Origin: an uncultured Verrucomicrobia subdivision 3 bacterium
GTDB taxonomy: Bacteria > Verrucomicrobiota > Verrucomicrobiia > Limisphaerales > UBA11358
Direction of reading: 5' to 3'
Length of the DNA stretch: 64,000 bases
Assembly (NCBI GenBank): GCA_903865745.1
Contig: CAIPKV010000012.1
Span: 10,953-74,952 of the forward strand
Part shown: piece after piece, positions 1 through 64,000 of the stretch
Position numbering within the stretch: the first letter of the stretch is position 1
How the letters are laid out: each line of letters opens with the position of its first letter
Made by a program: the position numbers and the translations under genes
Notes under the pieces: model-generated
What the model was told of the DNA's origin: nothing
The model's input: only the letters and a program-made list of their open reading frames with translations
Database searches by the model: none

Positions 1-230
1 GAATCTAAAGATTGCTGTGGCAAGGTGGATTGACGCCTGAAGACGTTTCAGGACGACACCGTTGCCATAACACAGTAAATGAACAGGTGGGAATGTGTCA
101 ATTTCTAATGCTACTTATATCTCGTTGTTTTTCAGAAGCTTAACCCGAACTTGAAAACCGGCGCAGAGGTGTGAAAGTAAGCGATTAGGAATGGTTATCC
201 CTGTTTTAGCTAGTATCAGTCCGCGAATCC

Positions 231-1481
231 TTACGTTGGCAAGGTGTTTGTCCGACAGATATTGGAATAAACCTCCGCCAACGGCTTGGGCGTACGCGGT
301 AGTTTTTCATTCGCAAAATCTACCGCGAGAAGACCGAACTTTTTTGTATAACCGAACTGCCATTCAAAATTGTCCAAAAGTGACCAGTAGAAAAAACCGC
401 GCACGCCCACACCGCTGGTGATTGCGCTATGCAGAGCGATGAGGTTTTCACGCAAGTCGCGCGCCCGAAAACTTTCATCGCTGGACGCTGCTCCGTGTTC
501 CGTTATGTAGATGGGCAGCTTGAATTTCCGATGGAGATAAGAAAGGATTTTAACTAAACCCTCGGGATAGCGCTCAACCATGTCATCGCAGACAAATCCG
601 AACTCCCTCAATGTCTTAACCGGTGCGCCGCTTGCTGGGATCATCGCGCGGAAATGATGGAAGCGCACGCGTCCGTAATAATTTAGGCCGATGAAGGTCG
701 AAGCCTTACGCCGCCATCCGCCGAGAAACGCATCCAGCACGAACTTATTGAAAGTGTAATGGCAGCCGAATGCGGTTGCGCGGTCCCACGGCGAAAACTT
801 ATGGTAGGCATGGAAAAACGTCCAGTTTTTCGCGATGCCGACCTCGGGCTTGCGCCCGGCAAAAATTCCGTCACGCCGGATGATGCGGCTGACTTGCACA
901 TGCGCGCGCGCCATATGCGAAATAACTTTACGAAATTCGCCCAGCTGCCATTTATGCTGCGGTGGGAAACCGCCAAGTAAATATGCCACGCATGCGTAAG
1001 TGTCCGGTTCGTTGAAGGTATTCCAGAGAAACACTTTTTCTTTTAGTGCTGCGACAAGTTTTTTGACGTAATCCACGAAAGCCGGAATCGTTTGCGCGTT
1101 CGTCCAGCCTCCGGCGGCATTAATCCACGGCGGATTAGAAAAATGGTGTAGAACCACCATGGGCGTGATGTTTTTTGCGATAAGCCGATCAAGCAAATCA
1201 ATGTAGTGCGCCAAAGCCTCCTGATTCAGTGGCGCGAACGGTTCGGATTGCAGCCGCGCCCATTCAATGCCGAAGCGGTACGCGTTCGTCCCGAGCTTTG
1301 CCATCCAGTCCACATCTTCGGGATAACGGTGATAATGGTCGCACGCGATGCGGCAATTCCCACCGTCCATGGCGGTGAACTGCGTCCACTCATTTTCTAT
1401 GTGGCCTTCCACCTGCGTCGGTGACGTGGCGGTGCCCCACATAAAGCCAGGCGGAAAAGTTAGCACTTTATCTTGCGTCAT
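231..1481 (-). CDS. Glycoside hydrolase family 1 (beta-glucosidase-like)
   Basis: FMWGTATSPTQVEG N-terminal motif, TFNEP acid/base and YITEHG nucleophile motifs, YWSLLDNFEW. Confidence 0.93.
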   Translation of the reverse strand: MTQDKVLTFPPGFMWGTATSPTQVEGHIENEWTQFTAMDGGNCRIACDHYHRYPEDVDWMAKLGTNAYRFGIEWARLQSEPFAPLNQEALAHYIDLLDRLIAKNITPMVVLHHFSNPPWINAAGGWTNAQTIPAFVDYVKKLVAALKEKVFLWNTFNEPDTYACVAYLLGGFPPQHKWQLGEFRKVISHMARAHVQVSRIIRRDGIFAGRKPEVGIAKNWTFFHAYHKFSPWDRATAFGCHYTFNKFVLDAFLGGWRRKASTFIGLNYYGRVRFHHFRAMIPASGAPVKTLREFGFVCDDMVERYPEGLVKILSYLHRKFKLPIYITEHGAASSDESFRARDLRENLIALHSAITSGVGVRGFFYWSLLDNFEWQFGYTKKFGLLAVDFANEKLPRTPKPLAEVYSNICRTNTLPT

Positions 1482-2563
1482 CGGGATTTGTTTACAGCGA
1501 GTTCGATAGCGGCAAAAAGTTTTTCTGGCGCGCTGGCCACCCAGTCGCGGAATTTTTCTGTCGGCAGGCTGGCTGGTAATTCGGCGAGGCGGTCAAGGTT
1601 AAAGCTTTTTTCCGCGAGGCCGATGCCGAACTGCTGGGCATCAAGCGCGTTGACCTGCTGTTCAACATGGTTTTCCACCGGCACCAGAAAAAGCGGCTTG
1701 CCGAGCCACGCGGCCTCGCTGACGGATTCGAAACCGGCGGTGCAGACAACGTGGCGGCAAGCGGCCATCATCGATAAAAACTTTTCACCGGCGAGTCGAT
1801 GAAACGTAAGCGACGGCGAATGTTCAAGTTCCGCCGGCGCGTCAGGCTTGTCATAGAAACAATGAATCCGCGTCTGCGGATTTTTATCGCTCCAGTTTAT
1901 GATTTGATCGGCATAACCGTGGTTGAGCAAATAAACGAGGACAAAGTCACCCGCTGGCTTCGCTTCCAATTGGAAAAGCTGCTTCCGCAAAATCGGCGGG
2001 CCAACTACGATGCGCTTTCTGGGCAAGTCCGGCGCGGCGTACAAAGAAAGCGCCAGCTTGGTGGTTCGGGCGCCAAGCAGCCAGGTGTAAACCCGCATGC
2101 TAAACTTCTGCTTCCACAAGTGCGGCGTGCGGACGTAGCCAGGATGTTGGAACATGAACTGGTGGCCAATCGTCACGATTGGCGGTCGCTGGCGACGGGT
2201 GATGGCATAAAACGCGGCCATCGGCTCGAAGAAATTAATGATTACGTCCGGCTGCGTTTCGGCCACGATGGCATCAAGCTGGCGCAGGATGCCGCAGTAT
2301 TTTGGAAGCTGGCCGAAAACGCCGAGCAGTGTGGCCGTGTTACTGACGGAGCGGCTATTCTTATATTTGAACTCCAGCGTCGGCAATGGCCGGACGGAGA
2401 TCTTCATCGCCGATGCGAAGTATTCCGGCATCGGCCTCCGCGCGCTCACGCCGAGTGTGACGGCGACCACCTGATGTCCCGCCGCCTCGGCCATTTCCTT
2501 GACGGCTATCGCCTGAGTCAGGTGACCCCGACCCTCGCCTAGCACGCAGAACATCATTTTCAT
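1478..2563 (-). CDS. GT-B glycosyltransferase (MJ1255/VC2487-like)
   Basis: GEGRGHLTQ N-terminal motif, CTAGFESVSEA, HVEQQVNA; operonic 4-nt overlap with the GH1 gene. Confidence 0.85.
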   Translation of the reverse strand: MKMMFCVLGEGRGHLTQAIAVKEMAEAAGHQVVAVTLGVSARRPMPEYFASAMKISVRPLPTLEFKYKNSRSVSNTATLLGVFGQLPKYCGILRQLDAIVAETQPDVIINFFEPMAAFYAITRRQRPPIVTIGHQFMFQHPGYVRTPHLWKQKFSMRVYTWLLGARTTKLALSLYAAPDLPRKRIVVGPPILRKQLFQLEAKPAGDFVLVYLLNHGYADQIINWSDKNPQTRIHCFYDKPDAPAELEHSPSLTFHRLAGEKFLSMMAACRHVVCTAGFESVSEAAWLGKPLFLVPVENHVEQQVNALDAQQFGIGLAEKSFNLDRLAELPASLPTEKFRDWVASAPEKLFAAIELAVNKSR

Positions 2564-3326
2564 GAAAGTGAATCAGTTTGATTTTGCCGTCGAAATCTTC
2601 GATCAGCGCCGTGCAACTTTCAACCCAGTCGCCGCAGTTCAGATATTCCACGCCGTCAATCATCTTCGTCTCTGCACGGTGAATATGGCCGCAGATGACG
2701 CCATCGGCCGACTGTTTCCGCGCCATCGAAGCGAGCGTGTCCTCGTATTCAGTGATAAACTTCACGGCGGATTTCGCCTTGGACTTCAGATATGCCGCCA
2801 GCGACCAATAACCAAAACCCAGTGCGCGGCGCAGGCGGTTGAAATACAAATTAATATCCAGAATCCAGTTATAAAGGTGCGAGCCGAGCTTCTCGAGCAG
2901 ATGATTGAAGTGCGTCAAGCCATCCGCCTGATGCCCATGAATCACTAAATATTTCTTACCGTCGGCGGCGGTGTGGATGACTTGGTGGGCCATCACCACG
3001 CTGCCAAAACGCATGCCTTCAAACTGATCGATGAACTCGTCATGGTTACCCGTGATGTAGATAACCTTCGTCTGCTTGCGGCTCTTGCGAAGAATCTTTT
3101 GAATCAGCACGTTGTAATCATCGCGCCAATACCAGCGGAACTTAAGTTCCCAGCCGTCGATGAAGTCGCCGACGATGTAGAGATATTTGCATTCCACCAT
3201 CCGCAGGAATTCGAGCAGTTCCGGGACCTGCGAGTGCTTCGTGCCGAGATGGACGTCGGAAATCCAAACCGAGCGGCAGACCAGCGGCTCGTCCACGTTT
3301 AAATCCAGATAGGTTTGGGCATCCAT
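2361..3326 (-). CDS. LpxH-like metallophosphoesterase (UDP-2,3-diacylglucosamine hydrolase family)
   Basis: ISDVHLG, GDFID, GNHD, HGH and CGHIH motifs; C-terminal tail overlaps the next gene by ~200 bp. Confidence 0.85.
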   Translation of the reverse strand: MDAQTYLDLNVDEPLVCRSVWISDVHLGTKHSQVPELLEFLRMVECKYLYIVGDFIDGWELKFRWYWRDDYNVLIQKILRKSRKQTKVIYITGNHDEFIDQFEGMRFGSVVMAHQVIHTAADGKKYLVIHGHQADGLTHFNHLLEKLGSHLYNWILDINLYFNRLRRALGFGYWSLAAYLKSKAKSAVKFITEYEDTLASMARKQSADGVICGHIHRAETKMIDGVEYLNCGDWVESCTALIEDFDGKIKLIHFHENDVLRARRGSGSPDSGDSRQGNGRGGGTSGGRRHTRRERAEADAGILRIGDEDLRPAIADAGVQI

Positions 3327-3629
3327 CGCGGTAACTCCATTAACTCGACGACTATTGAACTATGCTTTGCTGTGAATAACTTGGCAATAACTTATTGCGG
3401 CTGTGACGGCATTATTACCTGCCTGTAACCGGAGTGTAACAAAGTTGGTGTCTGTCGTCTCAAGTCAACGGCGGCAGGTAATTGAGCTGGTGAATCGGTG
3501 GCTGCGCGCGGTTGGTGCAGAAAGGTCATGATTATTTGCCGTCGCCACCCACAATACCCGGCCTCCAGCTTGAGCATGAGCCTGCGCGGACCGGTCCGCT
3601 ACCGTTTCCGACTAGAAATGGACCATTTG

Positions 3630-3885
3630 GGACCACTCCCCGACCGTTCAGGACCGGTCCTGAGCCATCCATTCCCGCTCCCGGACCGTCCAAGCTCGAT
3701 CCTAGACCGTTCAGGATCGCTCCCGAACCGTTTAAGCTCGCGCCTGAACCGTTTAAGCTCGATCCTAAACCGTTCAAGCTCGCGCCTGAACCGTTCAAGC
3801 TCGCGCCTGAACCGTTCAGGACCGGTCCTGGGTCGTTCATTTCCCGTCCTAGATGGTCCAAGACCGCTCCGGAACCATTCATATT
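3630..3885. repeat. Degenerate 21-bp tandem repeat (about 12 units; consensus ACCGTTCAAGCTCGCGCCTGA)
   Basis: Consecutive units visible at 3727-3820; heptad repeats appear in several ORF-track frames. Confidence 0.85.
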
Positions 3886-4137
3886 CAGGGGGCAACTACC
3901 GATTTCTCCGCTTTTTTCGTCAAAAACTGCGTTTATTCGTCAAAAACTCACTATTCCATGACCTGCCACCAACGCTACATCTCGTTGGAGAGGGAGTTGC
4001 CGCTGGCGACGGGATTGGCCGGACGCTAAACTGGGTCAACGAGGGTGGGTGTAGGTTAGGAAGTGGGTGGGTAGCTAAGCGGTATTGAATCCTGAACTTG
4101 AGCAGATGGCTACGCAGCCGTGAATAACCTCGGTAAA

Positions 4138-4166
4138 AGTGGTGCGCGCGAGAGGACTTGAACCTC
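4138..4166 (-). other. att site: 29-bp duplicate of the tRNA-Leu 3' end
   Basis: AGTGGTGCGCGCGAGAGGACTTGAACCTC is identical at 4138-4166 and 12726-12754. Confidence 0.95.
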
Positions 4167-4295
4167 TGATTCACCACTTCCAGAGTTGCCGGTCGGGGAT
4201 GTTTCATTGCCATTCATTGCCCAAAGAGTAACAGCTATTATCCAATGAATGCAAGATGATTCGTGATTCTACGGGCAACTTTCGGCAGGTTATCT

Positions 4296-4381
4296 TGTGC
4301 AAATTCTGTGCAAGCCTGCGCGCTTGTGCAAAACTTGTGCAAACCGAAAGTCTAGCCGGGATTTGTGCAAATTCTGTGCAA
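4296..4381 (+). promoter_or_regulatory. Putative integrase arm-type sites: three pairs of TGTGCAA with 11-bp period
   Basis: TGTGCAA at 4296/4307, 4325/4336 and 4364/4375; a matching pair lies at 12675/12686 near the other att. Confidence 0.7.
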
Positions 4382-4716
4382 GGATTTCCGCCCCTTTGGG
4401 CAGGGCAACGGAGCTTTTCTCACGGAACGAACCAAACGCCCGCCACAGGACATTTACGGCACAAGGCGGGGCATTGTGGCGAGTGCGGACAGAGTGAAAA
4501 ATAACGTGTCCGCCACCCCCGTTTCGGTGTTCGTGCCGTGTCTCCCATTTTGAAACCCCGTATTGCGCCGATTGTCTAGCCCGCCAAAAAAAATTCCAAC
4601 CAGCCTATTGGCGCAAATACAAGGGCAGTCTGAAAAAAAATTCCAAACCTGTAAAAATTGCATGGAATCCGTGGCGGACTGCTAACGCAAAACTCGCAAT
4701 AAACACTGATTTAGCG

Positions 4717-5757
4717 TCAGGGCTTTTTCTTGCCTGGCTTCAGTTGCTTCAATTTTTTTACCGCCGCCTCAAAATCCTTTTCCACCGGCGACGGTTTCGC
4801 ATCTTCCAGCACGCGGAATTTTGAAAATTCCAATTCGGCTTTTGCCACCGCCGCGTCATGCGAAATTTTCCCGGCGTGATCCAGCAGTTTGCGCCCGGAA
4901 ATTTTCAGGAATTCATCCAGTTTTGTAATCCAGTCGCGCATCGTCATCGGCTTCCGCGCCAGTGCTTGAAGCTCCGCGTATTCGATGTAAAGATTCACAA
5001 TGCGATTTAGCACCTGCAATTCGTCTTCCGTGAGATAGTTCTTGGCAATCGCCGCGTCTTCTTTCCGCACACGCCCACCGGGGCGCGTCGTCAGCATCCC
5101 CATGAACGGTTTCCCGGCATCGGCTCGCTCATGGATGATTTCCGCCGCCGTGTGGCCGTGCGTCGCCCAGTGCATTTTGTTTTGCACCGTGGCGAAAAAC
5201 TTCTGGGACGCCTCCGCATCCGGCGTGTAATCTACGCTGGTCGCATAAATATCCAGCACCTTCTGATAGAACCGCCGTTCCGAGGAGCGGATGTCGCGGA
5301 TACGCGCCAACAGCTCGTCAAAATAATCCGTTTGCCCTTTGCCCGGCGGATTTTTCAACCGTTCGTCATCCATCGTGAAACCCTTCACTATGTATTCGTT
5401 CAACCGCTGCGTCGCCCAAATGCGAAACTGCGTGCCACGCGGCGATTTCACGCGGTAGCCGACGGCAATGATGGCGTCCAGATTGTAGTGTTTTAACGCC
5501 CGGCGAACCGGCCTTGCGCCCTCCATGCGAACTTGTAAGTAATCCTTACAAGTTGCCTCCTCCTGAAGTTCTCCTTCGTTGTAAATCGCTTGTAAATGAA
5601 GCGTTATGTTCTGCGGTGTTGTTTGAAACAAGTCCGCAATTTGAGCCTGTGTCAACCATGCCGTCTGCCCGTCCAAACGCACTCGCAAGCGTGTCTGTAA
5701 ATCCTCTGTCTGATACAGAATCACTTCGCCGCCGGGTTTATTTTCATTCGCGCTCAT
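4717..5757 (-). CDS. rhuM: RhuM-family (virulence RhuM) DNA-binding protein
   Basis: WLTQAQIADLFQTT, YNLDAIIAVGYRV, FRIWATQRL, FFATVQNKMHWA motifs. Confidence 0.9.
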   Translation of the reverse strand: MSANENKPGGEVILYQTEDLQTRLRVRLDGQTAWLTQAQIADLFQTTPQNITLHLQAIYNEGELQEEATCKDYLQVRMEGARPVRRALKHYNLDAIIAVGYRVKSPRGTQFRIWATQRLNEYIVKGFTMDDERLKNPPGKGQTDYFDELLARIRDIRSSERRFYQKVLDIYATSVDYTPDAEASQKFFATVQNKMHWATHGHTAAEIIHERADAGKPFMGMLTTRPGGRVRKEDAAIAKNYLTEDELQVLNRIVNLYIEYAELQALARKPMTMRDWITKLDEFLKISGRKLLDHAGKISHDAAVAKAELEFSKFRVLEDAKPSPVEKDFEAAVKKLKQLKPGKKKP

Positions 5758-5842
5758 GGCATTGAATCATCTCGGTTTCAAATCAAAAAAAACGTCACGG
5801 ACAGATTGCGTCATTCCGGCGGAGTGTCAATCAGGGGAATTA

Positions 5843-6124
5843 TCATGCCGGCGGATGCTGGTGACGCAGCAATGCGGCCTCGACGCTCGGCCAGTGAAAC
5901 AAAATGCGCCGCCCGCCCGGTCGCACGCACGGAATTTTGCCGGACGTGCGCCAGTTGAACAATGTGCGGCGACTGATTGGCAACCGCGCCAGCAATTGCT
6001 TTTGGTTAATGAAGCCAGCCTCGCCTGCCGATGTTTGGCTTTTTTCAGCGCGGATGCCAATTTCAGTCACGCCCGCGCTGGCAGGCGGCGCAATACTCAA
6101 AAAATCTCTCCGTTCTCCATTCAT
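5843..6124 (-). CDS. Excisionase/AlpA-like HTH protein (paralogue 2)
   Basis: QKQLLARLPISRRTLFNWRTSGKIP...LFHWPSVEAALLR is near-identical to 10607-10822; start uncertain. Confidence 0.7.
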   Translation of the reverse strand: MNGERRDFLSIAPPASAGVTEIGIRAEKSQTSAGEAGFINQKQLLARLPISRRTLFNWRTSGKIPCVRPGGRRILFHWPSVEAALLRHQHPPA

Positions 6125-6956
6125 GCAACGGAAACTTTACATGAACCACGGCAGGCGCAGATGTATCACCTACACTTTCCAACTGCGGGCGCTGTGTTCA
6201 CGCCGGCACCGAAAGTGTCCACTTCATCTGTCCAGTGCGTTCACGAACCGCGCAAACTGGCGCAAGCTCCATCCGTCGCTCGCGGACATTCACACGCCTG
6301 AAAACTGCCTGAAATTCACAGGACAAGCCTTACCCCTTCGCCAGCGAAGGTTTTGGTGTCCGCGAAATAGTCGCGGAGAAATCACCATTTGTCCGGCCAA
6401 ATGGCCGCGCCGATGTCCGCAGCCACGGTCAGTCCGTGTCCAGTCCACGGGAACGATCAATCCGCGACCGGGCCATGTCCGCGTTCAATCTATGACCGCA
6501 TCCGCGTCCGCAGTTTTCCCGTCGGCGCGCACACTCCAGATCCGCGCACAGTCCGTGTCCCTGGGCAGTCCGCGTCCTCGGTCTGGCCGTGAACCAGCCG
6601 TGTCCCGAAACTTGGACAGGCCGGGAAATGTCCGCGCTGCGGCCTCGTCCTTTCCCGTGTGATGGTGTCTTCCGAAAATTGCCCGCAGATAAGGGCAAGA
6701 CAAACGCGAGAAATTCGTCTTGATGGGATGTTGGCGGATGCTCCGCTAATGAAATCGGGGCCATGCGCGTGAATCTGGGCGTGATTGTGTGTCGCCGGTC
6801 GTCGCGTCAATGTATTGCTCGCCTCATCCGGCTGCGCTCCACATTGACCCGCCGCCCGGCTCCGGGAGTTTTGCTTTTAGGATTCCGCGCCCGGAGAATT
6901 GAAACGGCAGTAAAATAATTCTAGCCGGTAAAAGCACTTTTCCCTTTGGCAGATGT

Positions 6957-7565
6957 TTATTCTTCAGTCAAAAAATCGCTTAAATGGTTGCGGATAAATT
7001 CGCTCACGTCGTCGGCAGAATCATCGGTAATGTCGCTGACTGAAAGTGACTTTTTGATAATCACATGGACGCCCATGACATTCCCGCCAACACCACCAGC
7101 CCACATAGAACCAAAAATTGTTGTTTGTGTCCCGACGTTCTCTAAACCAATACCCTTTGTTTTTGGAACAGCCTGAACAATTTCCCAGCCCATGAGTCCA
7201 AGCCTACGAAGAATGGAAACATCAAATTCGCTCGCAAACTGCTTGTCGAGAATTTCCGAATCCACCGGCAAAAAAAACGAGTCAAACAGAAAAACAGGTT
7301 TGCCGCTCTCCAGCCGGCTTCGCAACGAGATTTTTATTTGAGCAACTTTGAGTTTTTGGATTTCAGCCAAAGTTGGCGGTGGAGTGGGCGGCGCGGGTGC
7401 TGGCGGTGGAATTGTGACAGTGGTTTCGGTTTGGCAATGTGGACAAGTTAAAGTGCAATTATCCCCTTCATTGAAGCCACTGGCGTCAAATTCAATGTCG
7501 CCTTCGCAATAATGGCAACGGCAGACAACAAGGTTAGGTTCAGGCTGGTCTGTGGCTGGATTCAC
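6957..7565 (-). CDS. Zn-ribbon plus DUF4177-like hypothetical protein
   Basis: CHYC...CPHC, proline-rich linker, LGLMGWEIV motif. Confidence 0.6.
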   Translation of the reverse strand: MNPATDQPEPNLVVCRCHYCEGDIEFDASGFNEGDNCTLTCPHCQTETTVTIPPPAPAPPTPPPTLAEIQKLKVAQIKISLRSRLESGKPVFLFDSFFLPVDSEILDKQFASEFDVSILRRLGLMGWEIVQAVPKTKGIGLENVGTQTTIFGSMWAGGVGGNVMGVHVIIKKSLSVSDITDDSADDVSEFIRNHLSDFLTEE

Positions 7566-8815
7566 GGTAACAGCAATGCTTGATAAAATTTGTTTCCGGC
7601 AATCGGATTTTGGTCAATCCACAGATACGGGCTGGACGTGAGAAGCACCGTTGCCCGTGTCGTCCATGTGCTTAAATCCGGCGACGATTGGATTTGATAT
7701 GTGCGGCCAACAACGCCGCTGATCGTGATGCCCGCAAAAGTGCCAATGCCGAGATTTGCGCCGGAAACCACTTGTGGTTGCGGATTGAATGAGATTTGCC
7801 GGATACGCTGATTGCCGGTGTCGGCAACAAAGATTGAACCTTGCGATAAACACAAACCGCTCGGATTGCTGAACAGTGCGAGATTTCCAGCACCATTGGT
7901 GTAGCCGGTTTGTGTGAAGCTGCCCGCCATCGTCACGACATTTGATAACACATTCATTTTTCTAATTGAACTTCCCGGAACACCGCTTGCAAAAATCACA
8001 TTGCCAGAACCGTCAACGCACATTTGAGAAATGGAATAGAACACGGCATTTGTGCCAGTGCCATCTGTATTATGCGCGTAAGGACTGCCATAGTTTCCGG
8101 CAATCGTTGTGACATTTTGAGTTTGATCAATTTTGCGAATTAAGTGATTTCCAGAATCCCAAACATATATGTTGTCAGCGGAATCAGTAGCCAATGCAGC
8201 GGGAGAGTTGAACGCTGTAAAAATTCCATTCCCGTCTGCATAACCACTGTTTCCAGAACCGGCGAACACGCTCAAAACGGTATTGGTGGCGTATCGGTAA
8301 ATTTTATTTCCTGAAGAAACATAAATGTTTCCCGCAGAATCGGAACAAACACCCATTAAAATACCACTGAAACTGCTAAAATTAGTATATGTGACGACTG
8401 CGCCAGCGGTGATTTTGTAAAGATAGTCAACGATTCCAGGCGTGGTTGCCCATATCGTGTTATTTTTGTCAACCGTCATACTACCAATGCCATACGTCGT
8501 TAGATTAACATTTGTTCCAGTTCCTTGAGCATTGCCGCCACCGCCCGCAAAAGTTGTAACGGTTCCATCTGGTGCAATTTTTCTGATTCTGTAATTGCCG
8601 GAATCCCAAACGAAAAGGTTGCTGTGTGAATCGGCGACAATCGCATTTGGATTATTGAACATCGTCAACTGGCCAACGCCGTCCAGATAACCCGAAAAGC
8701 CAGAACCGGCAAAGGTTTGAACAACTTCGTTGTTCGTGTCGTATGTCTGCGCGTGGGCGTGCCAGCCAAATGAAGCCATGACCGCCGCTAGAACCGCCAT
8801 GATTTTTGTTTTCAT
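7562..8815 (-). CDS. Secreted NHL-repeat (beta-propeller) protein
   Basis: Signal peptide from ATG 8815, repeated FAGSG..GY.DG.G..A.FN.P units, C-terminal YQIQ...KFYQ domain. Confidence 0.88.
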   Translation of the reverse strand: MKTKIMAVLAAVMASFGWHAHAQTYDTNNEVVQTFAGSGFSGYLDGVGQLTMFNNPNAIVADSHSNLFVWDSGNYRIRKIAPDGTVTTFAGGGGNAQGTGTNVNLTTYGIGSMTVDKNNTIWATTPGIVDYLYKITAGAVVTYTNFSSFSGILMGVCSDSAGNIYVSSGNKIYRYATNTVLSVFAGSGNSGYADGNGIFTAFNSPAALATDSADNIYVWDSGNHLIRKIDQTQNVTTIAGNYGSPYAHNTDGTGTNAVFYSISQMCVDGSGNVIFASGVPGSSIRKMNVLSNVVTMAGSFTQTGYTNGAGNLALFSNPSGLCLSQGSIFVADTGNQRIRQISFNPQPQVVSGANLGIGTFAGITISGVVGRTYQIQSSPDLSTWTTRATVLLTSSPYLWIDQNPIAGNKFYQALLLP

Positions 8816-9169
8816 AATTCGCCGCTTGCGTCGCCGGTTCCGCTGCCAATAAAAAGGGCGCACTTACTCACGCCCTGAATCAGGCACTGGTATGCCTTGC
8901 AAGAACGCTTTCGGCACGCCCAGCTTTGGGCGTGCTTCAAACGCTGTCTTGCTTATGAAATTACCAGTTTCGATTCAGACAGCAGCCGAAGCCGCAAATT
9001 TTTTGTTGTGTGTTTTCCGGTCTAGTTTTTTTAGCTGACGATGCGATTAAACCACCAAAGCCGGGCGGATACAATACCCGTTTTGCCAGCGTCCGCGCCC
9101 GCGTGCGCGAGTCATCTAGCGCGATAACATTTGCAGGATTTCAGCGTGGGTTGAAAAGTAGCGGAAATT

Positions 9170-9493
9170 TCATTTCGCATTGTCGCCGTAGATGAATTTC
9201 AAATCGGCGTGCATTTTATTCAGCAATGTTTGAGGTAGTCCCGCGCGCACGCGCGCGAGCCGTGTATCAGTGCCGGTATTTGTGCCGGTGACAAAAGCAA
9301 TGTAGCGGTCGCATTGCCGCCACTGGACGTTGAATTTATCCCTGACGGCACGGTGGATTTCCGTCTTGGTTGCGCCCGCGTCCAGCATCCGCGCCACGTA
9401 GCCGCGCCGCTGGTCAATTTCACTCTGACTGCCCTTGCGGTAATAGTGACGCTGGCCGTGGCGGATGAATCGGCGTTTGGGAATCTTAATCAT
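9170..9493 (-). CDS. Small basic HTH-like hypothetical protein
   Basis: VARMLDAGATKTEIHRAVRDKFNVQWRQCDRY resembles an HTH; in the element's minus-strand operon. Confidence 0.5.
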   Translation of the reverse strand: MIKIPKRRFIRHGQRHYYRKGSQSEIDQRRGYVARMLDAGATKTEIHRAVRDKFNVQWRQCDRYIAFVTGTNTGTDTRLARVRAGLPQTLLNKMHADLKFIYGDNAK

Positions 9494-9584
9494 TTCATCT
9501 TTAGATTTAGAAATTCAGTATTCATGCGACATTATTTTACCACCCGCCACTTGAACTTCTTTCTATTCCTTAAAGAGTGAGCAA

Positions 9585-9989
9585 TCATGCGCCATCCTCA
9601 TTTGCACAACGCTGTGCAGCAATTTCACTACGTTGTGCGATAGATTCACAACGTAACAGGGTGTAAGCGGACGGTATGCGGAAGTTTTGGTTCGTCTTGC
9701 TCCGCGCAATTTCCACCAGTCCGATAAACTCAAGATCGTTCAGTCTGTCAAAAACAGTGCGCCGCGACAGACAACACTTGCCGCCAATTTTATCCATTGA
9801 CACCATAAAATCGTTCGACTGTTCATCGCTGGCGATTTCACAAAGTGCCAGATATACGGCGAGTGCTGATTTCGCATCCTCGCACCGCGTCCGAATTTTT
9901 TCGAGCGCGGCCTTGTTCACCCATGCCCACGCGCCATCTTTCATCGTGCGTTCGGCTGGTTTGCCTTCCGGCGGTGACGTAAATTTCAT
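9585..9989 (-). CDS. Winged-HTH protein (phage replication-initiator N-terminus-like)
   Basis: ALAVYLALCEIA...SMDKIGGKCCLSRRTVFDRLNDLEFIGLV. Confidence 0.6.
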   Translation of the reverse strand: MKFTSPPEGKPAERTMKDGAWAWVNKAALEKIRTRCEDAKSALAVYLALCEIASDEQSNDFMVSMDKIGGKCCLSRRTVFDRLNDLEFIGLVEIARSKTNQNFRIPSAYTLLRCESIAQRSEIAAQRCANEDGA

Positions 9990-9995
9990 GCCGCC

Positions 9996-10610
9996 TCATT
10001 CCTTCGTCAGTGCATCAAACTGCCGCTGTGCGTCGTTGCACCTTTCCCGTAAATAATTTATTTCACGGCGCGTAATTTTTCCGCCTTTCGAGAATCGAAG
10101 GCCGATAACGGCCTTGAATAATGTGTCACAAATTAGATTTCCTGTGTCTTGTGGTTCACCTGATATGAAATCAAAAAAGGTCTTTGCGTCCATTGGCGCG
10201 TCGAGCAAAGGGTCGGCCAAATCAGGTTTGGGAAACAGGGAGAAAATTTCTTCAATCGCCACAATTCCCCTGTTGACACTCGCGTCCAGCCGGGCGGCTT
10301 GTTCAGCGCGCGACTCATTTTTTGGTTCGGATAATAGGAGATATGCCCCTGACAAATCCGAAACATTTGCGGATTTCAGCCGGTCTTTTTCTTCAAAACA
10401 CCGGACGTAATTTTGTGCGGTTCGTTCGGTGATTGTCAGATTGGCTTTAAGCCACGGCAACCATTCGCCGTGTTTCAATCCGGCCTTGATGCCAGATAGC
10501 AGTTCGCCGATTTTAATGGCCTTGTCGAGAGTGCCGCGTGCTGCGTCCAGAATTTCGGAATGTAACTTTTTAATTTCCGACACGGTTTGAAGCGAGTTTG
10601 AATTTTTCAT
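9996..10610 (-). CDS. DUF3102-domain protein
   Basis: AIKIGELLSGIKAGLKHGEWLPWLKANLTITERTAQNY. Confidence 0.8.
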   Translation of the reverse strand: MKNSNSLQTVSEIKKLHSEILDAARGTLDKAIKIGELLSGIKAGLKHGEWLPWLKANLTITERTAQNYVRCFEEKDRLKSANVSDLSGAYLLLSEPKNESRAEQAARLDASVNRGIVAIEEIFSLFPKPDLADPLLDAPMDAKTFFDFISGEPQDTGNLICDTLFKAVIGLRFSKGGKITRREINYLRERCNDAQRQFDALTKE

Positions 10611-10822
10611 TCGTCACCTCCACGTTGCTGGCGCAAAAGCGCGGCTTCAACCGACGGCCAGTGAAATAAATTTCGCCTGCCGATTTTAACGTGCGGAATT
10701 TTCCCCGACGCGCGCCAATTAAAAAGTGTTCGTCGGCAAATCGGTAGCCGCGCCAAGATTTGTTTTTCGTCGAGGAATGAATCCCCGCTCGCCGGTGCTG
10801 GTTGAATTGAGTCTTTGCTCAT
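10607..10822 (-). CDS. Excisionase-like HTH protein
   Basis: 71 aa, LDEKQILARLPICRRTLFNWRASGKIPHVKIGRR; downstream of the integrase. Confidence 0.8.
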   Translation of the reverse strand: MSKDSIQPAPASGDSFLDEKQILARLPICRRTLFNWRASGKIPHVKIGRRNLFHWPSVEAALLRQQRGGDE

Positions 10823-10979
10823 GCGAATACCATTCGCACACGCACTTTTACAAAAATGCCCGCAAACAAACGGTGAAACGAGGCAAAACCGGAATTGAAG
10901 AAAGCTAAATCAGCGGGGCAAAAACCTAAATCAGTGTTTGGAAAAGCAAAACCGGAACTAGCAAAAGCAAAATCCTATT

Positions 10980-11393
10980 TCAGCCGTTTTTCACGTTGTC
11001 CAAGGACTTTTTTGGCCGACCACCACGAGAACCTAATTCAGTTCGCCTTTTTGCAAGCCGTTCTTCCCACCAGCGCAAAAAATGTTGCGCTCGCAGGCAA
11101 TAAAGCCCGGCGCTAAAGGTTTGCCGTTTTTCCTGTTCCAAAATCGCCTGCACTATATTCGATATGATATGCTCGTCGGGGACATCTTTGCCGTTTTTCT
11201 GAACATCTAGCAGGTAATCAAAATACCGTTTTCGCCGCTCGTCTTTTGTTTCAACTTGAGGCATGAGACATCGCAACATTTCGTAAAAAGAAACCGGAAG
11301 CTTTTTTGGGCGTGGAACCTCGACGCCAAAATCCTTAAAAGGGTCTGACGGACAAAATTGCATTGGCGTTTTTTTCACAGAAGATTTTTTCAT
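10980..11393 (-). CDS. Hypothetical protein
   Basis: ATG at 11393 just after the integrase stop; C-terminal RGGRPKK AT-hook-like motif. Confidence 0.5.
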   Translation of the reverse strand: MKKSSVKKTPMQFCPSDPFKDFGVEVPRPKKLPVSFYEMLRCLMPQVETKDERRKRYFDYLLDVQKNGKDVPDEHIISNIVQAILEQEKRQTFSAGLYCLRAQHFLRWWEERLAKRRTELGSRGGRPKKSLDNVKNG

Positions 11394-11407
11394 AGGAGAT
11401 TTGCCAG

Positions 11408-12646
11408 CTATTCCGGCAGCACGTTGAACCATTTTTCCGCCTCGGCCTTTGTCGCCAGCCCTTTGTAATGCGCGTGAATCATCGCAGGCGAGTTGCCAGC
11501 TTGCGCGGCGGTCAGATTTTCGTTGGCGTGCGCGGCAAAATGGTAGGTGCAAAAAGCGTGACGCAAACCGTTTTTCCGTGTCGGGATTTTCAAGCTGTCG
11601 CGCAGTTCCACAAATCCGCGCTGGAAAACGTGGACGCCAGCCGGATACACCTTGCCCGTCGTTTTGCGGCACGATTCGAGCCAAGCGGCGAGCGCGGGAC
11701 AGATTTCCACAAGACGACGCTGGCGAGTTTTGGCCTGTCGCGCGGTGATTTCAATGTGTCCCTCGACGCGCCACACGTCCGCCCAATCCAAACGCATGAT
11801 CTCTTCGCCGCGCAAACCGGCAAGCCCGGCGATTGCCAGCGCGGGGCGCAAATCGGCGGGGGCGTTGTCCAACAGCTTTTTTAGTTCGGCGGGGCGGAAA
11901 AATTCCGTGTCGGCAGTCTCGACGGTTTCGCGCGTCATGCCGCTGGCTTCAAACAACCGATGATTGACGGACAAATAATCCTGACAGACAGCCCAAGACA
12001 AAAACATTTTCACCGCCGCGCGCCGGTCGTTCCGATTTTTGGCGGACATTTCCGACAGCGGTTTGAAGTAGAGGTTTAGATGCTCTTTGTTCAGGTCGCA
12101 GATAGCGGTTGATGGAAACGTGCTGGCAAATCCCCGCAGCCAGCCCGTGACGTGTGTTTCGTAGCTGGCGGACAATTGAGAGCGTTTCCCGTCTTTTGCT
12201 ATGGCCTTGTGTTTGCGCTCGCCTAGAAATTGCTCGACCGCCTCGGAAACGTCTTTGCGTTTCACGCTGACAACGGAATGCAGATAGCCGGTGACGGCTT
12301 CGTCCAGAGTGCGGCCATGAAGTTTGCCGGACGCCTCGACAAACTCGCTGACAGCGGCCAGCAGCGAAACGCGGCGTCCGCTGGCCTGATAGAACCCTTG
12401 CAGCCGTTCAAACGCGGCTAGGGCGTCGCGGGATTGCGTGGCATTGAGCGCGGCAGCCTGCGAGCCGTTCGCCAGTTCGCGCACGATACGTTCGGCGGCG
12501 GTCTTGGCGTCGGAATAATTAGCGAAGGTTTGCATCCGGCGTTTGCCTGCCGTAGAGTAGGCGAGCCGGTAATAAGCGAACTTTCCGCCCGGCGCGTAGA
12601 TTTTCGCCTTGCTGGTGCGGTGTCGGATGGTGACAGGGAACTTCAC
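11408..12646 (-). CDS. Tyrosine recombinase/integrase
   Basis: AGLRGEE (R), NGLRH, AGNS and HY catalytic motifs. Start uncertain: GTG at 12646, but the frame is open to 12757 inside the tRNA. Confidence 0.93.
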   Translation of the reverse strand: MKFPVTIRHRTSKAKIYAPGGKFAYYRLAYSTAGKRRMQTFANYSDAKTAAERIVRELANGSQAAALNATQSRDALAAFERLQGFYQASGRRVSLLAAVSEFVEASGKLHGRTLDEAVTGYLHSVVSVKRKDVSEAVEQFLGERKHKAIAKDGKRSQLSASYETHVTGWLRGFASTFPSTAICDLNKEHLNLYFKPLSEMSAKNRNDRRAAVKMFLSWAVCQDYLSVNHRLFEASGMTRETVETADTEFFRPAELKKLLDNAPADLRPALAIAGLAGLRGEEIMRLDWADVWRVEGHIEITARQAKTRQRRLVEICPALAAWLESCRKTTGKVYPAGVHVFQRGFVELRDSLKIPTRKNGLRHAFCTYHFAAHANENLTAAQAGNSPAMIHAHYKGLATKAEAEKWFNVLPE

Positions 12647-12727
12647 GCGACGGTCAGCGGTTCGGGCGATATTTTGTGCAAACTCTGTGCAAACATTTTG
12701 AGAATCGCCTGTTTTTTCAATAAATAG

Positions 12728-12812
12728 TGGTGCGCGCGAGAGGACTTGAACCTCCAATCCTTACGGAACCAGATCCTAAGTCTGGCGTGTCTGCCAATTC
12801 CACCACGCGCGC
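12728..12812 (-). tRNA. tRNA-Leu(TAG), 85 nt
   Basis: GCGCGCG acceptor stem, CCAGA-CTTAGGA-TCTGG anticodon arm, long variable arm, GGTTCAAGTCC T-loop, encoded CCA. Confidence 0.97.
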
Positions 12813-12905
12813 AACCCGACTAGCTTGCGCGGCGGCGGGCAAAATCTCAAGCCGCTTTTGCAGCCTGACATTGCACGCAGCGGCAAGTTCGTTTAGCTTC
12901 GCGCC

Positions 12906-13694
12906 ATGTCATTTTTTGGCAAGTCGATTTTGGTCGGGCTGGCGGCAGCAGCTTTGATTTCGCTGAACGGTTGCCTGCCGTCTGATTCCAGCCCGCTGGA
13001 TGAGGAAAAGGAGCCGCACTACGTCCTCGGCAAAAGTTGTGTCAATGCGATGGATTATGACGGCGCGGTCAAGGCGTTTTCTGAATCGCTCGAGGCCAAC
13101 CCGCGTTCGGCCGCAGCGCATTTTCAACTCGCCTGCCTGTTCGACCAAAAAGAATCCGATCCGGCGGCGGCGATTTATCATTATCAAGAATACCTCCGGC
13201 TGGACCCCAAAGCCGGCAATGCCGAGGTTATCAAGCAGCGTGTTTACAGTTGTAAACAGCAGCTCGCCGCCGATGTCCTGCCGTTGCCGAGCGCGCCCGC
13301 TGCCCAAAAACAGTTGGAAGATCTCGCCGATAAAAACCGCCAGCTTCAGGATGAAAATGACAAATGGCGCGCGTATTATGCCGCCCAGCAGGCCGCGCCA
13401 AAAAATCCGCCGCCGAACAATCCCGCGCCAGTTTCACTTGGGAGCCCGACGCCCGATGACATTTCCGCTGCTCCGGCAAATCCGGTAGCCGCTGCGCCCG
13501 CCACATCCGCTACACCGGTGCATACCTCTGTCGCTCGGCCGGCGCGGTCTCGCACCCACACCGTTGCTGCGGGCGAGACGCTTGCCGCCATCGCGCGAAA
13601 ATCCGGCGTGAGCCTCGCAGCGCTCGAGGCTGCGAATCCCGGCGTCACGCCTAAAAAATTGCACGTAGGCCAGCAATTGAATCTGCCGCAATAA
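12906..13694 (+). CDS. TPR plus C-terminal LysM lipoprotein
   Basis: LNGC lipobox, TPR helices, HTVAAGETLAAIA...LHVGQQL LysM domain. Confidence 0.85.
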   Translation: MSFFGKSILVGLAAAALISLNGCLPSDSSPLDEEKEPHYVLGKSCVNAMDYDGAVKAFSESLEANPRSAAAHFQLACLFDQKESDPAAAIYHYQEYLRLDPKAGNAEVIKQRVYSCKQQLAADVLPLPSAPAAQKQLEDLADKNRQLQDENDKWRAYYAAQQAAPKNPPPNNPAPVSLGSPTPDDISAAPANPVAAAPATSATPVHTSVARPARSRTHTVAAGETLAAIARKSGVSLAALEAANPGVTPKKLHVGQQLNLPQ

Positions 13695-13700
13695 CCTTCG

Positions 13701-14501
13701 ATGCCCGCGCGCCTGACTTTTCTCGCCATCGCCGCTTTCTGGCTGACGATGAACGTGCTGCTATGGCGGGCGGAATACGGTTCGCATGGTGATGAGACCC
13801 CGGTGCCCTTGGAACTGGTTTGGAAAAAGATTTTGACCGCGCCGGACGCATCTTCCTTGAGCGTTTATCAGAACGGCGACCGCTCAGGCTATTGCGAGAT
13901 TTCCACTAGCGTCGGTCAGGAAATGGCTGCGGTGGACGCCGACCGTCCGCCGCCGGAGGGCTTGGCTCGCCACGCTGGCTACCAGATTCATCTGGCGGGC
14001 AACATTGCGCTGGGCGATTTCACCAACCGCTTGAAATTCGACTGTCGACTGAGTTTTTCCAATGTTAGTGAATGGCGGGAAGTGGAACTGAAAATCAGTG
14101 CGCACCAGACCTTGGTATCGATTCATTCGGTGGCCACTAACCAAATGGTGCACCTAAGAATCAATGGCGGAGGCGCCAACTTAATGGAAAAAGATTTAAC
14201 GTTTGCTGATATACAAAATCCTAATGCCTTGGTTCGAGCGCTATTGGGCAATGTGGGCGACACTCTCTTCGGAGCGATGGATTTACCAGATCTCACCACC
14301 GTATCTGCTGGTCAAAAGGTGGCGTTGCGGGCAAATCGCACCCGCGTCAAGATCGGCACTGAGGCCGTGCCGATCTATCGCATTGAAACGGATTTTTTGG
14401 GCCATAGCGTGTTGGTGGATGTCAGTACGCTCGGAGAAATATTGCGCGTGGAGTTGCCGGGCAACATCAGTGCCCGGATAGATGAATGGGGTAAACCATG
14501 A
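13701..14501 (+). CDS. Hypothetical exported protein
   Basis: N-terminal TM/signal; operonic with the ABC ATPase. Confidence 0.7.
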   Translation: MPARLTFLAIAAFWLTMNVLLWRAEYGSHGDETPVPLELVWKKILTAPDASSLSVYQNGDRSGYCEISTSVGQEMAAVDADRPPPEGLARHAGYQIHLAGNIALGDFTNRLKFDCRLSFSNVSEWREVELKISAHQTLVSIHSVATNQMVHLRINGGGANLMEKDLTFADIQNPNALVRALLGNVGDTLFGAMDLPDLTTVSAGQKVALRANRTRVKIGTEAVPIYRIETDFLGHSVLVDVSTLGEILRVELPGNISARIDEWGKP

Positions 14502-15229
14502 TTGAACTTGATCGGCTTGTAAAAAACTTCGGCGATCTGGTCGCCGTCAATGATGTCTCGCTAAAGATCGCGCGCGGCGAATTTTTTGCCATGCTCGGCC
14601 CAAACGCCGCTGGCAAGACCACGACGATCAAGCTGCTGGCTGGCCTCATCAAACCCACGTCGGGTTCGGCGCGGATTTGCGGCTATGACATCCAAGCGCA
14701 GCCGCTTGAGGCGCGCCGGCGAATGGCTTACGTCCCCGACTTTCCATTTCTTTACGACAAGCTGACCGCGTGGGAGTTTTTTCGCTTCACCGGCCAGTTG
14801 TTCCAGCTGGATGCTGCGCGCATCGAGAAAAACTCACGCGAACTCGTCGCACGTTTCCATCTCGCTGAATTTGTAGACCGCCCCTTGGAAGGGCTATCAC
14901 ATGGCACGCGACAGCGCATTGCCATCGTGTCGGCGCTGTTGCACGACCCGGAAGTTTTTGTGATTGATGAACCGATGGTCGGCCTCGACCCGCAACATGC
15001 GCGCGTGGTGAAGGACGTTTTAAAGGAACGCTCGCTCGCAGGCATGACGGTGCTGGTGTCAACGCATCAATTGAGTATCGCGGAGGAAATGTGCGACCGT
15101 ATCGGCATCATCAACGGAGGCAAGCTTATCGCCGTCGGTACGCGCGCTGAATTGCAGCGGCAAAGCGGCGCGGCGGGTGAATTAGAGGAAACCTTCTTGT
15201 CGCTCACGGCGGCGGCCAACCAAACCTGA
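14498..15229 (+). CDS. ABC transporter ATP-binding protein
   Basis: GPNAAGKTT Walker A, LSHG signature, VIDEP Walker B. Confidence 0.93.
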   Translation: MIELDRLVKNFGDLVAVNDVSLKIARGEFFAMLGPNAAGKTTTIKLLAGLIKPTSGSARICGYDIQAQPLEARRRMAYVPDFPFLYDKLTAWEFFRFTGQLFQLDAARIEKNSRELVARFHLAEFVDRPLEGLSHGTRQRIAIVSALLHDPEVFVIDEPMVGLDPQHARVVKDVLKERSLAGMTVLVSTHQLSIAEEMCDRIGIINGGKLIAVGTRAELQRQSGAAGELEETFLSLTAAANQT

Positions 15230-15235
15230 AAGAAG

Positions 15236-15281
15236 TGGAGCCAGCTGTCAGGATTGAACTGACGACCCGCAGTTTACAAAA
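15236..15281 (-). other. att site: displaced 3' half of tRNA-Thr(TGT)
   Basis: Reverse complement TTTTGTAAACTGCGGGTCGTCAGTTCAATCCTGACAGCTGGCTCCA runs from the anticodon loop to CCA; 5' half absent; integrase adjacent. Confidence 0.88.
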
Positions 15282-15343
15282 TAGAGGGGCGTGTCTCATA
15301 TCAGCCCAATAAACATTGGCTTGTATTGTTGTCAATTTTCTTG

Positions 15344-15372
15344 TTGACCCCCGCCTTGACCCCCATCATAAT
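15344..15372 (+). promoter_or_regulatory. Sigma70-like promoter TTGACC-N17-CATAAT for the integrase, overlapping a TTGACCCCC direct repeat
   Basis: -35 at 15344-49, -10 at 15367-72, predicted +1 about 15379 (the A of ATG); TTGACCCCC at 15344 and 15356. Confidence 0.6.
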
Positions 15373-15378
15373 AAACCC

Positions 15379-16428
15379 ATGAAAACGACGAATTCCGACT
15401 TGTGGGAGCACGTTGAGACCAACCTGATACGGTATAAGCCGACTGGCGGCTACTATGTGAAGGCGAAGGTTCACGGCAAGAAGGTGCGGGAATCACTCAA
15501 CACTGACAAGCTCCCTGACGCACGGCGACAGGTTTCCGCCTGGCTGGCTCGTGTCCGAGGCGGCAGCACCCACGTCCGATCCGGCTTGTTGATGCAGACG
15601 CCGATTGAGGAATGGAAGAACTGGATCAACAACAAGGTGCAGGCACCACGCACGCGCGAATGCCGGCTGGACAACTGGCGAGTTGTCATCGAGCCCACCT
15701 GGCCACACCTGGCGACGACCAAAATTAACTCCGTGACCAGGCATGATGTCGAGAGCTGGCGGGACGGGCTGATTACGAAGCACAAATACTCCGTATCACA
15801 GGCCAACCAATGCCTAGGCACATTGAAACAGATTTTCAGGATAGCGGAGAACAAAGGGATGCTGTTGCATGATTCGCCGGCAGCTAGGGTGAAGCAGCTC
15901 AGGCAGCCGGCAAAGAAGTTGGTATTACCCACCAAAGCCGATTTCGCCAAGCTCCGGGCGGTAGTCTATGGCCGAAGCCCTAGGGGAGGCGAGCTGTTCG
16001 ATTTCCTGAGCCTCAGCGGAGCGCGTATTGACTCCGCAAACCACGTCACCTGGGGAAACGTGGACTGGACGGCGAACAAGCTCCACTTCACCGTGGCTAA
16101 GCGTGGAGGATACAGCATACCGCTATTTGCCCCGCTGAAGGCCTTCCTGTTGAAGATACGGCCACCCAGCCAGAAGGCGGACACCAAGGTCCTGAAGGTG
16201 AAGAGCATTAAGAAAGTTTTAGGCAATAGCTGCCGATGGATGGGAATACACCATCTTAGCCACCACGATTTGAGGCACTGGTTTGCCACACGAGCCATTG
16301 AGCAAGGCGTGGACATCCCCACCCTTAGCCGGTGGATAGGCCACAAAGACGGCGGAGCGCTGGCGCTGAGGGTGTACGGGCACCTACGGGACGAACATAG
16401 CCAGACCGAAGCACTGAAAATAACATGA
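15379..16428 (+). CDS. Tyrosine recombinase/integrase
   Basis: SGARIDS, HHDLRH, WIGH and VYGH catalytic motifs; ATG at 15379. Confidence 0.93.
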   Translation: MKTTNSDLWEHVETNLIRYKPTGGYYVKAKVHGKKVRESLNTDKLPDARRQVSAWLARVRGGSTHVRSGLLMQTPIEEWKNWINNKVQAPRTRECRLDNWRVVIEPTWPHLATTKINSVTRHDVESWRDGLITKHKYSVSQANQCLGTLKQIFRIAENKGMLLHDSPAARVKQLRQPAKKLVLPTKADFAKLRAVVYGRSPRGGELFDFLSLSGARIDSANHVTWGNVDWTANKLHFTVAKRGGYSIPLFAPLKAFLLKIRPPSQKADTKVLKVKSIKKVLGNSCRWMGIHHLSHHDLRHWFATRAIEQGVDIPTLSRWIGHKDGGALALRVYGHLRDEHSQTEALKIT

Positions 16429-16616
16429 ATCGCCTGCTCAGAGACCTCTTTTTCGCCAGCGCGCTTGGAGCGCTGCTTGGAAACGCCATCGGCATTTTTA
16501 TCCGCCGCCGCAACGAGCGCATGGCCGCAACTGCTCCTGTCCAGCGCAGCCGAGCCAGCCATGCACCCGAACTTGCCGTTCGGTGGTACGGGCGGAACCC
16601 GAACAGCATTGGCTGA
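16425..16616 (+). CDS. Small membrane protein
   Basis: ATGA overlap with the integrase; hydrophobic segment FFASALGALLGNAIGIFI. Confidence 0.45.
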   Translation: MNRLLRDLFFASALGALLGNAIGIFIRRRNERMAATAPVQRSRASHAPELAVRWYGRNPNSIG

Positions 16617-16638
16617 CCGCACGCGGCTCCTTTTTCGC

Positions 16639-16678
16639 CGAATCGCACACCACATGTGGTAGGAAGGAAGGGAGAGAG
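16639..16678 (+). repeat. Repeat copy A (palindrome ACCACATGTGGT plus purine tract)
   Basis: CGAATCGCACACCACATGTGGTAGGAAGGAAGGGAGAGAG. Confidence 0.9.
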
Positions 16679-16692
16679 AAGGAAAAGGACTT

Positions 16693-17019
16693 TCACAGGT
16701 CGAACGGGTCGAACGGCTTCTTGGTTCTCACGGAATCGATTTGCGCCGCTAGTGTGGAAGCCATGTCTAGCGAAGTTCCCAATAATAGGGCGATGTCGGC
16801 GTTGTTCTCAGGTCGGCATAAAATCAAAGTGAGAATTTCCTGGGCGAGAGCTTCGGCGTCCTGCTGGTCGAATTTGAAGCGCAACACGCGGACGATTTGC
16901 CTGAATTTTACCTCGTTTCGCTCCACCGACTCTTTAAGTTTGCGAACGTGCTCAGCGTGCTCGGTAAAAGCCGCGAAACTGGCAATTTGCAAGAACAGTT
17001 TTAATATATCGGTTTTCAT
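16693..17019 (-). CDS. Hypothetical protein ending FDPFDL
   Basis: 108 aa; ATGA-type coupling to the upstream gene. Confidence 0.7.
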   Translation of the reverse strand: MKTDILKLFLQIASFAAFTEHAEHVRKLKESVERNEVKFRQIVRVLRFKFDQQDAEALAQEILTLILCRPENNADIALLLGTSLDMASTLAAQIDSVRTKKPFDPFDL

Positions 17020-17633
17020 TTTCCTTCGATGGCCAGTGCCTTAATCGCGCCTTCGTTTCCCTTGGCGGCAGCCAAACGCCACAATCTGACCGCCTCGCCG
17101 ATGTCCCGCTCGACACCCTGCCCATTGGCGTAGCAAACACCGAGGTTGTATTGCCCGCCGGCCATTCCATATTTTGCCTGCTCGCGCCACTCTGCGATGG
17201 CATCCTCGATACAACCAGGGCCACTGGTGACCGTCTCTCCTTTCACTTCAACTACCCACGCAAACGGAAGGTTCATCGGCTCGTGGAACGAGTCTTGGAA
17301 CGTAAGGCCAGGCCACTGGCGGCCCAAGTATACAAGCAGACTTTCCGGGGCACCATTGGCTGATTCGAACATATAGACGAGTTCGTTTTCAGTTTCGCTT
17401 TCCAGCCGACAATCTCCAATACGTCGACAGCCCCAATTGGCATAGACCCATTCGAAGTAATCTTCCTCGCCTTCAATCACCTCTTGCGGTATCGGCATCA
17501 GCGAGTCCGGGTTAAAGGCTGAGGGAGGTTCCCCCAGCCCATACGGATGACTGCCAATGGCCCGTTTCTTGAAGTGTTCCAACTCCTCCTTGTTGCCGGT
17601 AATCGTCAACACATTGTAATACCAGTTAGGCAT
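17016..17633 (-). CDS. YubB/DUF1281 ferredoxin-like domain plus Sel1 repeat protein
   Basis: MPNWYYNVLTITG, W..ANWG and FES motifs; GQYNLGVCYANGQGV Sel1 repeat; GGAGG SD. Confidence 0.8.
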   Translation of the reverse strand: MPNWYYNVLTITGNKEELEHFKKRAIGSHPYGLGEPPSAFNPDSLMPIPQEVIEGEEDYFEWVYANWGCRRIGDCRLESETENELVYMFESANGAPESLLVYLGRQWPGLTFQDSFHEPMNLPFAWVVEVKGETVTSGPGCIEDAIAEWREQAKYGMAGGQYNLGVCYANGQGVERDIGEAVRLWRLAAAKGNEGAIKALAIEGK

Positions 17634-17682
17634 AACGGCCTCCGGTTTGTTTCACGCTGATTGCTTTTAACACGTTTTTCAT
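17626..17682 (-). CDS. Putative 18-aa leader peptide MKNVLKAISVKQTGGRYA
   Basis: AGGAG SD upstream; stop overlaps the start of the next gene (ATGCCTAA). Confidence 0.35.
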   Translation of the reverse strand: MKNVLKAISVKQTGGRYA

Positions 17683-17761
17683 ATTTTCTTTTCTCCTGTC
17701 TCTCATTCTCCACTCCGCCAAACTTTCTGCTACGTGAATTTGCAACCAAATGAAAAGATGT

Positions 17762-18541
17762 TCAGCCTGGTGTTTTCGGCTCAATTCTTGACGGGTAAAT
17801 CCCCCAGTAAAACGGGTCGAAGTTCTGGATGTATTTCTCGATTTCATAGTAGGAATTGACGAACCCAGTAAAATCCTTCCACCCGGCCAGCGGTCTGCCT
17901 TTTTCGGGCGAGAAAACGAAAAGTCGCGGCTGCATGAATAGCAGCGCGCTTTCAATTTGGGGTTCCAGCCGCCGCTTGGCAGCCTCGATTTGCAACTCCA
18001 ATTCCCGTGGCTCCCGCCACAGCTTCATTGGCACCATAGTTTGGCACTTGGCGAGGCATACGACTAAGCCGTTGACGTTGTCGCTCCAGGCTTTTTCCTT
18101 TTCCGCCACCACCTTGCACCGCCAATATTCGGCGTGCCGTAGCAGCCGGTATTTTTCGATTAGCCTCGTCAATTCCACGTTTGGCTTCTGGAGGTTCTGC
18201 AGGTTGCCATTGTGATACCAGCCGCCGAACAGGATAAAGGCAGAATGGTATTCCGGGCTCAAGTTGCCCAGGGCCACGAAGAACGGCTCCAATTCAGCCC
18301 AATTTGCGACGTGAATTCTGCCGGCAATCACCCTGTATGTTTCGGCGATTTCCGCTTGGTTCGGGTCACTCGCGGCCACCAACCCACATAGGCGGGTTCG
18401 TTGCTTTCCCAAAAACTCCTGCTGATGTTTCCCCAGCGAGGTTTCGACATCCACGACAGGCTGATTATTTTTGCTGCCGGCATCGCCGACCCCGCCCATG
18501 TCGAGCTGCGGGTTGTTATTCGGAATGAGTGGAGTGTCCAT
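17762..18541 (-). CDS. Hypothetical protein
   Basis: ATG immediately after the relaxase stop; about 259 aa. Confidence 0.6.
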   Translation of the reverse strand: MDTPLIPNNNPQLDMGGVGDAGSKNNQPVVDVETSLGKHQQEFLGKQRTRLCGLVAASDPNQAEIAETYRVIAGRIHVANWAELEPFFVALGNLSPEYHSAFILFGGWYHNGNLQNLQKPNVELTRLIEKYRLLRHAEYWRCKVVAEKEKAWSDNVNGLVVCLAKCQTMVPMKLWREPRELELQIEAAKRRLEPQIESALLFMQPRLFVFSPEKGRPLAGWKDFTGFVNSYYEIEKYIQNFDPFYWGIYPSRIEPKTPG

Positions 18542-18542
18542 A

Positions 18543-19484
18543 TCAGGAGATGTCGATTTGAGGTTGCGGTTTGGTTTCCGGCGCGGCCACCACTTGCGAT
18601 TGGACGTGCCCCTGTGCCTCGCGGATGTCCTTGAGAATTTCTTGGACGTCTGCGCTGGTAAATCCCGAATCATTGAATGCTTCTTGCAGCGCTCCGGGCA
18701 ACGCTGCACTTGGGTTTATTATGGTTGTCATGTTTTCTGTTGGGTTTTCTCCCCAGCCCACCGCACCGGCTTGACCGGTGAGCAGACCGAGGAAATTGAT
18801 GAGCGTGGCCAGCCGGATGCGGCGGCCTTGGTACTTGAATGAAATGAGCGACCCGTCTTTGCGCGTGCGGAAGTCCGTGACTTTTCCGGCTTTGACGAGC
18901 TTGGCCCAGCGGTCTTTCCGCAGGTTTCCCTTTTCATCCAGCAGCGCCAGCGCGAGCAGACGGACATCCAGTTTTTTGGCCTTGGGATACATCGTGAACG
19001 CCTTGCCTCTGCCCCTTCCCCGACCGGAAATAAATTGGAGCGTCCAGGCAAACGACTGAAGCTCCTTGAGGAATTTCGGCCGCAAGTCGAGCGTCCGACG
19101 GCCATTGGAGTTGGAGAAAATCAGATGGATGTGCCGGGTGGAGGTGTCGCGATGCACCCAGCCCAGCATGGAGGCGATACCCATCAGCTTTTGAAAATCC
19201 TTCGCCGCCTGCAACAGTCGCCGGTCAATGTCATCGAGCTGTTCGGCCGTGGCGTTACGCGGAGTTTGGACGGATATAACTGCAGTCCGGCAGACGCGCT
19301 TGGCTCTTGGATCATGGTGGTAGGCCAGCAGCAGTTCGGCGAGTTGCCGGGGAGTTCCCCTAGCCACGCCGGCATCCAAACCGTCGTATGTGCGGGACAC
19401 CTTTTTGGTGTTGGCAAAATACTTTATGGCCTCCACCGGACGGGAGGTGGCACGCAGGTTGATGATGGCGTAGGGAGCGTTCAT
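18543..19484 (-). CDS. HUH relaxase (MOBP/VirD2-like)
   Basis: N-terminal AIKY, WVHRDTSTRHIHLIFSN His-triad motif; coupled to MobC. Confidence 0.82.
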   Translation of the reverse strand: MNAPYAIINLRATSRPVEAIKYFANTKKVSRTYDGLDAGVARGTPRQLAELLLAYHHDPRAKRVCRTAVISVQTPRNATAEQLDDIDRRLLQAAKDFQKLMGIASMLGWVHRDTSTRHIHLIFSNSNGRRTLDLRPKFLKELQSFAWTLQFISGRGRGRGKAFTMYPKAKKLDVRLLALALLDEKGNLRKDRWAKLVKAGKVTDFRTRKDGSLISFKYQGRRIRLATLINFLGLLTGQAGAVGWGENPTENMTTIINPSAALPGALQEAFNDSGFTSADVQEILKDIREAQGHVQSQVVAAPETKPQPQIDIS

Positions 19485-19765
19485 GGCCAGAGTCCTTTCA
19501 GTTTTTGCACCGCTTCATCCACCGCTTGGGCGTCCACCGAGGTGCCCCTGGACACGCGGAGCGATTGATTGATAAGCACCCCCAGGCGGCGCATCTCCGT
19601 CGCCGCCTCGACCAGCTTGCTGATGTCCAATCCCGAAGTGTGTGCCAGGACTATGAATGCCACCGTGCGACCACGAAGCCCCCGCTTAAGCCCCATAAGT
19701 TGCTCCGCCAGTTGCCGGGGAAGCCTGGCACGACCAAAGGAAACACTGGTGGTCTTGCGGTTCAT
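19481..19765 (-). CDS. mobC: MobC-like relaxosome accessory protein
   Basis: MRRLGVLINQ resembles the L.RIGNNLNQ motif; ATGA overlap with the relaxase. Confidence 0.75.
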   Translation of the reverse strand: MNRKTTSVSFGRARLPRQLAEQLMGLKRGLRGRTVAFIVLAHTSGLDISKLVEAATEMRRLGVLINQSLRVSRGTSVDAQAVDEAVQKLKGLWP

Positions 19766-19858
19766 GGCTGTCCTCCTTCAGGTGAACCAGACACCCCCGA
19801 GGCGCTGTCGGCAGGGGGAAGTCCGTCAGAGTTATGTGTGCGGCAAGCTACGCTGTTC

Positions 19859-19910
19859 TGCGCCTTCGGCGCATCACCGCTGCTTGGCAAAGGGGCATCC
19901 GCCCCCTTGC
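19859..19910. promoter_or_regulatory. Candidate oriT
   Basis: Hairpins TGCGCC-TTC-GGCGCA and GCAAAGGGG-CATCCG-CCCCCTTGC, 100-150 bp upstream of mobC. Confidence 0.45.
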
Positions 19911-20554
19911 GACCCTGGTTGCTGGCCGCCGATGCGGCCAGAGCAGCCTCCACCGCCCGCCCGACATTAGGGGCGGAGACGGTGCGTTCGATGACGCGGA
20001 GGCATCCCTTGAGCACATCGGCTTCGATGACCTGTAGGGCGGCCGCAGGAAGCCTGATTGCGCCAATGACAGTGAGTCTGGCGCGGATCAGCGCCGACAG
20101 CGTGGGAGATGATTTATGAGTGGACATCCCTTCGTTGTAATAGAAGGGGGGGTGTCTGTTCCTAAACTATTTTGAAAAATCTTTTGGGGAAGTGTTATAG
20201 ACAGTCGCAGCCCTCGATAGTTGCCCCTTGGGCTTGCGCCCAGGCAAACAAATCGGGTCGGGACGTTGAACAGACTTTTGGGGATCTCGTAAGCGAGCGG
20301 GGTGATGACAACGAAGTCTGACCGAAATGCCGGCAGCACGCCGCGTGTAGCTTGCAGACTGTGAGCCCAAACCTTTTGGTGCAGCTCAGGAACTCCCCCG
20401 TCTGCCAATTGGCCTGACGCCAGGATTGAAACTGTTCATGGGCGTCAGTCTGAAGTCGGTTGCTAAATATCATAAGCATCGTACAGACATTATGAACGGC
20501 AGGGGGTGTCAGTTGCCGCAGAAACTGAGTTGTTAGAGTGCAACGTGCTCTCGA

Positions 20555-20593
20555 CGAATCTCACACCACATGTGGTAGGAAGGAAGGAGAGAG
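20555..20593 (+). repeat. Repeat copy B
   Basis: CGAATCTCACACCACATGTGGTAGGAAGGAAGGAGAGAG; one substitution and one indel versus copy A. Confidence 0.9.
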
Positions 20594-20627
20594 TAAAGTT
20601 CTGTCTCTAGCGTCATTCCTTTTAGGG

Positions 20628-21038
20628 TTAGAGGTCGAACGGGTCGAACGGTGCCCCGATATTTCGCGCAGCAAATTCTCGGACTATGACTTCGCGCCGG
20701 TCGGCAGGAATCATGTCCCATTTACTCGGGTCACAATTTTCAGGTAACGCCAAATTGTTTAGGCGGCACCACTCATGCAATTCGACCAAAAACGTTACAA
20801 CCCAAAACAATCCCTGTGGCGATGAACGAATTATTTCACCGGCGACTTTTATCCATTCTGGGTTAATCGCCCATTTGGATGTTTCCTTTTTCCGGCAAAA
20901 AGGCGAGTGACCGGTATGACTATCATCATGGTTAAAGTCCTCTGCGTAGTAATGTTCGCAGAGCTCATCACTCACTTCGGTTTCCGGGTCTAATTTGCGC
21001 GGAAGGGTTCTGAATTGGTCTCGCACAGGTTGATTCAT
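20628..21038 (-). CDS. Hypothetical protein ending FDPFDL (paralogue of 21049-21516)
   Basis: ELCEHY, SKWAIN and WCRLN..L.LP..CDPSKWDM motifs shared with the neighbour. Confidence 0.75.
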   Translation of the reverse strand: MNQPVRDQFRTLPRKLDPETEVSDELCEHYYAEDFNHDDSHTGHSPFCRKKETSKWAINPEWIKVAGEIIRSSPQGLFWVVTFLVELHEWCRLNNLALPENCDPSKWDMIPADRREVIVREFAARNIGAPFDPFDL

Positions 21039-21048
21039 GGCGTGTCCT

Positions 21049-21516
21049 TTATTTATGGCTGGCGACTTCCCAGTCGCTGTTTAGCGCCAGACCTTCCAAT
21101 ATGGCTTCGCGCTGTTCGCCGGACAGCATGTCCCATTTGCTGGGGTCGCAATCGTCAGGCAGCTCAAGCCCGTTCAGGCGGCACCACGCTTTCAGCTCGA
21201 CCAAAAACTTGACGACGCTCTCCACCTCATCTTCTGTGCATTGTTTCCTTTCGTAATCTGTGCCGGCCAGCTTCCGCATGAAGCCTTTTTCCACGCAGAC
21301 TTCCACCAGCCATTCCCGGTTAATCGCCCATTTCGATTTCCCGCTCCTCGCGTTTAACGGCCAGCAGGGAATTTTTTTGTCTGCCCAATCAATCCAGCTT
21401 TCAGCGGCGTAATGTTCGCAGAGTTCGCGCAGCGCTTCAGCCTCCGGTTCAATTATACGGGGACGAGTGGCGGATTGGTTCAGTTTTAGTTTTGTCGTCG
21501 AGGCGGTGTTTTTCAT
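21049..21516 (-). CDS. Hypothetical protein (paralogue of 20628-21038)
   Basis: Same shared motifs. Confidence 0.75.
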   Translation of the reverse strand: MKNTASTTKLKLNQSATRPRIIEPEAEALRELCEHYAAESWIDWADKKIPCWPLNARSGKSKWAINREWLVEVCVEKGFMRKLAGTDYERKQCTEDEVESVVKFLVELKAWCRLNGLELPDDCDPSKWDMLSGEQREAILEGLALNSDWEVASHK

Positions 21517-21518
21517 AC

Positions 21519-21563
21519 TGGCACGCTGGTCGGGAATCGAACCCGACCGAAACCAATCAGCGT
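21519..21563 (-). ncRNA. Candidate tRNA-like minihelix (acceptor stem plus T arm plus CCA; no D or anticodon arm)
   Basis: ACGCTGA-TTGGTTTCGG-TCGGG-TTCGATT-CCCGA-CCAGCGT-G-CCA. Confidence 0.5.
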
Positions 21564-21638
21564 GAAACCACCCACGATAACTATTTTAATCTGGAGATTA
21601 AAACCGCTCTACATCTATTTTGTGAAATCTTTTCCAAG

Positions 21639-24600
21639 TCAGGAAAAGTGCTCGCGCGCCTTGTCGAGAAACACCGGTAGCATCGTCCGCCGTTCGGGAT
21701 TGTTGTCAGGGTGAATGCACTCTTCCAAGGTTTCCCGCACACAGAGCAGAATACATTTCTTTCGGCATCGGCTGACGGCGGTATAGAGCCAGCGCCGGTT
21801 GGTAACGAGCGATTTGGTCATCACCACGATGCCGGTGTCGCACTCCACGCCCTGGGAAGAATGTCCGGTGCGGCACCACGGCCAGTCCACCTCGTCGAGT
21901 GTCAACCAGCCCACATTCTTCGAGCCATCGGCAGCCTTGTATGTGACTTGAATGGTGTCCGAGGCTTGCCCTGTGGTTACAGTGTCATCATAGACCGTCA
22001 CCAAGCTACCCTTTCGTATCTGGTAGGCAGCGGCCTTTGCCCCGACCTCCACCACCGCCAAAACATCACCTTTTTTGAAATCAAAAATCGTGGACTTATT
22101 GTGGCCAGCCGCCGCCCGCGCCATTTGGAGAATGTTCGAGTTCACCTTGAAGATGTCCGTGTGCCGAGGACAAAAGACCATGAAATTGGATTCCGGTGGA
22201 AGTGCGGTCACAAATCCGGCCGCCGCTTGCATGACCAGGAACTCGCTGGTCATATAATGCACCTCCATGCCTTGCCCGATTTTTCCCGGTACTTGGCCGA
22301 GATGGACTTGTTCAAAAAAATCAACAATGCCGCTGGACAGATGGTTGCTGGTTCGCCAATTGTGCGACAGCTGCGTCCCGGTCACTCCGGGTGTGCCGGG
22401 ATTTCTCTGTACCCACCTGACCAGGTCTTCCCCCACCAAACCCGGCCCGACCGGCATGTTTTGACCCGGCCCGACCGTGAGCAGCACGCGCTTGCCGGGA
22501 GCCCAGCTCATCGCCATCTGACCGGCCACGTCGCAATCCACCTGCCCAATCTCATCCCCGGCGAACACGTCGGCGTCCAAGGCGACGAAGCGTTTCTTTT
22601 GCTTGTGGGGCCTGATGTGATAGGTGGAGTGAATCGTTTCCACGGCCACGCGCTTATTGAGCCGTTCTCGCAGTTGCTGGGCACTTAAATGAGTGGCGCT
22701 GCCCACCCTTGTGACCAGCTTTTTATTCCGCGCAGCCTTCAACTCATTGGCGAGCGTTTCCGTCTTGCCGGTGCCGGGCGCACCGCTGATGACCTCGACG
22801 GAACCGCCGCCGGCACCTTGTTCAATGATCCGCCAGGCGAAGCGCAGTTCCCCGCGAACATAGTCGGCCCACCCGACCCAATCGCCTTTTTCGGGCACCC
22901 AGGCATTGCAGGAAAGGACATGCCGGGAGGCCAGCAGCCAATGCAATGACTGCAACAACCCTTCGTTGCCGAAAATCGCGATGAGCAGGTCGTAAAGGTG
23001 GCTGGACGAGTGGTACACGTCCCCATTTTCAGCCAGCCAAACTCTGACAAGTTCCAACAATAAATCACGCGGTAGCACTTCGTCATCAAACGGGTTTTTG
23101 AATTTCTGGGCGGCAGCGTGTTCCCTGTCCAGAGTTGCAAGCAGGTTGGTAAAACGCGGGTCGCCCTTCAAACGCTGTCGGATTTCCTTTTCGGTAATTG
23201 CCGGACGGGCGGGCGGAGTCTGGCTCTCCATTTGCCCGATTGCCAGCAGCGCCTCCATCGGCTTGAGTTTTTTCTTCTGGGGTTTCCGTGGTCTGGCTGC
23301 TGGGGTGTCATCGCAACTCATGGCGTCAATAATGTCGGGTGGCAGTTTGGAATAAATCTCGATGTTCTTTGAGCTGTCGCTGGCATCAGGCGAGTCCTCT
23401 GGTTTTGCAGGCCTGAGAAAGAACCAGACCGGGGCATCCCATTGGCTCTTGCGACCACGTTTTACCACGATGAAACCCATTTCCTTTAGTGCATCCCGGA
23501 CTGAGGTTTCTCCGTACGTCGTATGGGGGAGCACTTGAGAGATATGGAAGGTCATCTGTCCGCACTTCAGCACCGCCTTTTCCACCGCTGCCAGCACGGC
23601 ATCCGTTTCCCGAGCATATTTCTCGTAACAGCGTTCGATGTCCCGTTCCGTCCAGTCCTGCCAGGTCGCATATTTATTATGCGGAGCACCGTTCAACAAA
23701 AGCGCTTCGTTAAACGCCTTCTCGATTTCATCCAGTACCGGCTTGAATTCGGGAAGGGCAAAAACCAATTGTTTCGCCTTCCCCACTTTTACGCCCCGGT
23801 CCCAAAGAGACTTCCAGGACAGCAGGCAATTGATGTAAAGCCGCGTTCGGTCAGCCCTGTATTTGGTCATCGAGAGGTATTTTCCGCCGGAGCTGCGCGG
23901 CCCGATTTCCCGGCCTAGGTCTTTGCAAAATGTATTGAACGCCTTTTGCGGCAGGTCATTGAAGAGCTTTTGCACCCAAGCCAGGGGTTTCCCCAACACC
24001 TTCGCGATTTTTTCCTCTGACACGTTGTAGGCGCGCAACTGTAAAGCAGACACCTGCTCGCTCAACCCAGCCAGGCTGCCGCCCTGTTTACCCTGCTTGC
24101 CTTTGGCCGGCTTAGCTTGTGGCATCACCGAAATGGCGTCCTTGATGGTCTGGATTTCGACGTTGCCCATGAGCTTCTCCGGTCGCCAAAATGCAAAGGA
24201 TTCCAGGAATCGGGAGGGCCGGTTGCAATTCTTTGAAGCTCCTTCATCCAGACTAAGCGGCCCGGCATAGCCATTTGATTTAATTTCATCCCACAGACAG
24301 TACACGACCAGCTTGGCATCTTCCGTATCCACCCAGTCCGCAAAATAAATTCCGGCATGCACCCCGTTGGGCGTCTGGCCCGCCCAGGCGACCTCCGGAA
24401 TTTTTTCCAGCACGTTCAGCAGTTCGGCCTTTTCGCCGGGAGTCGCGCCCCGCCCCTTGACCCATTCGCCCTGGGCATTCTGCTTCTGTATTTCAAAATC
24501 CAATGTAAGGTCATGCCGCTTGCCGGGATTGATAGAACGATGCTTTCCCCGCTTTTGTTTTTCAATTTCAACTGGTTTGTCCGGGTCATCCCGCCGCCGC

Positions 24601-24836
24601 GCCTTGTCCAACAACTCCGGTGAAAAAATCGCGTTGACGTAGTACTCGAACTTGTAACCGCGAATTTTTAGCGCCCGGGAGTAGAGTTGAAAATTCCGCA
24701 ACTTGGTAATCTTATTTTGCGACACGAATACTTCGCCACGGGTGAGCTGCTGAATTTTCTGAATGTGCAGGTGCGAACCACCCAAGACAGGTGCGGTTGG
24801 TGGCGCTGACGGGGCGGATGGCGTGGTGGTGGACAT
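21639..24836 (-). CDS. AEP-type primase fused to a RecD-like SF1 helicase
   Basis: LTLDFE, QTPNGVH and LDEGASKNCNRPSR (AEP-like); SGAPGTGKT, GDEIGQ, TGHSSQGVE and LYTAVSR (RecD-like). Confidence 0.75.
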   Translation of the reverse strand: MSTTTPSAPSAPPTAPVLGGSHLHIQKIQQLTRGEVFVSQNKITKLRNFQLYSRALKIRGYKFEYYVNAIFSPELLDKARRRDDPDKPVEIEKQKRGKHRSINPGKRHDLTLDFEIQKQNAQGEWVKGRGATPGEKAELLNVLEKIPEVAWAGQTPNGVHAGIYFADWVDTEDAKLVVYCLWDEIKSNGYAGPLSLDEGASKNCNRPSRFLESFAFWRPEKLMGNVEIQTIKDAISVMPQAKPAKGKQGKQGGSLAGLSEQVSALQLRAYNVSEEKIAKVLGKPLAWVQKLFNDLPQKAFNTFCKDLGREIGPRSSGGKYLSMTKYRADRTRLYINCLLSWKSLWDRGVKVGKAKQLVFALPEFKPVLDEIEKAFNEALLLNGAPHNKYATWQDWTERDIERCYEKYARETDAVLAAVEKAVLKCGQMTFHISQVLPHTTYGETSVRDALKEMGFIVVKRGRKSQWDAPVWFFLRPAKPEDSPDASDSSKNIEIYSKLPPDIIDAMSCDDTPAARPRKPQKKKLKPMEALLAIGQMESQTPPARPAITEKEIRQRLKGDPRFTNLLATLDREHAAAQKFKNPFDDEVLPRDLLLELVRVWLAENGDVYHSSSHLYDLLIAIFGNEGLLQSLHWLLASRHVLSCNAWVPEKGDWVGWADYVRGELRFAWRIIEQGAGGGSVEVISGAPGTGKTETLANELKAARNKKLVTRVGSATHLSAQQLRERLNKRVAVETIHSTYHIRPHKQKKRFVALDADVFAGDEIGQVDCDVAGQMAMSWAPGKRVLLTVGPGQNMPVGPGLVGEDLVRWVQRNPGTPGVTGTQLSHNWRTSNHLSSGIVDFFEQVHLGQVPGKIGQGMEVHYMTSEFLVMQAAAGFVTALPPESNFMVFCPRHTDIFKVNSNILQMARAAAGHNKSTIFDFKKGDVLAVVEVGAKAAAYQIRKGSLVTVYDDTVTTGQASDTIQVTYKAADGSKNVGWLTLDEVDWPWCRTGHSSQGVECDTGIVVMTKSLVTNRRWLYTAVSRCRKKCILLCVRETLEECIHPDNNPERRTMLPVFLDKAREHFS

Positions 24837-25045
24837 GATTTATTTTATTGGTTTTAGCCTCTCAATGAAGAAAGTTTCGCAGGACTCCATTCTCATCGCG
24901 CAAAACCGGTTCCTCGGACTCGATGCCGTCAACCTCGACGACCCGTCCGACCGGGAACTGGTTTTGGCCAGTCCGCGATAGCCAACGCGAGGGCGCTCGC
25001 CGGCTATCTGGGGACCAGCGACAGCAGTCGAAAGAGTTTTCTCCT

Positions 25046-25080
25046 TCTCCCTTCCTCCGCACCACATGTGGTGGGCGATT
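25046..25080 (-). repeat. Repeat copy C (inverted relative to A and B)
   Basis: Reverse complement AATCGCCCACCACATGTGGTGCGGAGGAAGGGAGA; 31/35 identical to copy A. Confidence 0.88.
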
Positions 25081-25126
25081 AGCTCGTTCCCGCTCTGGCC
25101 GGAAGCTTTAGTGTTGGCGGGGTTGT

Positions 25127-26380
25127 TCATGGCAGTTTGAATAGAGGGACGGTTTGTTCCTCGATTCCAGCCCTTTTGCTTTGCTTTGGCTTAGGTGCTG
25201 TTAGAGGTTTTTTTGGCTTCGGCGGGGGCAAAGGTGTCCCTACATCTACGAGATTATCGACGGCAACTCCCAAGGAATACAATTTGCTTCTTAACAGGTC
25301 GTGTTCGGCTACCAATTCCATCGCCTTGCCCATGATTACGCCGCCATGATCGGTGGGGACATCGAGTTTCTTTTGGACGGAGCGTTTTTTTCTTTCCTCA
25401 TAAGCTGCCACATGGACGTAATTGACCTTCACTGTGCCTGCCAATTTCTTGAATTTATTTAGCCGTGCTTGAAGGTCGCTCCCGAAATAGCTGATTTCAG
25501 GGCCAATTACTTTCATGTCATTTGTGTCGTATTCGAAGGTTTCGATTCGGCTGAAGCTCTGTGGCGGGCCATCCGCCTTAACAACTCTCTCATCGTTTCC
25601 AAAAGCTAAGTCTCGAATTATCGGGGCCAAATATTTTTGCTTCCCGACATAGGCCGTGAAATCAAAACCCGGCGGGGAGTCTCGAATGTCCGCAATCGTT
25701 TTGAACGACGGCTTGCCGGACTTTAACAATCGCTCGGTGACATCGCCTACGCCGGGAATTTCGTTCACATCCAGCGGTGGTAAAATTGCGTCCCAGTCTT
25801 TGTCGTAGATGACGTTGATGCCGTCCGGGGCTTTTTGGTCGGTGGCAATCTTCGCCATCATCATATTTGAAGCAATGCCAATTTTGCAGTGCAGCTTCCG
25901 TTCCCGAAGGATTCGCACTTTGAGTTTTTCAGCCACCGGACGGGCCAGGTTCAAAGATTCGTCGGAAGTGGAGGCCTGGCAATAGGGGGTCAAATCGATG
26001 TACGCCTCATCCAATCCGACCGTTCCGATGGCCGGGTTGGTAATTCCCATTGCTGTCAGCTCGTCCTTGGTTAATTTGATGATTTCATCCGCCTCGTCCT
26101 CATAGGCCAGGGTTCTTGGGAGCAGCCAGGTCGCCGTCGGGCAGAGTTTGGCTGCCTGCAATGATGGCATTCCCTTCTTAACGCCAAAGTCTCTCGCCTC
26201 GGGGGTGGCCGTGGAAACCACCTTGCGCCGTCTTTTTTTTCCGACGATGACCGGCTTGCCCACCAGGTCAGGATGGTCCCGCAATTCCACCGACGCGAAA
26301 AAAGAGTTCATATCGAAAATCAGGATCACCCGGTATTTGAAATTGGCCGGGGGCGCTGAAGTTGTGACACAGGCGCTCAT
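25127..26380 (-). CDS. dinB: Y-family DNA polymerase IV
   Basis: FDMNSFFASVE, EARDFGVKKGM, GLDEAYID, PGVG HhH; C-terminal QTVPLF clamp-motif-like tail. Confidence 0.92.
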   Translation of the reverse strand: MSACVTTSAPPANFKYRVILIFDMNSFFASVELRDHPDLVGKPVIVGKKRRRKVVSTATPEARDFGVKKGMPSLQAAKLCPTATWLLPRTLAYEDEADEIIKLTKDELTAMGITNPAIGTVGLDEAYIDLTPYCQASTSDESLNLARPVAEKLKVRILRERKLHCKIGIASNMMMAKIATDQKAPDGINVIYDKDWDAILPPLDVNEIPGVGDVTERLLKSGKPSFKTIADIRDSPPGFDFTAYVGKQKYLAPIIRDLAFGNDERVVKADGPPQSFSRIETFEYDTNDMKVIGPEISYFGSDLQARLNKFKKLAGTVKVNYVHVAAYEERKKRSVQKKLDVPTDHGGVIMGKAMELVAEHDLLRSKLYSLGVAVDNLVDVGTPLPPPKPKKPLTAPKPKQSKRAGIEEQTVPLFKLP

Positions 26381-26387
26381 GCAATTT

Positions 26388-27947
26388 TCAGGGACTGCAT
26401 AACAATGCTGCCGCCGCCCGGATGCCTTCGTGGGCGTTTTTATTTTTGGCAATTGCCCGTGCCAGGTTCGCATTTTTTCCATCGCTGAGCCGGTTGAATA
26501 CCTGCGCCAGAATTTCAGGGTTTGTTATTTTTTCCGTTGCGATTGCCACCACATCCAAATTGGCATCCGTTAACGCCACTTTTTCCAATACATCCTGGGC
26601 GATGATGTCTCTCTTTACCGCCGCCTCACGAACGTTCAGCTCTTCGTCAAATGCAAGCTTGCCCAGAGTGCCCGGTTCTTTGGTCCGGCAAGCCACGATT
26701 TCTCTGAAATCAGGAACCTCACTGCTGGCAAATTTTTCCAAAACCTCCTCTGGCAGCCGTCGGCTTTGCAGGGCTTCAATCGCTTCGTGTGGCTCTCCAT
26801 TCAGCGCAATTCTGGCCACGGTTTCCGGCTTAACTTTTCTATTATGAACGATGTTATTAACGACATATTGACCAGGTTGGTCGGCAAATTCATCCAGGAT
26901 TTCAGGCGTGACGTCAGAACGCGAAACCACCCTATGTCGGCATATCCAATCTGTGTCCAGCCTCGGAAGCTGTTTGGCTATTTCTATGGGCAGCGCTTCA
27001 TTTTCAATTAGAGATTCAAGGATGTCTGTGCCCGAAAGCGGATAATTATTGATGTCCAGTCGTCCCGAAAGGAAGTCATCCGCCATTCGCGCAATTAACT
27101 TTTTGTCTTTGACTTCCCGGGCAGCAGCCAGCGTTTCTATTTCATTCAGCCCCCAACAGTGACCGTTAACCACCAGCGGCCAGTGTTTTCTCCAGTCGGC
27201 GTCGCGCGGCATCTCTTTGTTGTTCAGGTACACCGCATATTTTTCTCCATACTTATCACATAAGCTCCGCAGCACAGCGGGGTCTGTCACTCGATTGGCG
27301 TGTGACGCTGCCAAATCCAGATGCCTTCGCCCAATTTCGTTTATGACCGCCGTAGGCGTATGCTTATTATGGCAAATTGAAGACAAAACATTTTTATCAT
27401 CACATTTTGCCAGCATCCGAAGTGTCTCCGGGGAGTGGGTCAGGGTTGCCACGGCCCCTCTTATCTTCGGTTCCACATCGCTTGCAAAGCGGTCAATAGT
27501 TTCTTGTGCGAGCCTCCTGCTAAAAAGAGCTTCATAGGTCACATCTGGATCTGAGTGGCGAGCCAGTTTTTCAATTGTCTCCAACCTGGTGTTTGGGTTT
27601 TCGACGATCGAACGAATCCAGCAGCAGTTCCCAAATGCCGCCCATTTATCCAGCTCTTCAGGAGGCGCGTCTGTTCTCTTGCATAAATAGTAAGGGGGCT
27701 GCCAATGCTTTTTCCCGTATTTCGCCAATTCGTTGGCCTTTTCAAAAGGCAGAACTAAGTTTCTCACCAACATACCTATTAATTCGCCGCCATCAGTGAT
27801 GGGTTTGGCCAACAACTCATCAGCCATGCGGCATACTGTATCCAATTCTTTGGCTAGAAACGCGGCCTCTTTCGAGTGCACATCGTCAAGGCCCCAGGTC
27901 CAACCCTCGACCACAATAGGCTGTTCCGATTGCGGGGTAGCACTCAT
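26388..27947 (-). CDS. HEAT/LRV-like alpha-solenoid repeat protein
   Basis: Repeated NPNT..ETIEKLA..D..V..A units. Confidence 0.65.
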   Translation of the reverse strand: MSATPQSEQPIVVEGWTWGLDDVHSKEAAFLAKELDTVCRMADELLAKPITDGGELIGMLVRNLVLPFEKANELAKYGKKHWQPPYYLCKRTDAPPEELDKWAAFGNCCWIRSIVENPNTRLETIEKLARHSDPDVTYEALFSRRLAQETIDRFASDVEPKIRGAVATLTHSPETLRMLAKCDDKNVLSSICHNKHTPTAVINEIGRRHLDLAASHANRVTDPAVLRSLCDKYGEKYAVYLNNKEMPRDADWRKHWPLVVNGHCWGLNEIETLAAAREVKDKKLIARMADDFLSGRLDINNYPLSGTDILESLIENEALPIEIAKQLPRLDTDWICRHRVVSRSDVTPEILDEFADQPGQYVVNNIVHNRKVKPETVARIALNGEPHEAIEALQSRRLPEEVLEKFASSEVPDFREIVACRTKEPGTLGKLAFDEELNVREAAVKRDIIAQDVLEKVALTDANLDVVAIATEKITNPEILAQVFNRLSDGKNANLARAIAKNKNAHEGIRAAAALLCSP

Positions 27948-28603
27948 TTAGCCTTCTTCTTCACTGATGGTTTGGCCGCCCGGCCAATCTTCCTTCGCGT
28001 CGCGCGTTTTGCTTTCTTCTCAGATTTACCAGCCGGAGGGTGGGCAGCGTAGTGGTTTTTGCGCGCCAATAGCTGCAGGACCATTTCGTAGGGAATCAAA
28101 TCTGCCTTGCTGACATCATCGGCGGCTTTGGCCCCGTAGCAGACACGAAACAACTTCAGCAGCTCTTTTTCCTTCTCGATTCCAAGCAGTGTCCAGCCCT
28201 CTGGCCGGCCGGCAATCGGCTTCAATGCGTCCATGACTTTTTGCCGGCCTTGCTCGAAGGCCACAACTTTTGTCGAGGCTACTCCCATTTGTACATAATA
28301 CAGTTGCTCAGGTGTCGCTGCTTTGCGCGAGTAGCGCGGCCTGATCTGGTAGGCCTGCTGAAATGCCGTTATTTCAAGCAATCGCGGGGTGATTTCGGGC
28401 GATTTGTGAAGAATCCATGATTTGCGGACGAATGGTACGCGGCCGCCATGCACCAAATTGTGTCCCATCCCAATGAAGAGCAGGTAGGCATCGAGTTCCA
28501 ATTTCGCCTGATGCAGGTCAATTGGTGTAATTGCGTTGCCATCTTTGAACGAATCTTTGAACGAATGGCCCAACAGTTCAGGTGCGGAAGTTGATTTTGG
28601 CAT
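27944..28603 (-). CDS. Hypothetical protein
   Basis: Operonic ATGA overlap; basic C-terminal tail. Confidence 0.65.
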   Translation of the reverse strand: MPKSTSAPELLGHSFKDSFKDGNAITPIDLHQAKLELDAYLLFIGMGHNLVHGGRVPFVRKSWILHKSPEITPRLLEITAFQQAYQIRPRYSRKAATPEQLYYVQMGVASTKVVAFEQGRQKVMDALKPIAGRPEGWTLLGIEKEKELLKLFRVCYGAKAADDVSKADLIPYEMVLQLLARKNHYAAHPPAGKSEKKAKRATRRKIGRAAKPSVKKKAK

Positions 28604-28627
28604 ATTATTGATTTGTCATTGTTAAGG

Positions 28628-29779
28628 TTAAATTGTTTCTCGCAGTTTCATCCACAGTTTGCCCAGCCAGTTTTGACCGACCCACTGGCCGTTGATTTCG
28701 GCCATGCCCCAGTAAAAAGAATCTCCCCGGGGCCGCGCCGAGCAATCTTCGACAATCATTTTACGGCCCGTGGACTGTAGCAGTTTTTTTATTTCTTCGT
28801 GCTGCTCCCATTTCAGCCGGAGGCATTGGCGCATGATTTCCAGATCCACGTCCGAGTCGGGATTTTCCAGCAGACGGCGGTTCTTCTTGGCAATCATCTT
28901 GACGCCCATTGGCGACTTGCAAGCTGCCAGCTGCTTTTGAATGGCCGGGTGCCCGTCAAACCGCAGCACTTGAAACAGCGCTTCTGAAGTCCGATAGGTC
29001 ACGCCTTTGTGCAAAACGGAATGGGCCGACATGTTGCCCAACGCCCCGTATGGTTCATTGACGGCCCGTATCAAAACCATTTCCGGCATCTTCGGCAGCA
29101 CCGCCTTGTCCGCGATGGCTTTGTCCAGTTGCCGCAACAATTCCTTTTTGTCATCGGCTTCGGCCAGACTCTTCAGCTCGCGCAGCCAGGTCAAAAAAAT
29201 GTCCAAATCTGTGGTGTACGACTTCGGCGTGTAATAAGAATTCGGGCTTTTGACGGGCATCAATTTTACCACCGCCGCCCGAATCGTCGCCGCCGTCAAC
29301 ACTTGGCCGGGGGAATTCTTTGCCGCCGCCTGAAGCACCTTGACGCGCTCCTTTGGTTTCGCCCGGAGCAATTCGCGCATCTGGCCCTCGGTCTTCGGCA
29401 GTACAACCGTGCCAATTGGCACGGTCTTGAGGTCGGCTTCCAGTTTAGAAAATGCTTCGGCGGAGCGGACCAATCGGGTGCCGTAGTTGGCCGTAAAATC
29501 GAATCTGTCTCGGCAGTATGCCTCAAAAGTGGAATGTGTTTTCCGGTAAAGCTCTTCTTCTCGGATGTGCCAAAGCGCCTTGCAGACCTCGACAAATTTG
29601 TCGCCATGTTCGCGGATCACGGCCTCAAGTTGCTGCAGCCGCTTCTCCTGCTTTTCACCTAATTTTTGCAGTGGTTTTTCGACGTCGCCGTTTTGTCCGT
29701 TGCCGTTTCGAGCCGACGATTTTTCTATCGCCGCCTCCCTGCGCGCCGCTGGTGGTTTGCTGGTGGAATTCGTTTTCAT
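28628..29779 (-). CDS. DUF3102-like N-terminal domain fused to a NADAR (YbiA-like) domain
   Basis: LGNM...YRTSEALFQ...KWEQH..IKKLLQSTG..IVED...DSFYWG...GQNWLGKLWMKLR. Confidence 0.85.
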   Translation of the reverse strand: MKTNSTSKPPAARREAAIEKSSARNGNGQNGDVEKPLQKLGEKQEKRLQQLEAVIREHGDKFVEVCKALWHIREEELYRKTHSTFEAYCRDRFDFTANYGTRLVRSAEAFSKLEADLKTVPIGTVVLPKTEGQMRELLRAKPKERVKVLQAAAKNSPGQVLTAATIRAAVVKLMPVKSPNSYYTPKSYTTDLDIFLTWLRELKSLAEADDKKELLRQLDKAIADKAVLPKMPEMVLIRAVNEPYGALGNMSAHSVLHKGVTYRTSEALFQVLRFDGHPAIQKQLAACKSPMGVKMIAKKNRRLLENPDSDVDLEIMRQCLRLKWEQHEEIKKLLQSTGRKMIVEDCSARPRGDSFYWGMAEINGQWVGQNWLGKLWMKLRETI

Positions 29780-30423
29780 CCGCTTCCGAATGCCGATATT
29801 CCAGCATATTTAATGCCGTCAATACCGGTAATCCCCTTGCCATCAAAGGATTTTATCGCGCCCCGCCTGCCCGGTGCCGGCGCGTTTTTGATGGCACAAC
29901 AATTTTTGTTTTCAGCTTTACGATTTTTGCCGGTCAGAATTTTTCCGCTCGAATCAAATTGCCGGGACTGGCAGCCGTTGCCGCCCACCAGCTGTGGGTT
30001 GTTTCCCGCCAATACCACCGGGTTTCTCCCGCCACACGAGCCAAGCATCCCACGACCGGAATCAGTGCCATTCATCGCTCCGCTGTTCATCGCCCGACTG
30101 GTGACGCACCCCTTGTGCTGGTTTCCCAAATCGGCACGGCAGTTCCCCTGATTCTGCACCCGGCTGGCTTTTCCGTCTGAGTGGTCCGGTCGGTTAGTCG
30201 TGTTGCTCACCGTTATCTTTCCACCGCCTCTCGTTCCGCCGTTCCAGTTGCTCCGCGCATCGTTCACGCCATCGTTCCTCTGTCATTCCGTTGCTACTGC
30301 TCCGCCGCCTTGCTCTCTGTCCCTACCGGCTGCCGTTTGCCGCGTCATCGGGTCGTTTGTTTTAAGTCCCTTGTGAAAAACAAAACGCCCCGACAACCGG
30401 GGCCAACTAGAAAGAAAAAACGT

Positions 30424-30693
30424 ATGAGCAAACAAACGAACAAACCTGCAACCGCAACCAACACGCCGGAATCGAACAAGCCGGTTCACGAAATCCGGGT
30501 CAATGGCATCCGTGCCACCATCTGGAAAAACGACACCGACAAGGGGCCGCGTTTCAACACCACGTTCGAGCGCAGCTACCGCGACGGGGAAGAATGGAAG
30601 AAAACCGATTCCTACGGTCGCGAGGATTTGCTGGTTCTCGCGTATGTGGCGAAAGAAGCGTTCCGCTGGATTGTCAGCCAAAACAACAAGTAA
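30424..30693 (+). CDS. Small plasmid/ICE protein (putative ssDNA-binding)
   Basis: PVHEIRVNGIRATIWKN...TFERSYRDGEEWKKTDSY family pattern. Confidence 0.65.
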   Translation: MSKQTNKPATATNTPESNKPVHEIRVNGIRATIWKNDTDKGPRFNTTFERSYRDGEEWKKTDSYGREDLLVLAYVAKEAFRWIVSQNNK

Positions 30694-30740
30694 CCCACAA
30701 CGGCTGGCGGTCGGCAACGGCCGCCAGCCCCTTCAAATTT

Positions 30741-31019
30741 ATGATTCTCGCACAACCAAAATTTCCACTCGGCCAAATCGTGGCCACGCCGCACGCCCTG
30801 GGTAAATTGTCGGCTGCCGAAATTACCAACGCGCTGAACCGCCACCAGGCGGGCGACTGGGGCGACCTGGACAAAGATGACAAGTTGGAAAACGACATCG
30901 CCCTCGAAAAAGGTTTCCGCATTTTGTCGGCTTACACCGGCAACGACGGCATCAAATTCTGGATCATCACCGAATCGTCGCGGGCGGTCACGACCGTCCT
31001 ACTGCCGGAAGATTATTGA
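30741..31019 (+). CDS. Plasmid-related small protein
   Basis: FPLGQIVATPHAL...RHQAGDWGDL...RILSAY...TTVLLPEDY. Confidence 0.8.
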   Translation: MILAQPKFPLGQIVATPHALGKLSAAEITNALNRHQAGDWGDLDKDDKLENDIALEKGFRILSAYTGNDGIKFWIITESSRAVTTVLLPEDY

Positions 31020-31100
31020 TTCCATCACGAGCCTCTGCGCTGCGGAGGCCTTTTTGTTTCTACTTTTCGCCCGTGTTAAACTTCTGCTACCGTCCCCGCC

Positions 31101-34100
31101 ATGCCGAGCCGGGATGTTCAGGACTTTATCGCCCATTGGTCTGCCGCCAGCGCGTCCGAACGGGCCAACTCGCAACCGTTCCTTTTGGAACTGTGCGACC
31201 TGCTCGGTGTCCCCCGACCCGACCCGCATCCAGACAAAGGATATTTTTTCGAGTTTCCAATCGTTGAGCACCATCCCGATGGCACCACCAGCAACGGGCG
31301 TATTGACCTGTATCGCCGCGCGCATTTCGTTCTCGAATCCAAGCAGTTTCAGGAGCAGAAAGCCGAGGCCAGCCAGCTTGAACTCGCCGCCCAAGAAGCG
31401 GGCGTAGTCACTCGCAAAAAATCTTCCCAGCCCGTGCGCGGCACCGGCGCATGGGATGATGCGATGATGAAAGCGCGCGGCCAAGCCGAGCGATACGTCC
31501 GCGCCATTCCAGACGACAATCCCCCATTCATCATCGTCGTGGATGTCGGCCACTCGTTTGAAATCTACGCCGATTTTTCACAGGCCGGCAAAGCCTACCT
31601 GCCGTTTCCTGATCCGCGCACGTTCCGCGTCCGGCTCGCCGACCTTGCCGATGAAAAAATCCGCGAACGACTCCGGCTCATCTGGACTGACCCCGCCGCG
31701 CTCAACCCGGCGAAACGCTCTGCCGATGTCACCCGCGAAGTGTCCGGCCATCTGGCGGAACTTGCCAAATCTTTGGAGCAGGCCGGACACGAACCCGACA
31801 TCGTCGCTCAATTTCTCACGCGCTGTCTGTTTTGCATGTTCGCGGAGGATGTCGAATTGCTTCCCAAGGACAGCTTCACCGATTTGCTGGAATCACTGCC
31901 GGCCAACGGCGAAGGCTTTGAGGATGTCATGCGCCAGTTGTTCCGTGAAATGAACACCGGCACCGGCAAAGGCATCTCGGTTGTCTTACGGAAAAAATTG
32001 CTTCACTTCAACGGCGGGCTATTCGCTGACGATACCGTTTTGCCCATCAACGGACTGCAACTCGGCTTGCTCAAAGAAGCCGCCCGCCAGAATTGGGGCA
32101 ACGTCGAACCAGCCATTTTCGGCACGTTGTTGGAACGCGCCTTGAACCCGAACGAACGCCACCAGCTTGGCGCGCACTACACCCCGCGCGCCTACGTCGA
32201 ACGGCTGGTATTGCCCACCGTCATTGAACCGCTTCGTTCCGAATGGGAAAACGTCCGCGCCGCCGCACTGACCAAAGCCCGTGCGGGCGACCTGAAAAAA
32301 GCCCGCGCCGAGGTGAACGAGTTCCACGAACGCCTTTGCAAAGTCACTGTCCTCGACCCCGCTTGCGGCTCCGGCAATTTCCTTTACGTTGCTTTGCAAC
32401 ACTTGAAAGTCTTGGAGGGTGAAGTATTCGACGTGGCCGCGCAATTCGGCGATACGTTCCGGCTGGAATTGGAACGGCAGACAGTTGACCCGCATCAGTT
32501 CCTGGGCATTGAAATCAATCCGCGTGCGGCTTCCATTGCGGAGCTGGTTTTGTGGATTGGCTATTTGCAATGGCATTTCCGGTTGCACGGCAAACGCACG
32601 CCGCCGGAACCGATTTTGCGCGCGTTCAAAAATATTCAATGCCGTGACGCCGTATTGGAATACGACGGCGAACCGCAACCCGCCCGTGACGATGCCGGCA
32701 AAGATATCACTGTTTGGGACAGGCGCAGCAAAAAAACCGACCTTGTTACTGGCCGCGAAGTGCCGGATGAAACCAAGCGAGTGCCGTTGCTGACCTACAA
32801 AAATCCACGCCAGGCACAATGGCCATCGGCAGATTACATCGTCGGCAATCCGCCATTCATCGGCACGGCGCGGATGCGGGAAGATTTGGGCGATGGCTAT
32901 GCCGAGACACTGCGCGCAACTTATCCCGCCGTGCCGGAATCTGCTGATTTTGTTTTGTATTGGTGGCACAAGGCCGCCGAATCGACCCGCGCCGGCAAGG
33001 TGAATCGCTTTGGCCTCATCACCACCAACAGCTTACGTCAGACTTTTGCCCGGCGCGTGGTGCAGGCGCAACTATCCGCCAAGCCGCCGCTGTCTTTGCT
33101 CTTTGCCATTCCTGACCATCCGTGGGTGGACACGGCGGAAGGTGCGGCGGTGCGGATCGCGATGACTGTCGGCGCGGCGGGCGAACTGCCCGGCGAACTA
33201 CTGGAAGTGACCGGCGAAGAACCGCAGCCCGACGGTTCGGAAATAGTTTCATTCAAATCACATGTTGGAAAAATTTCCGCCGACCTTACCACCGGCGCGG
33301 ATGTAACGACCGCAGTTGAACTCAGGGCGAATGAAAATCTGACAAGTAGAGGCATGATGTTGTTTGGCGATGGGTTCATCGTCACGCCAGAAGAAGCCGA
33401 AAAACTTGGACTCGGAAAAGTTGGTGGCCTCGAAAAAATAATCCACCCGTATCGCAATGGACGCGATTTGGCAGACAAACCGCGCGGCGCATTTGTAATT
33501 GATTTGTTTGGACTGACGCCAAATCAAGTGCGTGACCAATATCCAGGGGTTTATCAACACGTTTTAACTCGCGTAAAACCAGAGCGTGACGCAAACCGTG
33601 ACAAATCAATCAGGGAAAACTGGTGGATTTTCGGACGGCCACGCACTGAAATACGTCCCGCGCTGGTCGGCATTTCGAGATACATTGCGACAGTTGAAAC
33701 ATCCAAACACCGTATATTTCAATTTCTCGAATCTGAAATTTTGCCGGACAACAAACTCGTCGTAATTGCACTTGATGATGGTTTCCATCTTGGCGTTTTA
33801 AGCAGTCGCATTCACGTTGTCTATTCGCTCGCCGCTGGCAGTTGGCTAGGCGTTGGCAACGACCCAGTTTATGCGAAGTCGCGCTGCTTCGATCCTTTTC
33901 CATTTCCGCTTTCCACCGAGGCGGAGCAAAAGTCGATCGGTAAGCTGGCGGAGAAATTGGACGCGCACCGCAAGCGCGTGCAAGCACAGCACGGCCTCAC
34001 TCTCACCGGCATTTACAACGTCCTCGAAAAAATCCGCGCCGGCGAAAAACTCACCGACAAGGAAAAAGTCATCCACGACGCCGGCCTCGTTTCCGTGCTG

Positions 34101-34556
34101 AAGCAGTTGCACGACGACCTCGATGCCGCCGTGTTCGCCGCCTACGGCTGGCCGGCCACGCTGACCGACGCCGAGATTTTGGAACGCCTGGTTGCCTTGA
34201 ACGCCGAGCGCGCCGCCGAGGAAAAGCGCGGCGTAATCCATTGGCTCCGCCCGGACTACCAAACCAAGTTGAATCCGGGTGTCACGCTTCCCGCCGAACT
34301 GCCATTCTCGCTCGACAAAAAATCCAAAAAGGCGAAAGCCACGGCGCAAAAGCCAAAGGGCAAGGAATCATGGCCGAAGAAAATGGCCGAGCGCGTGCAG
34401 GTGGTCGAAGCGGTGTTGCATCGCATCGGCACGGCCACGCCCGCCGAGTTGGCCGTGCAAATCAAACGTGCCAAGCCCGCCGATGTTGCCGAGATTTTGG
34501 AAACGCTCGTCACCATGGGCCGCGCCCGCGAGAAGAACGGAAAATTCAGCCGGTGA
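31101..34556 (+). CDS. MmeI-like type IIL/IIG restriction-modification enzyme (N6-adenine MTase)
   Basis: ERANSQPFL...GRIDLY...VLESK nuclease; VLDPACGSGNFL motif I; GNPPF motif IV; TRD. Confidence 0.9.
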   Translation: MPSRDVQDFIAHWSAASASERANSQPFLLELCDLLGVPRPDPHPDKGYFFEFPIVEHHPDGTTSNGRIDLYRRAHFVLESKQFQEQKAEASQLELAAQEAGVVTRKKSSQPVRGTGAWDDAMMKARGQAERYVRAIPDDNPPFIIVVDVGHSFEIYADFSQAGKAYLPFPDPRTFRVRLADLADEKIRERLRLIWTDPAALNPAKRSADVTREVSGHLAELAKSLEQAGHEPDIVAQFLTRCLFCMFAEDVELLPKDSFTDLLESLPANGEGFEDVMRQLFREMNTGTGKGISVVLRKKLLHFNGGLFADDTVLPINGLQLGLLKEAARQNWGNVEPAIFGTLLERALNPNERHQLGAHYTPRAYVERLVLPTVIEPLRSEWENVRAAALTKARAGDLKKARAEVNEFHERLCKVTVLDPACGSGNFLYVALQHLKVLEGEVFDVAAQFGDTFRLELERQTVDPHQFLGIEINPRAASIAELVLWIGYLQWHFRLHGKRTPPEPILRAFKNIQCRDAVLEYDGEPQPARDDAGKDITVWDRRSKKTDLVTGREVPDETKRVPLLTYKNPRQAQWPSADYIVGNPPFIGTARMREDLGDGYAETLRATYPAVPESADFVLYWWHKAAESTRAGKVNRFGLITTNSLRQTFARRVVQAQLSAKPPLSLLFAIPDHPWVDTAEGAAVRIAMTVGAAGELPGELLEVTGEEPQPDGSEIVSFKSHVGKISADLTTGADVTTAVELRANENLTSRGMMLFGDGFIVTPEEAEKLGLGKVGGLEKIIHPYRNGRDLADKPRGAFVIDLFGLTPNQVRDQYPGVYQHVLTRVKPERDANRDKSIRENWWIFGRPRTEIRPALVGISRYIATVETSKHRIFQFLESEILPDNKLVVIALDDGFHLGVLSSRIHVVYSLAAGSWLGVGNDPVYAKSRCFDPFPFPLSTEAEQKSIGKLAEKLDAHRKRVQAQHGLTLTGIYNVLEKIRAGEKLTDKEKVIHDAGLVSVLKQLHDDLDAAVFAAYGWPATLTDAEILERLVALNAERAAEEKRGVIHWLRPDYQTKLNPGVTLPAELPFSLDKKSKKAKATAQKPKGKESWPKKMAERVQVVEAVLHRIGTATPAELAVQIKRAKPADVAEILETLVTMGRAREKNGKFSR

Positions 34557-34563
34557 AAGCGTC

Positions 34564-35217
34564 ATGGATGTCCATGTCAAAATCCGTTTGCGCCTGAAGC
34601 TGAAAAAGCTGGAAACGCTCCACACAATTCTTCAGTCGTTCGCAAAGCATTCCCCAGGTTGGAAATGTGCACCAAAACAATCAGCTGATTATCAGAAGAT
34701 GCACGGAGCGCCGGCTGGATTCGTGGTTTGTGATTCGGTGCAAAGATTGGCACGAGCGGCAGTCGCGATTGCAAATGTGAACGAGAAGCATCCGCATAGC
34801 TTTGAAGTCACCAACATCGTCCCGCAGGAATGTTCCAGCCTCACGATGTCAGAATACAACGGCATCGGCACTGCATTTGCCAAGTCATTTAAGTTGTTTC
34901 TCAAATCCACGCGGCGCGACGGTGTTGTAAACATGGTTGGCCCAAAAATCAGTTTGGACAAAATCATTACCGCGCCTAAGTGCCGCCGATTTTTTGAAAA
35001 CTGGTTACAGACTCCAACGCCAACCAGCCACCCGTCTGATGTTCACGCGTTGGATAATTTCATCTGCGCCATTTTTCGGCATGGTGCTGATGTTGATTTG
35101 AACCGCCTAGGGCGACATCTGGTTGACGACCGCAAGTGGAAGGCCGATTCCGCCGCATGGGCAATGGAGCGAATCCAAACTGGTCTTGATGTTTTGCGTG
35201 CCAACCAGGGATTTTAA
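34564..35217 (+). CDS. Hypothetical protein
   Basis: 217 aa between the RM gene and the HEPN gene. Confidence 0.7.
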   Translation: MDVHVKIRLRLKLKKLETLHTILQSFAKHSPGWKCAPKQSADYQKMHGAPAGFVVCDSVQRLARAAVAIANVNEKHPHSFEVTNIVPQECSSLTMSEYNGIGTAFAKSFKLFLKSTRRDGVVNMVGPKISLDKIITAPKCRRFFENWLQTPTPTSHPSDVHALDNFICAIFRHGADVDLNRLGRHLVDDRKWKADSAAWAMERIQTGLDVLRANQGF

Positions 35218-35253
35218 TTGTGTCAACCAAATGAATGATTTGAGCAATGTGTT

Positions 35254-37245
35254 ATGATAAATCAAAAAATTGAATATTGGATTGATGTCTGGGCTGAGTT
35301 GATTCGGCACTTCAATAACAACCAATACGGATTAGAGTTAAATAATCCGCACGTTGCATTGGTTGTGCTCATTGACGAGATTGAAAACAATGAATTGCGG
35401 AACAAAGAAACGCGGGCATACCTGCTTACGACCATTGCCCACTTCCATAAGCACGACCCCATCATCAAAAAGTTTTTACCGACGGAATTCAGCTTGATAC
35501 TCCAAAGCTTCAGTAAAAATTCACAATACTATTTGTTACAGGCAGCCAAAGCAGTTATGCCGTTTTTCCGAGAGGGAAAATATTTTATTGAATCGTATAA
35601 TCAGTTGAAGGAAATCCTAGCCGATTCGAACTGGAAAACCGGCGATGAATCGCAGATAGATTCACTTTCCAATTCGTTGATTGTCGAATTATTGTTGAAA
35701 GGTTACAGCCTGAAGACAATTCAGGACATGCCACGCAATATATTTCAAGATGTCACAGAGAAGAGCCATCATTTTCCTACAGTCATTACTTGGGAGGACT
35801 GTGTTGATTTGGGAGAGGAGGGAAGAAATCAATACAAGTTAAAGCGAGAGGCCGAAACCAAAGATTTGGATCTGAACAAACGGCTATCGGCATTTACTAA
35901 TTATTTTACCAGGAAATCTTACGAACACATTTTCATCTTTTCGGTTGAGGGATTGAAAGGCGATGCGGAGATTCAGATTGGCCCCGTTACGTTTTATTCT
36001 CCGCGTTCTCGCTTATTTGTAAGGTTGAGTGGCGAGGCCAAAATGGATGAAATGCTTAAAAAGTTTGAAAAGTTCGGCCGGGAAAATGAAGAGTTTTTTT
36101 CAAACGCAGCTATTCGTTTGTCATGCATTGACCCGGAAACTGGCAAAAATCAGGCGGTGGAAATTGCGGATAAAGCTCTCGACCTGATTCGTAGCCGCTA
36201 CAATATTGAATGTCGGCTAAAGGTTTCAAGAAATCAGTATCTCCACCTCTCCAAAGACGGCGAAATGCGGGGAACTGGAAATTCTGCCGGGGAAAGCCTG
36301 CTCATCAGACTTCATGGATCATTCGAGCTTAAACATCTGGTGGAAGACGAGGAGAACAAAAACGATTTTAATGCAACCAGCAAATATTTATTTACCGCCA
36401 AGGACAAGCAAACAGCATTGGAACAAAAAATTACAGACTGCCTGCATTGGTTAAGAAAGGGTGAAGAGGCTGACAGACCGGAAGACCGGTTGCTTCATTA
36501 TTGGATAGTGATTGAAAAAGTATTTACGTTTCCAAGCACTGCGGCTCCGTTGTTAAAACCCGATGAAAAACTTGAACCCAAGTTGTTTTTGATAAGTGAG
36601 TTGTTATCAGCCGCAGTAGCCTATGGATTTATCTACCAAATCGGTAGAACCTTATATTTGAATCTTTGGCCGCTATTTAGCGACTCGCTGACTGCAGCAA
36701 TTCGCGGTCAAAAATACGTTTTGCCAAAAGAGATTGCAGAAAAATGTGGCTTTGTTCCGGGATTCACCGGCCAGGTCTCATTAAAAGATTTTCGTGAAAG
36801 CCTAGATGAAATCTGCAAGGCCATCGGTCAGCGAATAATTAAGAATCGGATTTTGCATGTAAAAAAGTTTTACGAAGATGGTGATTTTGCAAAGGAAGAA
36901 ATTAAAAGGGCTGTTTCACGGACAAAAGACGATGTGCTTTTGATTTACCGGTATCGCAACAGCATTGTTCACAACGCGCATTATGATGCCAATTTGCTGA
37001 TGCCGTTTGTTGAGAAGGCCGCAAAACTTGCCCAAACCGCAGTAAATATGCTCACACACGAAAGAGCAAAAAATCAGAGCGTCACCGTAGAAGAACTTTT
37101 CATATCGCGGTATTTGGAGGTGCAGAGAATTCTTGAACGGCTCGAAAAAAAATTGCCGATTGATTCTCTTGAGGTGCCGACCTGGAATGTTCCGTCGGCT
37201 CCTATTCAAAGCGCGAGCCAGCAGGCGAAGCCACCAACAAATTGA
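35254..37245 (+). CDS. Large HEPN-domain protein (ApeA-like, putative RNase)
   Basis: LHWLRKG...RLLHYWIVIE helix plus RNSIVH (RxxxxH); lower GC. Confidence 0.65.
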   Translation: MINQKIEYWIDVWAELIRHFNNNQYGLELNNPHVALVVLIDEIENNELRNKETRAYLLTTIAHFHKHDPIIKKFLPTEFSLILQSFSKNSQYYLLQAAKAVMPFFREGKYFIESYNQLKEILADSNWKTGDESQIDSLSNSLIVELLLKGYSLKTIQDMPRNIFQDVTEKSHHFPTVITWEDCVDLGEEGRNQYKLKREAETKDLDLNKRLSAFTNYFTRKSYEHIFIFSVEGLKGDAEIQIGPVTFYSPRSRLFVRLSGEAKMDEMLKKFEKFGRENEEFFSNAAIRLSCIDPETGKNQAVEIADKALDLIRSRYNIECRLKVSRNQYLHLSKDGEMRGTGNSAGESLLIRLHGSFELKHLVEDEENKNDFNATSKYLFTAKDKQTALEQKITDCLHWLRKGEEADRPEDRLLHYWIVIEKVFTFPSTAAPLLKPDEKLEPKLFLISELLSAAVAYGFIYQIGRTLYLNLWPLFSDSLTAAIRGQKYVLPKEIAEKCGFVPGFTGQVSLKDFRESLDEICKAIGQRIIKNRILHVKKFYEDGDFAKEEIKRAVSRTKDDVLLIYRYRNSIVHNAHYDANLLMPFVEKAAKLAQTAVNMLTHERAKNQSVTVEELFISRYLEVQRILERLEKKLPIDSLEVPTWNVPSAPIQSASQQAKPPTN

Positions 37246-37252
37246 TGCAAAA

Positions 37253-38410
37253 ATGAAATCCCTGCTTCTGGTTTTCATCTTCACAGTGGCCAGCGCGTTC
37301 GCCCAAGTTCCAGCACCAGCTTGGTTGGGTCAGATTAAATTATCCGGCATCAATGGCACACCCGACCAAAAGCTGGCAACGATCAACGGCAAAAACTTTG
37401 CCATTGGCGAGGCATACGATTTGAAATTGAAAGGCCGCACCGTTCGCGTGCAGTGCCTTGAAATTCAAGAGCAGTCCGCGCTGGTGAAGATTCAGGATTT
37501 GCCCACGCCCTACGCATTGACGTTGGCCGGCGAAATTATTCCGATTGGCACCGCGCCCACTCCGGTTGCCACCGCACCAGCCGCCGTGGCGGAACCACCA
37601 AAACCAGCACCCGTAGCACTGGCACCGGCTTTAATTTTTAGCCAGCCAGTGTTTCATCCGCCGGCAATGGTTCAGCCTTTGTCCGTGAGTATAGGCCATT
37701 TTTTAATGTGGGTGTTCCTTGCATTCATATTGGGGCTGGCTCTGGGAGCGGGAGCTGCAAGGTTCCGGTTTCGTAAGAACTTGGGCGAGGCGTTGCTGGC
37801 GGCTACCATTGACAAACATTTTTCCCGGCCACATCTCTTGCTGAATAATGTCACCCTGGCTACGCCGGAGGGCACCACCCAAATTGACCATGTGCTCGTT
37901 GCCGACACCGGTATCTTCGTCATTGAGACTAAACATTATACCGGCTGGATCTTTGGCGATCCACGACAAAGCCAATGGACCCAGCAGATTTACCGGCACA
38001 AATCCCGGTTTCAAAATCCGCTCCACCAGAATTACGGCCACATCAAAACACTACAGTCGCTGTTTGATTTGCCGGCGGAACATTTTCATTCCCTCGTGGT
38101 GTTCACCGGCGATGCTGAGTTCAAGACCGACCTTGGCCCCAATGTCATCCGGCTCGGCAACTTGATACCATTTCTGACCGCCGACCGCCCCAGCCTATAT
38201 GATGAACGCAAGATGACTTACATCGTCGGGCGGATTGAAATGAAGCGCGAACGCCGGTCGCTGGAAACCGACGAATACCACATTAACCATGTTCGCAGCC
38301 GGTTGCCCGGCCAAGCGGTAAAGCCAAATTCGCGGGCTGCGTTTTCGCCACCAGCAGCAAATCCGTTTACATCCGGCTCTGGCGATGAAAAATACCAGCC
38401 GAAAGGATGA
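37253..38410 (+). CDS. Exported/membrane NERD-domain nuclease
   Basis: Signal peptide, TM helix, TTQIDHVLVADTGIFVIETKHYTG, FQNPLHQNYGH. Confidence 0.85.
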   Translation: MKSLLLVFIFTVASAFAQVPAPAWLGQIKLSGINGTPDQKLATINGKNFAIGEAYDLKLKGRTVRVQCLEIQEQSALVKIQDLPTPYALTLAGEIIPIGTAPTPVATAPAAVAEPPKPAPVALAPALIFSQPVFHPPAMVQPLSVSIGHFLMWVFLAFILGLALGAGAARFRFRKNLGEALLAATIDKHFSRPHLLLNNVTLATPEGTTQIDHVLVADTGIFVIETKHYTGWIFGDPRQSQWTQQIYRHKSRFQNPLHQNYGHIKTLQSLFDLPAEHFHSLVVFTGDAEFKTDLGPNVIRLGNLIPFLTADRPSLYDERKMTYIVGRIEMKRERRSLETDEYHINHVRSRLPGQAVKPNSRAAFSPPAANPFTSGSGDEKYQPKG

Positions 38411-39321
38411 CCATGAGCCACGGCAAACCATACCCAACACAAACGGCGGAAGAAGTTGTCAGCGCCGCCTTGAACGAGCAGGGCTATCTATTTCAGCATA
38501 AAATTATTCGGGTGCTGCAATCCCCAACCAGCGCAGGAAGCCCCAAACATGAATGGTATGTTGAAGCTTCCGAGGTGCCAGTGTCATTGCCCAACGGTGA
38601 CGAGACGCGCGTGGACATCGTTTTGAAGCATCGTTACAGCCAGCCGGATAATCCGTGGCACATTGTCATGGAGTGCAAACGGGCGGCACGGGATTACAAG
38701 CGCTGGGTATTTTTCTCGAAAATAAAATACGCCAAGGGGCCGTGGCCTAATCAATACTACACCGAATACGCGCGATTGTCCGGGGGGTGGAATCACCAAG
38801 GCGAGCCGCCTATGACACACACGGTGGATTTGACGACGGCAGACAGTGACTGCCCCGTTTTTGATTTTGGCGTTGAAGCGCGAATTGAGCCGCCGGGACG
38901 GGATAAGCGCGCATCGGCCACCGATGCGATTGAAGATGCGTTGCGCCAAGTGACCCTGGGGCAGACCGGCCTGGCCAACACCTTGCGCCGCGCACATTCC
39001 CTGATGATCCGGCTCATTCCCGTTGTAGTGACGACTGCGGAGTTGATGGCCGCAGATTTTGACGATGAAAAAATATCGTTGGCCGGCGGCAAAATTGAAC
39101 CCAATGATTTGAAGCTTGAGCCAAGAAAATGGCTGGCCATCAATTATCGTATCAGCAATGTCATCGCCCAATTTTCCGGCGTGAACACCAACCTGACCAC
39201 TTCGATTGCCCAGCATCTTGGCTCGCGCCAAGTCAGGACGGTGTTTGTCGTGCAGGCCGAACACATCCAACCATTTCTCGAATGGCTGGAAAAGTATTTT
39301 CCCTGCGGCGCACAGCGTTGA
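38407..39321 (+). CDS. Putative PD-(D/E)xK nuclease
   Basis: ETRVDIVL...IVMECKR. Confidence 0.55.
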   Translation: MTMSHGKPYPTQTAEEVVSAALNEQGYLFQHKIIRVLQSPTSAGSPKHEWYVEASEVPVSLPNGDETRVDIVLKHRYSQPDNPWHIVMECKRAARDYKRWVFFSKIKYAKGPWPNQYYTEYARLSGGWNHQGEPPMTHTVDLTTADSDCPVFDFGVEARIEPPGRDKRASATDAIEDALRQVTLGQTGLANTLRRAHSLMIRLIPVVVTTAELMAADFDDEKISLAGGKIEPNDLKLEPRKWLAINYRISNVIAQFSGVNTNLTTSIAQHLGSRQVRTVFVVQAEHIQPFLEWLEKYFPCGAQR

Positions 39322-39326
39322 TTTGC

Positions 39327-39929
39327 ATGTCAAATTTCACCTACACCAAACCATTGCCACGGCGACCAGAGCAACCGTTTCAAGACGGCGATGCCAAAAT
39401 GGATTTTGCCTTGGTGGATTTTTGGCAGTGGAGCGCATCCGATTTGTTGAACAACGTAACGCGTGGAAACTTGGCCGAATTCATTGTCGCCAAGGCGCTG
39501 GGCATTTCAACGGCAGTGCGGACGGTTTGGGCCGCCTACGATTTATTGATGACTTTAGAAACAGGACGACAGCTAAAGATTGAAGTCAAATCCGCCGCCT
39601 ACCTACAAGGCTGGGAGCAAGACAAGTATTCGCTCATTCAGTTCGATGCACGCAAAACCAAAGCTCTGGACGAAGCGACCAGTATTTATGCCGGGACATC
39701 AAAACGGCAGGCCGATGTTTATGTCTTCGCACTATTGAAGCACAAGGACCGGCCAACGATTGAGCCGTTGAATTTGGCCCAATGGGACTTTTACGTTTTG
39801 TCCACGGCGACATTGAATCGCGAAATTGGCGAGGGGCATTCCATTTCTCTCAAAACGCTAAATAAGCTGACTTGCCCCGTCAGTTTTTCAAATCTGCTAC
39901 CATCCGTCGTTCAGGCCGCGTTGCCATGA
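39327..39929 (+). CDS. Putative PD-(D/E)xK-family protein
   Basis: RGNLAEFIVA, AYDL...KIEVKSAAYLQ. Confidence 0.6.
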   Translation: MSNFTYTKPLPRRPEQPFQDGDAKMDFALVDFWQWSASDLLNNVTRGNLAEFIVAKALGISTAVRTVWAAYDLLMTLETGRQLKIEVKSAAYLQGWEQDKYSLIQFDARKTKALDEATSIYAGTSKRQADVYVFALLKHKDRPTIEPLNLAQWDFYVLSTATLNREIGEGHSISLKTLNKLTCPVSFSNLLPSVVQAALP

Positions 39930-39948
39930 AATGTTGCGCGAGGGCAAT

Positions 39949-40170
39949 TCAAAGTTCGGAAACCAAATCACGGAGGTGGACGCCAAGAGCTTTGGCGATT
40001 TGCGCCAATGTTTCCACCGTAACCTTGTATTCAGCCCGCTCGATATTCCCGATGTAATTTCGAGCCAGATTCGCCTTTTCCGCAAGCTGCTCCTGCGTCA
40101 AGCCGGCCTTTATGCGTTCGCAGCGAATTTTTTCACCGAGCACTTTGGATAGTTTGTTGCGTTTTGGCAC
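39949..40170 (-). CDS. XRE-family HTH regulator
   Basis: LTQEQLAEKANLARNYIGNIERAE. Confidence 0.9.
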   Translation of the reverse strand: MPKRNKLSKVLGEKIRCERIKAGLTQEQLAEKANLARNYIGNIERAEYKVTVETLAQIAKALGVHLRDLVSEL

Positions 40171-40531
40171 TCATCGTAGCAAACCAAGAATGTCCCCGTT
40201 GCTCTACCAAGCACACTTGGTATTTTTAATCTTGCGAGCTTTTCGCTAAAGCGATAGTAATCCAGCGCAGTTTGGCGAGACGCCGCCCGGCGACCTGGGT
40301 TATGACCGCATCTGGAAAACTGTCCGAGGAGATAACCGGCTTCGTCGTTGGGACGCCAAACGCCGGACGGTGGAAATTATCTTCACGGACACCGCTTTTT
40401 CGCAGGGTGAATATTATTTCGGGTTGGTTGAAAGATTGTCCAGTTTGCTTCGTATCCATAATGAGGCTGTCAGGTAGTCGGCTCGTTTTGCCTTTGAAAG
40501 CCACCGGCGAACAGCACACGAGGAACCCGAT

Positions 40532-40942
40532 ATGAAAAAGAAGATTCTGGTGGTCGAAGACGAACCGGCCGTGGCGTCACTTATTACATTTTTGCTGGCT
40601 CGCGCCGGTTACGAAGTTGAGAACGCCTTCAATGGGACACGCGGATTGGAGCTTGGAACCACGCAAAAATTTAATCTCATCTTGCTGGACGTGGACTTGC
40701 CCGGCATCAATGGCTTTGACATCTGCCGCGAGTTAAAGCAAAGATGGATTTGCCATTGCACCCCGATTGTCTTTCTTTCGGGAAACGCGCTGGAGAAAAG
40801 ACGGACAAAAGCCTTGGAACTTGGCGCGGCAGATTTCATTCCCAAGCCGTTCATTGTGGAAGATTTTATGGAGCGGATTGCACTCCACATTTCATCGGCA
40901 GAAACCAGCGGCACAGCTACGTCACCAGGGCAATTGGTATGA
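40532..40942 (+). CDS. Stand-alone response regulator receiver
   Basis: ILVVEDE, LLDVDLPG, FIPKP. Confidence 0.9.
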   Translation: MKKKILVVEDEPAVASLITFLLARAGYEVENAFNGTRGLELGTTQKFNLILLDVDLPGINGFDICRELKQRWICHCTPIVFLSGNALEKRRTKALELGAADFIPKPFIVEDFMERIALHISSAETSGTATSPGQLV

Positions 40943-41050
40943 CCGAAAAGAAACCAATTTCACACGCTGCGGAGAAGTGGCTGAATCAGCTTGCCGGCCA
41001 AGTCGGATTTGCCAGACTTGCCCACGTCCGCGTGCCAAGAGAATAAATTT

Positions 41051-42541
41051 ATGAGAACACAATCGCTTTTGAGCATACTGTCGCAGCTCCTGACCGTGAA
41101 GCTTTCCCGCGCCCTGTTTGTCGGCGCGGTTTTTTTCTTTCTGGTAACAAATGCGCGGGCGCAGACACCGCCCGGCGGCGGAGGCGGTTCGTCAGGGCCA
41201 ACCTACACGCCCCTCAATTCATGGTCGTTCCACGACCCGACCAACTGGACGAGCGATTATGGCACCGCTCCCGTCAGTTTCACCAATCTTGCCTTTTCCT
41301 ATCTCGGCCTCGGTTCGTCGCTCGTTGTGGATACGAATCTTCCGGCATGGCTCAAATTTAAGACTGTGGAAACCGGCGGCTCGACCAACCTGACGGTCAA
41401 TCAGGGCAGCGTTTTATTTTGGTTCGCCCCCGGAAGCTGGTCGTCTACGAACGCTGGCGGCAGCGGTCCAGGACAATACGCGCGCTTGATTGAAGCCGGC
41501 CAATACACCACAAATTCCAGCGTTGGCTGGTGGAGCGTTTATGTTGATCCCGCCGCCGACAATATCTACTTTTCGGCGCAGACCAACGATAATTCTGGCA
41601 CCTACTCCAACTATCTTACTGCCCCGATTTCGTGGAAAACGAACTATTTTCACTTCGTTGCGCTGACTTTTTCGGCGACCAATTCCTTACTCTATTTGGA
41701 CGGCGCACTGGCAACAAACGGCCCCGGCGTGACGGTCTATCCGGGAGCAAACGCTTTGACCAACGGCTTTACCATTGGCGGTGACGCCGCTGGTAACTAC
41801 GAATCGCACGGTCTGTTTAACAATGTGGCGACCTACAATATGCCTCTGGATAGCAGCACGATTTCAGACATTTTCAGCCGAACCCTTCCGCTCTACATGA
41901 TGAGTCCTTGGAATATGGCTATGTGGCCGTTGAACAATGCAACTTCCAGCCCGGCCTATACGCCCATTGCCGGTTTCAACGCCATCAGCGGACAGGGCAA
42001 TCTTTTGTGGGATGGCTACGCCTCGACGTGTTCGTATGACACGAACATCTGGATCAGCAATGTCTCGGCAGCCCATGCTACCAACGGCACGACGAGCGTG
42101 ACGTTCACCATTCAAGGCGGTGCTGACGGCGTTCCGTATGATGTTTTCGCCAATTCGATTCTTTCGAGCGGCACGAACGGCATTCCGTGGGCTTGGATGG
42201 GGCAAGGCTATCATTGCAACACCTACACACTGGCAAACTTGTCTAGTTCGATTTGTTTCTTGAGGCTGGGGACGCCGCAGGACACTTCGGGCATGGGCTT
42301 GACCGACGCCTACGAATGGCTGGTGCTGCACATCAGCCCCTACGGCTCGCAGACGGACGCCTACGGCGTTCCTTATGCTTGGTATGCGATGAATGGACTG
42401 GACATCGGTTCAGCCACCCAAGACCCCGACCGTGACGGTCTGCTGAATTATCAGGAGTATTTATATGGCACGCGCCCACAGGTATCGGAAGGGTTTTCTA
42501 TTTGGGTGAGCCAGCCGGGAACCACCAGCAACCTGCCTTGA
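41051..42541 (+). CDS. Secreted LamG/ConA-like protein with a TSP3-like repeat
   Basis: Signal peptide; FHFVALTF..LYLDG LamG pattern; DPDRDGLLNYQEY. Confidence 0.75.
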   Translation: MRTQSLLSILSQLLTVKLSRALFVGAVFFFLVTNARAQTPPGGGGGSSGPTYTPLNSWSFHDPTNWTSDYGTAPVSFTNLAFSYLGLGSSLVVDTNLPAWLKFKTVETGGSTNLTVNQGSVLFWFAPGSWSSTNAGGSGPGQYARLIEAGQYTTNSSVGWWSVYVDPAADNIYFSAQTNDNSGTYSNYLTAPISWKTNYFHFVALTFSATNSLLYLDGALATNGPGVTVYPGANALTNGFTIGGDAAGNYESHGLFNNVATYNMPLDSSTISDIFSRTLPLYMMSPWNMAMWPLNNATSSPAYTPIAGFNAISGQGNLLWDGYASTCSYDTNIWISNVSAAHATNGTTSVTFTIQGGADGVPYDVFANSILSSGTNGIPWAWMGQGYHCNTYTLANLSSSICFLRLGTPQDTSGMGLTDAYEWLVLHISPYGSQTDAYGVPYAWYAMNGLDIGSATQDPDRDGLLNYQEYLYGTRPQVSEGFSIWVSQPGTTSNLP

Positions 42542-42558
42542 ACATTTACAGGATTACC

Positions 42559-45500
42559 ATGAAAATACTTCTCTGTCTTTTCGCCGTTGCTCTATGTCAG
42601 GCAACCGCTTTCGCCGGTTTTCCACTGAATTTCCAACCCCCACCTCCGCCCTGCCAAGAATGCCCCTGTCCACCGGGATCAGGCGGTTCTGGTGGCTCCG
42701 GTGGCAGTGGTGGTTTTGGCGGTGGTGGCGGTGGCAGTAGCTGTTCAACTTGTAGAGGTGGTGGCGGTTTTTTTGGCGTGGAGGGTTCTACCGGCGGGAT
42801 GCCGGATTGGAGGGTGAACGAACCGAATATCGATTTGCGACTGCATGATGAACCGTTGGCTTATCAGTCCAGTGTCGGGCGTGTTTCGTTTCAAATCAAT
42901 TATTGGCAGCGTGACGACCGCATGCCGACCAACAATATTTTCACAATGGGGCCGGGCTGGGAATGTTCCTGGCAATCTTACATTGACACGGACGGAACCA
43001 CCTATGACCCAGTGACACTTTACGGCGCGGGCGGAGGTGAAATTCAATTCAATGACTTGTCCGGCACCACGCCCAATTATTATTACAATCTGCGGATGTT
43101 GTCCTTGACCGACACCAACGGCAACTTATCCGGTTTTGAAGTGTTTCACTCGTCCGGTGCGGTTGACTATTACAATTTTCTGGCGACCAACAGTAGCGGC
43201 AATGTCACACGGGCTTACTTGAGTCAGAAACTTGACCCGCAAGGCCACGCCACCACCTTTATTTATTCTCCATTCAACCCCGCCACCGACGTTGTGGAGT
43301 TGAATTATGTGGTTGATCCCGATGGCAAGACCAACACTATTTCCTACACCAGCAACGCCAGCTACAATTATTTGATTTCGCAGGTGCAAGACCCCTACGG
43401 CCACGCCGTCAATTTCGCTTACGATTCTTCCGGCTACCTGACCAACGTAACCGACGTGGCCGGCCTTTCCAGTTCGTTCGGCTACTCGGATGTTGCGGTC
43501 GGCAACGACTATTTTGCTTACTGGTTTGGCTATGAAACTAACCGCTGGCTTGACCAGTTGACCACGCCCTACGGCACGACCAGCTTCTCTTTCACGGACG
43601 AAGGACTAGAACTTGATCCGTGGGATATGTATTGGCTGGTGACGGATGGCTATGTGAGCAGCATTCTCCGTTCGGTGGTTGTGACCGAGCCAAACGGCAG
43701 TCACCAGATGTTCGCCTATAACAGTTACGCGACCTTTGCATGGAGCAATGTCAACACGACGAACATCCCATCCAGCACACCGGACGGCTCATTGCTCGAT
43801 GATGGCGCCTACCTCGTTTATCGGAATACTTTTTATTGGGGACGCCAGCAGTTCGCCAACTTGTCCGCCGATTTCCTTGTCACCGGCGCGACCAACTGGG
43901 ATTTGACGCAGTTGTCAGATAATGATTTTCTGAAAGGCCGCTGGCAGCATTGGCTGCATTCTTCCGACGGCGGGCAATCAGACGCACTTTCGATGGAACA
44001 AGACCCCAGCCCGGATGGAGCCAAGCCGGGCGAAATGACTTGGTTCACCTATCCCGGCCAGCCGCCGGGGGGCGTGTATGACCTGTATGGCAACCAGGCT
44101 TCTTATTATCAGGGAACGTCGGATTCGCCCACGCTGACAATTAAAGTTCTGCCTGACGGTTCACAGTGGTATCAGGAGTATCAGACTGACCAGTGGGGCA
44201 ACCGCACAAACGTCATTAGCACATGGACGTTGCCCAATGGCAGCGTCGGCACACGCACAAACAGTTATATCTATGCCACCAACGGACAAGATTTGCTGGC
44301 TGCCATACGTGCCGACGGTGTTGTTACTTCTGCTTACGGTTATGATGCCAGCCATCAGGTCATTGCCATGACCAATGCCCTTGGCGAAGTGACGCGCTTC
44401 ACTTACAACGCCAACGAGCAGTTGACCAGCACCAGATCGCCAAGCGGGCTGGTGACGACGAACATTTACGGCGCGAATGGTTTTCTGGCACAGCAGATCG
44501 ACATCGGTTTTTCCACCAACAGCTACACCTACACGAACGGCTTGGTCTATACCCACACCGACGAGCGCGGGTTGACGGTGACGAACACTTGGGACGCGTT
44601 GCAGCGGCTGACCCAAGCGGCTTACCCCGACGGCACAGCCGAATCCTTCATTTACAACAAGCTGGATTTGGCAAAAAAGACCGACCGCATGGGCTTTGCC
44701 ACCGGCTACGCTTACAACGCCATCCGCCAGAGGATTTTTGAAACGAACGCGCTCGGCTATGTGACGGCCTACGCCTATTGCGATTGCGGCGGGCTGGATT
44801 CCATCACCGACCCGCTCGGCAATGTCACGCACTTCTCGCGCGACAACCAGGGTAATCTCGTCCGAACAATTTTCCCCGACGGCTATTCCGTCACGAACCA
44901 ATACAATCTGCTGAAACAACTGGTGCAGCGCACCGACAGTTCCGGCGCGGTTGATAATTACACGTTCAACAACCAAGGCCGGACAATCGCCGTCAGCAAC
45001 GCGGTCGGCCAAGTGGCCGCTTATGCCTTTGACATTGATGACCGCACCGCCAGCCAGACCGACGCCAACGGCGTGACCATCAGCCAGACGTTTGACAGCC
45101 TCAACCGCTTGACCAGCCGCACCTATCCGAACGGCGGCGAGGAAAGTTTCGGGTTCACACTGAATGTCATCGCCCCGACCAGCTACACGAACCAAGTCGG
45201 CAGCGTGACGCTTTACAGCTTCGACGCTCTGGACAGAAAAACCACCGAGGCGCATCCAAACGTTTCCACCAACCAATTTACTTACAATGCGGCAAGTGAC
45301 TTGTTGACGCTTATAGACGGCAACAATCGCACGACAAAATGGAACTACGATTTGTTTGGGCGCGTGACGAACAAGGTGGACGCGTTGAACCGTAACGCCT
45401 TCATTTACACTTACGACGCCGACAACCGGCTGACGAATCGGTGGACGCCGGAAAAGGGGAATACCTTCTACGTTTTTGATGCCGCCAATAACGTGACGCA

Positions 45501-47448
45501 GGTTCGCTATCCACAGCAGACCAACTTTTATGCGTTTGATGCGTTGAACCGGCTAACGAACATGGTGGATGCGGCGGGGACAACGGCGCGGAGCTACACG
45601 CCCGCCGGATTTTTGGCGAGTGAAGGCGGCTTGTGGTCTGGTGACATGGTTAGCATCGGCTACACGAACCGGCTGCGAACCAGTTTGAACATCGGTTCGA
45701 CATGGAATCAAAATTACGGTTATGATTTAGAGCGGCGGCTTGTGTCCATAAGTTCACCGGCGGGCGCATTCAATTACAACTACAATTATCAACCGGCCTC
45801 GTCGCTGGTGGCGGAGATCGGTTTGCCGAACGGCGCGGCCATCACCAATTTTTATGACCCAATGGCAAGGTTGCAGGAAACCGACTTGAAAAATTATTGG
45901 GGTCACACGCTGGACGGCTACGCCTATCAATATGACTTGGCAAACCAGCGGACGAACATCACGCGCAATCTTGGCGTGACGGCTTCAAGTGTCAGCGTCG
46001 GCTACGATTCAATCAGCGAGGTTGTTTCTTGGAAAGCCACGGAAACAAACGGCTCGCCGCGCCTGCATGAGCAACTGGCTTGGGGATATGATGCGGCGAG
46101 CAATCTACGTTCCCGCACCAATGGCACATTGGCTCAAAGTTTCACCGTGGACGCAGCGAACGAGTTGACGGGTATTTCTCGCGCGGGAAACTTTACTTTA
46201 AGCGGCGCGACGCCCGCGCCCGCAACCAACGTGACCGTCAACGGGCTGGCGGCGGAAATTTACGGGGACTTCACTTTCGCCCGAACCAATCTAACCTTGC
46301 TCGACGGCAACAACACGTTCACCAACGTCGCGCAAAATGTCTATGGCGCTGTGACGACCAACACTTTCACCGCCAATCTGCCGCAGAACGTCAGCTTGGG
46401 TTTTGACGCCAATGGAAATCTCACCAACGACGGCTTGCACTCGCTCGCTTACAATGCGGAAAACCAGCTTACCAACGTCACCGCCGCCGGGAAATTTAAG
46501 AAGGATTTTGTCTATGACGGATTGAGCCGATTGCGGATCAAGCGGGAATTTACTTGGAACGGCAGTTCATGGACGGAGGCCAGCGAAACGAGGTTTGTTT
46601 GGGATGGCAACGTCATCGTCCAATTGCGCAATTCAAACAATGTCCCGACTCTGACGTTGACGCGTGGTTTGGATATGAGTGGAAGTTTGCAGGGCGCGGG
46701 CGGCATCGGCGGCTTGCTGGCGATGACCGGCGCGGGCGGAGCAAATTATTTTTATCATGCGGATGGCAATGGGAACGTGACAGCCTTAATAGACGCCTCG
46801 CAAAATGTCGTCCAGCGGCGGATGTATGATGCCTTTGGCCGGACAACCAGACTTACCGGCATTCAAACTGGAAACCCGTTCTGGTTTTCGAGCCAGTTGC
46901 ATGATGAAGATACGGATTTTTACAGTTACGAATATCGTATGTATATCCCTGCCTTGCAGCGGTGGAGCAGTGAAGATCCGATAGGAGAACGGGGTTTTGC
47001 GCTTTTACAAACTCGCAGCATCAAACTATTGAGGTTCGTTGAAATGTTCAGACAGATTGTCGGAAACAATTTGTATGAATTTGTTAGGAATCGGCCAACG
47101 GGTCTCTACGATGCACGCGGGTTAGCTCCCGGCTCACCGACCGGGCCGAATTCACTTGCGTGCATTGCTGCTGAGGAGCAGCTTGAGGCTGCCGTTGAGC
47201 AATACTTTATTGATCCATCGGAAATCAACGGAATGATAGTTGACGCCGCAATAGCCGCAAGGGACTTAGCTTGTTCGCCGCCACCTCCTCCAGACCCACC
47301 AAGTAATCCTTGTCCTATAATACCACCAATATCACCACCAGCAAAAAAGGCATGCACATGGGCAATAGTAGGAGGAATTGCGTATTGGGTTTGTAGCGAA
47401 GGATCACGCATACTATTTCCTCCACGCAATTTATTGCCAATTCCATAG
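42559..47448 (+). CDS. RHS/YD-repeat protein with signal peptide and C-terminal toxin-like tip
   Basis: Many YxYD repeats, YFYHADGNGNV, RWSSEDPIGE core end, divergent Pro-rich/hydrophobic tip. Confidence 0.9.
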   Translation: MKILLCLFAVALCQATAFAGFPLNFQPPPPPCQECPCPPGSGGSGGSGGSGGFGGGGGGSSCSTCRGGGGFFGVEGSTGGMPDWRVNEPNIDLRLHDEPLAYQSSVGRVSFQINYWQRDDRMPTNNIFTMGPGWECSWQSYIDTDGTTYDPVTLYGAGGGEIQFNDLSGTTPNYYYNLRMLSLTDTNGNLSGFEVFHSSGAVDYYNFLATNSSGNVTRAYLSQKLDPQGHATTFIYSPFNPATDVVELNYVVDPDGKTNTISYTSNASYNYLISQVQDPYGHAVNFAYDSSGYLTNVTDVAGLSSSFGYSDVAVGNDYFAYWFGYETNRWLDQLTTPYGTTSFSFTDEGLELDPWDMYWLVTDGYVSSILRSVVVTEPNGSHQMFAYNSYATFAWSNVNTTNIPSSTPDGSLLDDGAYLVYRNTFYWGRQQFANLSADFLVTGATNWDLTQLSDNDFLKGRWQHWLHSSDGGQSDALSMEQDPSPDGAKPGEMTWFTYPGQPPGGVYDLYGNQASYYQGTSDSPTLTIKVLPDGSQWYQEYQTDQWGNRTNVISTWTLPNGSVGTRTNSYIYATNGQDLLAAIRADGVVTSAYGYDASHQVIAMTNALGEVTRFTYNANEQLTSTRSPSGLVTTNIYGANGFLAQQIDIGFSTNSYTYTNGLVYTHTDERGLTVTNTWDALQRLTQAAYPDGTAESFIYNKLDLAKKTDRMGFATGYAYNAIRQRIFETNALGYVTAYAYCDCGGLDSITDPLGNVTHFSRDNQGNLVRTIFPDGYSVTNQYNLLKQLVQRTDSSGAVDNYTFNNQGRTIAVSNAVGQVAAYAFDIDDRTASQTDANGVTISQTFDSLNRLTSRTYPNGGEESFGFTLNVIAPTSYTNQVGSVTLYSFDALDRKTTEAHPNVSTNQFTYNAASDLLTLIDGNNRTTKWNYDLFGRVTNKVDALNRNAFIYTYDADNRLTNRWTPEKGNTFYVFDAANNVTQVRYPQQTNFYAFDALNRLTNMVDAAGTTARSYTPAGFLASEGGLWSGDMVSIGYTNRLRTSLNIGSTWNQNYGYDLERRLVSISSPAGAFNYNYNYQPASSLVAEIGLPNGAAITNFYDPMARLQETDLKNYWGHTLDGYAYQYDLANQRTNITRNLGVTASSVSVGYDSISEVVSWKATETNGSPRLHEQLAWGYDAASNLRSRTNGTLAQSFTVDAANELTGISRAGNFTLSGATPAPATNVTVNGLAAEIYGDFTFARTNLTLLDGNNTFTNVAQNVYGAVTTNTFTANLPQNVSLGFDANGNLTNDGLHSLAYNAENQLTNVTAAGKFKKDFVYDGLSRLRIKREFTWNGSSWTEASETRFVWDGNVIVQLRNSNNVPTLTLTRGLDMSGSLQGAGGIGGLLAMTGAGGANYFYHADGNGNVTALIDASQNVVQRRMYDAFGRTTRLTGIQTGNPFWFSSQLHDEDTDFYSYEYRMYIPALQRWSSEDPIGERGFALLQTRSIKLLRFVEMFRQIVGNNLYEFVRNRPTGLYDARGLAPGSPTGPNSLACIAAEEQLEAAVEQYFIDPSEINGMIVDAAIAARDLACSPPPPPDPPSNPCPIIPPISPPAKKACTWAIVGGIAYWVCSEGSRILFPPRNLLPIP

Positions 47449-47500
47449 GAGTCTTAAAAATCAGTCGCCGAAATGATTTTTCAAAGCATATCGTAATGTT

Positions 47501-47917
47501 ATGAATTCTATTAGCACTTTTATGTGGCAGTTTTTTGAGGCGCGCGTAGCTGATGCCGAACGCGAGATGAGGGATCGGATGCCGTTCCGCAACAAGTTCT
47601 TTACTGCGGATTGTGTATTTGACAGTCGCACACGAACGTTAGAAATATTGAAATCCGAAGAAATCGAAAGCGTAGATAGCGCGGCATCAACTGTAATTAC
47701 TTTTTCAAAGAATTCCTTCAAGGCATCAGTGTCTGAAAGGCAGAGAAAAAGGTATCATCTGGTGACGGTAGATAACAATTGGCTGATTAGGATGGTTGAA
47801 ATTGAATGTCCAGCTTGTTCCTCTTCAAGCATTGAAGGATGCCGACTATGTAAAGGGACGCGTTGGATTGGCAGCGGATTCACGCCGCCACCTCAACCAC
47901 CAACACATAGACAATGA
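47501..47917 (+). CDS. Putative immunity protein
   Basis: Low-GC gene directly downstream of RHS; C-terminal CPAC..CRLC. Confidence 0.55.
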   Translation: MNSISTFMWQFFEARVADAEREMRDRMPFRNKFFTADCVFDSRTRTLEILKSEEIESVDSAASTVITFSKNSFKASVSERQRKRYHLVTVDNNWLIRMVEIECPACSSSSIEGCRLCKGTRWIGSGFTPPPQPPTHRQ

Positions 47918-48325
47918 AAACACCGTTTGTAATTTCAATTTTAATTTTTACGATTCTTTTTGCTGGGGTTTTGTAGCGAAGTTGCTGTGCCTGACGCAAA
48001 ACTACTCGGAAGACCGTTAGTCTCACTAGACAAATCATTTTTAATTGGCGCTACGAATTCAGTGTTGCCCGATTACATTGAGTTTGAGATGCGTAGTAAT
48101 AACGTCGCCAGCATTGACGCGGTTTATACTCAAACCACCTCATGTATTGATATTAAGAATGCGATTTCAATCCAACTTGGTTTACCAAAAAAGGAATTCC
48201 CAAAAGAATCCGGCAGCAAAATGTATGAATGGCACTGCGAATCTAATCACGTTGCCGCGCTCTTTTCTGATAAAAGCGAGCAAAATCAAAGACCTATGAT
48301 TATTGTTAGTTATCTAAAGAAATAA
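47914..48325 (+). pseudogene. Exported protein (possible second immunity gene) with a one-base frameshift in a T5 tract
   Basis: MKTPFVISILIFTILF is out of frame with LLGFCSEVAVP...; removing one T at 47957-47961 restores a signal peptide. Confidence 0.5.
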
Positions 48326-48724
48326 TAATTAAAGTTTTTCAGATTTATAAATTCACTGGCTTAAATTGTCGGGAAGTTTTTTAGGGCTTGAAATAATCCG
48401 CCGACGGCCTTATTCGGTAGCGCAGCTTGATAACCATCAAAGCCCAAACTACGCCGCGCAGCGCCACGCGGTATTTTCGGAGCACCTTTCGCACAACGAT
48501 TATTACTCGCAAAAGAGCAAGACCGTTGGCCGATGGTATGGCCGCACCTGTGCCGATTTCGGAATCGAGCAAAATTCAGTTTTCTTTGCGCGTGAAGCGA
48601 TCGCCGTTTGCGGGCGCGAATCAATTGTTTTATTTTCACATCTAATTGCTGCTATAAATCTGCCCGTGAAAGTTCAAGCCTTCGTATTCTGCGGCTGTTA
48701 CGAACATGGTTGCGCTAAATGCCC

Positions 48725-49336
48725 ATGAGCCAGACCGAATCATTCCGTGGCAAACGCGAGGCGCTGGTTCTCCGCTTGCGGGACAAGGAAAAACTGACCT
48801 TTCAGCAAATCGGCGAACGGTTTGACCGCTCCGCTTGTCGGGCCGCGCAGATTTATCAGGCCGCGCGCCGTAAAATCCAATTCCCACCTAACGGCCTGTC
48901 CAACCGGCTTAACCATCTTCTGGCCAAAGCCGGTTTTACGGTTGAGAAGCAAGCCATCGCCAGTGCCCTGCGCGCCGGCAAATTTTATCCCCAATGTTAT
49001 CCGCCCACCTACGGTATCTATGCACACCTGGAACTTTGCCAGTGGGCGGGCGTTGATCCAGCGTCCGTGCCAAATCCAACCTGTTATTATGTATCGTTTC
49101 CAGACAACGGCCTTTCCTACCGGACGAACAATGTCTTGAAATACGCGGGAATACCGGCCACGAAAGCGGCCGTCCTCGAAGCCTTAAAAAACGGCAGACT
49201 AATGCCTACCAAACGTCCCAACGGCTATGGAACAGCTACGCACGCCGAAATTTGCCGGTGGGTTGGAGTGACCCCGCGCCAATTACGAGGTCTCAAAAAA
49301 GCAACCGTCATTGCTCCGCAAATTCTCCGCACTTGA
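48725..49336 (+). CDS. Sigma70 region-4-like HTH plus two RNAP alpha-CTD-like repeats
   Basis: LTFQQIGERFDRSACRAAQIY; GLS.R.N..L..AG...G...H.E.C repeated twice. Confidence 0.55.
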   Translation: MSQTESFRGKREALVLRLRDKEKLTFQQIGERFDRSACRAAQIYQAARRKIQFPPNGLSNRLNHLLAKAGFTVEKQAIASALRAGKFYPQCYPPTYGIYAHLELCQWAGVDPASVPNPTCYYVSFPDNGLSYRTNNVLKYAGIPATKAAVLEALKNGRLMPTKRPNGYGTATHAEICRWVGVTPRQLRGLKKATVIAPQILRT

Positions 49337-49385
49337 CGAAGTTATGCAGATGAAGCGAACGAGCTCCCGTTGCGAGCATTGCAAA

Positions 49386-49646
49386 TTACAAATCGAAAGG
49401 GTCAAAGGTTTCGAGAGGTTTTGGTTTTTTGCTCTCTTTGACATCCTTTTTAACCAACTCCTTGGCAGTTTGGTTTGGTTTCCAAAAACTACAAAAATGG
49501 TTGTTTGCGTCCTTCAAGAACAACGCTTCAACGACATCTTCCAAACCAAGAAAGGTCATTTGCTCTTTACATGAACAGAAAAGATTGTTTTCAGGACCTT
49601 TCCTTGCGTAAACGCACCAAGTGCAATTCACCGACACAACATTCAT
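49386..49646 (-). CDS. Cys-rich small protein ending FDPFDL
   Basis: CTWC...CSC...C; C-terminus LETFDPFDL. Confidence 0.6.
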   Translation of the reverse strand: MNVVSVNCTWCVYARKGPENNLFCSCKEQMTFLGLEDVVEALFLKDANNHFCSFWKPNQTAKELVKKDVKESKKPKPLETFDPFDL

Positions 49647-49815
49647 GAAAGTTAAGTTCTAAAATATAGGATTCATGCCCGTTTGTTAGCATAAATTAGG
49701 CCATTTATTCGTTTTGTTGTATTAGTTGCGTCCCAAACTCATAAACATTTTCTCGCCAACACATCCACCTGTTCCACGCATCTTTGCACGCTTCCGCTAT
49801 CGCCATACTCCCCGC

Positions 49816-51473
49816 GAGGCTGTGTGAAAACTTTCTGACCGGAGCGGTGAAGAGAACGGATTGAGTGGAAAGTGTGAGTCTGTTTTTAGGGAAGTCTGAA
49901 GTGACCATTTGGTGCGGAGGTGAGTTATCCCGGTTATCGGTGGAAGTTCAGCCCTTTTTTGCGGGCAGACGTCGCCGCCAGACTTTCAGCCCACCGCCGC
50001 CATCAGTTTTTGGAAGCTCACCAGGTTCAGCACCCGTTTGAGGTTATAGACCAGCGTCGTCAGACTCCATTCGCATTGCACCTTGGCCAGTCCCTTCAGC
50101 ATAAAGTGCGTGTAGCCGAACCACCGCTTGATCGTTCCAAACGGATGTTCCGCCAGCGTTTTCCTTAATTTGAACTTCTCCGGCTGTTGCCGCATCCGCT
50201 CCGCCATCGCTTCCATCAGATGTTCGTTCGCCTCCCGCGTGATGGTCCGGTTGGCTTTGTTCCGCGTGCAGCGGCGCTTCAACGCGCAGGTCTTGCAGCC
50301 AGTGGCCCGATAGTATTGCAGCTCCCGCCCCAGCTCGTAAGTGCTGAACCGATACGTCAGCGCCGCTCCCGCCGGGCACACATACTCATTCTTCGCGGCG
50401 TCATACCGGAACTGGCTTTTGCCATACAGCCCCAGCTTGGTGTTCGCACTGGTGTCGCTCTTGGGAATGAACGGCGTGATCTGCTGCTCCACGCACCGGT
50501 CCACTTCGCTCGCGTTGTAGTAGCCGGCATCGGCCACCACTTCGGTTTTGTTCAATTCCAAATTGGCCTTGGCTTCCAGCGCCACGTTGGCCAGTTGCTG
50601 GTAGTCCGTCCCCTCGTTGGTCACGTCCGCCGCCGCGATCAACTTGTGTTTGCCATCCACCGCCACCTGCGCGTTGTAACCCACGATCATCCCGTGGGCT
50701 GTGGGCATCTTGCGCGTGTCCGGATCGGTCACGCTGATCTGCTTCTGCTCCGCATCCAGTTCGCCGAGCAGTTCCTTGTGCCAGTCCTGCTTGGCCTGCA
50801 ACGCCGCGATCTTCTCCGCCAGTTCGCTTTTTGTGAGCGCCGCAACAGCCGGTTCAGCGGCATCCACCGAATCCAGCTGCTGGAGATACTCGGCCAGCCT
50901 GGCATCGGCACGGGCGATCAACCCTTTGAGTTTGTCCGCGTTGAAGTTCTGGTCGCGCGCATTGACCGCCGTGAACTTGCTGCCGTCAATGGCCAGCAGT
51001 TCCCCGCCGAAGAGTTCCAGCTTGCGGCACAGCACCGTGAACTGCCGGGCCACGGCTTTGAGCGGCTGCAAATTATCTTTGCGGAAGTCGGCGATGGTTT
51101 TGAAGTCCGGCGTCAGCTTGCCCAGCAGCCAGAGCACTTCCACGTTGCGCAAACATTCAGCCTCCAGCAACCGGGAGGACCGCACGCGATGGAGATAACC
51201 GTAGAGGTAAAGCTTGAGCAGCACCGCCGGATCATAAGGCGGCCGGCCCGTGTTGGCGCAGCGAGCCTTGGCGAAACCCAGCGCGTGCAGATCCAACCAG
51301 GCGACGAAGGCGTCCAGAAACCGCACCGGGTTTTCCGCCCCGATGTAATCCTCCAGACGTTCAGGAAAGAGCAGCGTTTGCGAGCGGTCCAGACCAGTCC
51401 GATGGTTCATGCTTGTCAGAGACGCACGCACCGCTTAAAAGTTTCACCAGTGATTGACTTTTCACACAGCCTC
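49816..51473 (-). mobile_element. IS1182-family insertion sequence (1658 bp)
   Basis: Terminal inverted repeats GAGGCTGTGTGAAAA / TTTTCACACAGCCTC; CCGC 4-bp target duplication at 49812-15 and 51474-77. Confidence 0.92.
49986..51431 (-). CDS. IS1182 DDE transposase
   Basis: GRPPYDP, PDFKTIADFR, AIDGSK, ADAGYY, AEHPFGTIK. Confidence 0.95.
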   Translation of the reverse strand: MRASLTSMNHRTGLDRSQTLLFPERLEDYIGAENPVRFLDAFVAWLDLHALGFAKARCANTGRPPYDPAVLLKLYLYGYLHRVRSSRLLEAECLRNVEVLWLLGKLTPDFKTIADFRKDNLQPLKAVARQFTVLCRKLELFGGELLAIDGSKFTAVNARDQNFNADKLKGLIARADARLAEYLQQLDSVDAAEPAVAALTKSELAEKIAALQAKQDWHKELLGELDAEQKQISVTDPDTRKMPTAHGMIVGYNAQVAVDGKHKLIAAADVTNEGTDYQQLANVALEAKANLELNKTEVVADAGYYNASEVDRCVEQQITPFIPKSDTSANTKLGLYGKSQFRYDAAKNEYVCPAGAALTYRFSTYELGRELQYYRATGCKTCALKRRCTRNKANRTITREANEHLMEAMAERMRQQPEKFKLRKTLAEHPFGTIKRWFGYTHFMLKGLAKVQCEWSLTTLVYNLKRVLNLVSFQKLMAAVG

Positions 51474-51781
51474 CCGCCACTGAAAACCCGCCGTTGGTAA
51501 GGATGTTTCACTAAATTCACGCCGCCGGGGCGGTGACTTCCGCCCCGAACCCCACCCGCCAGAGGTGTCTGGACTCACCGACTTTCTCTAAACGCCGGTT
51601 TTCAGGCCCGGTTCTGTCCGCCTCTCTTCGCTTCTTTCGCCCTCACCAGGCCGCTCGCGCAGGGGGACGGGCGCGGTGCCCTCCGAGGCGCCTCCCGCTG
51701 TCCGCCCTGCTTCGCGGCCTTACTCGGTGAAGGGCGATAGAACCGAATACGAAAAACAGCCGGACAGCAAAAAAAAAGGCC

Positions 51782-52147
51782 ATGAAAACTCTTCTCGAAA
51801 GTCTCTCCAAATCAAATTCAGGGCTCCTGACCCGATCCGAAAAACAGGGGACAGGGCAAGCCCACAAATACATCGTCATCATCTTCGATGGACGTGAACA
51901 GGTGGTTTCCTTTCCGCATCACGTTCAACACTCCGATGTTTTCCACTACACCAAGCGCGAATGTCCGCACGTGGCACTGGTCAGCGCCGGATTTTATCTC
52001 GTTGCCGGTGACTTGCTCTGGGCTGGCGGTCGCAGTGAATCCCTTGAACTCGACTCCCGCCCGCAGGACACCGACCTGCTGAAATCGTTTCTCACCAGTC
52101 CCGACCGCAACCTTTGGGATTTGACGTTGCTTGGAGGTGCCCAATGA
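51782..52147 (+). CDS. Hypothetical protein
   Basis: FPHHVQHSDV...VSAGFY pattern; ATGA-coupled to radC. Confidence 0.6.
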   Translation: MKTLLESLSKSNSGLLTRSEKQGTGQAHKYIVIIFDGREQVVSFPHHVQHSDVFHYTKRECPHVALVSAGFYLVAGDLLWAGGRSESLELDSRPQDTDLLKSFLTSPDRNLWDLTLLGGAQ

Positions 52148-52668
52148 AACCGGACACCAACACGCCGAACCTGCCCGGCATTGAATCGCTGGTGCAGCCG
52201 TTCAAATTTCCGGCCACGCCCTACGAATACAAGGTGACGCCCTTGCGGGAATGTCCCACGCCCGCCGCGATGATGGAATGTGACACGCCCGATAAGGTTG
52301 CGGCTTATTGGAAACTTCACATTGCCACCAATCCCTACTTTGACCCCGAGCGGGAAACTTTGGCGGTGATCCTTTTGAACACCCGCCGACGTGCGAAGGG
52401 GCACCAAGTTGCTTCCATCGGCACGCTCGACACCTTACTCGTCAGTCCCACGGCTGTTTTCCGTTTGGCCATCGTGACCAGTGCCGCCGCCATCGTGGTA
52501 GCGCACAACCACCCCAGCGGGGACTGTCAGCCGAGCGAAGCCGACATCAAAGTGACGCGGGATTTAATCCGCGCCGGCCAGCTCCTTAAAATTGAAGTCC
52601 TCGACCACCTCGTTATCGGCCAGCCCAATTTTTTCAGCCTGAAAGCCAATGGCTACTTTTACTCCTGA
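52144..52668 (+). CDS. radC: RadC/JAB-domain protein
   Basis: E...VAHNHPSGDCQPSEAD, EVLDHLVI. Confidence 0.9.
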   Translation: MKPDTNTPNLPGIESLVQPFKFPATPYEYKVTPLRECPTPAAMMECDTPDKVAAYWKLHIATNPYFDPERETLAVILLNTRRRAKGHQVASIGTLDTLLVSPTAVFRLAIVTSAAAIVVAHNHPSGDCQPSEADIKVTRDLIRAGQLLKIEVLDHLVIGQPNFFSLKANGYFYS

Positions 52669-52674
52669 TTTTTT

Positions 52675-52971
52675 ATGAAACACACCAAACGCTTTTCCTT
52701 TGACCCGAACCAAGCCGAATTTGTCGGCGTCATCTGGCTCACTGCCGACACGCACCCCCACCGGCTCCGGGCCGGTGATGTCATCCGCTACGGCGGCAAA
52801 CTTGCCAGAATTGTTCGGGTGAATGATTGCTCCGCAGTGGTTTTGATGAATCAGCCCCCGCGCCGGTTTGAAACCCGGTTTCGCGGGCCGGTGCAATTCC
52901 AGCCGCCGCCCAAGTCATTCCGAATCTCCCCGCAATCCGAATGCGAAATCCTTAACCGCAAAATCAAATGA
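52675..52971 (+). CDS. Hypothetical protein
   Basis: Operonic with radC. Confidence 0.55.
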   Translation: MKHTKRFSFDPNQAEFVGVIWLTADTHPHRLRAGDVIRYGGKLARIVRVNDCSAVVLMNQPPRRFETRFRGPVQFQPPPKSFRISPQSECEILNRKIK

Positions 52972-53213
52972 CCACGACCAAAGCCAAACCCATCGGCGCG
53001 CAATGGCGCGGTATTTTCTTGGACGGGCCCCAGTCCGATGTTGACGACGAGGGAGAGGAAATTCCCGTCTGGGTCGTTTACGTCGGGAACGATGACGGCG
53101 ACCCCGTCGGCACCGTGTATCGGTTGCACCACTTCAAATCCGCCGAGCTTCTGGCCTACCGCATGGCCGAAGACCGCGATCTTGAAATCATCCACGAAGC
53201 TCTGCCTGAGTGA
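52968..53213 (+). CDS. Hypothetical acidic protein
   Basis: ATGA overlap with the preceding gene. Confidence 0.55.
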   Translation: MTTTKAKPIGAQWRGIFLDGPQSDVDDEGEEIPVWVVYVGNDDGDPVGTVYRLHHFKSAELLAYRMAEDRDLEIIHEALPE

Positions 53214-53336
53214 ACACACGGAGGTGATTTGTGCTTTTCATAAGCGGGTATCACAGGTGACCTAATGAATGGGGTCCAAGCAACACAAACAAATTGGTTT
53301 TATTGGATTAAAGCGTGAAGAGAAGCAAAATCATGG

Positions 53337-53367
53337 TTAATCCCATCTATTGCCTTGTTTGTCCCAT
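53337..53367 (+). promoter_or_regulatory. Predicted LytTR box 1
   Basis: TTAATCCCAT-N11-TTTGTCCCAT upstream of the kinase gene. Confidence 0.6.
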
Positions 53368-53468
53368 TTGATATTACAGAAACTTGGGTGTTGGGTTAAC
53401 ATCGGCAATAAAATGACCGTGCGAATTCATATTTTAGTATCGTCATGGGCGCGCTATTCTAAAAGCCA

Positions 53469-54611
53469 ATGAAAGCTTCTTCACCTTGCCGGCGGATGAT
53501 CTGGCGACTCGCGCCGCTTTGGGTTGCGCTGTGCTTATGGTGCGCAGTGGTCATTTTATTCACTTTTACCGCCGCCGTAGTCAATTCTGAACCGTGGTCT
53601 GCTTCGCTGGGGCATATCTGTTCTTTTTGGTTTTTGTGGATTTTCTTCTTTCCAATTATCATCTGGCTATCCTTGCGATTTCCGCTGGAGCAGCCAAAAC
53701 TTTTTTCGCAGATTTGCCTCCATCTGGCCGCCTGTATAGCCATTATCATCATCATTCAAGCTGCTTACCGGACTTTCTTGACATTCCCATCACTGCCGCC
53801 ACCGCCGCCAGATGATCTGACTTCATTGCCGCCGGATATGCGAACGATACCAAGACCGATGGGTTCGCCCGGAATGCGCGTGGCACCGGATGTCCTGATT
53901 TATTTGATGGCCATGAGCGCCTGTGTGGCGTTCGCCCATTTTCGCAAATCACAGGAGCGGGACCGCCGCGCCATCGAACTGGAGGCGAGCCTCGCCCAAG
54001 CCAGGCTGCAGGCGTTGCGGATGCAGATCAACCCGCATTTTCTGTTCAACACCCTCAACGCTATTTCCACGCTCGTCCACACCTGTCCGCAAACGGCTGA
54101 TGAGATGATCACAGACTTGAGCGAATTATTCCGTGCGTCGCTTGAAAGTTCGGCCGATCACGAGATTTCCCTAGCGCGCGAATTGGAATTGCTCCAGCGT
54201 TATCTCGACATCGAACAGCGGCGCTTCGGGGAGCGATTGAAAGTTGAACAAGACATTGAACCGGGAATTCTCCCGGCGCGGGTGCCCACGCTCATTCTCC
54301 AACCGCTCGTTGAAAATGCCATCCGGCACGGCATCGAGCGGCACACTGAAATTGGCATCATTGCGATTCACGCCGTTCGCGAGGGGAACCAAATCAAATT
54401 GTCCGTCGCCAATAATGGAAAAAAAACGTTTGATGCCGCCATTCTGGTTGGTAACCGGCATGGCATTGGACTGGCTAACACCCGGGCGCGTCTGCAACAG
54501 CTTTACGGCGCCGAACAATCATTTACCGTCAGCGACGGGGAGCTGGGCGGCTGGACGGTGGAAATTAAAATTCCATTTTGCCCCGCACCAACGACCAAGG
54601 CCATCTCATGA
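53469..54611 (+). CDS. LytS/YehU-like sensor histidine kinase
   Basis: TM helices, QINPHFLFNTLN, ENAIRHG, GIGLANT. Confidence 0.92.
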   Translation: MKASSPCRRMIWRLAPLWVALCLWCAVVILFTFTAAVVNSEPWSASLGHICSFWFLWIFFFPIIIWLSLRFPLEQPKLFSQICLHLAACIAIIIIIQAAYRTFLTFPSLPPPPPDDLTSLPPDMRTIPRPMGSPGMRVAPDVLIYLMAMSACVAFAHFRKSQERDRRAIELEASLAQARLQALRMQINPHFLFNTLNAISTLVHTCPQTADEMITDLSELFRASLESSADHEISLARELELLQRYLDIEQRRFGERLKVEQDIEPGILPARVPTLILQPLVENAIRHGIERHTEIGIIAIHAVREGNQIKLSVANNGKKTFDAAILVGNRHGIGLANTRARLQQLYGAEQSFTVSDGELGGWTVEIKIPFCPAPTTKAIS

Positions 54612-55360
54612 AAATTCGCGCGTTGATCGTGGATGACGAACCACTCGCGCGGAAACGCATTCATCTGTTCTTGCGCGATGAGCCGGACGTGGAAATCGTT
54701 GGTGAATGCGTGAACGGCACGGATGCCATCAAGCAAATTGGGCGACACATTCCTGACTTGGTCTTTCTGGACGTGCAGATGCCGGAAGTCAATGGCTTTG
54801 ATGTCTTGCGCGCGCTGCCGGCGAAGCGCTGGCCGATGGTGATTTTTGTGACGGCTCACGATCAACATGCTCTGGAAGCCTTTGAAGTTCACGCGTTGGA
54901 TTATTTGTTGAAGCCGTTCAAGGAAACTCGGTTCCGCCAGGCACTCCAGCGGGTGCGTCAAAATCTCAAAACACAAGCAATCCAAGGACAAAATCAACAT
55001 TTCCAGGAATGGTTGGCTCAAAACTCCGCCTATCCCAGCCGCCTCACCGTCAAATCAGGAGAGCACACGGCTTTCGTTGAGGTGGCCGATGTGGATTTCA
55101 TCGAAGCTGCCGCCAACTACGCCATCCTGCACGTCGGTGCGATCAATCACATTTTGCGCGAGACGCTCACGAACCTCGAAGCCAAGCTTTCTCCCAAGCG
55201 GTTCTTGCGCGTGAACCGTTCAGCCATCGTGAACCTTGATCGTATCAAAGCCGTGGAGCCGGCAACGCGTGGTGAACATGTCGTTGTGCTCAAGAATGGC
55301 AAGGAAATCTCGCTGACACGCGGTGTTCGTGAAGTCCAGCAGCGGCTGGAATCTCTGTAG
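54608..55360 (+). CDS. LytTR-family response regulator
   Basis: VDDEPLAR, FLDVQMP, FLRVNRSAIVN. Confidence 0.94.
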   Translation: MKIRALIVDDEPLARKRIHLFLRDEPDVEIVGECVNGTDAIKQIGRHIPDLVFLDVQMPEVNGFDVLRALPAKRWPMVIFVTAHDQHALEAFEVHALDYLLKPFKETRFRQALQRVRQNLKTQAIQGQNQHFQEWLAQNSAYPSRLTVKSGEHTAFVEVADVDFIEAAANYAILHVGAINHILRETLTNLEAKLSPKRFLRVNRSAIVNLDRIKAVEPATRGEHVVVLKNGKEISLTRGVREVQQRLESL

Positions 55361-55427
55361 CCTAGCGTTCACGCCCTTCGCTGACGCAATCTTTCTCTTA
55401 AGCGGAAATTGCTTTATCCGAGTCTTC

Positions 55428-55458
55428 TTAATCCCGTTTCTACCGGCCTTCGTCCCAT
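55428..55458 (+). promoter_or_regulatory. Predicted LytTR box 2
   Basis: TTAATCCCGT-N11-TTCGTCCCAT. Confidence 0.6.
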
Positions 55459-55508
55459 AACGGACAACTAACAGCCGGCGGCGGTGTCTTCATCATTCAG
55501 ATGACATT

Positions 55509-56045
55509 GTGAAAACCGAACTTCCAATCAACGGAAGCATAAATGCAAGCAGCTTGGGTGTGCTGATTGTTTACGACGGCGTTTGCTCTGGCAAACGCGC
55601 AAAATATCTCTGTGAACGGATCGAATTTCGCCTCGGCCCGGGGAACGAACTAAATCTCAGTATTTGGAATCTGGCGGCGTTGCGGGTTGCCTCTTTTGCC
55701 CAAGCGGCGGCAACTAATGCTGCCCATGCCGCATTGCTGATCGTCGCTATCAATGGCGATGAAGTGTTGTCGCCGCCCGTTAAAAGCTCGATCAGCAGGT
55801 GTGCGCGAGCAACACGCGCAATCGGCGGTGCGCTTGTGGCGCAACTCCACGGCATTCTTCGGATGAATCAGGAATTATCACCGGCCTACCAATGTTTGAA
55901 GCAAATCGCACATGAAGCCGGTGTGGATTTCTTTTCGGAAGTGATCGATCCGTCCGCTGACGAGATTGACTGCTCAATTGAAACCATTCACGAGAACGCC
56001 CGCATGAACATATCTTTGCGGGATGCCATCCTTAACCAATTTTGA
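55509..56045 (+). CDS. Hypothetical protein
   Basis: 178 aa; operonic with the secretin N-domain gene. Confidence 0.6.
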   Translation: MKTELPINGSINASSLGVLIVYDGVCSGKRAKYLCERIEFRLGPGNELNLSIWNLAALRVASFAQAAATNAAHAALLIVAINGDEVLSPPVKSSISRCARATRAIGGALVAQLHGILRMNQELSPAYQCLKQIAHEAGVDFFSEVIDPSADEIDCSIETIHENARMNISLRDAILNQF

Positions 56046-56049
56046 ATTC

Positions 56050-57324
56050 ATGGCACTAATTGGAAAAATAATTTCAGTTTTCATTGCGCTCGGCGTCGCT
56101 GGATTGGCGATTTCGGCGTCCGCGCAAACGGATGCCAATGCGCCGCCGGGAAATAATTTGGGCAATTCGAGCGCGATTATGCCGACGAAGCCGTTCGCCG
56201 AAAACAGAGCGACGGTGTCGTCGGATTTTGTGCCGCCGCCAGCGCCGGGCACGAACGCCGACGAACTGCGCATGAATTTCCGCAATGTGCCGCTGGAAAT
56301 AGTTTTGGACTATTTGAGCGATGTGGCGGGTTTCATCATCGTGCAGGACACACGCGTCACCGGCAATGTGAACGTCATTAGCAGCCACCCGATGACTCGC
56401 TACGAGGCGGTGGAACTGTTGAATTCCACTCTGAACAAAAATGGCTGCGCTGTCATCTGCAACGGGCGCACGCTGACAATCGTGGACAAGAATGACGCCA
56501 AGACTCGCGACATCCCGGTAAAGAGCGGCAACAATCCCGACGACATCCCGAAGAACGCGGAAATGGTCACGCAAATAATCCCGATCCGCTTCATCGAGGC
56601 TCGACAACTGGTTTCGGATTTGAGGTCGTTTGTTTCGCCACAGGCCACGGTGGTGGCGAACGAGGCGGGCAATTCCATCGTCATTACGGACGCGCAGGCG
56701 AATATCCGGCACCTGATGGAAATCATCTGGGCGATTGACAACAGCGCGAAGACGGAAACGGAAGTCCGCGTGTTCTATCTAAAGTTCGCCAACCCATCGG
56801 ATGTGGCAAATGAGTTGAGCAGCGTTTTTCAGAGGAATACCAGTTCTGACACCACCACACAGTCGCCAATCAATTCTGAAGATGTCGGCGACGGTCCCTC
56901 ATCCCCTTTTGGCGGTGGAAATGCCGATAGTGTCCAGAATGACCGCATTAAAACAGCGACGCAAGTGACAGTGGTGGCCGATTCGCGCATCCAAGCGGTT
57001 ATCGTGAGCGCGTCTAAATATTTGATGAACCAGATTGCGGGCATGATGAACGGCCTGGATGTGTCGTCAGACCGCGACCAGAAGGTTTTTGTCTATCACC
57101 TCAACAACGGCGATCCGAACCAAGTGGTGACGGTGCTACAAAACCTGTTCCAAAATAGCAGCACCTCCGGAACCGGAACCAGTTCGTCGCAAAAAAGCGC
57201 GCTCCAACAACGCGCCTTGAATAGTGTCACCACCACGAGTTCGACCACCACCACCTCTGAAGTCGGTGGCGGAAAGGGCACGGGTAATACAAGCGGTGGA
57301 AACTCCAGCACGCCATCGTTATGA
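56050..57324 (+). CDS. GspD-like N0-N3 domain protein lacking the secretin barrel
   Basis: MNFRNVPL N0 domain, TQIIPIRF, VADSRIQAVIV Secretin_N repeats; ends in an S/T/G-rich tail. Confidence 0.8.
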   Translation: MALIGKIISVFIALGVAGLAISASAQTDANAPPGNNLGNSSAIMPTKPFAENRATVSSDFVPPPAPGTNADELRMNFRNVPLEIVLDYLSDVAGFIIVQDTRVTGNVNVISSHPMTRYEAVELLNSTLNKNGCAVICNGRTLTIVDKNDAKTRDIPVKSGNNPDDIPKNAEMVTQIIPIRFIEARQLVSDLRSFVSPQATVVANEAGNSIVITDAQANIRHLMEIIWAIDNSAKTETEVRVFYLKFANPSDVANELSSVFQRNTSSDTTTQSPINSEDVGDGPSSPFGGGNADSVQNDRIKTATQVTVVADSRIQAVIVSASKYLMNQIAGMMNGLDVSSDRDQKVFVYHLNNGDPNQVVTVLQNLFQNSSTSGTGTSSSQKSALQQRALNSVTTTSSTTTTSEVGGGKGTGNTSGGNSSTPSL

Positions 57325-57457
57325 CTCATTCACAAATGTTGTCCTTTGATTCAGATGCATTCTCCGGACGGGTGGACAAAAGATGAAATACGCAAACGCA
57401 ACAACCAACCCCTCGGCAGTTGCGCTGATACAAGCGAGATTATTGAATTGGCGTAGT

Positions 57458-57488
57458 TTCATCCCGTTTATCCCGCTATTCATCCCAT
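57458..57488 (+). promoter_or_regulatory. Predicted LytTR box 3
   Basis: TTCATCCCGT-N11-TTCATCCCAT. Confidence 0.6.
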
Positions 57489-57874
57489 ATACAGCAACGG
57501 AGCACGTAGTCTGGGTTTATTACTTCAGCACTTGATATGAAAGCACAACCCAGAACCAACCAAAGTCAGGCTGCCGGCAACCCCGGCGGCGACCAAGGAT
57601 GGCAACTGAGTTCCAAACGTGAAACTGCTTCTCCAAACATCAGGCGCGCATTTAACGTCGGCTTAATCCAGGACACGCCAGACTCGTCGCGTGAAGAAAG
57701 CGTCCGACGTTGTGCAACAATCTCTGTTGGCTGGCAACAAAGCGAACCACGCAGGGTGACCATCCAGGTTCTTCCGAACCATGGAGGTATTTCTGGCCAT
57801 CTTACCAATGCAACTCGTGGCAATCGCACCGCAGGCCAGACGGTGCGGTTGCCACACACCGAAGAAAGACAAAC

Positions 57875-58405
57875 ATGAAAATCATAAAAAACATCACACA
57901 ACTCACCCTCGCCATCGGGCTGGCGGCATCCATCCATCTCGCACAAGGCCAGCCTGGTCCGGGCGGCTTTGGTGGTCCTGGAGGACCACCCAACGGCGGC
58001 AAATTTCCAGTGCCTCCCATCATCAATGCACTGGATACGAATGGCGATGGCGTGATTGACTCCAACGAAATTGCCAATGCCAGTGCCGCGCTTTTGACGC
58101 TGGACAAGAACGGTGATGGCAAACTCAGCGCGGAGGAACTCAAGCCGCAGATGCCATCCGGCCGCAATGGGCAACAATTCACGCCACCAGACGGCGGCAA
58201 GTTTCCAACACTGCCCATCATGAAGGCGCTCGACACCAACGGCGACGGCGAACTTGACGCCAGCGAAATTGCCAATGCCCCTGCCGCACTCAAGACGCTC
58301 GACGCCAATGGCGATGGCCAACTGACTAGGGATGAATATATGCCTGCCCGTCCGAATGGATTTGGCGGGGCGGGTCCGGGTGGAATGCCGCCAGAAAATC
58401 AGTAG
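57875..58405 (+). CDS. Secreted EF-hand protein
   Basis: Signal peptide; four DxNGDGxI/L loops. Confidence 0.88.
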   Translation: MKIIKNITQLTLAIGLAASIHLAQGQPGPGGFGGPGGPPNGGKFPVPPIINALDTNGDGVIDSNEIANASAALLTLDKNGDGKLSAEELKPQMPSGRNGQQFTPPDGGKFPTLPIMKALDTNGDGELDASEIANAPAALKTLDANGDGQLTRDEYMPARPNGFGGAGPGGMPPENQ

Positions 58406-58532
58406 AAGTTTCGTTCCGGTTTCTGAAGGCGGCGGCGGCTGCAAACCTGCCGTCCGCCTTTCGGGAAGGATGCTGCAACCAAACGCAACCGCCAGTTTGA
58501 CGAACTATGACACCCCGAAAACACAACGTGCC

Positions 58533-61331
58533 ATGAAAACCTTTTTGGCATCACAACATCAGCAAGGATGCCTGCATAACCGTATTTTGAAAACGAGCGG
58601 CTTCATTGCCGTCAAAGCTTGCGATATTGTGCGTATTGCATTGCCGCCGAACCGGTGGCTGTGCATTTGTGCTCTCGTTGGCTTTGGTTGGTTGGTTGCC
58701 GCTTCTGTCGTTTTCGCGTCCGGATCTTCGATGAAAACATTGCCGGGACATGTTCCTGCGCTGACTACTCACTTGTCAGCCAAAGGAACTCTGCCCTCCA
58801 CCAATCGCCTGAATCTGGCCATTGGCCTGCCATTGCGGGACACGAAGGGACTGGATGATTATCTGTCCCAGATTTACGAACCGGCCAGCCCAAATTACCG
58901 GCAGTATTTGACGCCGGAACAATTCACGGAAAAATTCGGGCCGACCGAACAGGATTATCAGGCGGTCATTGATTATGCGAAACAGAGCGGCTTCAGAATT
59001 ATCGCCCGCCATGGCAACCGGCTTTTACTCGACGTGAATGGTTCGATTGCGGATATTCAAAAGGCGCTTCACGTTACTTTGCAGGTCTATCGACATCCAA
59101 CCGAAGCGCGCGACTTTTACGCGCCGGATGTCGAACCGTCGGTGGACGCCAATCTCCCGATTGCCGACATCAGCGGATTGAGCAACTATGGCTTGCCGCG
59201 CCCGAAAAACTTAAAAAAGCAATCGTCACTCGCGACGCCTCAATCAGGTTCAGGTTCCGGCGGCTCCTACTTGGGCAATGATTTTCGTGCCGCTTATCTT
59301 CCCGGAGTTTCTTTGACCGGTTCCGGCCAGATGGTCGGGCTGGTGCAGTTTGATGGCTATTACGCCAGCGACATATCCAGTTACGAAACAGCGGCAGGAT
59401 TGCCAGCGGTGCCCCTTCAAACGGTTTTGTTGGACGGTTACAGCGGCACGCCGACAACGGGAGCCAACAGCGGCAATGGGGAGGTTTCGCTCGACATCGA
59501 AATGGCGATCAGCATGGCACCGGGGCTTTCCAAGATTGTCGTCTTTGAGGCGGGGCCAAATGGAATTCCCAACGATGTTTTGAATGCCATGGCTGCGAGC
59601 AATAAAATCAGCCAATTGAGTTGTTCCTGGGGTTGGAGTGGCGGCCCCAGCACGACCACCGATAATATTTTCAAACAAATGGCCGCGCAAGGGCAGTCTT
59701 TCTTCAATGCTTCCGGTGACAGCGATGCTTTCACAACCGGCTCCAGTTCGACTAATGGTGTTGACAACACCTCGCTCCAAAATGAACCCTCCAGTTGTCC
59801 ATATATCACTGTTGTGGGCGGAACGACACTGACGACCACCGGTCCCGGCGGGTCGTGGTCTTCGGAAACCGTCTGGAACTGGGGATTGGACAATGGCAGT
59901 TATGTTGGCAGCAGCGGTGGCATCAGTTCTTACTATTCCATTCCCAGTTGGCAGACAAACGTGAGCATGGTCTCCAATGGCGGTTCGACTACTTATCGTA
60001 ATATCCCTGATGTGGCGCTGACCGCAGACAATGTCTATGTCCTATACGGCAATGGATCCAGCGCCACGTTTGGCGGAACGAGCTGTGCGACTCCCTTGTG
60101 GGCGGGACTGGCCGCTTTGATGAATCAACAGTCCGTGACAGCCGGAAGGTCAACCATCGGATTCGTCAATCCGGCCATTTATTCCCTCGGAAAAAGCACA
60201 AACTACAATGCGAGCTTCCATGACATCACAACCGGAAACAACATCTGGCCGAGCAGCCCAAATAATTTTTTTGCCGTAAGCGGCTACGACCTCTGCACCG
60301 GCTGGGGCACGCCAGCCGGACAAGGTCTGATCAACGCCATTGCAGGTTCGCCCGATCCGCTTGGAGTTTCGCCAGCAACAGGTTTTGCTTCCACCGGCAC
60401 GGCGGGCGGACCGTTTAACACGACTTCCGCCACTTTTCAATTGACCAACTACGGCGCAGCCTCTTTGACGTGGTCGATAATCAACACGTCGTCATGGCTT
60501 CAAGTTTCTTCAGCTGGCAGCATTCTGGCGACTGGCTCGTCAAGCGAAGTAACCGCTAATTTGACCGCTGCGGCCAACAATCTTGCCGTTGGCACCTATA
60601 GTTCCAGCCTCAAATTCACCAACTGGAATTCTCACGCCGTGCAAAGCGTTCCCTTTACATTGAGTGTGATGCAGTCGCTGGTGCTGAATGGCGGTTTTGA
60701 AACGGGCGATTTTACCGGTTGGACGTTGGTGGGCAACACCACCTCCAGAAGGACTGTCTATAACGCCGTGGAAAGTTCAGCCAATTATCCTTCAGTAGTT
60801 CATTCCGGAAGCTACGGCGCGTTTCTGGGTGACATTCAACTGGCAACCCTTTCGCAAACGCTGGCAACCGTTCCGGGAGAACAATATTTATTATCGCTCT
60901 GGCTTGATAATTCAACCAGCGGCTCTGTCCAAAAGTTTCAAGTTAATTGGAATGGCAATAATATTTACAGCATCACCAACCCGGCGGCGTTTTCATGGAC
61001 CAATCTGCAATTCATCGTCACCGCTGCAAGTTCCAGCACCGTCCTTCAATTCGGTGCGGAAAATGACCCTGCCTATTTTGGTTTGGATGACATCAGCGTG
61101 ACCCACATTCCAACGGTTGCATTCAAAACCACAACCCAAACAACTGGAACTTTTAACCTCACTTGGGCCACGGCCACGGGTTTGGTTTATCAAGTCCAAT
61201 ACAAAACGAATCTGCTTCAACCAAGTTGGCTCAATTTGACTAAAGCCATCACTGCAACCAATAGCACGCTGACCGTATCTGACAGCAGTTCTTCACCACA
61301 GCGATTTTATCGGCTTATCGTGGCACCATGA
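58533..61331 (+). CDS. S53 (sedolisin/kumamolisin) protease with propeptide, BACON-like and CBM-like domains
   Basis: EVSLDIE, ASGDS, GGTSCATP, GYDLCTGWGTP; C-terminal FYR domain; start uncertain. Confidence 0.9.
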   Translation: MKTFLASQHQQGCLHNRILKTSGFIAVKACDIVRIALPPNRWLCICALVGFGWLVAASVVFASGSSMKTLPGHVPALTTHLSAKGTLPSTNRLNLAIGLPLRDTKGLDDYLSQIYEPASPNYRQYLTPEQFTEKFGPTEQDYQAVIDYAKQSGFRIIARHGNRLLLDVNGSIADIQKALHVTLQVYRHPTEARDFYAPDVEPSVDANLPIADISGLSNYGLPRPKNLKKQSSLATPQSGSGSGGSYLGNDFRAAYLPGVSLTGSGQMVGLVQFDGYYASDISSYETAAGLPAVPLQTVLLDGYSGTPTTGANSGNGEVSLDIEMAISMAPGLSKIVVFEAGPNGIPNDVLNAMAASNKISQLSCSWGWSGGPSTTTDNIFKQMAAQGQSFFNASGDSDAFTTGSSSTNGVDNTSLQNEPSSCPYITVVGGTTLTTTGPGGSWSSETVWNWGLDNGSYVGSSGGISSYYSIPSWQTNVSMVSNGGSTTYRNIPDVALTADNVYVLYGNGSSATFGGTSCATPLWAGLAALMNQQSVTAGRSTIGFVNPAIYSLGKSTNYNASFHDITTGNNIWPSSPNNFFAVSGYDLCTGWGTPAGQGLINAIAGSPDPLGVSPATGFASTGTAGGPFNTTSATFQLTNYGAASLTWSIINTSSWLQVSSAGSILATGSSSEVTANLTAAANNLAVGTYSSSLKFTNWNSHAVQSVPFTLSVMQSLVLNGGFETGDFTGWTLVGNTTSRRTVYNAVESSANYPSVVHSGSYGAFLGDIQLATLSQTLATVPGEQYLLSLWLDNSTSGSVQKFQVNWNGNNIYSITNPAAFSWTNLQFIVTAASSSTVLQFGAENDPAYFGLDDISVTHIPTVAFKTTTQTTGTFNLTWATATGLVYQVQYKTNLLQPSWLNLTKAITATNSTLTVSDSSSSPQRFYRLIVAP

Positions 61332-61431
61332 TTTACCAAATCACATCGCTGCTTGATAGCGGTCGGTTTGGAATGAAGCTCATTCCAAAGAAATATGAGG
61401 TCGCAACGCAAAAGAGCACGACATAACGAGT

Positions 61432-61860
61432 ATGAATGAATTGATCGCGAAAAACCCGCCCGTCCGCCCGGCACCGGGAGGAAATTGTCCCATTGCGCCG
61501 AGAATTCTCTTCGCCGACGACGAGCCCGGGATTCGTTTCTTTTCTGAGATAGCGTTATCGCGCGCCGGCTACACCGTCACAACAGTGGCCGACGGTCAGG
61601 AAGCGTGGAAAGCGCTAGAAACAGAAACTTTTGATTTGCTGGTCACAGACAATCAGATGCCCTACCTCACTGGGCAGGAACTTGTGTTGAAGGTGCGACA
61701 GCACGGGCTGGAACTCCCCATCATCGTCGCAGCCTCGGACTTGGAATTCTTCCTCAACCCAGACAACGAATGGTTGCAGGTCGCCCAACTGCTGCAAAAA
61801 CCGTTCGACCTGCAACAACTGAAGGAGGCTGTGAATTGCTGCGTCCCAGTGGATCATTGA
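61432..61860 (+). CDS. Stand-alone response regulator receiver
   Basis: ILFADDE, LVTDNQMP, LQKPF. Confidence 0.88.
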   Translation: MNELIAKNPPVRPAPGGNCPIAPRILFADDEPGIRFFSEIALSRAGYTVTTVADGQEAWKALETETFDLLVTDNQMPYLTGQELVLKVRQHGLELPIIVAASDLEFFLNPDNEWLQVAQLLQKPFDLQQLKEAVNCCVPVDH

Positions 61861-62170
61861 ATTTAATATGCCAGCCAATCATTCCAACCCTAACCTGTCG
61901 ATTAAACCGCAACGTCCTGGTGTGATACGCCTCAAGCCGTTGCTCATAGTCCTATGCCTGCTCGCTGGAATCGCCTTGCTCGTGATCCTCCGATCCGGCC
62001 AGGAAAAGGCCGCCGTTCCGAAATCTCCAACCGGTGTTTCGACGCCAGCTTCAGAATCTCCAGAAAATTGGCCGCGCCCGCCGCGTTATCCGTTGACTGT
62101 TCAGAACCTCGTTCAAATCTCTGCCCCGATAAAAAGCCAAACAACAAGCTAACGTGATTCACACTTTTTT

Positions 62171-64000
62171 ATGAAAGCAAACCCGTCTCGTTTCGGTGCC
62201 GTCATCCTGTTTGGGACCCTGTTCGCCACCCACATCCTTCTCGCCCAAGGAACCGTTTTCACTTACCAAGGGCGGCTCAATGCCGGCGGCAATCCCGTAA
62301 CCGGCAATTACGATCTTGCCTTCGCGGTCTTCGACGCCGCCAGCGGCGGCAATCAAGTGGGCAACACACTGGCGGTTACGCCCACGACGGTCACCAACGG
62401 GTTGTTCATGGTGACACTGGATTTCGGCAGCGGCATTTTTCCCGGCGCGCAGCGCTGGCTTGAAATTGGCGTCCGCACCAACGGGAGCAGCGACGCCTAT
62501 GCCATCTTGTCTCCGAGACAGGCGGTGACCGCCACGCCTTACGCCATCACCGCCGCGAATGCCACCACCGCCACCACTGCGGCAAGCGTTTCGGGAACCA
62601 TCAGCGGCAGCCAGATTCAAAGCGGCACGGTCACCAGCACGCAACTAGCGTCGGGAACCGCTGCCGCCAATCTTGCCGCTTCAGGTCAAAGCGGCGTGGC
62701 TTCGGGCGGAATTGTCCTTTCGTCAGATGCCAACGCCACCAATCTGCTGAACAGCGGCTATGCAAAGATTGGTCAAACCGCATTGGGAGAGCTTTGGCAG
62801 ACTCTGGGTCAGGCAGTGGCACCCACACCACGTTACTACCAGACCGCAGTTTGGACGGGAACGGAATTGATCATCTGGGGCGGCTTCGATGGCACTAATT
62901 ATTTGAACACCGGACGTCGTTATAATCCGGCGCTCAATACTTGGTCCTCCGTCACGCCTTACGGCGCTCCCACCGCCCGGACCCGGCATACTGCCGTGTG
63001 GACCGGAAAAGAAATGATTATTTGGGGAGGGCAAAACGGAACAGATCAACTGAACGACGGCTGGCGTTACAATCCGTCCGCTGATTCATGGGCAACCATG
63101 TCTGTTAGCAATGCGCCCGCCGCGCGGCAAAATCATTCGGCCATCTGGACCGGCACGAACATGATTATTTGGGGCGGTTACGATGGCAGCAGCTGGCTCA
63201 AGACCGGGGCGAGTTACAACCCGACACTGGATCAATGGACACTTATTACCACAAACAACGCGCCTGCCGCGCGCGACGATCACACTGCGGTCTGGACCGG
63301 CACCGACATGATTGTCTGGGGTGGCTACAACGGCAGCAGCCGGTTCAACACGGGGGCGCGTTACAATCCATCCGCGAACACTTGGACAGCCATCTTGACG
63401 AATAGCGCGTTCGCTGCCCGGGAAAATCATACGGCGGTGTGGACTGGAAACAAAATGATCATCTGGGGAGGAAGTGCCGGCAGCACCCGGTTTAACACAG
63501 GCGCGAGCTATGACCCGGCCAGTGACAGTTGGACTGCCATTTTCACCAACAGCGCGCTCGCCGTGCGAGAGGAGCATTCCGCCGTCTGGACCGGCAGCAA
63601 GATGGTCATCTGGGGCGGCAGCAGCGGCAGCACGGAATACAATAATGGCGGAAGCTACGATCCTTCAACAGACAGTTGGACTATTGTCGCGACGAATAAC
63701 GCGCCGTCGGCGCGATATTTGCAAAGCATGGTTTGGACTGGCAGCCGGATGCTCGTCTGGGCCGGCTATGACGGAAACGTCGGGCTTGATGACGGTGGCA
63801 TTTACGACGTAACGAATAATATCTGGAACATGATGGCCTATTCCGCCCCCACTCCCCGCAACTCGCAAGTATCCGTCTGGACCGGCACCAACCTGCTCAT
63901 CTGGGGCGGCTACAACGGGAGTGCCTTAAGCAATGGCGCATCATATAATCTTGCGTCAGACACCTGGACGCCAATATCAACTTGGACGAATGTGCTTTCA
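62171..64000 (+). CDS. Secreted Kelch-repeat protein (runs off the window end)
   Basis: ATG at 62171, TVFTYQGRL...LDFG N-terminal domain, repeated HTAVWTG.EMIIWGG...YNP...W; not in the ORF track because no stop is in the window. Confidence 0.85.
   Translation, partial: MKANPSRFGAVILFGTLFATHILLAQGTVFTYQGRLNAGGNPVTGNYDLAFAVFDAASGGNQVGNTLAVTPTTVTNGLFMVTLDFGSGIFPGAQRWLEIGVRTNGSSDAYAILSPRQAVTATPYAITAANATTATTAASVSGTISGSQIQSGTVTSTQLASGTAAANLAASGQSGVASGGIVLSSDANATNLLNSGYAKIGQTALGELWQTLGQAVAPTPRYYQTAVWTGTELIIWGGFDGTNYLNTGRRYNPALNTWSSVTPYGAPTARTRHTAVWTGKEMIIWGGQNGTDQLNDGWRYNPSADSWATMSVSNAPAARQNHSAIWTGTNMIIWGGYDGSSWLKTGASYNPTLDQWTLITTNNAPAARDDHTAVWTGTDMIVWGGYNGSSRFNTGARYNPSANTWTAILTNSAFAARENHTAVWTGNKMIIWGGSAGSTRFNTGASYDPASDSWTAIFTNSALAVREEHSAVWTGSKMVIWGGSSGSTEYNNGGSYDPSTDSWTIVATNNAPSARYLQSMVWTGSRMLVWAGYDGNVGLDDGGIYDVTNNIWNMMAYSAPTPRNSQVSVWTGTNLLIWGGYNGSALSNGASYNLASDTWTPISTWTNVLS

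Follow-up and report, generated by a model that had tools for sequence, protein, structure and literature searches.

IMEs, such as the streptococcal IMEs (PMC5357655, PMC5090054) or those of the NBU type, carry their own integrase and att sites, their own relaxase preceded by a small accessory gene, and cargo, and have no mating-pore genes. Islander tDNA islands (PMC4383910) combine a tyrosine integrase with crossover in the anticodon loop and displaced tRNA fragments at the island ends; their attP contains a tDNA fragment, so that the target gene is regenerated. The tycheposons of Prochlorococcus (bioRxiv 10.1101/2020.12.28.424599) have a tRNA-targeting tyrosine recombinase, replication-type genes and cargo, lack a conjugation apparatus and accrete in tandem at tRNAs. 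The locus described here, a single integrative element of 65,802 bp in the genome of an uncultured Verrucomicrobiota bacterium (subdivision 3), resembles IMEs and tycheposons in all these respects, and Islander islands in integrase, crossover and displaced fragments. It differs from IMEs in its Verrucomicrobiota host, in belonging to an unannotated relaxase clade, in having no identified helper, and in that its target gene is destroyed and apparently replaced, not regenerated. Unlike Islander islands, it duplicates no more than an 8-bp core and brings a complete, independent tRNA gene. Descriptions of tycheposons mention no relaxase, whereas one is present here. We consider it likely that the element is an IME that destroys its target, brings a replacement tRNA and is mobilised through a helper T4SS.

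The window, i.e. the whole stretch of 64,000 nucleotides that was analysed, contains the left end of the element, and the right end lies further along the same contig (C12; contig coordinates minus 10952 give window-equivalent positions). The host tRNA-Thr(UGU) gene is interrupted in the anticodon loop, and its two halves, read from the sequence, are the element limits. A preliminary description had noted an att site in the anticodon loop of a tRNA-Thr and had placed the element at 15236-31019; the element is real, but this interval covers only the left ~16 kb, a quarter of the 65.8 kb. The 5' half lies 17 kb past the window end. The features at the two ends are:

15236-15280, minus strand: attL, the displaced 3' half of the host tRNA-Thr(UGU), from anticodon loop to CCA (read directly from the sequence)
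15274-15281: attL 8-bp core TTACAAAA (plus strand)
15316-16428, plus strand: tyrosine integrase (PF00589, 36.1 bits), with an in-frame ATG at 15379 as the likely start
15344-15364, plus strand: pair of direct TTGACCCCC repeats, after the core and before the int start, which may serve as arm-type integrase sites or as an int operator
C12:91761-91846 (window-equivalent 80809-80894), plus strand: element-borne 86-nt tRNA-Thr(UGU) with a long extra arm (ARAGORN, Rfam, cloverleaf MFE)
about C12:91860-91900: TTGACCCCC arm repeats of the right end
C12:92028-92035 (window-equivalent 81076-81083): attR core TTACAAAA
C12:92064-92028 (window-equivalent to 81112), minus strand: displaced 5' half of the host tRNA-Thr(UGU)

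Both halves are on one strand, separated by 65.8 kb, and have nothing in common but the 8-bp core TTTTGTAA. Joined across the element flanks, they yield a canonical 75-nt tRNA-Thr(tgt), which represents the rebuilt empty site; intact orthologous tRNAs, up to 95% identical, are present in species of the same genus. An intact tRNA-Thr had been expected at the far end, but the target is left split there, and neither ARAGORN nor Rfam detected a tRNA at either junction. In attP, the core TTTTGTAA sits within a 5-bp inverted repeat, flanked by TTGACCCCC arm repeats (2-3 copies in the arm away from int). Because attP includes neither half of the target tRNA, the host gene is split and dead after integration. 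This lack of tRNA regeneration runs counter to the usual rule for tRNA-integrating islands; the attP tDNA fragment of Islander islands is found neither here nor at the attR of L056, a metagenome contig with a second, diverged copy of the element. A search of the metagenome collection for an excised attP junction was negative.

The integrase, also named in the preliminary description, belongs to a widespread family: homologues with 30-39% identity occur in 147 of the 401 genomes of the order, nearly always adjoining a tRNA gene. A copy in L011 is 76% identical and has the same split tRNA-Thr junction, and the TTGACCCCC repeats beside int recur in L011 and L057. The more distant family elements with 30-39% integrase identity (e.g. 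G066, G156) share the anticodon-loop crossover and the position of int about 100 nt from the core. They differ in having the 5' half of the target tRNA next to int, with the gene regenerated, whereas our element has neither half; in G066, ~40 nt of upstream sequence is carried along with the 5' half. G031, which has the closest relative of the integrase, contains an intact tRNA-Thr(UGU) on another contig; some members of the family may thus not leave a broken target behind.

A complete tRNA-Thr(UGU) gene lies ~180 bp inside attR and is the most unusual feature of the element. It scores 53.4 bits against the Rfam tRNA model, and the cloverleaf is its MFE fold. The UGU anticodon and a canonical T loop are present, and G1-C72, C2-G71, C3-G70 and U73 are common to this tRNA and the host tRNA-Thr. 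The long extra arm is atypical for a tRNA-Thr. The odd tRNA is known from only two copies, of which the second, in L056, is identical at 86 of 86 positions, with a neighbouring protein 86% identical and an attP arm about 50-85% identical. There, the tRNA adjoins the split 5' half of another host's tRNA-Thr, likewise unrestored at attR. As both copies are identical, the odd tRNA has no covariation support. None of 400 further genomes from the order contains this tRNA.

The gene split by the element was the genome's only normal tRNA-Thr(UGU). Among 43 tRNA genes, 40 of the 41 anticodons are single-copy (Met(CAT) occurs three times), and the assembly has no UGU-Thr tRNA besides the element-borne gene; a BLAST search with the rebuilt host tRNA found no further copy in the genome. 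ACA codons are used 3425 times across 975 long ORFs. Going by the assembly, a draft of 87 contigs and 97% completeness that leaves some room for a second, unassembled copy, the element tRNA is the only ACA-reading tRNA of the cell. The best reading of these sequence data is that it compensates for the destroyed target as a self-contained replacement. No half of such a tRNA on the element need pair with a host half, so diverged tRNA-Thr(UGU) genes may be usable as targets across hosts.

Alternatively, the odd tRNA could be a passenger or an old att relic, with ACA being read by an unassembled normal gene or by element-free cells. The draft state of the assembly would allow for this, as three other expected tRNAs are missing, and so would the abnormal extra arm and the intact gene of G031. 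However, the missing tRNAs are typical rRNA-operon tRNAs in a genome with almost exclusively single-copy anticodons, and the BLAST search was negative. Furthermore, the odd tRNA is perfectly conserved despite diverging flanks, and the threonine acceptor-stem pairs and T loop have been kept. We therefore regard a passenger or relic as unlikely.

The element tRNA is accompanied by a backbone of genes that follow int:

16693-17019, minus strand: 108-aa protein of a conserved module, C-terminus FDPFDL (~98-aa ORF in the equivalent position in relatives)
17016-17633, minus strand: Sel1-repeat protein of the conserved module (PF08238; syntenic Sel1/TPR proteins in L052-L055)
17762-18541, minus strand: ~259-aa protein that always follows the relaxase gene (synteny in L052-L055)
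18543-19484, minus strand: divergent MobA/VirD2-superfamily relaxase, 313 aa
19481-19765, minus strand: 94-aa relaxosome-accessory candidate, whose stop overlaps the relaxase start (position kept in all relatives)
19762-20127, minus strand: 121-aa protein, first gene of the mob operon (frame and start kept in L052, L054 and L055)
20128-20180, minus strand: non-coding block of ~50 nt, conserved in the alignment and immediately preceding the mob operon, candidate for a promoter and/or oriT
20628-21516, minus strand: two paralogous small proteins of 136 and 155 aa, 42% identical, the first ending in FDPFDL
21639-24836, minus strand: 1065-aa protein with a RecD2-like SF1B helicase as its C-terminus (about 660-1065; AAA_19, AAA_30, UvrD_C_2)
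25127-26482, minus strand: DinB-like Y-family DNA polymerase (PF00817, 132 bits, plus IMS_C)
26388-29779, minus strand (as dinB): 519-aa protein, 219-aa protein and NADAR-domain protein, upstream of dinB

The 313-aa protein, previously proposed to be a relaxase of a putative MOBP-like type, is confirmed as a divergent MobA/VirD2-type relaxase by motif, fold and transitive Pfam homology. Its own score against PF03432 is 23.1 bits, just under the gathering cut-off of 24.6, and none of the solved structures matches it in sequence. Through the family profile, however, distant members are reached of which 26 of 30 match PF03432 (best E 1e-11), and the wider family has the classical HxDxxHPHxH motif. 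Tyr22, His111, His118, His120 and Asn125 are invariant in 22 homologues; Tyr22, near the N-terminus, is the catalytic tyrosine candidate, and the three histidines form the metal-site motif on an HUH fold. The top eight PDB matches of the AF2 model (Foldseek) are all relaxase domains, among them MobM (probability 1.0) and MobA of R1162 (0.98), representatives of MOBV and MOBQ, respectively. The protein shares the HUH fold, the N-terminal tyrosine candidate and the three-histidine motif with MobA (R1162, MOBQ) and MobM (pMV158, MOBV), but differs from them in falling under the Pfam threshold and in a C-terminal part of ~190 aa, which is conserved. Its clade, which is unannotated, has 91 representatives among 1.84 billion proteins but is not represented in 72,556 plasmids. 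The related element L057 has a bona fide PF03432 relaxase at the equivalent position.

The relaxase is part of a conserved module of six genes. The 94-aa protein had been called MobC, a name that we could not sustain: there is no match in Pfam (including MobC, PF05713), NCBIfam or PHROG, and all 66 homologues are unannotated. All that is left in favour of the name is its position and a loose 'LGVLINQSLR' resemblance. The oriT claimed earlier reduces to the conserved block upstream of the mob operon, as no convincing hairpin was found. The ~259-aa protein has no family match.

No T4SS or T4CP family matched any of the ~75 ORF translations scanned across the whole element and its immediate flanks, so the reported lack of these genes holds in the window and in the outer 17 kb alike. 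The mob-module relatives also have no T4SS within 10 kb. Thus, an integration module with att sites and a relaxase are present, as in an IME, without a complete T4SS; the VirB4-type ATPase, coupling protein and mating-pore genes of an ICE are absent. In the 97%-complete genome, VirB4 (PF03135) was not found and the single T4CP match, at 16 bits, is sub-threshold, so a helper is not visible; the dependence on a helper put forward in the preliminary description was an inference to which the genome lends no support. Capsid and terminase genes are missing from the element, capsid genes as had been stated before.

Given that no helper T4SS is seen in the genome, the HUH protein might be a rolling-circle initiator in a non-conjugative element, the circle of which spreads via vesicles, transformation or a helper phage, much like a tycheposon or satellite. 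Four of the distant relaxase-family members also show some similarity to the REP_ORF2-G2P profile, the HUH protein has a large helicase protein as its neighbour, and tycheposons, too, target tRNAs with a tyrosine recombinase and have replication genes but none for conjugation (bioRxiv 10.1101/2020.12.28.424599). We nevertheless consider this scenario improbable: the best structural matches are the mobilisation relaxases MobM and MobA, not Rep proteins, and 26 of the 30 distant members match PF03432; the gene arrangement resembles that of mob operons, with a small accessory gene running into the relaxase start; the element also has ArdC and RadC, which are associated with conjugation; and capsid and terminase genes, as noted, are absent.

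The adjacent 1065-aa protein had been described as a primase-helicase. The helicase is borne out by a match to TIGR01448 (RecD2) and by the Foldseek match to 3gpl (E 7e-13). The primase domain has motif hints to offer: the N-terminal 660 aa have no family match even at E 10 and no fold match (low-confidence model), but contain invariant RHDxTxDFE and GxTPxGVHAGxYF motifs with acidic and histidine residues, and possibly form an AEP primase. The assignment of DinB stands on its PF00817 match, and a dinB gene also accompanies the L057 backbone.

The right-hand part of the element is cargo, with much defence and competition content:

31101-34556, plus strand: MmeI-type Type IIG restriction-modification enzyme (Pfam MmeI domains; PADLOC REase_MTase_IIG, 1544 bits)
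37133-38410, plus strand: NERD nuclease-domain protein (PF08378, 107 bits)
40532-47448, plus strand: response regulator, LamG-domain protein and RHS-repeat protein (1648 aa)
49986-51431, minus strand: IS transposase (DDE_Tnp_1 with DUF772), inserted among the cargo genes
within 52114-64000, plus strand: RadC, LytS/LytTR two-component pair, secretin N-domain protein, sedolisin-like peptidase and response regulator
from within 52114-64000 across the window end, plus strand: 908-aa repeat protein
C12:76604-82021 (window-equivalent 65652-71069): TetR with OEP/HlyD/MacB efflux (Pfam)
C12:82623-83543 (window-equivalent 71671-72591): ArdC (Pfam)
C12:83660-89905 (window-equivalent 72708-78953), minus strand: GTPase-associated conflict system (Pfam)
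C12:90067-91602 (window-equivalent 79115-80650): MgsA/RarA-like AAA+ ATPase (Pfam)

ArdC and RadC are genes of the leading-region type. There are low-GC patches in the middle of the element.

These patches and the IS transposase could indicate that several decayed elements make up the 65.8 kb, in tandem or as a composite, with backbone modules unrelated to each other. Tandem accretion does occur at this tRNA, as L056 has a second integrase of the family after the displaced 5' half. However, our element has a single pair of tRNA halves and a single pair of cores, with no internal tRNA fragments, and its backbone genes are all intact and single-copy. The search for syntenic elements that had been suggested found the backbone conserved in L052-L055, L057 and L058, which argues against separate degraded elements. 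The order integrase, helicase protein, mob module, DinB recurs in L057 and L058, the trio of response regulator, LamG and RHS proteins is also found beside the related backbone in L057, and the right-end arm with MgsA, tRNA and attP recurs in L056. A composite is thus highly unlikely. That the element is an ordinary ICE, with T4SS genes merely beyond the window, can be dismissed as extremely improbable: it does run 17 kb past the window and several ORFs lack a family assignment, but the outer 17 kb, where T4SS genes would have refuted the preliminary description, lack both T4SS and T4CP genes and hold TetR and MacAB-type efflux, ArdC, the GTPase conflict system, MgsA and the tRNA instead. Moreover, VirB4 (PF03135) is found nowhere in the genome, and the 10 kb around the mob module are devoid of a T4SS in the relatives also.

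The tyrosine integrase recombined attP into the host tRNA-Thr(UGU) at its anticodon stem-loop. For the IME favoured here, the following cycle can be proposed from there. The element tRNA would take over the function of the destroyed gene. Once the element has been excised, the relaxase would nick a putative oriT close to the mob operon, and an unrelated conjugative element would provide the T4SS for mobilisation. The helicase protein may support replication of the circular form.

Finally, the peptide tags noted in the preliminary description are real: three ORFs end in FDPFDL, and this tag is confined to the present element.

The 3' half of a tRNA-Thr(UGU) gene lies on the minus strand at positions 15236-15280 of the window (C12:10953-74952): the anticodon loop TTTTGTAA is followed by a normal T arm and the terminal CCA. 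No 5' half accompanies it, and ARAGORN and Rfam found no tRNA-Thr anywhere in the window. Scanning the whole source contig (C12) located the 5' half, GCCAGCTTAGCTCAGTGGTAGAGCAGCAGT-TTTTGTAA, on the same strand at C12:92064-92028, 17 kb past the window end. The halves share an 8-bp core and no other sequence, and the joined flanks form a canonical 75-nt tRNA-Thr(tgt); the anticodon loop is therefore interrupted by a single 65,802-bp element. Intact orthologues of this tRNA, with identities of up to 95%, are found in congeneric species. The displaced halves and their shared core bear out the preliminary description, which had placed the att site in the anticodon loop of tRNA-Thr; the span that it gave for the element backbone, 15236-31019, is real but makes up only the left quarter of the element. 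The attP sequence of the element, CCTCTA-TTTTGTAA-TCAGAGG, is an inverted repeat resembling an anticodon stem; it is flanked on both arms by TTGACCCCC repeats and carries neither half of the tRNA. No tRNA is detectable at the attL or attR junction, and a scan of metagenome contigs gave no match to the excised attP junction.

Some 180 bp in from attR, the opposite strand carries a complete tRNA-Thr(UGU) gene of 86 nt. Its score against the Rfam tRNA model (53.4 bits) is comparable to that of a chromosomal tRNA-Leu (56.3 bits), and it has U8, A14, G18G19 and a canonical T loop. G1-C72, C2-G71, C3-G70 and U73 are common to this tRNA and the host tRNA; the element-borne tRNA also bears an extra GGA-GAAA-UCC arm. 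A simple sigma-70 scan found no promoter upstream. The source genome, a 3.63-Mb draft in 87 contigs (97% complete), yielded 43 tRNA genes with 41 anticodons, all of them single-copy apart from Met(CAT) with three genes, and the element-borne gene is the sole tRNA-Thr(UGU) among the 43. The missing anticodons are Ala-UGC, Ile-GAU and Arg-ACG, which are often lost with the rRNA operons in draft assemblies. ACA codons occur 3425 times in 975 long ORFs; under the wobble rules, they are unreadable by tRNAs with GGU and CGU anticodons.

The element-borne tRNA is absent from the 400 other genomes of the order and from IMG/VR viral contigs. An exact-pattern scan recovered it from one metagenome contig, L056, bringing the known copies to two. 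These are identical at 86/86 positions, whereas the MgsA-like protein encoded beside them shows 86% identity and the attP arm has diverged much further. Full conservation of the tRNA between diverged flanks in two hosts is the pattern expected of a functional, selected gene, and by this sequence comparison the second copy supports a function for the tRNA. In L056, the tRNA is followed by the same core and then by the 5' half of a different host's tRNA-Thr(UGU), with no regenerating 3' half; this 5' half is part of a tandem element, one of the type that carries 5' halves. The displaced 5' half is directly followed by the integrase of the second element, which is 31% identical (L056 783-2285), an instance of tandem accretion.

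tRNA genes are classic landing sites of genomic islands, and both island-finding software and the accepted rule assume that an island regenerates the gene it splits. Homologues of the integrase are present in 147 of the 401 genomes of the order, and an intact tRNA gene lies beside the integrase gene at 26 of the 29 relatives' loci that were examined, mostly about 100 nt upstream and divergent. Two genomes with distant family members contain direct repeats. In the single-contig genome G066, the anticodon loop, the 5' half and about 40 nt upstream are repeated 85 kb apart (locus L040, C1:3752133-3837333); in G156, the repeat is the exact 37-nt 5' half (L022 at C9:537517, and C10:5244-5280). Regeneration of the target by means of an element-borne 5' half, with the integrase gene divergent and about 100 nt from the 5' end of the tRNA, extends across many tRNAs: Met, Ser, Arg, Lys, Val, Thr, His and Leu. 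Islands that integrate into tRNA genes carry a piece of the gene in attP, so that integration regenerates the target (PMC4383910). The usual islands do so with a 3' half and the distant family members with an element-borne 5' half, whereas the 65,802-bp element carries neither. A limited literature search returned no described island that leaves its tRNA target split while carrying a whole replacement.

Three more integrases of this family, with 31-34% identity, are encoded in the source genome (C79:20401-21546, C25:72434-73528 and C1:73131-74153), and several other such islands are therefore likely to be present. The genome G031 encodes a 76%-identical integrase and contains the tRNA-Thr(UGU) 3' half plus 16 nt downstream twice, split beside the integrase gene (L011 9890-9960) and intact on another contig, C88 (L012, 1440-1540). 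A mixture of strains, a second copy of the gene or an element that restores its target in the conventional way could each account for this. The idea that C88 might be the right end of the element with the 76%-identical integrase was set aside as unproven: the contig has no TTGACCCCC arm repeats and no genes in common with the 65,802-bp element.

What is observed at this locus is that a tyrosine integrase has inserted the element into the anticodon loop, that the target gene has been lost, and that the element carries a well-formed substitute tRNA and a relaxase without a pore. We tentatively propose, as a reading that falls just short of an even call, that elements of this lineage have abandoned the half-tRNA used as a repair patch, destroy their target and supply a whole atypical tRNA-Thr(UGU) as replacement. 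ACA decoding in the integrated state would then depend on the element, carried out by the substitute tRNA, and the host gene would be restored if the element were excised precisely. With a self-contained tRNA, no element half has to pair with a host half, so diverged hosts would be usable; freedom from acceptor-stem compatibility would thus widen the host range. After excision, the predicted relaxase would nick the DNA close to the mob operon and transfer would proceed through a foreign T4SS, with the helicase protein supporting replication of the circle.

The element is real, intact and previously unannotated, and is probably an integrative mobilisable element of Verrucomicrobiota. The class of such elements is already known; what is new, among islands at tRNA genes, is the apparent destroy-and-replace handling of the tRNA target. 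The two independent copies document an apparent exception to the regeneration rule, in which an essential single-copy tRNA gene is killed and a complete substitute brought. If the exception holds, it represents a different solution to the problem of target integrity, a possible mechanism of host dependence or host range, and a gap in methods that detect islands from a tRNA and an accompanying tRNA fragment. Should the extra arm alter recognition or processing of the tRNA, the element could control the decoding of a rare codon.

The gene content was assessed by scanning about 75 ORF translations covering the element and its immediate flanks.

Genes of the 65,802-bp element.
Left end, in order: tyrosine integrase; 108-aa protein; Sel1 protein; 259-aa protein; relaxase-like protein
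Left end, continued: 94-aa protein; 121-aa protein; two small paralogues; 1065-aa helicase protein; DinB; two unknowns; NADAR protein
Middle cargo: Type IIG restriction-modification enzyme; NERD protein; response regulator, LamG and RHS proteins; IS
Middle cargo, continued: RadC; LytS/LytTR pair; secretin N-domain protein; sedolisin-like peptidase
Beyond the window: TetR with MacAB/TolC-type efflux; ArdC; four-gene GTPase-associated conflict system; MgsA-like AAA+ ATPase; tRNA

The tyrosine integrase is present at the left end, as first described, and its sole close relative among named genomes is in a MAG of an uncultured Verrucomicrobia subdivision 3 bacterium. Homologues of the backbone proteins carry Verrucomicrobiota labels; neither DNA nor proteins of the element matched E. 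coli genomes or plasmid collections. No T4SS or coupling-protein family matched any of the translations. VirB4 (PF03135) was not found in the genome, in which the only T4CP match is sub-threshold at 16 bits, and no helper for transfer is visible there. The lack of T4SS and coupling-protein genes seen in the window thus holds for the part past its end, and the alternative of T4SS genes in that unseen part came out negative.

The relaxase candidate, a protein of 313 aa, matches PF03432 with 23.1 bits, slightly under the cut-off, and has 68 homologues, every one unannotated. Y22, H56/H57, H111, R117, H118, H120 and N125 are invariant in this family. Only the N-terminal domain of its AlphaFold model is confident, and the top eight PDB matches of the model are all relaxase domains (probability 1.0 for MobM, 0.98 for MobA R1162). 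A family profile run against 1.84 billion proteins retrieved only 91 representatives; 26 of 30 distant ones match PF03432 (best E 1e-11), with a consensus featuring the classical HxDxxHPHxH motif. Single-sequence and profile searches of PDB sequences found nothing, the links to relaxases coming only from fold comparison and the profile search of the large protein library. L057, a related locus, has a bona fide PF03432 relaxase at the equivalent position; hhalign of the 313-aa family against it was not significant (probability 1.9%), but the Tyr and the HxH motif aligned nonetheless. From the family profiles and the predicted fold, we accept the 313-aa protein as a divergent relaxase of the MobA/VirD2 superfamily, in agreement with the relaxase call of the preliminary description, whose MOBP-like label is tentative.

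Three further assignments found no confirmation. The 94-aa protein taken for MobC has no family support and does not resemble the 90-aa protein encoded upstream of the L057 relaxase. A search for an oriT hairpin found none, and the best oriT candidate is a conserved block of about 50 nt upstream of the mob operon. The proposed primase-helicase (1065 aa) has a C-terminal SF1B helicase of the RecD2 type; the N-terminal 660 aa gave no family or usable fold evidence. Two invariant motifs of this protein, RHDxTxDFE and GxTPxGVHAGxYF, would fit an AEP primase without proving one; the fold search returned helicases only, the primase idea being outside its reach.

A module encoding the 94-aa protein, the relaxase, a protein of ~255 aa, a Sel1/TPR protein and a protein of ~98 aa recurs in relatives beside different recombinases and replication genes. 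The related locus L058 has the same order of primase-helicase, small ORFs, 94-aa protein and relaxase, while L057 has integrase, helicase, relaxase and DinB, the same response-regulator/LamG/RHS cargo and the same arm repeats, with a displaced tRNA-Thr(CGU) 3' half adjoining the integrase gene. The backbone genes are all intact and single-copy in the source genome. The recurring order and the intact, single-copy genes argue against a patchwork of dead elements. A relaxase clade that had no annotation and a conserved mobilisation module of six genes are thereby defined for Verrucomicrobiota; judging from a limited literature check, mobilisable elements appear not to be well documented in this phylum.

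The response-regulator/LamG/RHS trio (window 40532-47448; L057 1-4844) travels with the backbone in two diverged elements, which suggests a selected competition or toxin cargo. A 433-aa ORF (window 56023-57324) has GspD N0 and Secretin_N domains with no secretin C-terminal channel domain reported; this cargo gene may encode part of a secretin, either truncated or specialised. The conflict system adjoining ArdC consists of GAP1-N1, DO-GTPase2, GASH and Metallophos-GAAD (L001 8708-14953, in the part beyond the window; C12:83660-89905, minus strand); of the four, the phosphoesterase alone matches PADLOC candidate models. Within window 25127-28603, two conserved proteins of 219 and 519 aa are encoded ahead of DinB on its strand; neither has a family in Pfam, NCBIfam or PHROGs, nor the 519-aa protein in PADLOC, and the three genes possibly form a novel mutasome-like cassette. 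At window 21531-21545 on the minus strand, in the gap that separates the helicase gene from the one next to it, Rfam gave a weak match to the tmRNA 3' end, in the T-arm region (13.6 bits, E 0.024), not significant alone. Finally, the hexapeptide FDPFDL followed by a stop ends three small, otherwise dissimilar ORFs on the minus strand (16693-17019, 20628-21038 and 49386-49646). No other ORF in the genome ends this way, and all three are within the element, in keeping with the peptide tags initially described; FDPFDL may be a shared docking or recognition tag.

Follow-up and report, generated by a model that had tools for sequence, protein, structure and literature searches.

Replication origins can lie embedded in initiator genes, an example being the lambda origin in gene O. 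In SPP1, oriL lies in gene 38 and a second copy, oriR, elsewhere. Origins of the lambda/SPP1 type comprise at least four iterons with an AT-rich region and are served by initiators other than primase-helicases. The alpha protein of P4 is a primase-helicase with Toprim and SF3 domains, which binds both ori and crr, two separated clusters of octamer repeats. The ColE2 origin is close to the rep gene. The Rep protein of ColE2 belongs to the AEPs and has a single origin to which it binds (PMC4538821). RSF1010 has two inverted sites of 40 nt at which RepB' primes (PMC8567376); replication proceeds in the leading-strand mode only, and the primase has an AEP fold (PMC8567376, PMC4538821).

The window analysed here, a stretch of 64,000 nucleotides from an uncultured Verrucomicrobia subdivision 3 bacterium, contains three copies (A, B and C) of a site in an element that encodes an AEP-like primase fused to an SF1B helicase. 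Relatives of this primase-helicase were taken from metagenomes (L-numbered contigs below), and every relative with enough flanking DNA has the site. Judged by analogy, the sites resemble RSF1010 ssiA/ssiB, the ColE2 origin and the lambda origin in gene O, but are a member of none of these.

Like ssiA and ssiB of RSF1010, the sites are ~40 nt long, sequence-specific and near-identical, and occur once per strand. The likeness would extend to an AEP-primase replicon with one start per strand and a leading-strand-only logic, and GTG triplets, the start context of ssiA, are present in the site core. In contrast, the ssi sites need a hairpin (nt 7-27), whereas no stable one is predicted in the present sites. 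The ssi sites also lie side by side in oriV, by the RepC iterons, while the distance between copies across the present elements is 2.3-5 kb and iterons are lacking. Furthermore, RSF1010 has a separate RepA helicase, whereas here the primase is fused to the SF1B helicase, and the copies can be direct (A/B and L042). With ColE2 the elements would share a single, non-iterated and asymmetric kind of site for an AEP-type initiator. In L019-L022, moreover, the copies designated 'b' lie 3-30 nt past the stop codon of the primase-helicase gene. However, the protein has a fused helicase domain, shows no detectable sequence relationship to ColE2 Rep and has an N-terminus without a Pfam family; the sites number two or three per element and include a long purine tract. 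As in the lambda/SPP1 origins, a copy lies within the linker of the putative initiator in the deeply branching clades with a second copy kilobases away, and a nucleotide motif is kept across different frames. Unlike in these phages, each place holds a single unit instead of an iteron array, and in the clade of the window the copy is outside the gene. P4 alpha offers a parallel in its two cis sites kilobases apart around the primase-helicase gene, but the present protein is of the AEP-like plus SF1B type and each site is a single unit.

Three copies of one asymmetric site in the window

The sequence ACCACATGTGGT has three exact matches in the window (at 16649, 20565 and 25061), against a chance expectation of 0.11 matches with up to one mismatch. 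They belong to repeat A (16640..16689, plus strand), consisting of a GAATCG box, the core CACACCACATGTGGT and a 29-nt purine tract, to its direct copy B (20556..20598, plus strand) and to the inverted copy C (25037..25082, minus strand). Alignment confirmed the relations given by the first-pass annotation: A and B are direct repeats with two differences (35/37 identical, ungapped, 16635-16671 and 20551-20587), and C, in inverted orientation, is complementary to A at 31 of 35 positions. Three copies of ~35-40 bp had been described; the number holds, but with the purine tract each copy is longer, at 40-50 bp. All three follow one asymmetric motif, in which a TAATCG-like box (TAATCG or GAATCG) is followed by a CACCACATGTGGTG core and then by a 20-30-nt purine tract (23-25 purines in the 26 nt after the core). 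The specific part of the site is TAWTCG, 3-5 nt and CAC(C/G)ACATGTGG; the tract is conserved in composition, not in sequence.

At the integrase end of the element lies the 3' half of a tRNA-Thr(TGT) gene (15236..15280, minus strand), a probable attachment-site remnant, for which no partner copy was found in the window or the genome. A tyrosine integrase and a conserved 63-aa membrane-type protein are encoded in an operon (15379..16616, plus strand) that ends 23 nt before A; the 'b' copy in L020 and L022 is arranged alike. The 63-aa gene converges with a 108-aa FDPFDL gene, and A occupies the 76-bp gap that separates them. Between A and B extends the mobilisation block (16693..20479, minus strand), with genes for a 94-aa Cys-rich protein, proteins of 121 and 94 aa, a MobA/VirD2-like relaxase (18543-19484, minus strand), a 259-aa protein, a Sel1 protein and the 108-aa FDPFDL protein, so that A and B do bracket the relaxase module as annotated. 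B is located 29 nt past the stop codon of a 136-aa FDPFDL gene, and 76 nt separate it from the ATG of the downstream Cys-rich gene, which is conserved and heads the mobilisation block. The observation that A and B each follow an FDPFDL gene was likewise borne out (3-29 nt past the stops of 16693-17019 and 20628-21038, both on the minus strand).

The B-C interval carries the gene of the 1065-aa primase-helicase (21639..24836, minus strand), whose AEP-like N-terminus is followed by a helical middle region and, at aa 677-1053, by a RecD2-like SF1B helicase. Downstream of this gene are two tandem paralogues (20628..21516, minus strand), one of 155 aa and one of 136 aa with the FDPFDL ending. A gap of 290 bp separates dinB from the primase-helicase gene, and C lies in it, 65 nt past the stop of a plus-strand remnant (24763..24981; 5'-truncated and frameshifted) of a conserved 67-71-aa gene. 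The opposite sense of C had been taken as an argument against a terminator; this argument falls away, because C follows the remnant in the same sense as A and B follow their genes, and its orientation is no exception. The 67-71-aa gene is intact in L017, L019, L020 and L021, and its neighbour in L017, a Zn-ribbon FDPFDL gene, is deleted in the window. With these two small replication-module genes lost, the window element may not replicate autonomously.

A, B and C occupy three of the six intergenic gaps of the element, and the site family is its sole repeated non-coding motif; no iterons, tandem repeats or other repeat arrays were found in the element. A coding repeat (...IAHHMW) was rejected, given that the frames are not conserved between copies and that A and B lie in non-coding gaps; ORFs of 96 and 229 aa over C and A were unsupported. 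The annotation had also raised a scatter of copies through the genome, as of a REP or MITE. A pattern search and an nhmmer profile built from 12 copies returned only A, B and C in 3,626,501 bases, and the next-best profile match in the genome had E = 0.6. With the motif found only three times in 3.6 Mb, a dispersed repeat of the REP or MITE kind was thus ruled out.

The site family in relatives of the primase-helicase

The N-terminus of the primase-helicase has no match in Pfam, NCBIfam or PHROGs. It carries motifs of AEP type (DLTLDFE, GVHAGIYF and LDEGASKNCNRPSRF) that are invariant in the family. The best-probability Foldseek matches were Prim-PolC (0.97) and the LigD PolDom (0.90), both weak (E at least 0.09) and obtained with an N-terminal model of medium confidence only at aa 110-200; the full-length structure model was poor (pLDDT 52). 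From the motifs and these weak matches, the N-terminus looks like an AEP domain. A cluster search of 1.84 billion proteins yielded 17 representatives at E < 1e-30, while a scan of reference-genome contigs and 401 genomes of the same class found generic RecD-like helicases only. Judged from these sequences, AEP primase/SF1B helicase fusions are rare in bacteria, and a literature search found no origin described for any of them.

In the clade of the window (52-84% protein identity) an inverted pair of sites, 4.2-5 kb apart, surrounds the gene. Sites were located at 1940-1981 and 7006-7047 in L017, 8719-8745 and 13227-13253 in L019, 1030-1071 and 5311-5352 in L020/L032, and 2207-2230 and 6597-6620 in L021; L022, a truncated contig, has a single copy (3338-3375). 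In the deep clades (31-37% identity) one copy lies within the interdomain linker of the primase-helicase itself, in all clades (L025/L029, L030, L031, L042/L040 and L038/L041), whereas in the window clade the copy sits after the gene. A second copy is found kilobases from the linker copy in L025/L029 (sites at 9050-9095 and 11389-11434) and in L042. The copies form inverted pairs in L017, L019, L020, L021, L025 and L029, as B and C do here. Direct pairs are formed by the two copies of L042 and by A and B, so that one copy per strand is not obligatory.

The linker copies bear on what is under constraint. The DNA motif CATATGTNNCGAACG encodes AYVAN in L025 and TICVER in L030, in different frames, and a motif shared in this way argues for a constraint on the nucleic acid. 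Thus, by sequence comparison, the sites are constrained at the nucleotide level. As a point of method, a non-coding motif can be linked to its partner gene through survival of the motif inside that gene in another reading frame.

The primase-helicase is the sole gene common to all site-bearing elements, and the sites track it over 31-100% protein identity. They track neither recombinase type nor relaxase family: site-bearing elements encode a tyrosine integrase (the window, L019, L021, L022 and L025) or a large serine recombinase (L020/L032), and the relaxases of the window and L019 are not BLAST-similar although the sites are alike at 21/24 positions. On comparative grounds, then, the sites are linked to the primase-helicase and to no other gene across ~31-100% identity, and they may well be cis-acting sites in the replication module of an uncommon family of integrative mobilisable elements. 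The two arms of one element are often more alike than positional counterparts elsewhere (21/24 versus 13-15 in L021, 24/24 versus 21 in L019, 21 versus 19 in L017), as would be expected from co-evolution with one binding protein.

This distribution bears on whether the sites serve recombination, one of the two alternatives put forward by the annotation, either as targets of a recombinase that excises or inverts modules or as passive patches of homology for exchange. Module order does vary from one element to another, and the breakpoints coincide with the sites: two direct copies flank the mobilisation block here, whereas in L019-L021 this block lies beyond the 'a' copy. In addition, A and B, as 95% identical direct repeats, could delete this block by homologous recombination. 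However, a dedicated role in recombination is very unlikely. The site family is independent of whether the recombinase is of the tyrosine or the serine type, and with the deep-clade copy lying in the coding sequence an inversion or deletion would wreck the gene. The sites lack a core of the arm-spacer-arm type, and conservation does not extend to the dyad, whose palindrome is broken in L017 and L019-L021. Nor is there a rearranged variant among contigs with an identical protein: L023 and L024 are colinear with the window. For most of the other contigs examined, the neighbour genes are reported to be mostly alike. Exchange by passive homology probably follows from the presence of the repeats instead of being their function.

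B and C had further been described as ends resembling terminal inverted repeats. The inverted pair around the primase-helicase stands, but transposon ends are disfavoured: there is no transposase between the arms, one arm is within a gene in the deep clades, and the copies of L042 are direct.

SF1B helicase domains accompany relaxases in proteins of the TraI/TrwC type, and the 'a' and B copies lie directly upstream of the mobilisation operon, the usual place of an oriT. On these grounds the sites might be oriT (nic) sites at which the relaxase cuts, or places where the SF1B helicase loads in conjugative DNA processing. We regard this as highly improbable, given the likeness of the sites between the window and L019 despite their unrelated relaxases. 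Two or three nic sites, some inverted and one within a coding sequence, would moreover truncate or invert transfer; no relaxase was seen near the L025 sites, and the inverted repeat typical of oriT hairpins is absent.

Possible functions of the sites

Folding of 12 copies on both strands gave z-scores of -1.4 to +0.1 and a 4-bp stem only, and no stable hairpin was predicted in any copy; an individual stem of 8 bp occurs in L021a only. A hairpin, cruciform or ssi-type structure was therefore unsupported by the z-scores. An intrinsic terminator was rejected in view of the absence of a hairpin and a U tract and the presence of a copy within a coding sequence, and a scan for consensus terminators returned nothing at the sites. 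The match to a DnaA box is limited to a CCACA core (5/9, by eye) that is broken in L019-L021, and this candidate was likewise discarded.

Every copy has its pyrimidine-first sequence on the sense strand of the gene that it adjoins or lies within, and most copies are 3-30 nt from a stop codon. Both features fit an element acting at the RNA level on the sense strand, in Rho loading and termination, in processing or stability, or in pairing with antisense transcripts that read through from the integrase operon, which is convergent and whose 3' untranslated end would be complementary to B and C. Rho-binding sites are G-poor and YC-rich, and the tract has this composition. Nevertheless, we consider such a role quite unlikely. 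The uniform orientation is weak evidence, with only ~5 independent placements (roughly p = 0.03), and the copies have neither a conserved RNA structure nor a U tract. At least 15 specific nucleotides are kept across clades, beyond what a compositional signal needs. Signals for a host factor would be expected to be common in the genome, whereas the motif is confined to the element, and a terminator in the middle of the coding sequence of an essential primase-helicase, in all deep clades, is hard to justify.

The evidence for a sequence- and element-specific duplex site would fit equally well with operators or roadblocks, at which the primase-helicase or a small protein of the module binds and controls or insulates transcription of the replication, mobilisation or integrase genes. 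The sites do stand at operon boundaries: B precedes the start of the mobilisation block, L019a lies 47-73 nt ahead of the 140-aa gene with which the relaxase block begins, and in L042 the upstream copy is followed by an ORF after 45 nt. An operator function is nonetheless unlikely in our estimation, because no coherent set of regulated genes emerges in either direction, A and the 'b' copies facing convergent ends only, and because the copy in the linker has no promoter to control. The candidate small genes are absent or decayed in the window while the sites are well kept, and the conserved purine tract has no obvious role in an operator. The sites overlap no sigma-70-like promoter. A promoter at the sites themselves was rejected for either orientation; no sigma-70-like match was present, and the implied transcripts would be mostly antisense.

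The other alternative of the annotation, origin or priming sites, is favoured by the comparative data, in that the sites track the primase-helicase, while recombination is disfavoured. On this basis the sites may well be cis-acting recognition or origin/priming sites of the element's own AEP-like primase/SF1B helicase, although we put the chance at somewhat below even. The primase-helicase would bind the specific part of the site, and the homopurine-homopyrimidine tract could either open readily or offer pyrimidines as the template of a purine primer. With B and C on opposite strands, the excised circle is proposed to have a separate start for each of its strands. A would be a second copy on the same strand, probably the outcome of a joining event that placed the mobilisation block between two copies.

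A more far-reaching version of the origin or priming interpretation is conceivable but doubtful, namely a new type of replicon in integrative mobilisable elements, in which one AEP-primase/SF1B-helicase polypeptide recognises hairpin-less sites of 40-50 bp. Such a site would combine the box with a homopyrimidine template tract at which a purine primer is made, and the excised circle would be copied by strand displacement. Ancestrally, one site would have lain in the gene linker and the second kilobases away.

A 40-50-bp site kept over 31-100% protein identity is a candidate substrate for work on binding, priming and minimal replicons. The host group of these elements is probably Planctomycetota-Verrucomicrobiota. 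To our knowledge few genetic tools exist for these bacterial groups, and the sites with their primase-helicase are a candidate replicon tool for them. Modules for replication, mobilisation and integration have been re-assorted among these elements, and the repeats mark the joints. Note that an AT-rich flank accompanies some of the copies only.

Repeats A, B and C in the integrated element

Exact matches to ACCACATGTGGT were found in the window only at 16649, 20565 and 25061, with 0.11 matches expected by chance at up to one mismatch. They mark three repeats, A (16640-16689), B (20556-20598) and C (25037-25082, inverted). A and B are identical at 35/37 positions without gaps, and C is complementary to A at 31 of 35 positions, confirming the two direct copies and one inverted copy of the first-pass annotation. 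The unit length and asymmetry of each copy exceed what its palindrome implies: a GAATCG or TAATCG box is followed by the core CACCACATGTGGT and then by a run with 23-25 purines in 26 positions. Neither a pattern search nor an nhmmer profile made from 12 site copies detected a further copy in the 3.63-Mb assembly (next profile match, E = 0.6). Thus, A, B and C are not part of a REP/MITE-type spread.

According to Pfam, gene prediction and a comparison with related loci, the repeats are situated in an integrated element that has six intergenic gaps, three of which hold them. Neither iterons nor any other repeat array was found within this element. With the gene for the 1065-aa primase-helicase (21639-24836, minus strand) drawn rightward, the order is: a block of NADAR, 219-aa, 519-aa and DinB genes (rightward); C (rightward); the replication block, comprising the primase-helicase gene and a paralogous gene pair (155 and 136 aa; rightward); B (leftward); the mobilisation block (rightward, minus strand of the window), encoding 94-aa Cys-rich, 121-aa and 94-aa proteins, a MobA/VirD2-like relaxase, a 259-aa protein, a Sel1 protein and a 108-aa protein ending in FDPFDL; A (leftward); and a conserved 63-aa membrane-type gene (16425-16616) following the tyrosine integrase gene (15379-16428), both leftward.

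The integrase promoter region is abutted by the 3' half of a tRNA-Thr(TGT) (15236-15280, minus strand), of which no second copy was found in the window or the assembly. The sole tRNA-Thr(TGT) found on the contig lies ~6.8 kb past the window's end, on the opposite strand and with a different T arm. The 94-aa Cys-rich ORF (20195-20479, minus strand) was missed by the gene callers but is conserved at the protein level in a related locus, L017; it probably heads the mobilisation operon. Whichever recombinase type is present, tyrosine or serine, its gene is always followed by one for a 60-63-aa membrane-type protein (MNRLFRDLFYAA...RPNSIG; window 16425-16616, plus strand; L020 5382-5573; L022 3404-3595; L025 13274-13456). 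The element has two AT-rich intergenic gaps (17634-17761 and 21517-21638; ~30-33% G+C), each holding one arm of a second inverted pair (24 nt, 88%; 17644-17667 and 21550-21573), which is unrelated in sequence to A, B and C.

Sites in relatives of the element

Contigs carrying relatives of the 1065-aa protein were retrieved for site comparison. In the window's own clade (52-84% identity), an inverted site pair, 4.2-5 kb apart, flanks the primase-helicase gene in every contig with enough flank: L017 (1940-1981 and 7006-7047), L019 (8719-8745 and 13227-13253), L020, equivalent to L032 (1030-1071 and 5311-5352), and L021 (2207-2230 and 6597-6620). The profile matched exactly twice in each of these loci, and the truncated contig L022 has the single expected copy directly past the stop codon. 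The module in these compact elements is made up of two divergent operons, the small genes leftward and the primase-helicase rightward, with an inward-facing site at either end. The window conforms to this layout. Its ORF 24763-24981 (plus strand) is a truncated, frameshifted remnant of a conserved 67-71-aa gene that precedes the first site copy in L017 and L019-L021. C is thus oriented to the gene it follows just as A and B are to theirs, and its opposite orientation to dinB, previously taken to argue against a terminator, loses that force. The window also lacks the Zn-ribbon FDPFDL gene of L017, which has been deleted. Two small replication-module genes have been lost from the window's element, which may depend on a helper.

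Terminators or hairpins of the type of the RSF1010 (IncQ) ssi priming signals were rejected on folding: 12 copies, on both strands, gave z-scores between -1.4 and +0.1 and formed a stem of 4 bp only. The palindrome is broken in L017 and L019-L021, identically in both arms of each element.

In the deep clades (31-37% identity) the site is present yet diverged, consisting of TTCGTTCG, (T/A)CACATATG, GGT and then the purine tract. One copy lies within the primase-helicase coding sequence, in the linker that joins the primase-like part to the helicase (L025 11389-11434; L029 2835-2884; L030 2474-2525; L031 2813-2868; L042 and L040 8318-8369; L038 and L041 8369-8424). The DNA motif CATATGTNNCGAACG is common to L025 and L030 but read in different frames, as AYVAN and TICVER, respectively, indicating a constraint on nucleic acid rather than protein. 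A second copy lies 2.3 kb upstream and inverted in L025 and L029; that of L042 is direct, 4.3 kb upstream and 45 nt ahead of an ORF. Inversion of paired sites is thus usual but not obligatory, which A and B in the window, likewise direct, also illustrate. Note that in L025 and L029 the convergent 60-aa gene contains a repeat (78%) of the final 41 nt of the primase-helicase gene (L025 13218-13258 and 13355-13395; L029 4669-4709 and 4806-4846), which suggests local duplication as the source of this clade's C-terminal extension.

The primase-helicase and the role of the sites

The same site family accompanies a large serine recombinase in L020/L032 and tyrosine integrases elsewhere, which argues against recombinase sites. 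Among the contigs retrieved with the identical protein (L023 and L024) no natural rearrangement was seen, both being colinear with the window. The proposal of recombination sites for module excision or inversion is therefore disfavoured. Relaxase sites were rejected, as BLAST shows no relationship between the relaxase of the window and that of L019, although the sites of the two elements match at 21/24 positions. Transposon ends were rejected because the arms enclose no transposase and one of them can fall inside a gene.

The sole gene accompanying the sites in every element is that of the primase-helicase. The C-terminal part of the 1065-aa protein is a RecD2-like SF1B helicase, and the N-terminus had no match in any profile library searched. 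The N-terminal region has invariant motifs of archaeo-eukaryotic primase (AEP) type (DLTLDFE, GxHAGIYF and D...NCNRPSRF). A model of residues 1-450 (pLDDT 70-89 across residues 110-200) gave as best-probability Foldseek matches Prim-PolC (0.97), LigD PolDom (0.90) and CAPP Prim-Pol, all weak (E ≥ 0.09). Motifs and model together make an AEP-type primase part probable. A search of 1.84 billion proteins gave 17 cluster representatives at E < 1e-30, marking a very small family.

The two arms of one element often resemble each other above their positional counterparts elsewhere (L021, 21/24 versus 13-15; L019, 24/24 versus 21; L017, 21 versus 19), as would be expected if the sites co-evolve with one binding protein. 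Our tentative and best-supported reading is that they are cis sites where the primase-helicase acts, as origin or priming signals. It agrees with the earlier suggestion of origin or priming sites for the AEP-helicase. The primase-helicase would bind the specific box, and the homopurine-homopyrimidine tract would serve as melting region or as pyrimidine template for a purine primer. An operator or roadblock using the same protein-DNA contact is possible and would be indistinguishable from an origin by sequence. An RNA-level signal (Rho loading, processing or antisense pairing) would also suit the pyrimidine-first strand being the sense strand of the adjoining or enclosing gene in all copies, and the stop codon abutted by most of them. 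However, the motif is restricted to this element, is without conserved structure and lies mid-gene in the deep clades.

Origin or priming sites have precedents. Lambda-type origins are located within the initiator gene. The AEP-fold primase RepB' of RSF1010 initiates each strand from one or other of two inverted sites of 40 nt, with plasmid replication proceeding in leading-strand mode only (PMC8567376), and ColE2 Rep, also an AEP, binds a single short origin where the primer is made (PMC4538821). The sites would be of a known kind, initiator-linked cis sites, but this reading does not place them in any described origin type: unusual are the single long asymmetric unit, the purine tract, the copy in the initiator's own linker and the AEP-like/SF1B fusion initiator.

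FDPFDL tails and other repeats in the window

Small proteins of these elements that are otherwise unrelated share the C-terminal hexapeptide FDPFDL, directly before the stop (window 16693-17019 and 20628-21038; L017 2204-2470 and 6293-6751; L019 9629-9901; L020 1756-1995); among them is a CxxC Zn-ribbon protein encoded divergently from the primase-helicase gene. The hexapeptide resembles a docking tail common to these proteins. FDPFDL genes are not always beside a repeat, and the association drawn in the first-pass annotation is thus not general.

Upstream of a tRNA-Leu (12728-12812), ~13 tandem units of 21 bp (ACCGTTCA...-type iterons) and four copies of TTGTGCAAATTCTGTGCAAG (3601-3881, 4295-4382 and 12674-12693) have the appearance of another plasmid- or phage-type replicon or control region, distinct from the element and adjoining it. 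Seven 147-nt tandem units (62819-63909), unrelated to the sites, lie inside a long plus-strand ORF (62171 to past 64000), which thus encodes a repeat protein.

Follow-up and report, generated by a model that had tools for sequence, protein, structure and literature searches.

Three minus-strand open reading frames end in FDPFDL-stop (proteins 1 to 3, Table 1) in the 64,000-nucleotide stretch of DNA analyzed here (the window). Why should small proteins with no other visible resemblance share their last six residues?

Three carriers of one C-terminal hexapeptide

When the last 7 residues were removed, BLASTP found no similarity between the bodies of the three carriers (best E 0.35 over 4 residues). 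This confirms the original prediction that dissimilar small proteins share an identical end. Across the whole 3.6-Mb genome, no other C-terminus consists of FDPFDL, and a whole-genome search for degenerate variants of the tail elsewhere found none. In a six-frame scan of the genome (ORFs of at least 50 codons), [FWY]DPF[DE] occurs five times, and three of these five are the L-stop ends in the window. According to the genome's own composition, the probability of FDPFDL at a C-terminus is 2.2e-8, so that about 8e-5 such C-termini are expected among about 3,500 genes. The internal FDPF that had been noticed in the reading frame at 17762-18541 is present (QNFDPFYWG) but not significant, as ORFs of at least 150 aa hold 11 FDPF against 8.7 expected.

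Protein 1 is encoded by the final gene of the relaxase operon; the start of this gene and the stop of the Sel1-repeat gene overlap by 4 nt (ATGA). The relaxase itself is MobA/VirD2-like and ends in KPQPQIDIS, without the tail; no mating-pore genes were found in the 64-kb window. Downstream of the primase-helicase gene lie two tandem paralogues, the second of which encodes protein 2 (family A). Protein 3, with a Cys-rich N-terminal part (CxxC...CxC) and a Lys/Pro-rich linker before the tail, is encoded 28 kb away, in a patch of low GC content flanked by a sigma70-r4-like gene and an IS transposase.

Table 1. Tail-bearing genes, tail-coding sequences, repeats and candidate receptors in the window
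Feature	Coordinates	Strand	Remarks
35-nt repeat with palindrome ACCACATGTGGT	16641..16675		17 nt downstream of protein 1 stop
Tail-bearing protein 1, 108 aa	16693..17019	-	ends ...RTKKPFDPFDL-stop; predicted all-helical; orphan
Tail 1 coding sequence	16693..16716	-	CCG TTC GAC CCG TTC GAC CTG TGA (P-F-D-P-F-D-L-stop)
Sel1-repeat protein, 205 aa	17016..17633	-	translationally coupled to protein 1; candidate peptide-binding receptor
ACCACATGTGGT repeat, second copy	20557..20587		about 40 nt downstream of protein 2 stop
Tail-bearing protein 2, family A, 136 aa	20628..21038	-	ends ...NIGAPFDPFDL-stop
Tail 2 coding sequence	20628..20651	-	CCG TTC GAC CCG TTC GAC CTC TAA
Tail-less family-A paralogue, 155 aa	21049..21516	-	ends ...NSDWEVASHK-stop
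Primase-helicase, 1065 aa, SF1 helicase core	21639..24836	-	candidate receptor; adjoins tailed family-A gene in contig L013
ACCACATGTGGT repeat, third copy, inverted	25046..25080		47 nt downstream of DinB stop
519-aa protein, repeat-rich look	26388..27947	-	replication/DinB operon; candidate peptide-binding receptor
Tail-bearing protein 3, 86 aa	49386..49646	-	ends ...KPLETFDPFDL-stop; orphan
Tail 3 coding sequence	49386..49409	-	ACC TTT GAC CCT TTC GAT TTG TAA

Probable copying of DNA and conservation of the peptide

The shared end could in principle be a by-product at the DNA level, functionless as a peptide: either a 3' segment near ACCACATGTGGT was copied by recombination, or the coding sequence is a cis-acting site (the tandem CCGTTCGAC CCGTTCGAC). 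Tails 1 and 2 have their first 20 nt in common, which form a 9-nt tandem repeat, and each is followed 17-42 nt downstream by a copy of the 35-nt repeat. Given these 20 identical nt, this pair is probably the product of DNA copying. In L010, a related contig, the repeat, spacer and tail of protein 2 (114 nt) are 100% identical to those of the window. There, the tail and the 90 nt downstream of it show no difference whereas the gene body is 80% identical (dS 0.415); the flanks of both elements are 96-100% identical. In these two comparisons DNA identity accounts for the sharing, and neither the copy 1/2 pair nor the L010 tail counts as independent evidence. Insertion of identical DNA does yield common C-terminal hexapeptides elsewhere in this genome (DWAPLN, RSLDHL). 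In those cases, however, identity continues beyond the stop, unlike in the FDPFDL copies, and the sharing of FDPFDL is not an insertion-sequence artefact. Against a by-product, the third repeat copy has no tail-coding sequence adjoining it, and the stop codon directly follows the tail Leu in six of six independent sequences. Moreover, copy 3 and the tails of two family-A homologues, P0006 and P0007, use different codons and have no palindrome nearby in the available sequence.

All differences of copy 3 from copies 1 and 2 are synonymous; compared with tail 1, its six tail codons carry 4 synonymous and 0 nonsynonymous differences. P0006 (40% identity) ends in AFDPFNL-stop (GCG TTT GAC CCG TTC AAC CTG TAA) and P0007 in VFDPWDL-stop (GTG TTC GAT CCT TGG GAT TTG TAG). 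Both are distant homologues of protein 2 (about 40% identity; dS 1.1-2.6, saturated), and the amino-acid changes in their tails are confined to the conservative D-to-N and F-to-W. Since copy 3 shows synonymous differences only and homologues with saturated dS keep FDPFNL or FDPWDL, our comparison of sequences indicates that selection acts on the tail as a peptide. For copy 3 and the homologues, the predicted conservation of peptide rather than DNA thus holds. In the family-A alignment the tail F, D, P and L are invariant, whereas the preceding 5-6 residues vary (RNIGAP, RTLGAP, NTTVKA, KNIVVV); over copies and homologues the consensus is F-D-P-[FW]-[DN]-L-COOH. As homologues of proteins 1 and 3 were found only as near-identical copies, family A alone documents that the tail is conserved over evolutionary distance.

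In the family of protein 2 the tail is ancestral and its absence from the paralogue a secondary loss, because P0006, the closest homologue of the tail-less paralogue, carries the tail. The "DWEV" near the end of the paralogue may be what decay has left of D-P-W-D-L. The paralogue does lack the tail, as first described, but it is no evidence of the modular gain that this had suggested. In contig L013, a tail-bearing family-A gene comes directly after the helicase C-terminus. On a 5.7-kb ENA contig, P0006 lies downstream of a large cut gene (809 aa), likened to the primase-helicase by position alone.

In about 650 genomes from the same phylum or class (400 + 250), 6 congeners included, the tail does not occur. 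In a scan of 185,579 species genomes FDPFDL is found at C-termini at about the chance rate, and its matches in IMG/VR are at chance level only. The tail is not a general tag but is private to the lineage. The idea of a portable C-terminal tag thus survives in part: the tail sits exactly at the C-terminus of three unrelated bodies, on a variable linker, and is conserved as a peptide. Wide use is contradicted by these surveys, and the enrichment beyond the locus that had been proposed as a check, across the phylum and mobile elements, is absent, which tells in part against the original prediction. On the whole, these comparisons indicate a motif that is real, non-random, peptide-conserved, exactly C-terminal, linker-variable and lineage-confined. 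The case for unrelated carriers consists of three genes in one genome, and the full evidence base of these three genes and four homologue lineages.

A proposed docking motif and its rivals

We lean towards the view that the tail is a C-terminal docking motif, peculiar to one rare lineage of integrative mobilisable elements and addressed to one common receptor. An acidic-aromatic hook at the extreme C-terminus, on a short variable or Lys/Pro-rich linker, would tether otherwise unrelated small island proteins to one shared pocket, which would read the two aromatic residues, the terminal Leu and the free carboxylate. Between proteins 1 and 2 the tail would have been passed as DNA, just upstream of the ACCACATGTGGT repeat in each case, while protein 3 would have acquired or kept it independently. 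We infer partner binding by analogy with the hydrophobic-acidic ends of T4/RB69 gp43, gp33 and gp55, which are interchangeable, and with the tails of T7 gp2.5 and gp4. The receptor is more likely to be encoded by the element than to be a universal host hub, considering that the motif is never used by the host's own proteins, its congeners or other genomes of the phylum. Candidates are the primase-helicase, the HEAT-like or Sel1 proteins of the element, and the host beta-clamp. Pfam matches of the 519-aa protein to LRV and FliG_M are weak and sub-threshold, and AF2 models of single chains were of poor quality (pLDDT 50 and 56).

In phages T4 and T7, common C-terminal hooks bring several unrelated proteins together on one hub. 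To our knowledge, no integrative mobilisable element from an environmental bacterium has been described that follows the same logic with a motif private to its lineage. If the docking view is right, a six-residue peptide would be a simple handle for fishing out the central machine of the element, and three orphan proteins would be assigned to one pathway. Because the evidence base is small, the value of this proposal for now is that of a testable hypothesis, not a discovery.

The host beta-sliding clamp is a live alternative as partner, since the tail resembles the RB69 end: LFDMFDF-COOH and PFDPFDL-COOH both read F-D-x-F-D-hydrophobic and both follow Lys residues. The small proteins would then be loaded onto the clamp or compete for its hydrophobic cleft. 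The E. coli hexapeptide clamp-binding motifs are QLVLGL and QLSLPL, and the final three residues of this class match the hydrophobic-x-hydrophobic-COOH of the tail. Furthermore, the host has a single DnaN, and the tail-bearing family belongs to a replication module beside a DinB. Yet position 1 of the tail is not Gln, the gp45 of RB69 is a different type of clamp, and the DinB of the element carries the canonical QTVPLF, which implies that the local clamp reads an ordinary motif. It would also be odd for a universal-hub motif to be found on no host protein and in none of the about 650 related genomes. We regard clamp binding as unlikely; were it correct, an unusual Gln-less motif would be added to the clamp-binding repertoire.

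Equally tentative is an extension of the docking view in which the carriers are adaptors with a variable head and a constant tail. A private address would plug fast-evolving heads, which could be replication regulators or anti-defence factors, into a primase-helicase or repeat-protein receptor, and a 3'-end DNA cassette near ACCACATGTGGT would pass between genes. The observation cited for it concerns protein 2: two elements with 96-100% identical flanks share 80% identity in the body of this protein. If true, such a system would exist outside phages.

A degron and a transfer signal are both less likely than a docking tail. As a C-terminal degron, which we find doubtful and slightly less probable than clamp binding, the tail would let a protease or unfoldase of host or element remove three short-lived proteins together. 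An exact C-terminal position with a free carboxylate is typical of C-terminal degrons, mobile-element proteins are often under proteolytic control, and the tail-less paralogue could be the stable version. Known bacterial C-terminal degrons (ssrA LAA-COOH, MuA RRKKAI), however, are non-polar or basic, and ssrA-type tags are inactivated by acidic residues near the end, where this tail is acidic; moreover, no host protein bears it.

Less probable again is a translocation signal read by a helper conjugative coupling protein, by which the small proteins would enter the recipient together with the mobilised DNA. A relaxase without mating-pore genes in the window fits this idea, as do weak T4CP-like matches on other contigs of the genome, and unrelated VirB/D4 substrates are recognised via a common C-terminal signal. 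On the other hand, the relaxase (ending in PQIDIS) lacks the tail, as do the T4CP-like contigs and the rest of the genome, and no VirB4 (PF03135) was found in the genome. In addition, the tail is acidic where known signals are Arg-rich or basic, and the family-A gene goes with the helicase rather than with the mobilisation operon. The by-product of DNA copying considered above ranks last and is very improbable, being largely refuted by the synonymous differences.

Comparison with known systems

The original prediction had likened the tail to the SSB tail and to clamp-binding motifs, but neither the SSB-tip nor the canonical beta-clamp consensus fits. The gp5 polymerase of T7 is the docking site of the acidic C-terminal tails of gp2.5 (SSB) and gp4 (primase-helicase), and the tip of bacterial SSB reads D-D-D-[IL]-P-F. 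Like ours, these are acidic-aromatic C-terminal hooks, there recruiting several proteins to one replisome component, and the family-A gene directly follows a primase-helicase gene. They end in Phe after an acidic run, whereas the tail here ends in F-D-L with only two acidic residues and its P-F is internal, which places it outside the SSB-tip class. As the host SSB ends in ESDDVPF, the tail is no mimic of it either. With the bacterial beta-clamp motifs (QL[SD]LF / QLxLxL) the tail shares a short C-terminal peptide and the subsite I hydrophobics at positions 4 and 6 (F4 and L6). It begins with F-D in place of Gln 1 and an aliphatic residue 2 and is not a canonical member.

Type IV secretion signals (VirE2, VirF, VirD5) are likewise C-terminal and common to dissimilar proteins of a transfer-related element, but they are Arg-rich and basic and span about 20 residues or more. 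Six acidic-aromatic residues, absent from the relaxase and from every protein of the genome but the three carriers, do not belong to the VirB/D4 type. Asp at positions -1 and -4 separates the tail from ssrA-like degrons. Its F-D-L-COOH matches the class II PDZ ligand pattern, hydrophobic-x-hydrophobic-COOH.

The closest look-alike that we found is in the T4 family, where the C-termini of gp43, gp33 and gp55 bind the gp45 sliding clamp, the RB69 gp43 peptide being KKASLFDMFDF (PMC2988020). A search for a gp45-type clamp (PF02916) gave no match in the host genome, and the control search likewise matched nowhere. Our case differs in its setting, an integrative mobilisable element, in its middle Pro and final Leu, in having three known carriers and in that binding is putative. 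In both cases, unrelated proteins of one mobile genome have a hydrophobic and acidic extreme C-terminus (here FDPFDL, FDPFNL or FDPWDL before the stop) on a divergent linker, which here is 5-6 variable residues in family A and Lys/Pro-rich in protein 3. The RB69 gp43 C-terminus reads ...EKKASLFDMFDF-stop, and its F-D-M-F-D-F is nearly superimposable on F-D-P-F-D-L.

Three proteins with one ending and their gene neighbourhood

The three open reading frames predicted to share a C-terminal FDPFDL-stop carry this tail in the window exactly as claimed, and their bodies are indeed dissimilar, since BLASTP without the last seven residues gives no similarity among proteins 1, 2 and 3. Searches of Pfam and PHROGs returned no family for any of them or for the tail-less tandem paralogue of protein 2, and a literature search for FDPFDL or DPFDL found nothing relevant. 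AF2 models reached a pLDDT of 50 for family A (protein 2, its homologues and the paralogue; 4-sequence alignment) and of 56 for protein 1 (single sequence), too poor for fold comparison.

We then analyzed the 3.63-Mb draft genome (55.8% GC), in which the window occupies positions 10953-74952 of contig C12. In six-frame translation (ORFs of at least 50 codons), [FWY]DPF[DE] occurs 5 times genome-wide, and 3 of these are the L-stop ends of proteins 1-3. Neither relaxed C-terminal patterns nor a degenerate DNA pattern for FDP[FW][DN]L-stop found any site in the whole genome besides the three tails. According to the genome's own amino-acid composition, the probability of FDPFDL per C-terminus is 2.2e-8, so that ~8e-5 such ends are expected for ~3,500 genes. 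The internal FDPF noticed in 17762-18541 exists but is not special (FDPF in long ORFs, 11 observed vs 8.7 expected), and was set aside as due to chance.

An integrative mobilisable element carries the genes of proteins 1 and 2 in its backbone; all its genes, integrase excepted, lie on the minus strand. The relaxase operon closes with the protein 1 gene, whose start has an ATGA overlap with the Sel1 gene. Protein 2 is encoded 3' of the primase-helicase gene, in the same reading frame, by the second member of a tandem pair of paralogues. The linker region of the primase-helicase (residues ~575-585) contains an internal ...QKFKNPFDDEVLP... that is vaguely tail-like (PFD and acidic residues). Past 31 kb we found an MmeI-type restriction-modification gene, a NERD nuclease, an RHS protein and others. 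The protein 3 gene lies in a low-GC patch at 49.4 kb, between an IS transposase and a sigma70-r4-like gene. The latter, convergent with protein 3, encodes 205 aa in which the HTH is followed by two repeats resembling, by eye, the RNA polymerase alpha C-terminal domain (NGLSNRLNHLLAKAGF..., NGLSYRTNNVLKYAGI...). Elsewhere in the window, a 32-nt direct repeat (97% identical) that is the 3' end of a tRNA-Leu probably represents the two att sites of another integrated island, at ~4.2-12.7 kb.

Coordinates, endings and tail codons of the features analyzed (window positions unless a contig is named; C numbers are contigs of the draft genome)
Feature	Position	Strand	Evidence, ending or codons
Protein 1 (copy 1)	16693-17019	-	...RTKKPFDPFDL-stop; CCG TTC GAC CCG TTC GAC CTG TGA
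Protein 2 (copy 2)	20628-21038	-	...NIGAPFDPFDL-stop; CCG TTC GAC CCG TTC GAC CTC TAA
Protein 3 (copy 3)	49386-49646	-	...KPLETFDPFDL-stop; ACC TTT GAC CCT TTC GAT TTG TAA
P0002 (contig L010)			66% identical to protein 2; GAPFDPFDL; codons as copy 2
P0006 (contig L012)			~40% identical to protein 2; VKAFDPFNL; GCG TTT GAC CCG TTC AAC CTG TAA
P0007 (contig L013)			Family-A lineage; VVVFDPWDL; GTG TTC GAT CCT TGG GAT TTG TAG
Tail-less paralogue (P0005)	21049-21516	-	...SDWEVASHK
Tyrosine integrase	15316-16428	+	Pfam
Sel1-repeat protein	17016-17633	-	Pfam
MobA/VirD2-like relaxase	18543-19484	-	Pfam
Primase-helicase, 1065 aa, SF1 core	21639-24836	-	Pfam
DinB-type polymerase	25127-26482	-	Pfam; ...EEQTVPLFKLP
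519-aa repeat-like protein	element backbone	-	
NADAR protein	element backbone	-	Pfam
Sigma-70 region-4 HTH protein	48719-49336	+	Pfam
~35-nt repeat, direct	16641-16675; 20557-20587		Perfect palindrome ACCACATGTGGT and CT-rich arm
~35-nt repeat, inverted	25046-25080		Same
32-nt direct repeat	4135-4166; 12723-12754		
tRNA-Leu	12728-12812	-	
GDWAPLN-stop, 3 unrelated ORFs	C49:27115-27176; C68:74800-74860; C81:58505-58567		
LGPRSLDHL-stop, 3 unrelated ORFs	C37:30855-30915; C54:105-165; C82:17020-17080		
Zinc-ribbon protein, Yoonia sp. MAG (L069)	NZ_DASYOK010000248.1:1120-1449		...SGNFDPFDL-stop
Phage terminase large subunit (L121)	IMGVR_UViG_3300026519_000073:8656-10281		phrog_2, E 5.6e-37; ...THSDFDPFDL-stop

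Conservation of the tail as DNA and as peptide

Copies 1 and 2 have 20 identical nucleotides, themselves a 9-nt tandem repeat, so the tail is probably common to this pair by DNA descent. Copy 3 shows four synonymous differences and zero non-synonymous ones. As a control, we used other C-terminal hexapeptides common to several ORFs of the same genome, DWAPLN and RSLDHL. These ends are inserted identical DNA extending well beyond the stop, whereas the FDPFDL copies behave otherwise, and an IS-end artefact was rejected as the origin of FDPFDL against these true cases. In both control sets, the inserted DNA, probably an IS end, contributes the final codons with their stop and continues, still identical, for at least 40 nt; the ORFs are truncated genes.

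Comparison of L010, an 852-nt ENA metagenome contig, with window positions 20540-21350 showed that the upstream paralogue is ~96% identical, the protein 2 body ~80% identical (dS 0.415, dN/dS 0.42) and the final 114 nt, comprising tail, spacer and palindromic repeat, 100% identical. This pattern is a recombination mosaic, in which the protein 2 body is a variable cassette and the flanks are constant. Because of the 114 identical nt, the tail of P0002 is not independent evidence of conservation. The palindromic repeats lie at three operon ends, 17-47 nt 3' of the stop codons for proteins 1 and 2 and DinB. Their hairpin is too weak for a terminator, so the repeat is probably a protein-binding site; scanning around the repeats for promoters and terminators gave nothing informative. 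The two repeats adjoining tail-coding ends may have helped the tail to be copied between genes.

In a word-indexed search of 5.8e9 proteins, proteins 1 and 3 are orphans with only near-identical copies, and protein 2 has one real homologue; the 13-17 further contigs that encode it belong to the same element. Searching 1.84e9 representatives with a profile resolved family A into only four lineages (protein 2, P0002, P0006 and P0007) besides the tail-less paralogue; a repetitive adhesin that also matched was discarded as spurious. The aligned tails never vary at F, D, P and L, and allow F or W at position 4 and D or N at position 5. Leu is followed by the stop in every case, and the 5-6 residues preceding the tail are variable. 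Since dS among these lineages is saturated (1.1-2.6) and the tail is kept, purifying selection acts on it as a peptide. The alternative that DNA rather than peptide is conserved probably holds for copies 1 and 2 and holds for L010, with their identical nucleotides, but fails for copy 3, P0006 and P0007, whose codons differ. We consider it likely that the tail is functional, selected as a peptide and exactly C-terminal.

On contig L013, the family-A gene lies 3' of a homologous helicase C-terminus, as in the window, and on a 5.7-kb ENA contig P0006 is downstream of an 809-aa gene running off the contig, a putative helicase by position. A helicase-based search of genome contigs found no related loci. 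By dN, P0006 is nearer to the tail-less paralogue (0.33) than to protein 2 (0.44), yet it is tailed, which indicates that the tail is ancestral in family A and that the paralogue lost it after duplication. The missing tail, taken in the original prediction as a sign of modularity, is therefore a secondary loss and no evidence for gain. Judging from its sequence, the end of the paralogue may be a decayed D-(P)-W-E-V remnant.

Distribution of the tail beyond the element

Among 400 genomes across the phylum, the only other match is a 22-codon chance ORF. When 250 genomes of the class, six of them from the same genus, were scanned with a relaxed pattern, each of the five matches fell in an ORF of just 13-45 codons. 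A codon-restricted scan was extended to 185,579 species genomes, and 80 of the 94 matching stretches were read: the next codon is TGG in 46 and a stop in 34. Among these 34, 11 are preceded by an open frame of at least 50 codons, and only about three to five of the 11 are gene-like. With p ~2e-8 and ~6e8 protein ends (our estimate, at ~3,200 genes in each genome), stop matches occur as chance predicts. The best gene-like match among those read, from a Yoonia MAG, is a zinc-ribbon protein of 109 aa whose long linker is Pro-rich and acidic; it resembles protein 3 in its order of Cys-rich head, linker and tail. Its gene lies in a phage-like or plasmid-like region beside a HerA/FtsK-like ATPase, an SLT transglycosylase and a fibre-like gene, and tblastn of the protein against phages found nothing.

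IMG/VR, scanned with three codon sets, yielded only two stop matches. One of the two is a phage terminase large subunit in which the tail closes a 21-residue C-terminal extension; as a single instance, it could reflect chance or a convergent docking tail that would bind, for example, the portal. All TGG matches in IMG/VR (L006-L009, L110-L120) are internal FDPFDLW of gp32-like SSBs of T4-like phages, where the motif is conserved within the folded core and unrelated to the C-terminal tail. These scans do not bear out a portable general tag: the phylum and class genomes lack a gene-borne tail, species genomes are at chance level and IMG/VR adds two stop matches. The tail is private to this element lineage.

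Candidate receptors and known C-terminal tails

We lean towards the tail being a docking handle for a common receptor. The RB69 DNA polymerase ends in ...EKKASLFDMFDF-stop, the C-terminal peptide crystallised on the gp45 clamp (PMC2988020), and its F-D-x-F-D-hydrophobic-COOH after Lys residues strikingly matches P-F-D-P-F-D-L-COOH. This likeness favours the host beta-clamp (DnaN) as receptor, but the element's DinB bears a canonical QTVPLF, the host has a single ordinary DnaN and no other protein of the host or its relatives ends so, which makes this reading unlikely. The analogy with SSB tails falls away, since the host SSB ends in ESDDVPF and the tail is thus not an SSB-tip mimic. A role as transfer signal is also unlikely, as the tail is acidic and missing from the relaxase, VirB4 was not found in the genome and contigs bearing weak T4CP-like matches have no tailed protein. 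A degron is still less probable than clamp binding, given acidic residues unlike the known C-terminal degron types.

For docking within the element, the receptor would be element-encoded, with the primase-helicase, the Sel1 protein or the 519-aa repeat protein as candidates. The restriction of the motif to this lineage and its linkage to the helicase gene lead us to prefer these over the host clamp. C-terminal docking tails are an established principle in T4 and T7. The tail described here would represent the same principle in an unusual carrier, an integrative mobilisable element.

Follow-up and report, generated by a model that had tools for sequence, protein, structure and literature searches.

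The minihelix and the island around it

The 64-kb stretch of DNA studied here (the window) holds an integrative mobilisable element and not a P4-like satellite. Its genes include a tyrosine integrase (15316-16428), a relaxase-like gene (18543-19484), DinB, NADAR and an MmeI-like restriction-modification enzyme. Rfam gave no match to phage or satellite RNAs at the minihelix described below, and a blastn comparison of the minihelix region with the phage GenBank collection gave no match either. The P4-satellite framing of an earlier account, drawn up from the DNA letters only (the sequence-only reading), has thus been given up. Further along the window (31101-37245), an MmeI-type restriction-modification enzyme of 1151 aa is followed by a 663-aa protein without Pfam match, and the two probably constitute defence cargo of the island.

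The part of the island that concerns us lies on the minus strand. A gene encoding a 1065-aa protein (21639-24836) has its stop codon 74 nt before the minihelix. It had been read as a primase-helicase, and the helicase part of this description stands, as profile searches recognise a RecD2-like SF1B helicase at its C-terminus, over residues ~680-1060 only, but the same searches detected no primase domain. On the other side of the minihelix are a 155-aa open reading frame (ORF; 21049-21516) and, in the same accessory block, a 136-aa ORF with its own AAGGA SD (20628-21038). These are tandem paralogues (47% identity), and searches of Pfam, PHROGs and NCBIfam assigned neither of them to a family. 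A single distant homologue of the 155-aa protein was found, P0002, with homology from about residue 13 onwards. Two 37-nt direct repeats, 95% identical, occupy 16635-16671 and 20551-20587 around the palindrome ACCACATGTGGT. Each of them follows a gene sharing a 20-nt repeat at its 3' end, AGGTCGAACGGGTCGAACGG, which encodes a common C-terminal FDPFDL; P0002 itself ends in FDPFNL.

Between the helicase gene and the 155-aa ORF, a 46-nt minihelix (21564-21519, minus strand) consists of an acceptor stem, a T arm and a GCCA tail and lacks D and anticodon arms. From 21563 to 21519 the minus strand reads ACGCTGATTGGTTTCGGTCGGGTTCGATTCCCGACCAGCGTGCCA, and this is followed by GT and by the ATG at 21516. 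The first nucleotide, C(-1) at 21564, is the same in all copies that we found and can pair with G73 (a CG pair in 8 of 8). Next come the 5' strand of the acceptor stem, A1-A7 (ACGCUGA, 21557-21563), and a 10-nt linker, UUGGUUUCGG (21547-21556), which replaces the D and anticodon arms. The T arm (21530-21546) has the stem UCGGG/CCCGA and the loop UUCGAUU, and its segment GGTTCGATTCC matches the tRNA motif GGTTCRANYCC. The 3' strand of the acceptor stem (positions 66-72, CCAGCGU, 21523-21529) is succeeded by the discriminator G73 and an encoded CCA (21519-21522), and a GU spacer leads to the AUG of the 155-aa ORF (spacer and start codon, 21514-21518). The stems, T loop, linker, discriminator and CCA had been described correctly in the sequence-only reading, as had the position of the ATG, 2 nt past the CCA and without visible SD.

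In the window, the acceptor stem is paired from A1-U72 through G6-C67, with A7 and C66 unpaired, A7 being unpaired in every copy. The T loop is canonical (U54 U55 C56 G57 A58) and closed by a 5-bp T stem. Two extra pairs are possible, C(-1)-G73 and G48-C66, the latter involving the final G of the linker, and would give a helix of 7+6 bp. The isolated 46-mer folds as the minihelix (-20 kcal/mol, z = -3.7), with none of 200 shuffles equally stable. Folding the 176-nt context of the window brings up an alternative long-range pairing (ensemble frequency 0.007), which is not kept in L155, one of the related loci introduced below. At 20 nt from the minihelix, on its upstream side (21584-21603, minus strand), the sequence is almost perfectly palindromic, TTTTAATCT-CC-AGATTAAAA; this palindrome overlaps a TAAAAT -10-like hexamer, is kept with small changes in L155 (TTTTAATCTCCGAGTTAAAA) and could be an operator or a small hairpin. 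A promoter and terminator scan of the window gave nothing at the minihelix.

Several known identities were considered and rejected. The minihelix has the 7-layer acceptor stem, 5-bp T stem, T loop UUCRANN, discriminator and CCA of a tRNA gene, but it forms no cloverleaf, only the 10-nt linker standing between the acceptor and T arms, and ARAGORN reports neither a tRNA nor a tmRNA at 21519-21564. A tRNA-like domain of tmRNA, or a mini-tmRNA, is contradicted by the pair G3-C70 (C3-G70 in variants), which is not the alanine identity pair G3.U70; the host tmRNA is located elsewhere. Rfam returned only sub-threshold matches, the best being mascRNA-menRNA (RF01684), at 19.4 bits against a gathering threshold of 42.5, and its tRNA clan gave just a 14-bit match to tRNA-Sec. 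Nor is the hairpin part of a coding peptide: in the window, the frame running through it (HADWF..GSIP..RAS) has stops upstream and no in-frame start codon, and the compensatory changes among copies would produce radical amino-acid substitutions.

An origin from one particular host tRNA was also rejected. The 25-nt 3' part of the minihelix has no other match with up to three mismatches in the 3.6-Mb host assembly, and none of the 43 host tRNAs compared with it is notably similar. Since no host tRNA matches the 3' end, the minihelix has its own covarying 5' strand and the att site of the island lies elsewhere, the minihelix, which is moreover internal and repeated, is not an att scar, in agreement with what the sequence-only reading had supposed. 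Beside the integrase and ~6 kb from the minihelix, the 3' half of a tRNA-Thr-like sequence (15236-15285, minus strand), which extends from its anticodon loop, UUUGUAA, as far as the CCA, is probably the att remnant of the island. The sole tRNA-Thr(UGU) of the contig is on the opposite strand, ~65 kb from this fragment.

Related copies and selection on the structure

Thirteen copies, representing eight distinct stem sets, were found in related metagenomic elements; this count takes the second ('b') copies of L077 and L107 and the copy of L181 as true members (L numbers denote related metagenomic loci, of which L049, L061 and L144 come from freshwater samples, and G006 a genome of the same genus as the window genome). 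The contig of P0002 (L006) bears a minihelix that is related and differs by compensatory changes. Metagenome contigs scanned for the pattern gave 120 loci, mostly chance matches in GC-rich coding DNA, of which 6 have true copies; the scan added L049, L061, L077 and L107 to the set. A covariance model built from 6 copies disclosed second copies in L061, L077, L107 and L006. Contigs with homologues of the relaxase contributed a very divergent copy (L144/L145) and a variant with a longer linker (L155-157), and homologues of the L144 replication protein led to L181-184, where a degenerate copy lies in syntenic position. When 400 class-level and 163 family-level representative genomes were searched with the covariance model, true copies were confined to the window genome and G006, the latter carrying an L144-type minihelix; the weak matches in those genomes come from genuine tRNA genes for Glu, Gln and Arg, of which they cover the 3' part. 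Pattern scans of IMG/VR yielded no true copy and at most a real phage tRNA, and the scan of the genome collection gave genuine tRNA-Arg genes ending in GGCGTGCCA-GTATG, together with chance matches and nothing else.

All the carriers are Verrucomicrobiota-type elements with a common module of 121-aa, 94-aa, relaxase and 255-aa genes, and many related elements (L143, L146-L154) are without any minihelix. The linker varies from 9 to 25 nt among copies. The tail is GCCA in 10 of 13, with GACA in L107b and UCA in L181. The degenerate copy (L181 5896-5952, also in L182-L184) runs from the 5' strand CACGUCG to GCAGG and CCUGC enclosing CUCAGUC, then A, CGACGUG, UCA, GU and AUG; it has retained the stems and the GUAUG and has lost the canonical T loop and the CCA, and its linker forms an extra 4-bp hairpin. 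Two groups of candidates (L114 and L021/L060/L141) were not minihelices; they are genuine genes for tRNA-Arg within phage arrays that comprise 10 and 15 tRNA genes. These tRNA-Arg genes have an unusual A1-U72 and G73 (ACGCU.../...AGCGU-G-CCA), which is the acceptor end of the minihelix, and this shared end suggests that the minihelix is of tRNA ancestry, with nothing more implied.

For the analysis of selection, the stems of the eight distinct copies were aligned, the variable-length linker having been cut out by hand. Standard pairs make up 97.1% of the stem cells, and double-sided changes are found at 9 of the 13 pairs (19 cells). The alignment scores 0.607 for covariation and its shuffles 0.171, and no shuffle out of 500 reaches any of the five measures; in a control in which the 3' partners were slid by 1-3 columns, pairing falls to 33-48%. 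Compensatory changes affect acceptor pairs 2-71, 3-70, 4-69, 5-68 and 6-67 and T-stem pairs 49-65, 50-64 and 51-63, and 48:66 covaries from GC to CG. Entire acceptor stems have been exchanged in this way (ACGCUG/CAGCGU, ACCACU/AGUGGU, AGCCCG/CGGGCU). Constant among the eight aligned copies are C(-1):G73, A1-U72, G52-C62, G53-C61, the T-loop consensus UUCRANN and GCCA, and 12 layers always separate position 1 from the T loop, as in tRNA. Stem covariation, on which the sequence-only reading had made its proposal depend, is thus strong, and we conclude that this is a genuine tRNA-like acceptor/T-arm minihelix whose structure is under selection. Each of the 13 copies points the same way as the genes beside it, and the two wobble pairs (G.U in L049, U.G in L061b) would be A.C mismatches on the opposite strand. 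What folds is therefore the RNA or, with less plausibility, the sense strand of the DNA.

Start codons beside the minihelix

The tie to a start codon noticed in the window recurs in homologues. An ATG lies 0-2 nt past the 3' tail in 9 of the 13 copies (0 nt in L144, otherwise 2), most copies having GUAUG after the tail, and each of these nine ATGs opens an ORF, of 83-462 aa; the four copies without adjacent ATG are L077a/b and L107a/b. If the ATG were no more than part of a motif preceding a gene, it would be in frame and free of stops with a chance of at most 1/3 in each of the approximately five independent cases. In the window and in L144, the minihelix-adjacent ATG is the only plausible start (for the 155-aa ORF, the sole possible one). 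No SD precedes the ATG at 21516, and GGAGG- or AAGGA-like SD motifs precede most of the neighbouring genes of the element. In most copies the stop of the upstream gene falls between 8 nt inside the 5' strand and 16 nt before the hairpin.

In support of translation from the adjacent ATG, 2 of 3 changes directly after it are synonymous between L144 and G006. Against it, in the MQNT family of ORFs, gene callers choose an internal ATG with a purine-rich (SD) stretch upstream over the minihelix-adjacent one, and none of the ~9 changes in the 23 codons separating the two ATGs is synonymous (L061 compared with L155). The ATG of the degenerate copy in L181 is in frame with a called AAA_25 gene 17 codons downstream. 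In L144 (2737-2751) and in L193, which belongs to G006, a conserved TATAAT precedes C(-1) by 4 nt; the sole -35-like hexamer there, TAGACA, is just 14 nt from it. Were this promoter real, transcription would start at about A1, and an L144-type copy would need no cleavage by RNase P.

Two copies per locus are present in L006, L061, L077 and L107. The minihelix and its downstream ORF move as a unit (L061 1833-2269 and L155 5535-5986, 87%), and the sequence common to L061 and L077 is the 47-nt minihelix alone, 97.9% conserved between unrelated flanks. The window matches L155 until 16 nt past the minihelix, where the first ORF of L155 is missing. The adjacent ATG with about five codons has therefore been fused in frame to a P0002-like gene, a gene with a start of its own in other loci. 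The minihelix is thus a repeated punctuation unit, in several copies per locus in relatives and moving with the ORF that follows it, an aspect absent from the sequence-only reading.

A putative processing signal and its alternatives

The reading that we favour, with somewhat better than even confidence and from sequence evidence, is that the minihelix acts as a bacterial t-element, by which a polycistronic RNA would be cut into near-leaderless mRNAs. It would be a cis-acting RNA on the sense strand of the polycistronic transcript of the element, mimicking the top half of a tRNA and retaining the features that tRNA end-processing enzymes read, namely the 12-layer stack of acceptor and T stems, the canonical T loop, the discriminator and the CCA. 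The type-A RNase P of the host would cut 5' of A1, and the pathway of tRNA 3' maturation would make an endonucleolytic cut at or just after the CCA, 3' of the minihelix. Together the two cuts would part the upstream from the downstream cistron, leaving a downstream mRNA that starts 0-2 nt before its AUG and would be translated as a leaderless or nearly leaderless message; a CCA-ended minihelix RNA of ~45 nt, with or without a function, would be released as a by-product.

Two considerations lead us to this proposal as the best explanation. The first is that a helix of -18 to -21 kcal/mol (by folding) ending 0-2 nt from an AUG without SD is incompatible with ordinary 30S binding; such an ORF, with a stable hairpin abutting its start, would be translatable because the cut mRNA would be leaderless or nearly so. 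The second is that the invariants of the copies are those which tRNA end-processing enzymes read, and the RNase P of the host is normal (canonical type-A RNase P RNA, 223.8 bits). Moreover the minihelix contains the GGTTCGATTCC motif and lies between cistrons, on the sense strand, with an ATG following at 0-2 nt, as befits a t-element. Selection on the structure, the tRNA-specific invariants, which a plain hairpin would not require, the repeated layout with its stops and starts and the joint movement of hairpin and ORF also speak for this reading. A minihelix of acceptor and T arm with CCA suffices as a substrate of RNase P, as McClain, Guerrier-Takada and Altman are said to have shown in 1987. 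Against the t-element reading are the search of the host for RNase Z, which gave nothing above the family cut-off, the C(-1):G73 pair, which is a non-preferred context for RNase P, the copies without ATG (L077a/b, L107a/b), the many relatives free of minihelices, the internal start of the MQNT family and the degenerate L181. The latter, which keeps stems and GUAUG without T loop or CCA, suggests that the juxtaposition of hairpin and AUG may matter more than the mimicry of tRNA.

The excised minihelix of ~45 nt with its CCA end may instead be the product that matters, acting in trans by titrating, or by being used by, a tRNA-binding factor. We regard this as unlikely, and it is compatible with processing as proposed above. 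Its partner might be a toxin or defence nuclease directed at the acceptor stem, the CCA-adding enzyme, EF-Tu or a synthetase. A1-U72, G73 and C(-1) are fixed while the remainder of the acceptor stem is freely replaced, which points to a sequence-specific reader beyond RNase P. The tRNA-Trp is the sole tRNA of the host with A1-U72 and G73; its overall likeness to the minihelix is, however, no better than that of several other host tRNAs (26/35, as against 25/35). The setting, accessory DNA that includes candidate anti-defence genes (NADAR, for example), and the independence of the L077a/L107a and L077b/L107b copies from any start codon would also suit a product acting in trans. On the other hand, no partner protein co-occurs with the minihelix, the CCA has been lost from two copies (L107b and L181), and the tight adjacency to ATG and the moving unit of minihelix and ORF favour a role in cis. 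One might speculate that both roles are combined, the islands running a complete system of tRNA punctuation with leaderless, SD-less genes and also releasing minihelices as functional tRNA decoys or substrates, which possibly titrate a defence or toxin aimed at acceptor ends or become charged; we hold this fuller scheme to be improbable.

A second alternative, to which we give little credence, is a hairpin that stays uncut on an intact mRNA, as an off-switch at the abutting AUG, relieved by a helicase, a terminating ribosome or an antisense partner, or as a protection of mRNA ends against exonucleases. The stability of the helix at 0-2 nt from the AUG is in line with this, and so is the survival of helix and GUAUG, without T loop or CCA, in L181; ribosomes terminating at the upstream stops would be near enough to melt the 5' strand. 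An antisense partner might be seen in CAATCAGCGTGAAAC (17649-17663, minus strand), a perfect 15-nt complement of the 5' flank and 5' strand of the minihelix, located just 5' of the GGAGG SD of a Sel1-repeat gene (17016-17633). The complement is, however, absent from L061, L144 and L155, which have the homologous gene, and is thus specific to one lineage or due to chance; pairing with the SD region of the Sel1 gene was rejected as an explanation. A permanently blocked start would leave the 155-aa and 442-aa genes untranslatable, as they have no alternative start, and an uncut hairpin leaves the conserved T-loop sequence, G73, the CCA and the tRNA-exact 12-layer geometry unexplained.

The minihelix could also be a site of DNA recombination, a pseudo-tRNA or attC-like fold through which elements gain, lose or swap small gene cassettes, and this we find distinctly improbable. 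The 3' halves of tRNA genes are classic targets of integrases, and covariation by itself cannot tell RNA from folded single-stranded DNA. The copies border small, variable ORFs flanked by conserved modules for replication and mobilisation, they form arrays of site and ORF, and the 47-nt element shared by L061 and L077 and the break in homology between the window and L155 just past the minihelix are of the kind that such a site would leave. But there is no common recombinase (tyrosine integrases in the window and L181, a serine recombinase in L144), homology breaks at the borders of the minihelix and not at an internal crossover point, the wobble pairs suit the sense strand alone, and such a site accounts neither for the CCA and the T-loop sequence nor for the constant spacing from the ATG; ordinary homologous recombination between 46-nt repeats could yield the same mosaicism. 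That the minihelix is a functionless relic, a decayed tRNA gene or integration scar, is hardly credible: its acceptor and T arms do resemble the phage-array tRNA-Arg genes with A1-U72 and G73 (L114, L021), but compensatory evolution at 9 of 13 pairs excludes a relic, as do its conservation at 97.9% between unrelated flanks, its own 5' strand, the lack of a host tRNA match, the att fragment elsewhere and the copies not being recent identical duplicates.

If the t-element reading is correct, a mobile element would have borrowed the universal tRNA-processing enzymes to obtain separately stable and separately translated leaderless messages, with no need of a promoter or ribosome-binding site for each gene, and this would explain how accessory genes without SD are expressed in diverse hosts. 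The 46 nt would then be a compact and portable module for processing and translation, a new bacterial expression signal and a potential tool for synthetic biology. Our search of the literature found no account of bacterial mobile elements in which start codons are coupled to such minimal punctuation units made of a tRNA top half.

The known systems resemble it in part. Structured small RNAs are cut from longer transcripts by tRNA-processing enzymes in the cases of P4 CI RNA, phi80 M3 RNA and the mascRNA of MALAT1; in MALAT1, the mascRNA cut also forms the end of the neighbouring RNA, mascRNA being eukaryotic. P4 CI is, however, an antisense immunity RNA and not a minihelix of T arm and CCA, and the present element is not P4-like. 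For integron attC-type sites the picture is mixed: arrays of site and ORF and mosaic borders exist, but the carriers have no common recombinase and homology breaks at the borders and not inside the site. The model substrates of RNase P have the same coaxial acceptor and T stems, T loop and 3' RCCA, and some have C(-1):G73; they comprise those of McClain, Guerrier-Takada and Altman (1987) and the pATSer substrates, which reportedly include C-1/G73 variants. They are laboratory constructs, whereas the minihelix is natural and evolutionarily conserved.

In animal mitochondrial DNA, the punctuation of a polycistronic transcript by tRNAs gives leaderless mRNAs. The likeness lies in tRNA-shaped marks between cistrons and in starts at or beside the processed 5' end, which is here a proposed one, but the mitochondrial marks are functional tRNAs and the minihelix, without D and anticodon arms, cannot decode. 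The t-elements of plant mitochondria, reportedly described by Hanic-Joyce in 1990, are partial tRNA-like structures. They have been found by the motif GGTTCRANYCC and produce mRNA ends, including the rps4 5' end at +2 (PMC1920247, Forner et al. 2007), and those of Haloferax volcanii offer a second precedent (PMC4946936). In both, RNase P and RNase Z recognise the elements as places to cut, so that mRNA 5' or 3' ends lie at their borders. The minihelix, too, is a partial tRNA-like fold with a GGTTCRANYCC T arm, within an mRNA precursor and beside an ORF. It departs from the t-elements in its bacterial host and mobile carrier, in being a bare 46-nt acceptor/T-arm with encoded CCA whose cleavage is proposed here from sequence, and in being a portable, repeated unit with its own ORF and a start codon at a constant distance of 0-2 nt. 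Should the proposed cuts take place, it would be a bacterial counterpart both of mitochondrial tRNA punctuation and of the t-elements of plants and archaea.
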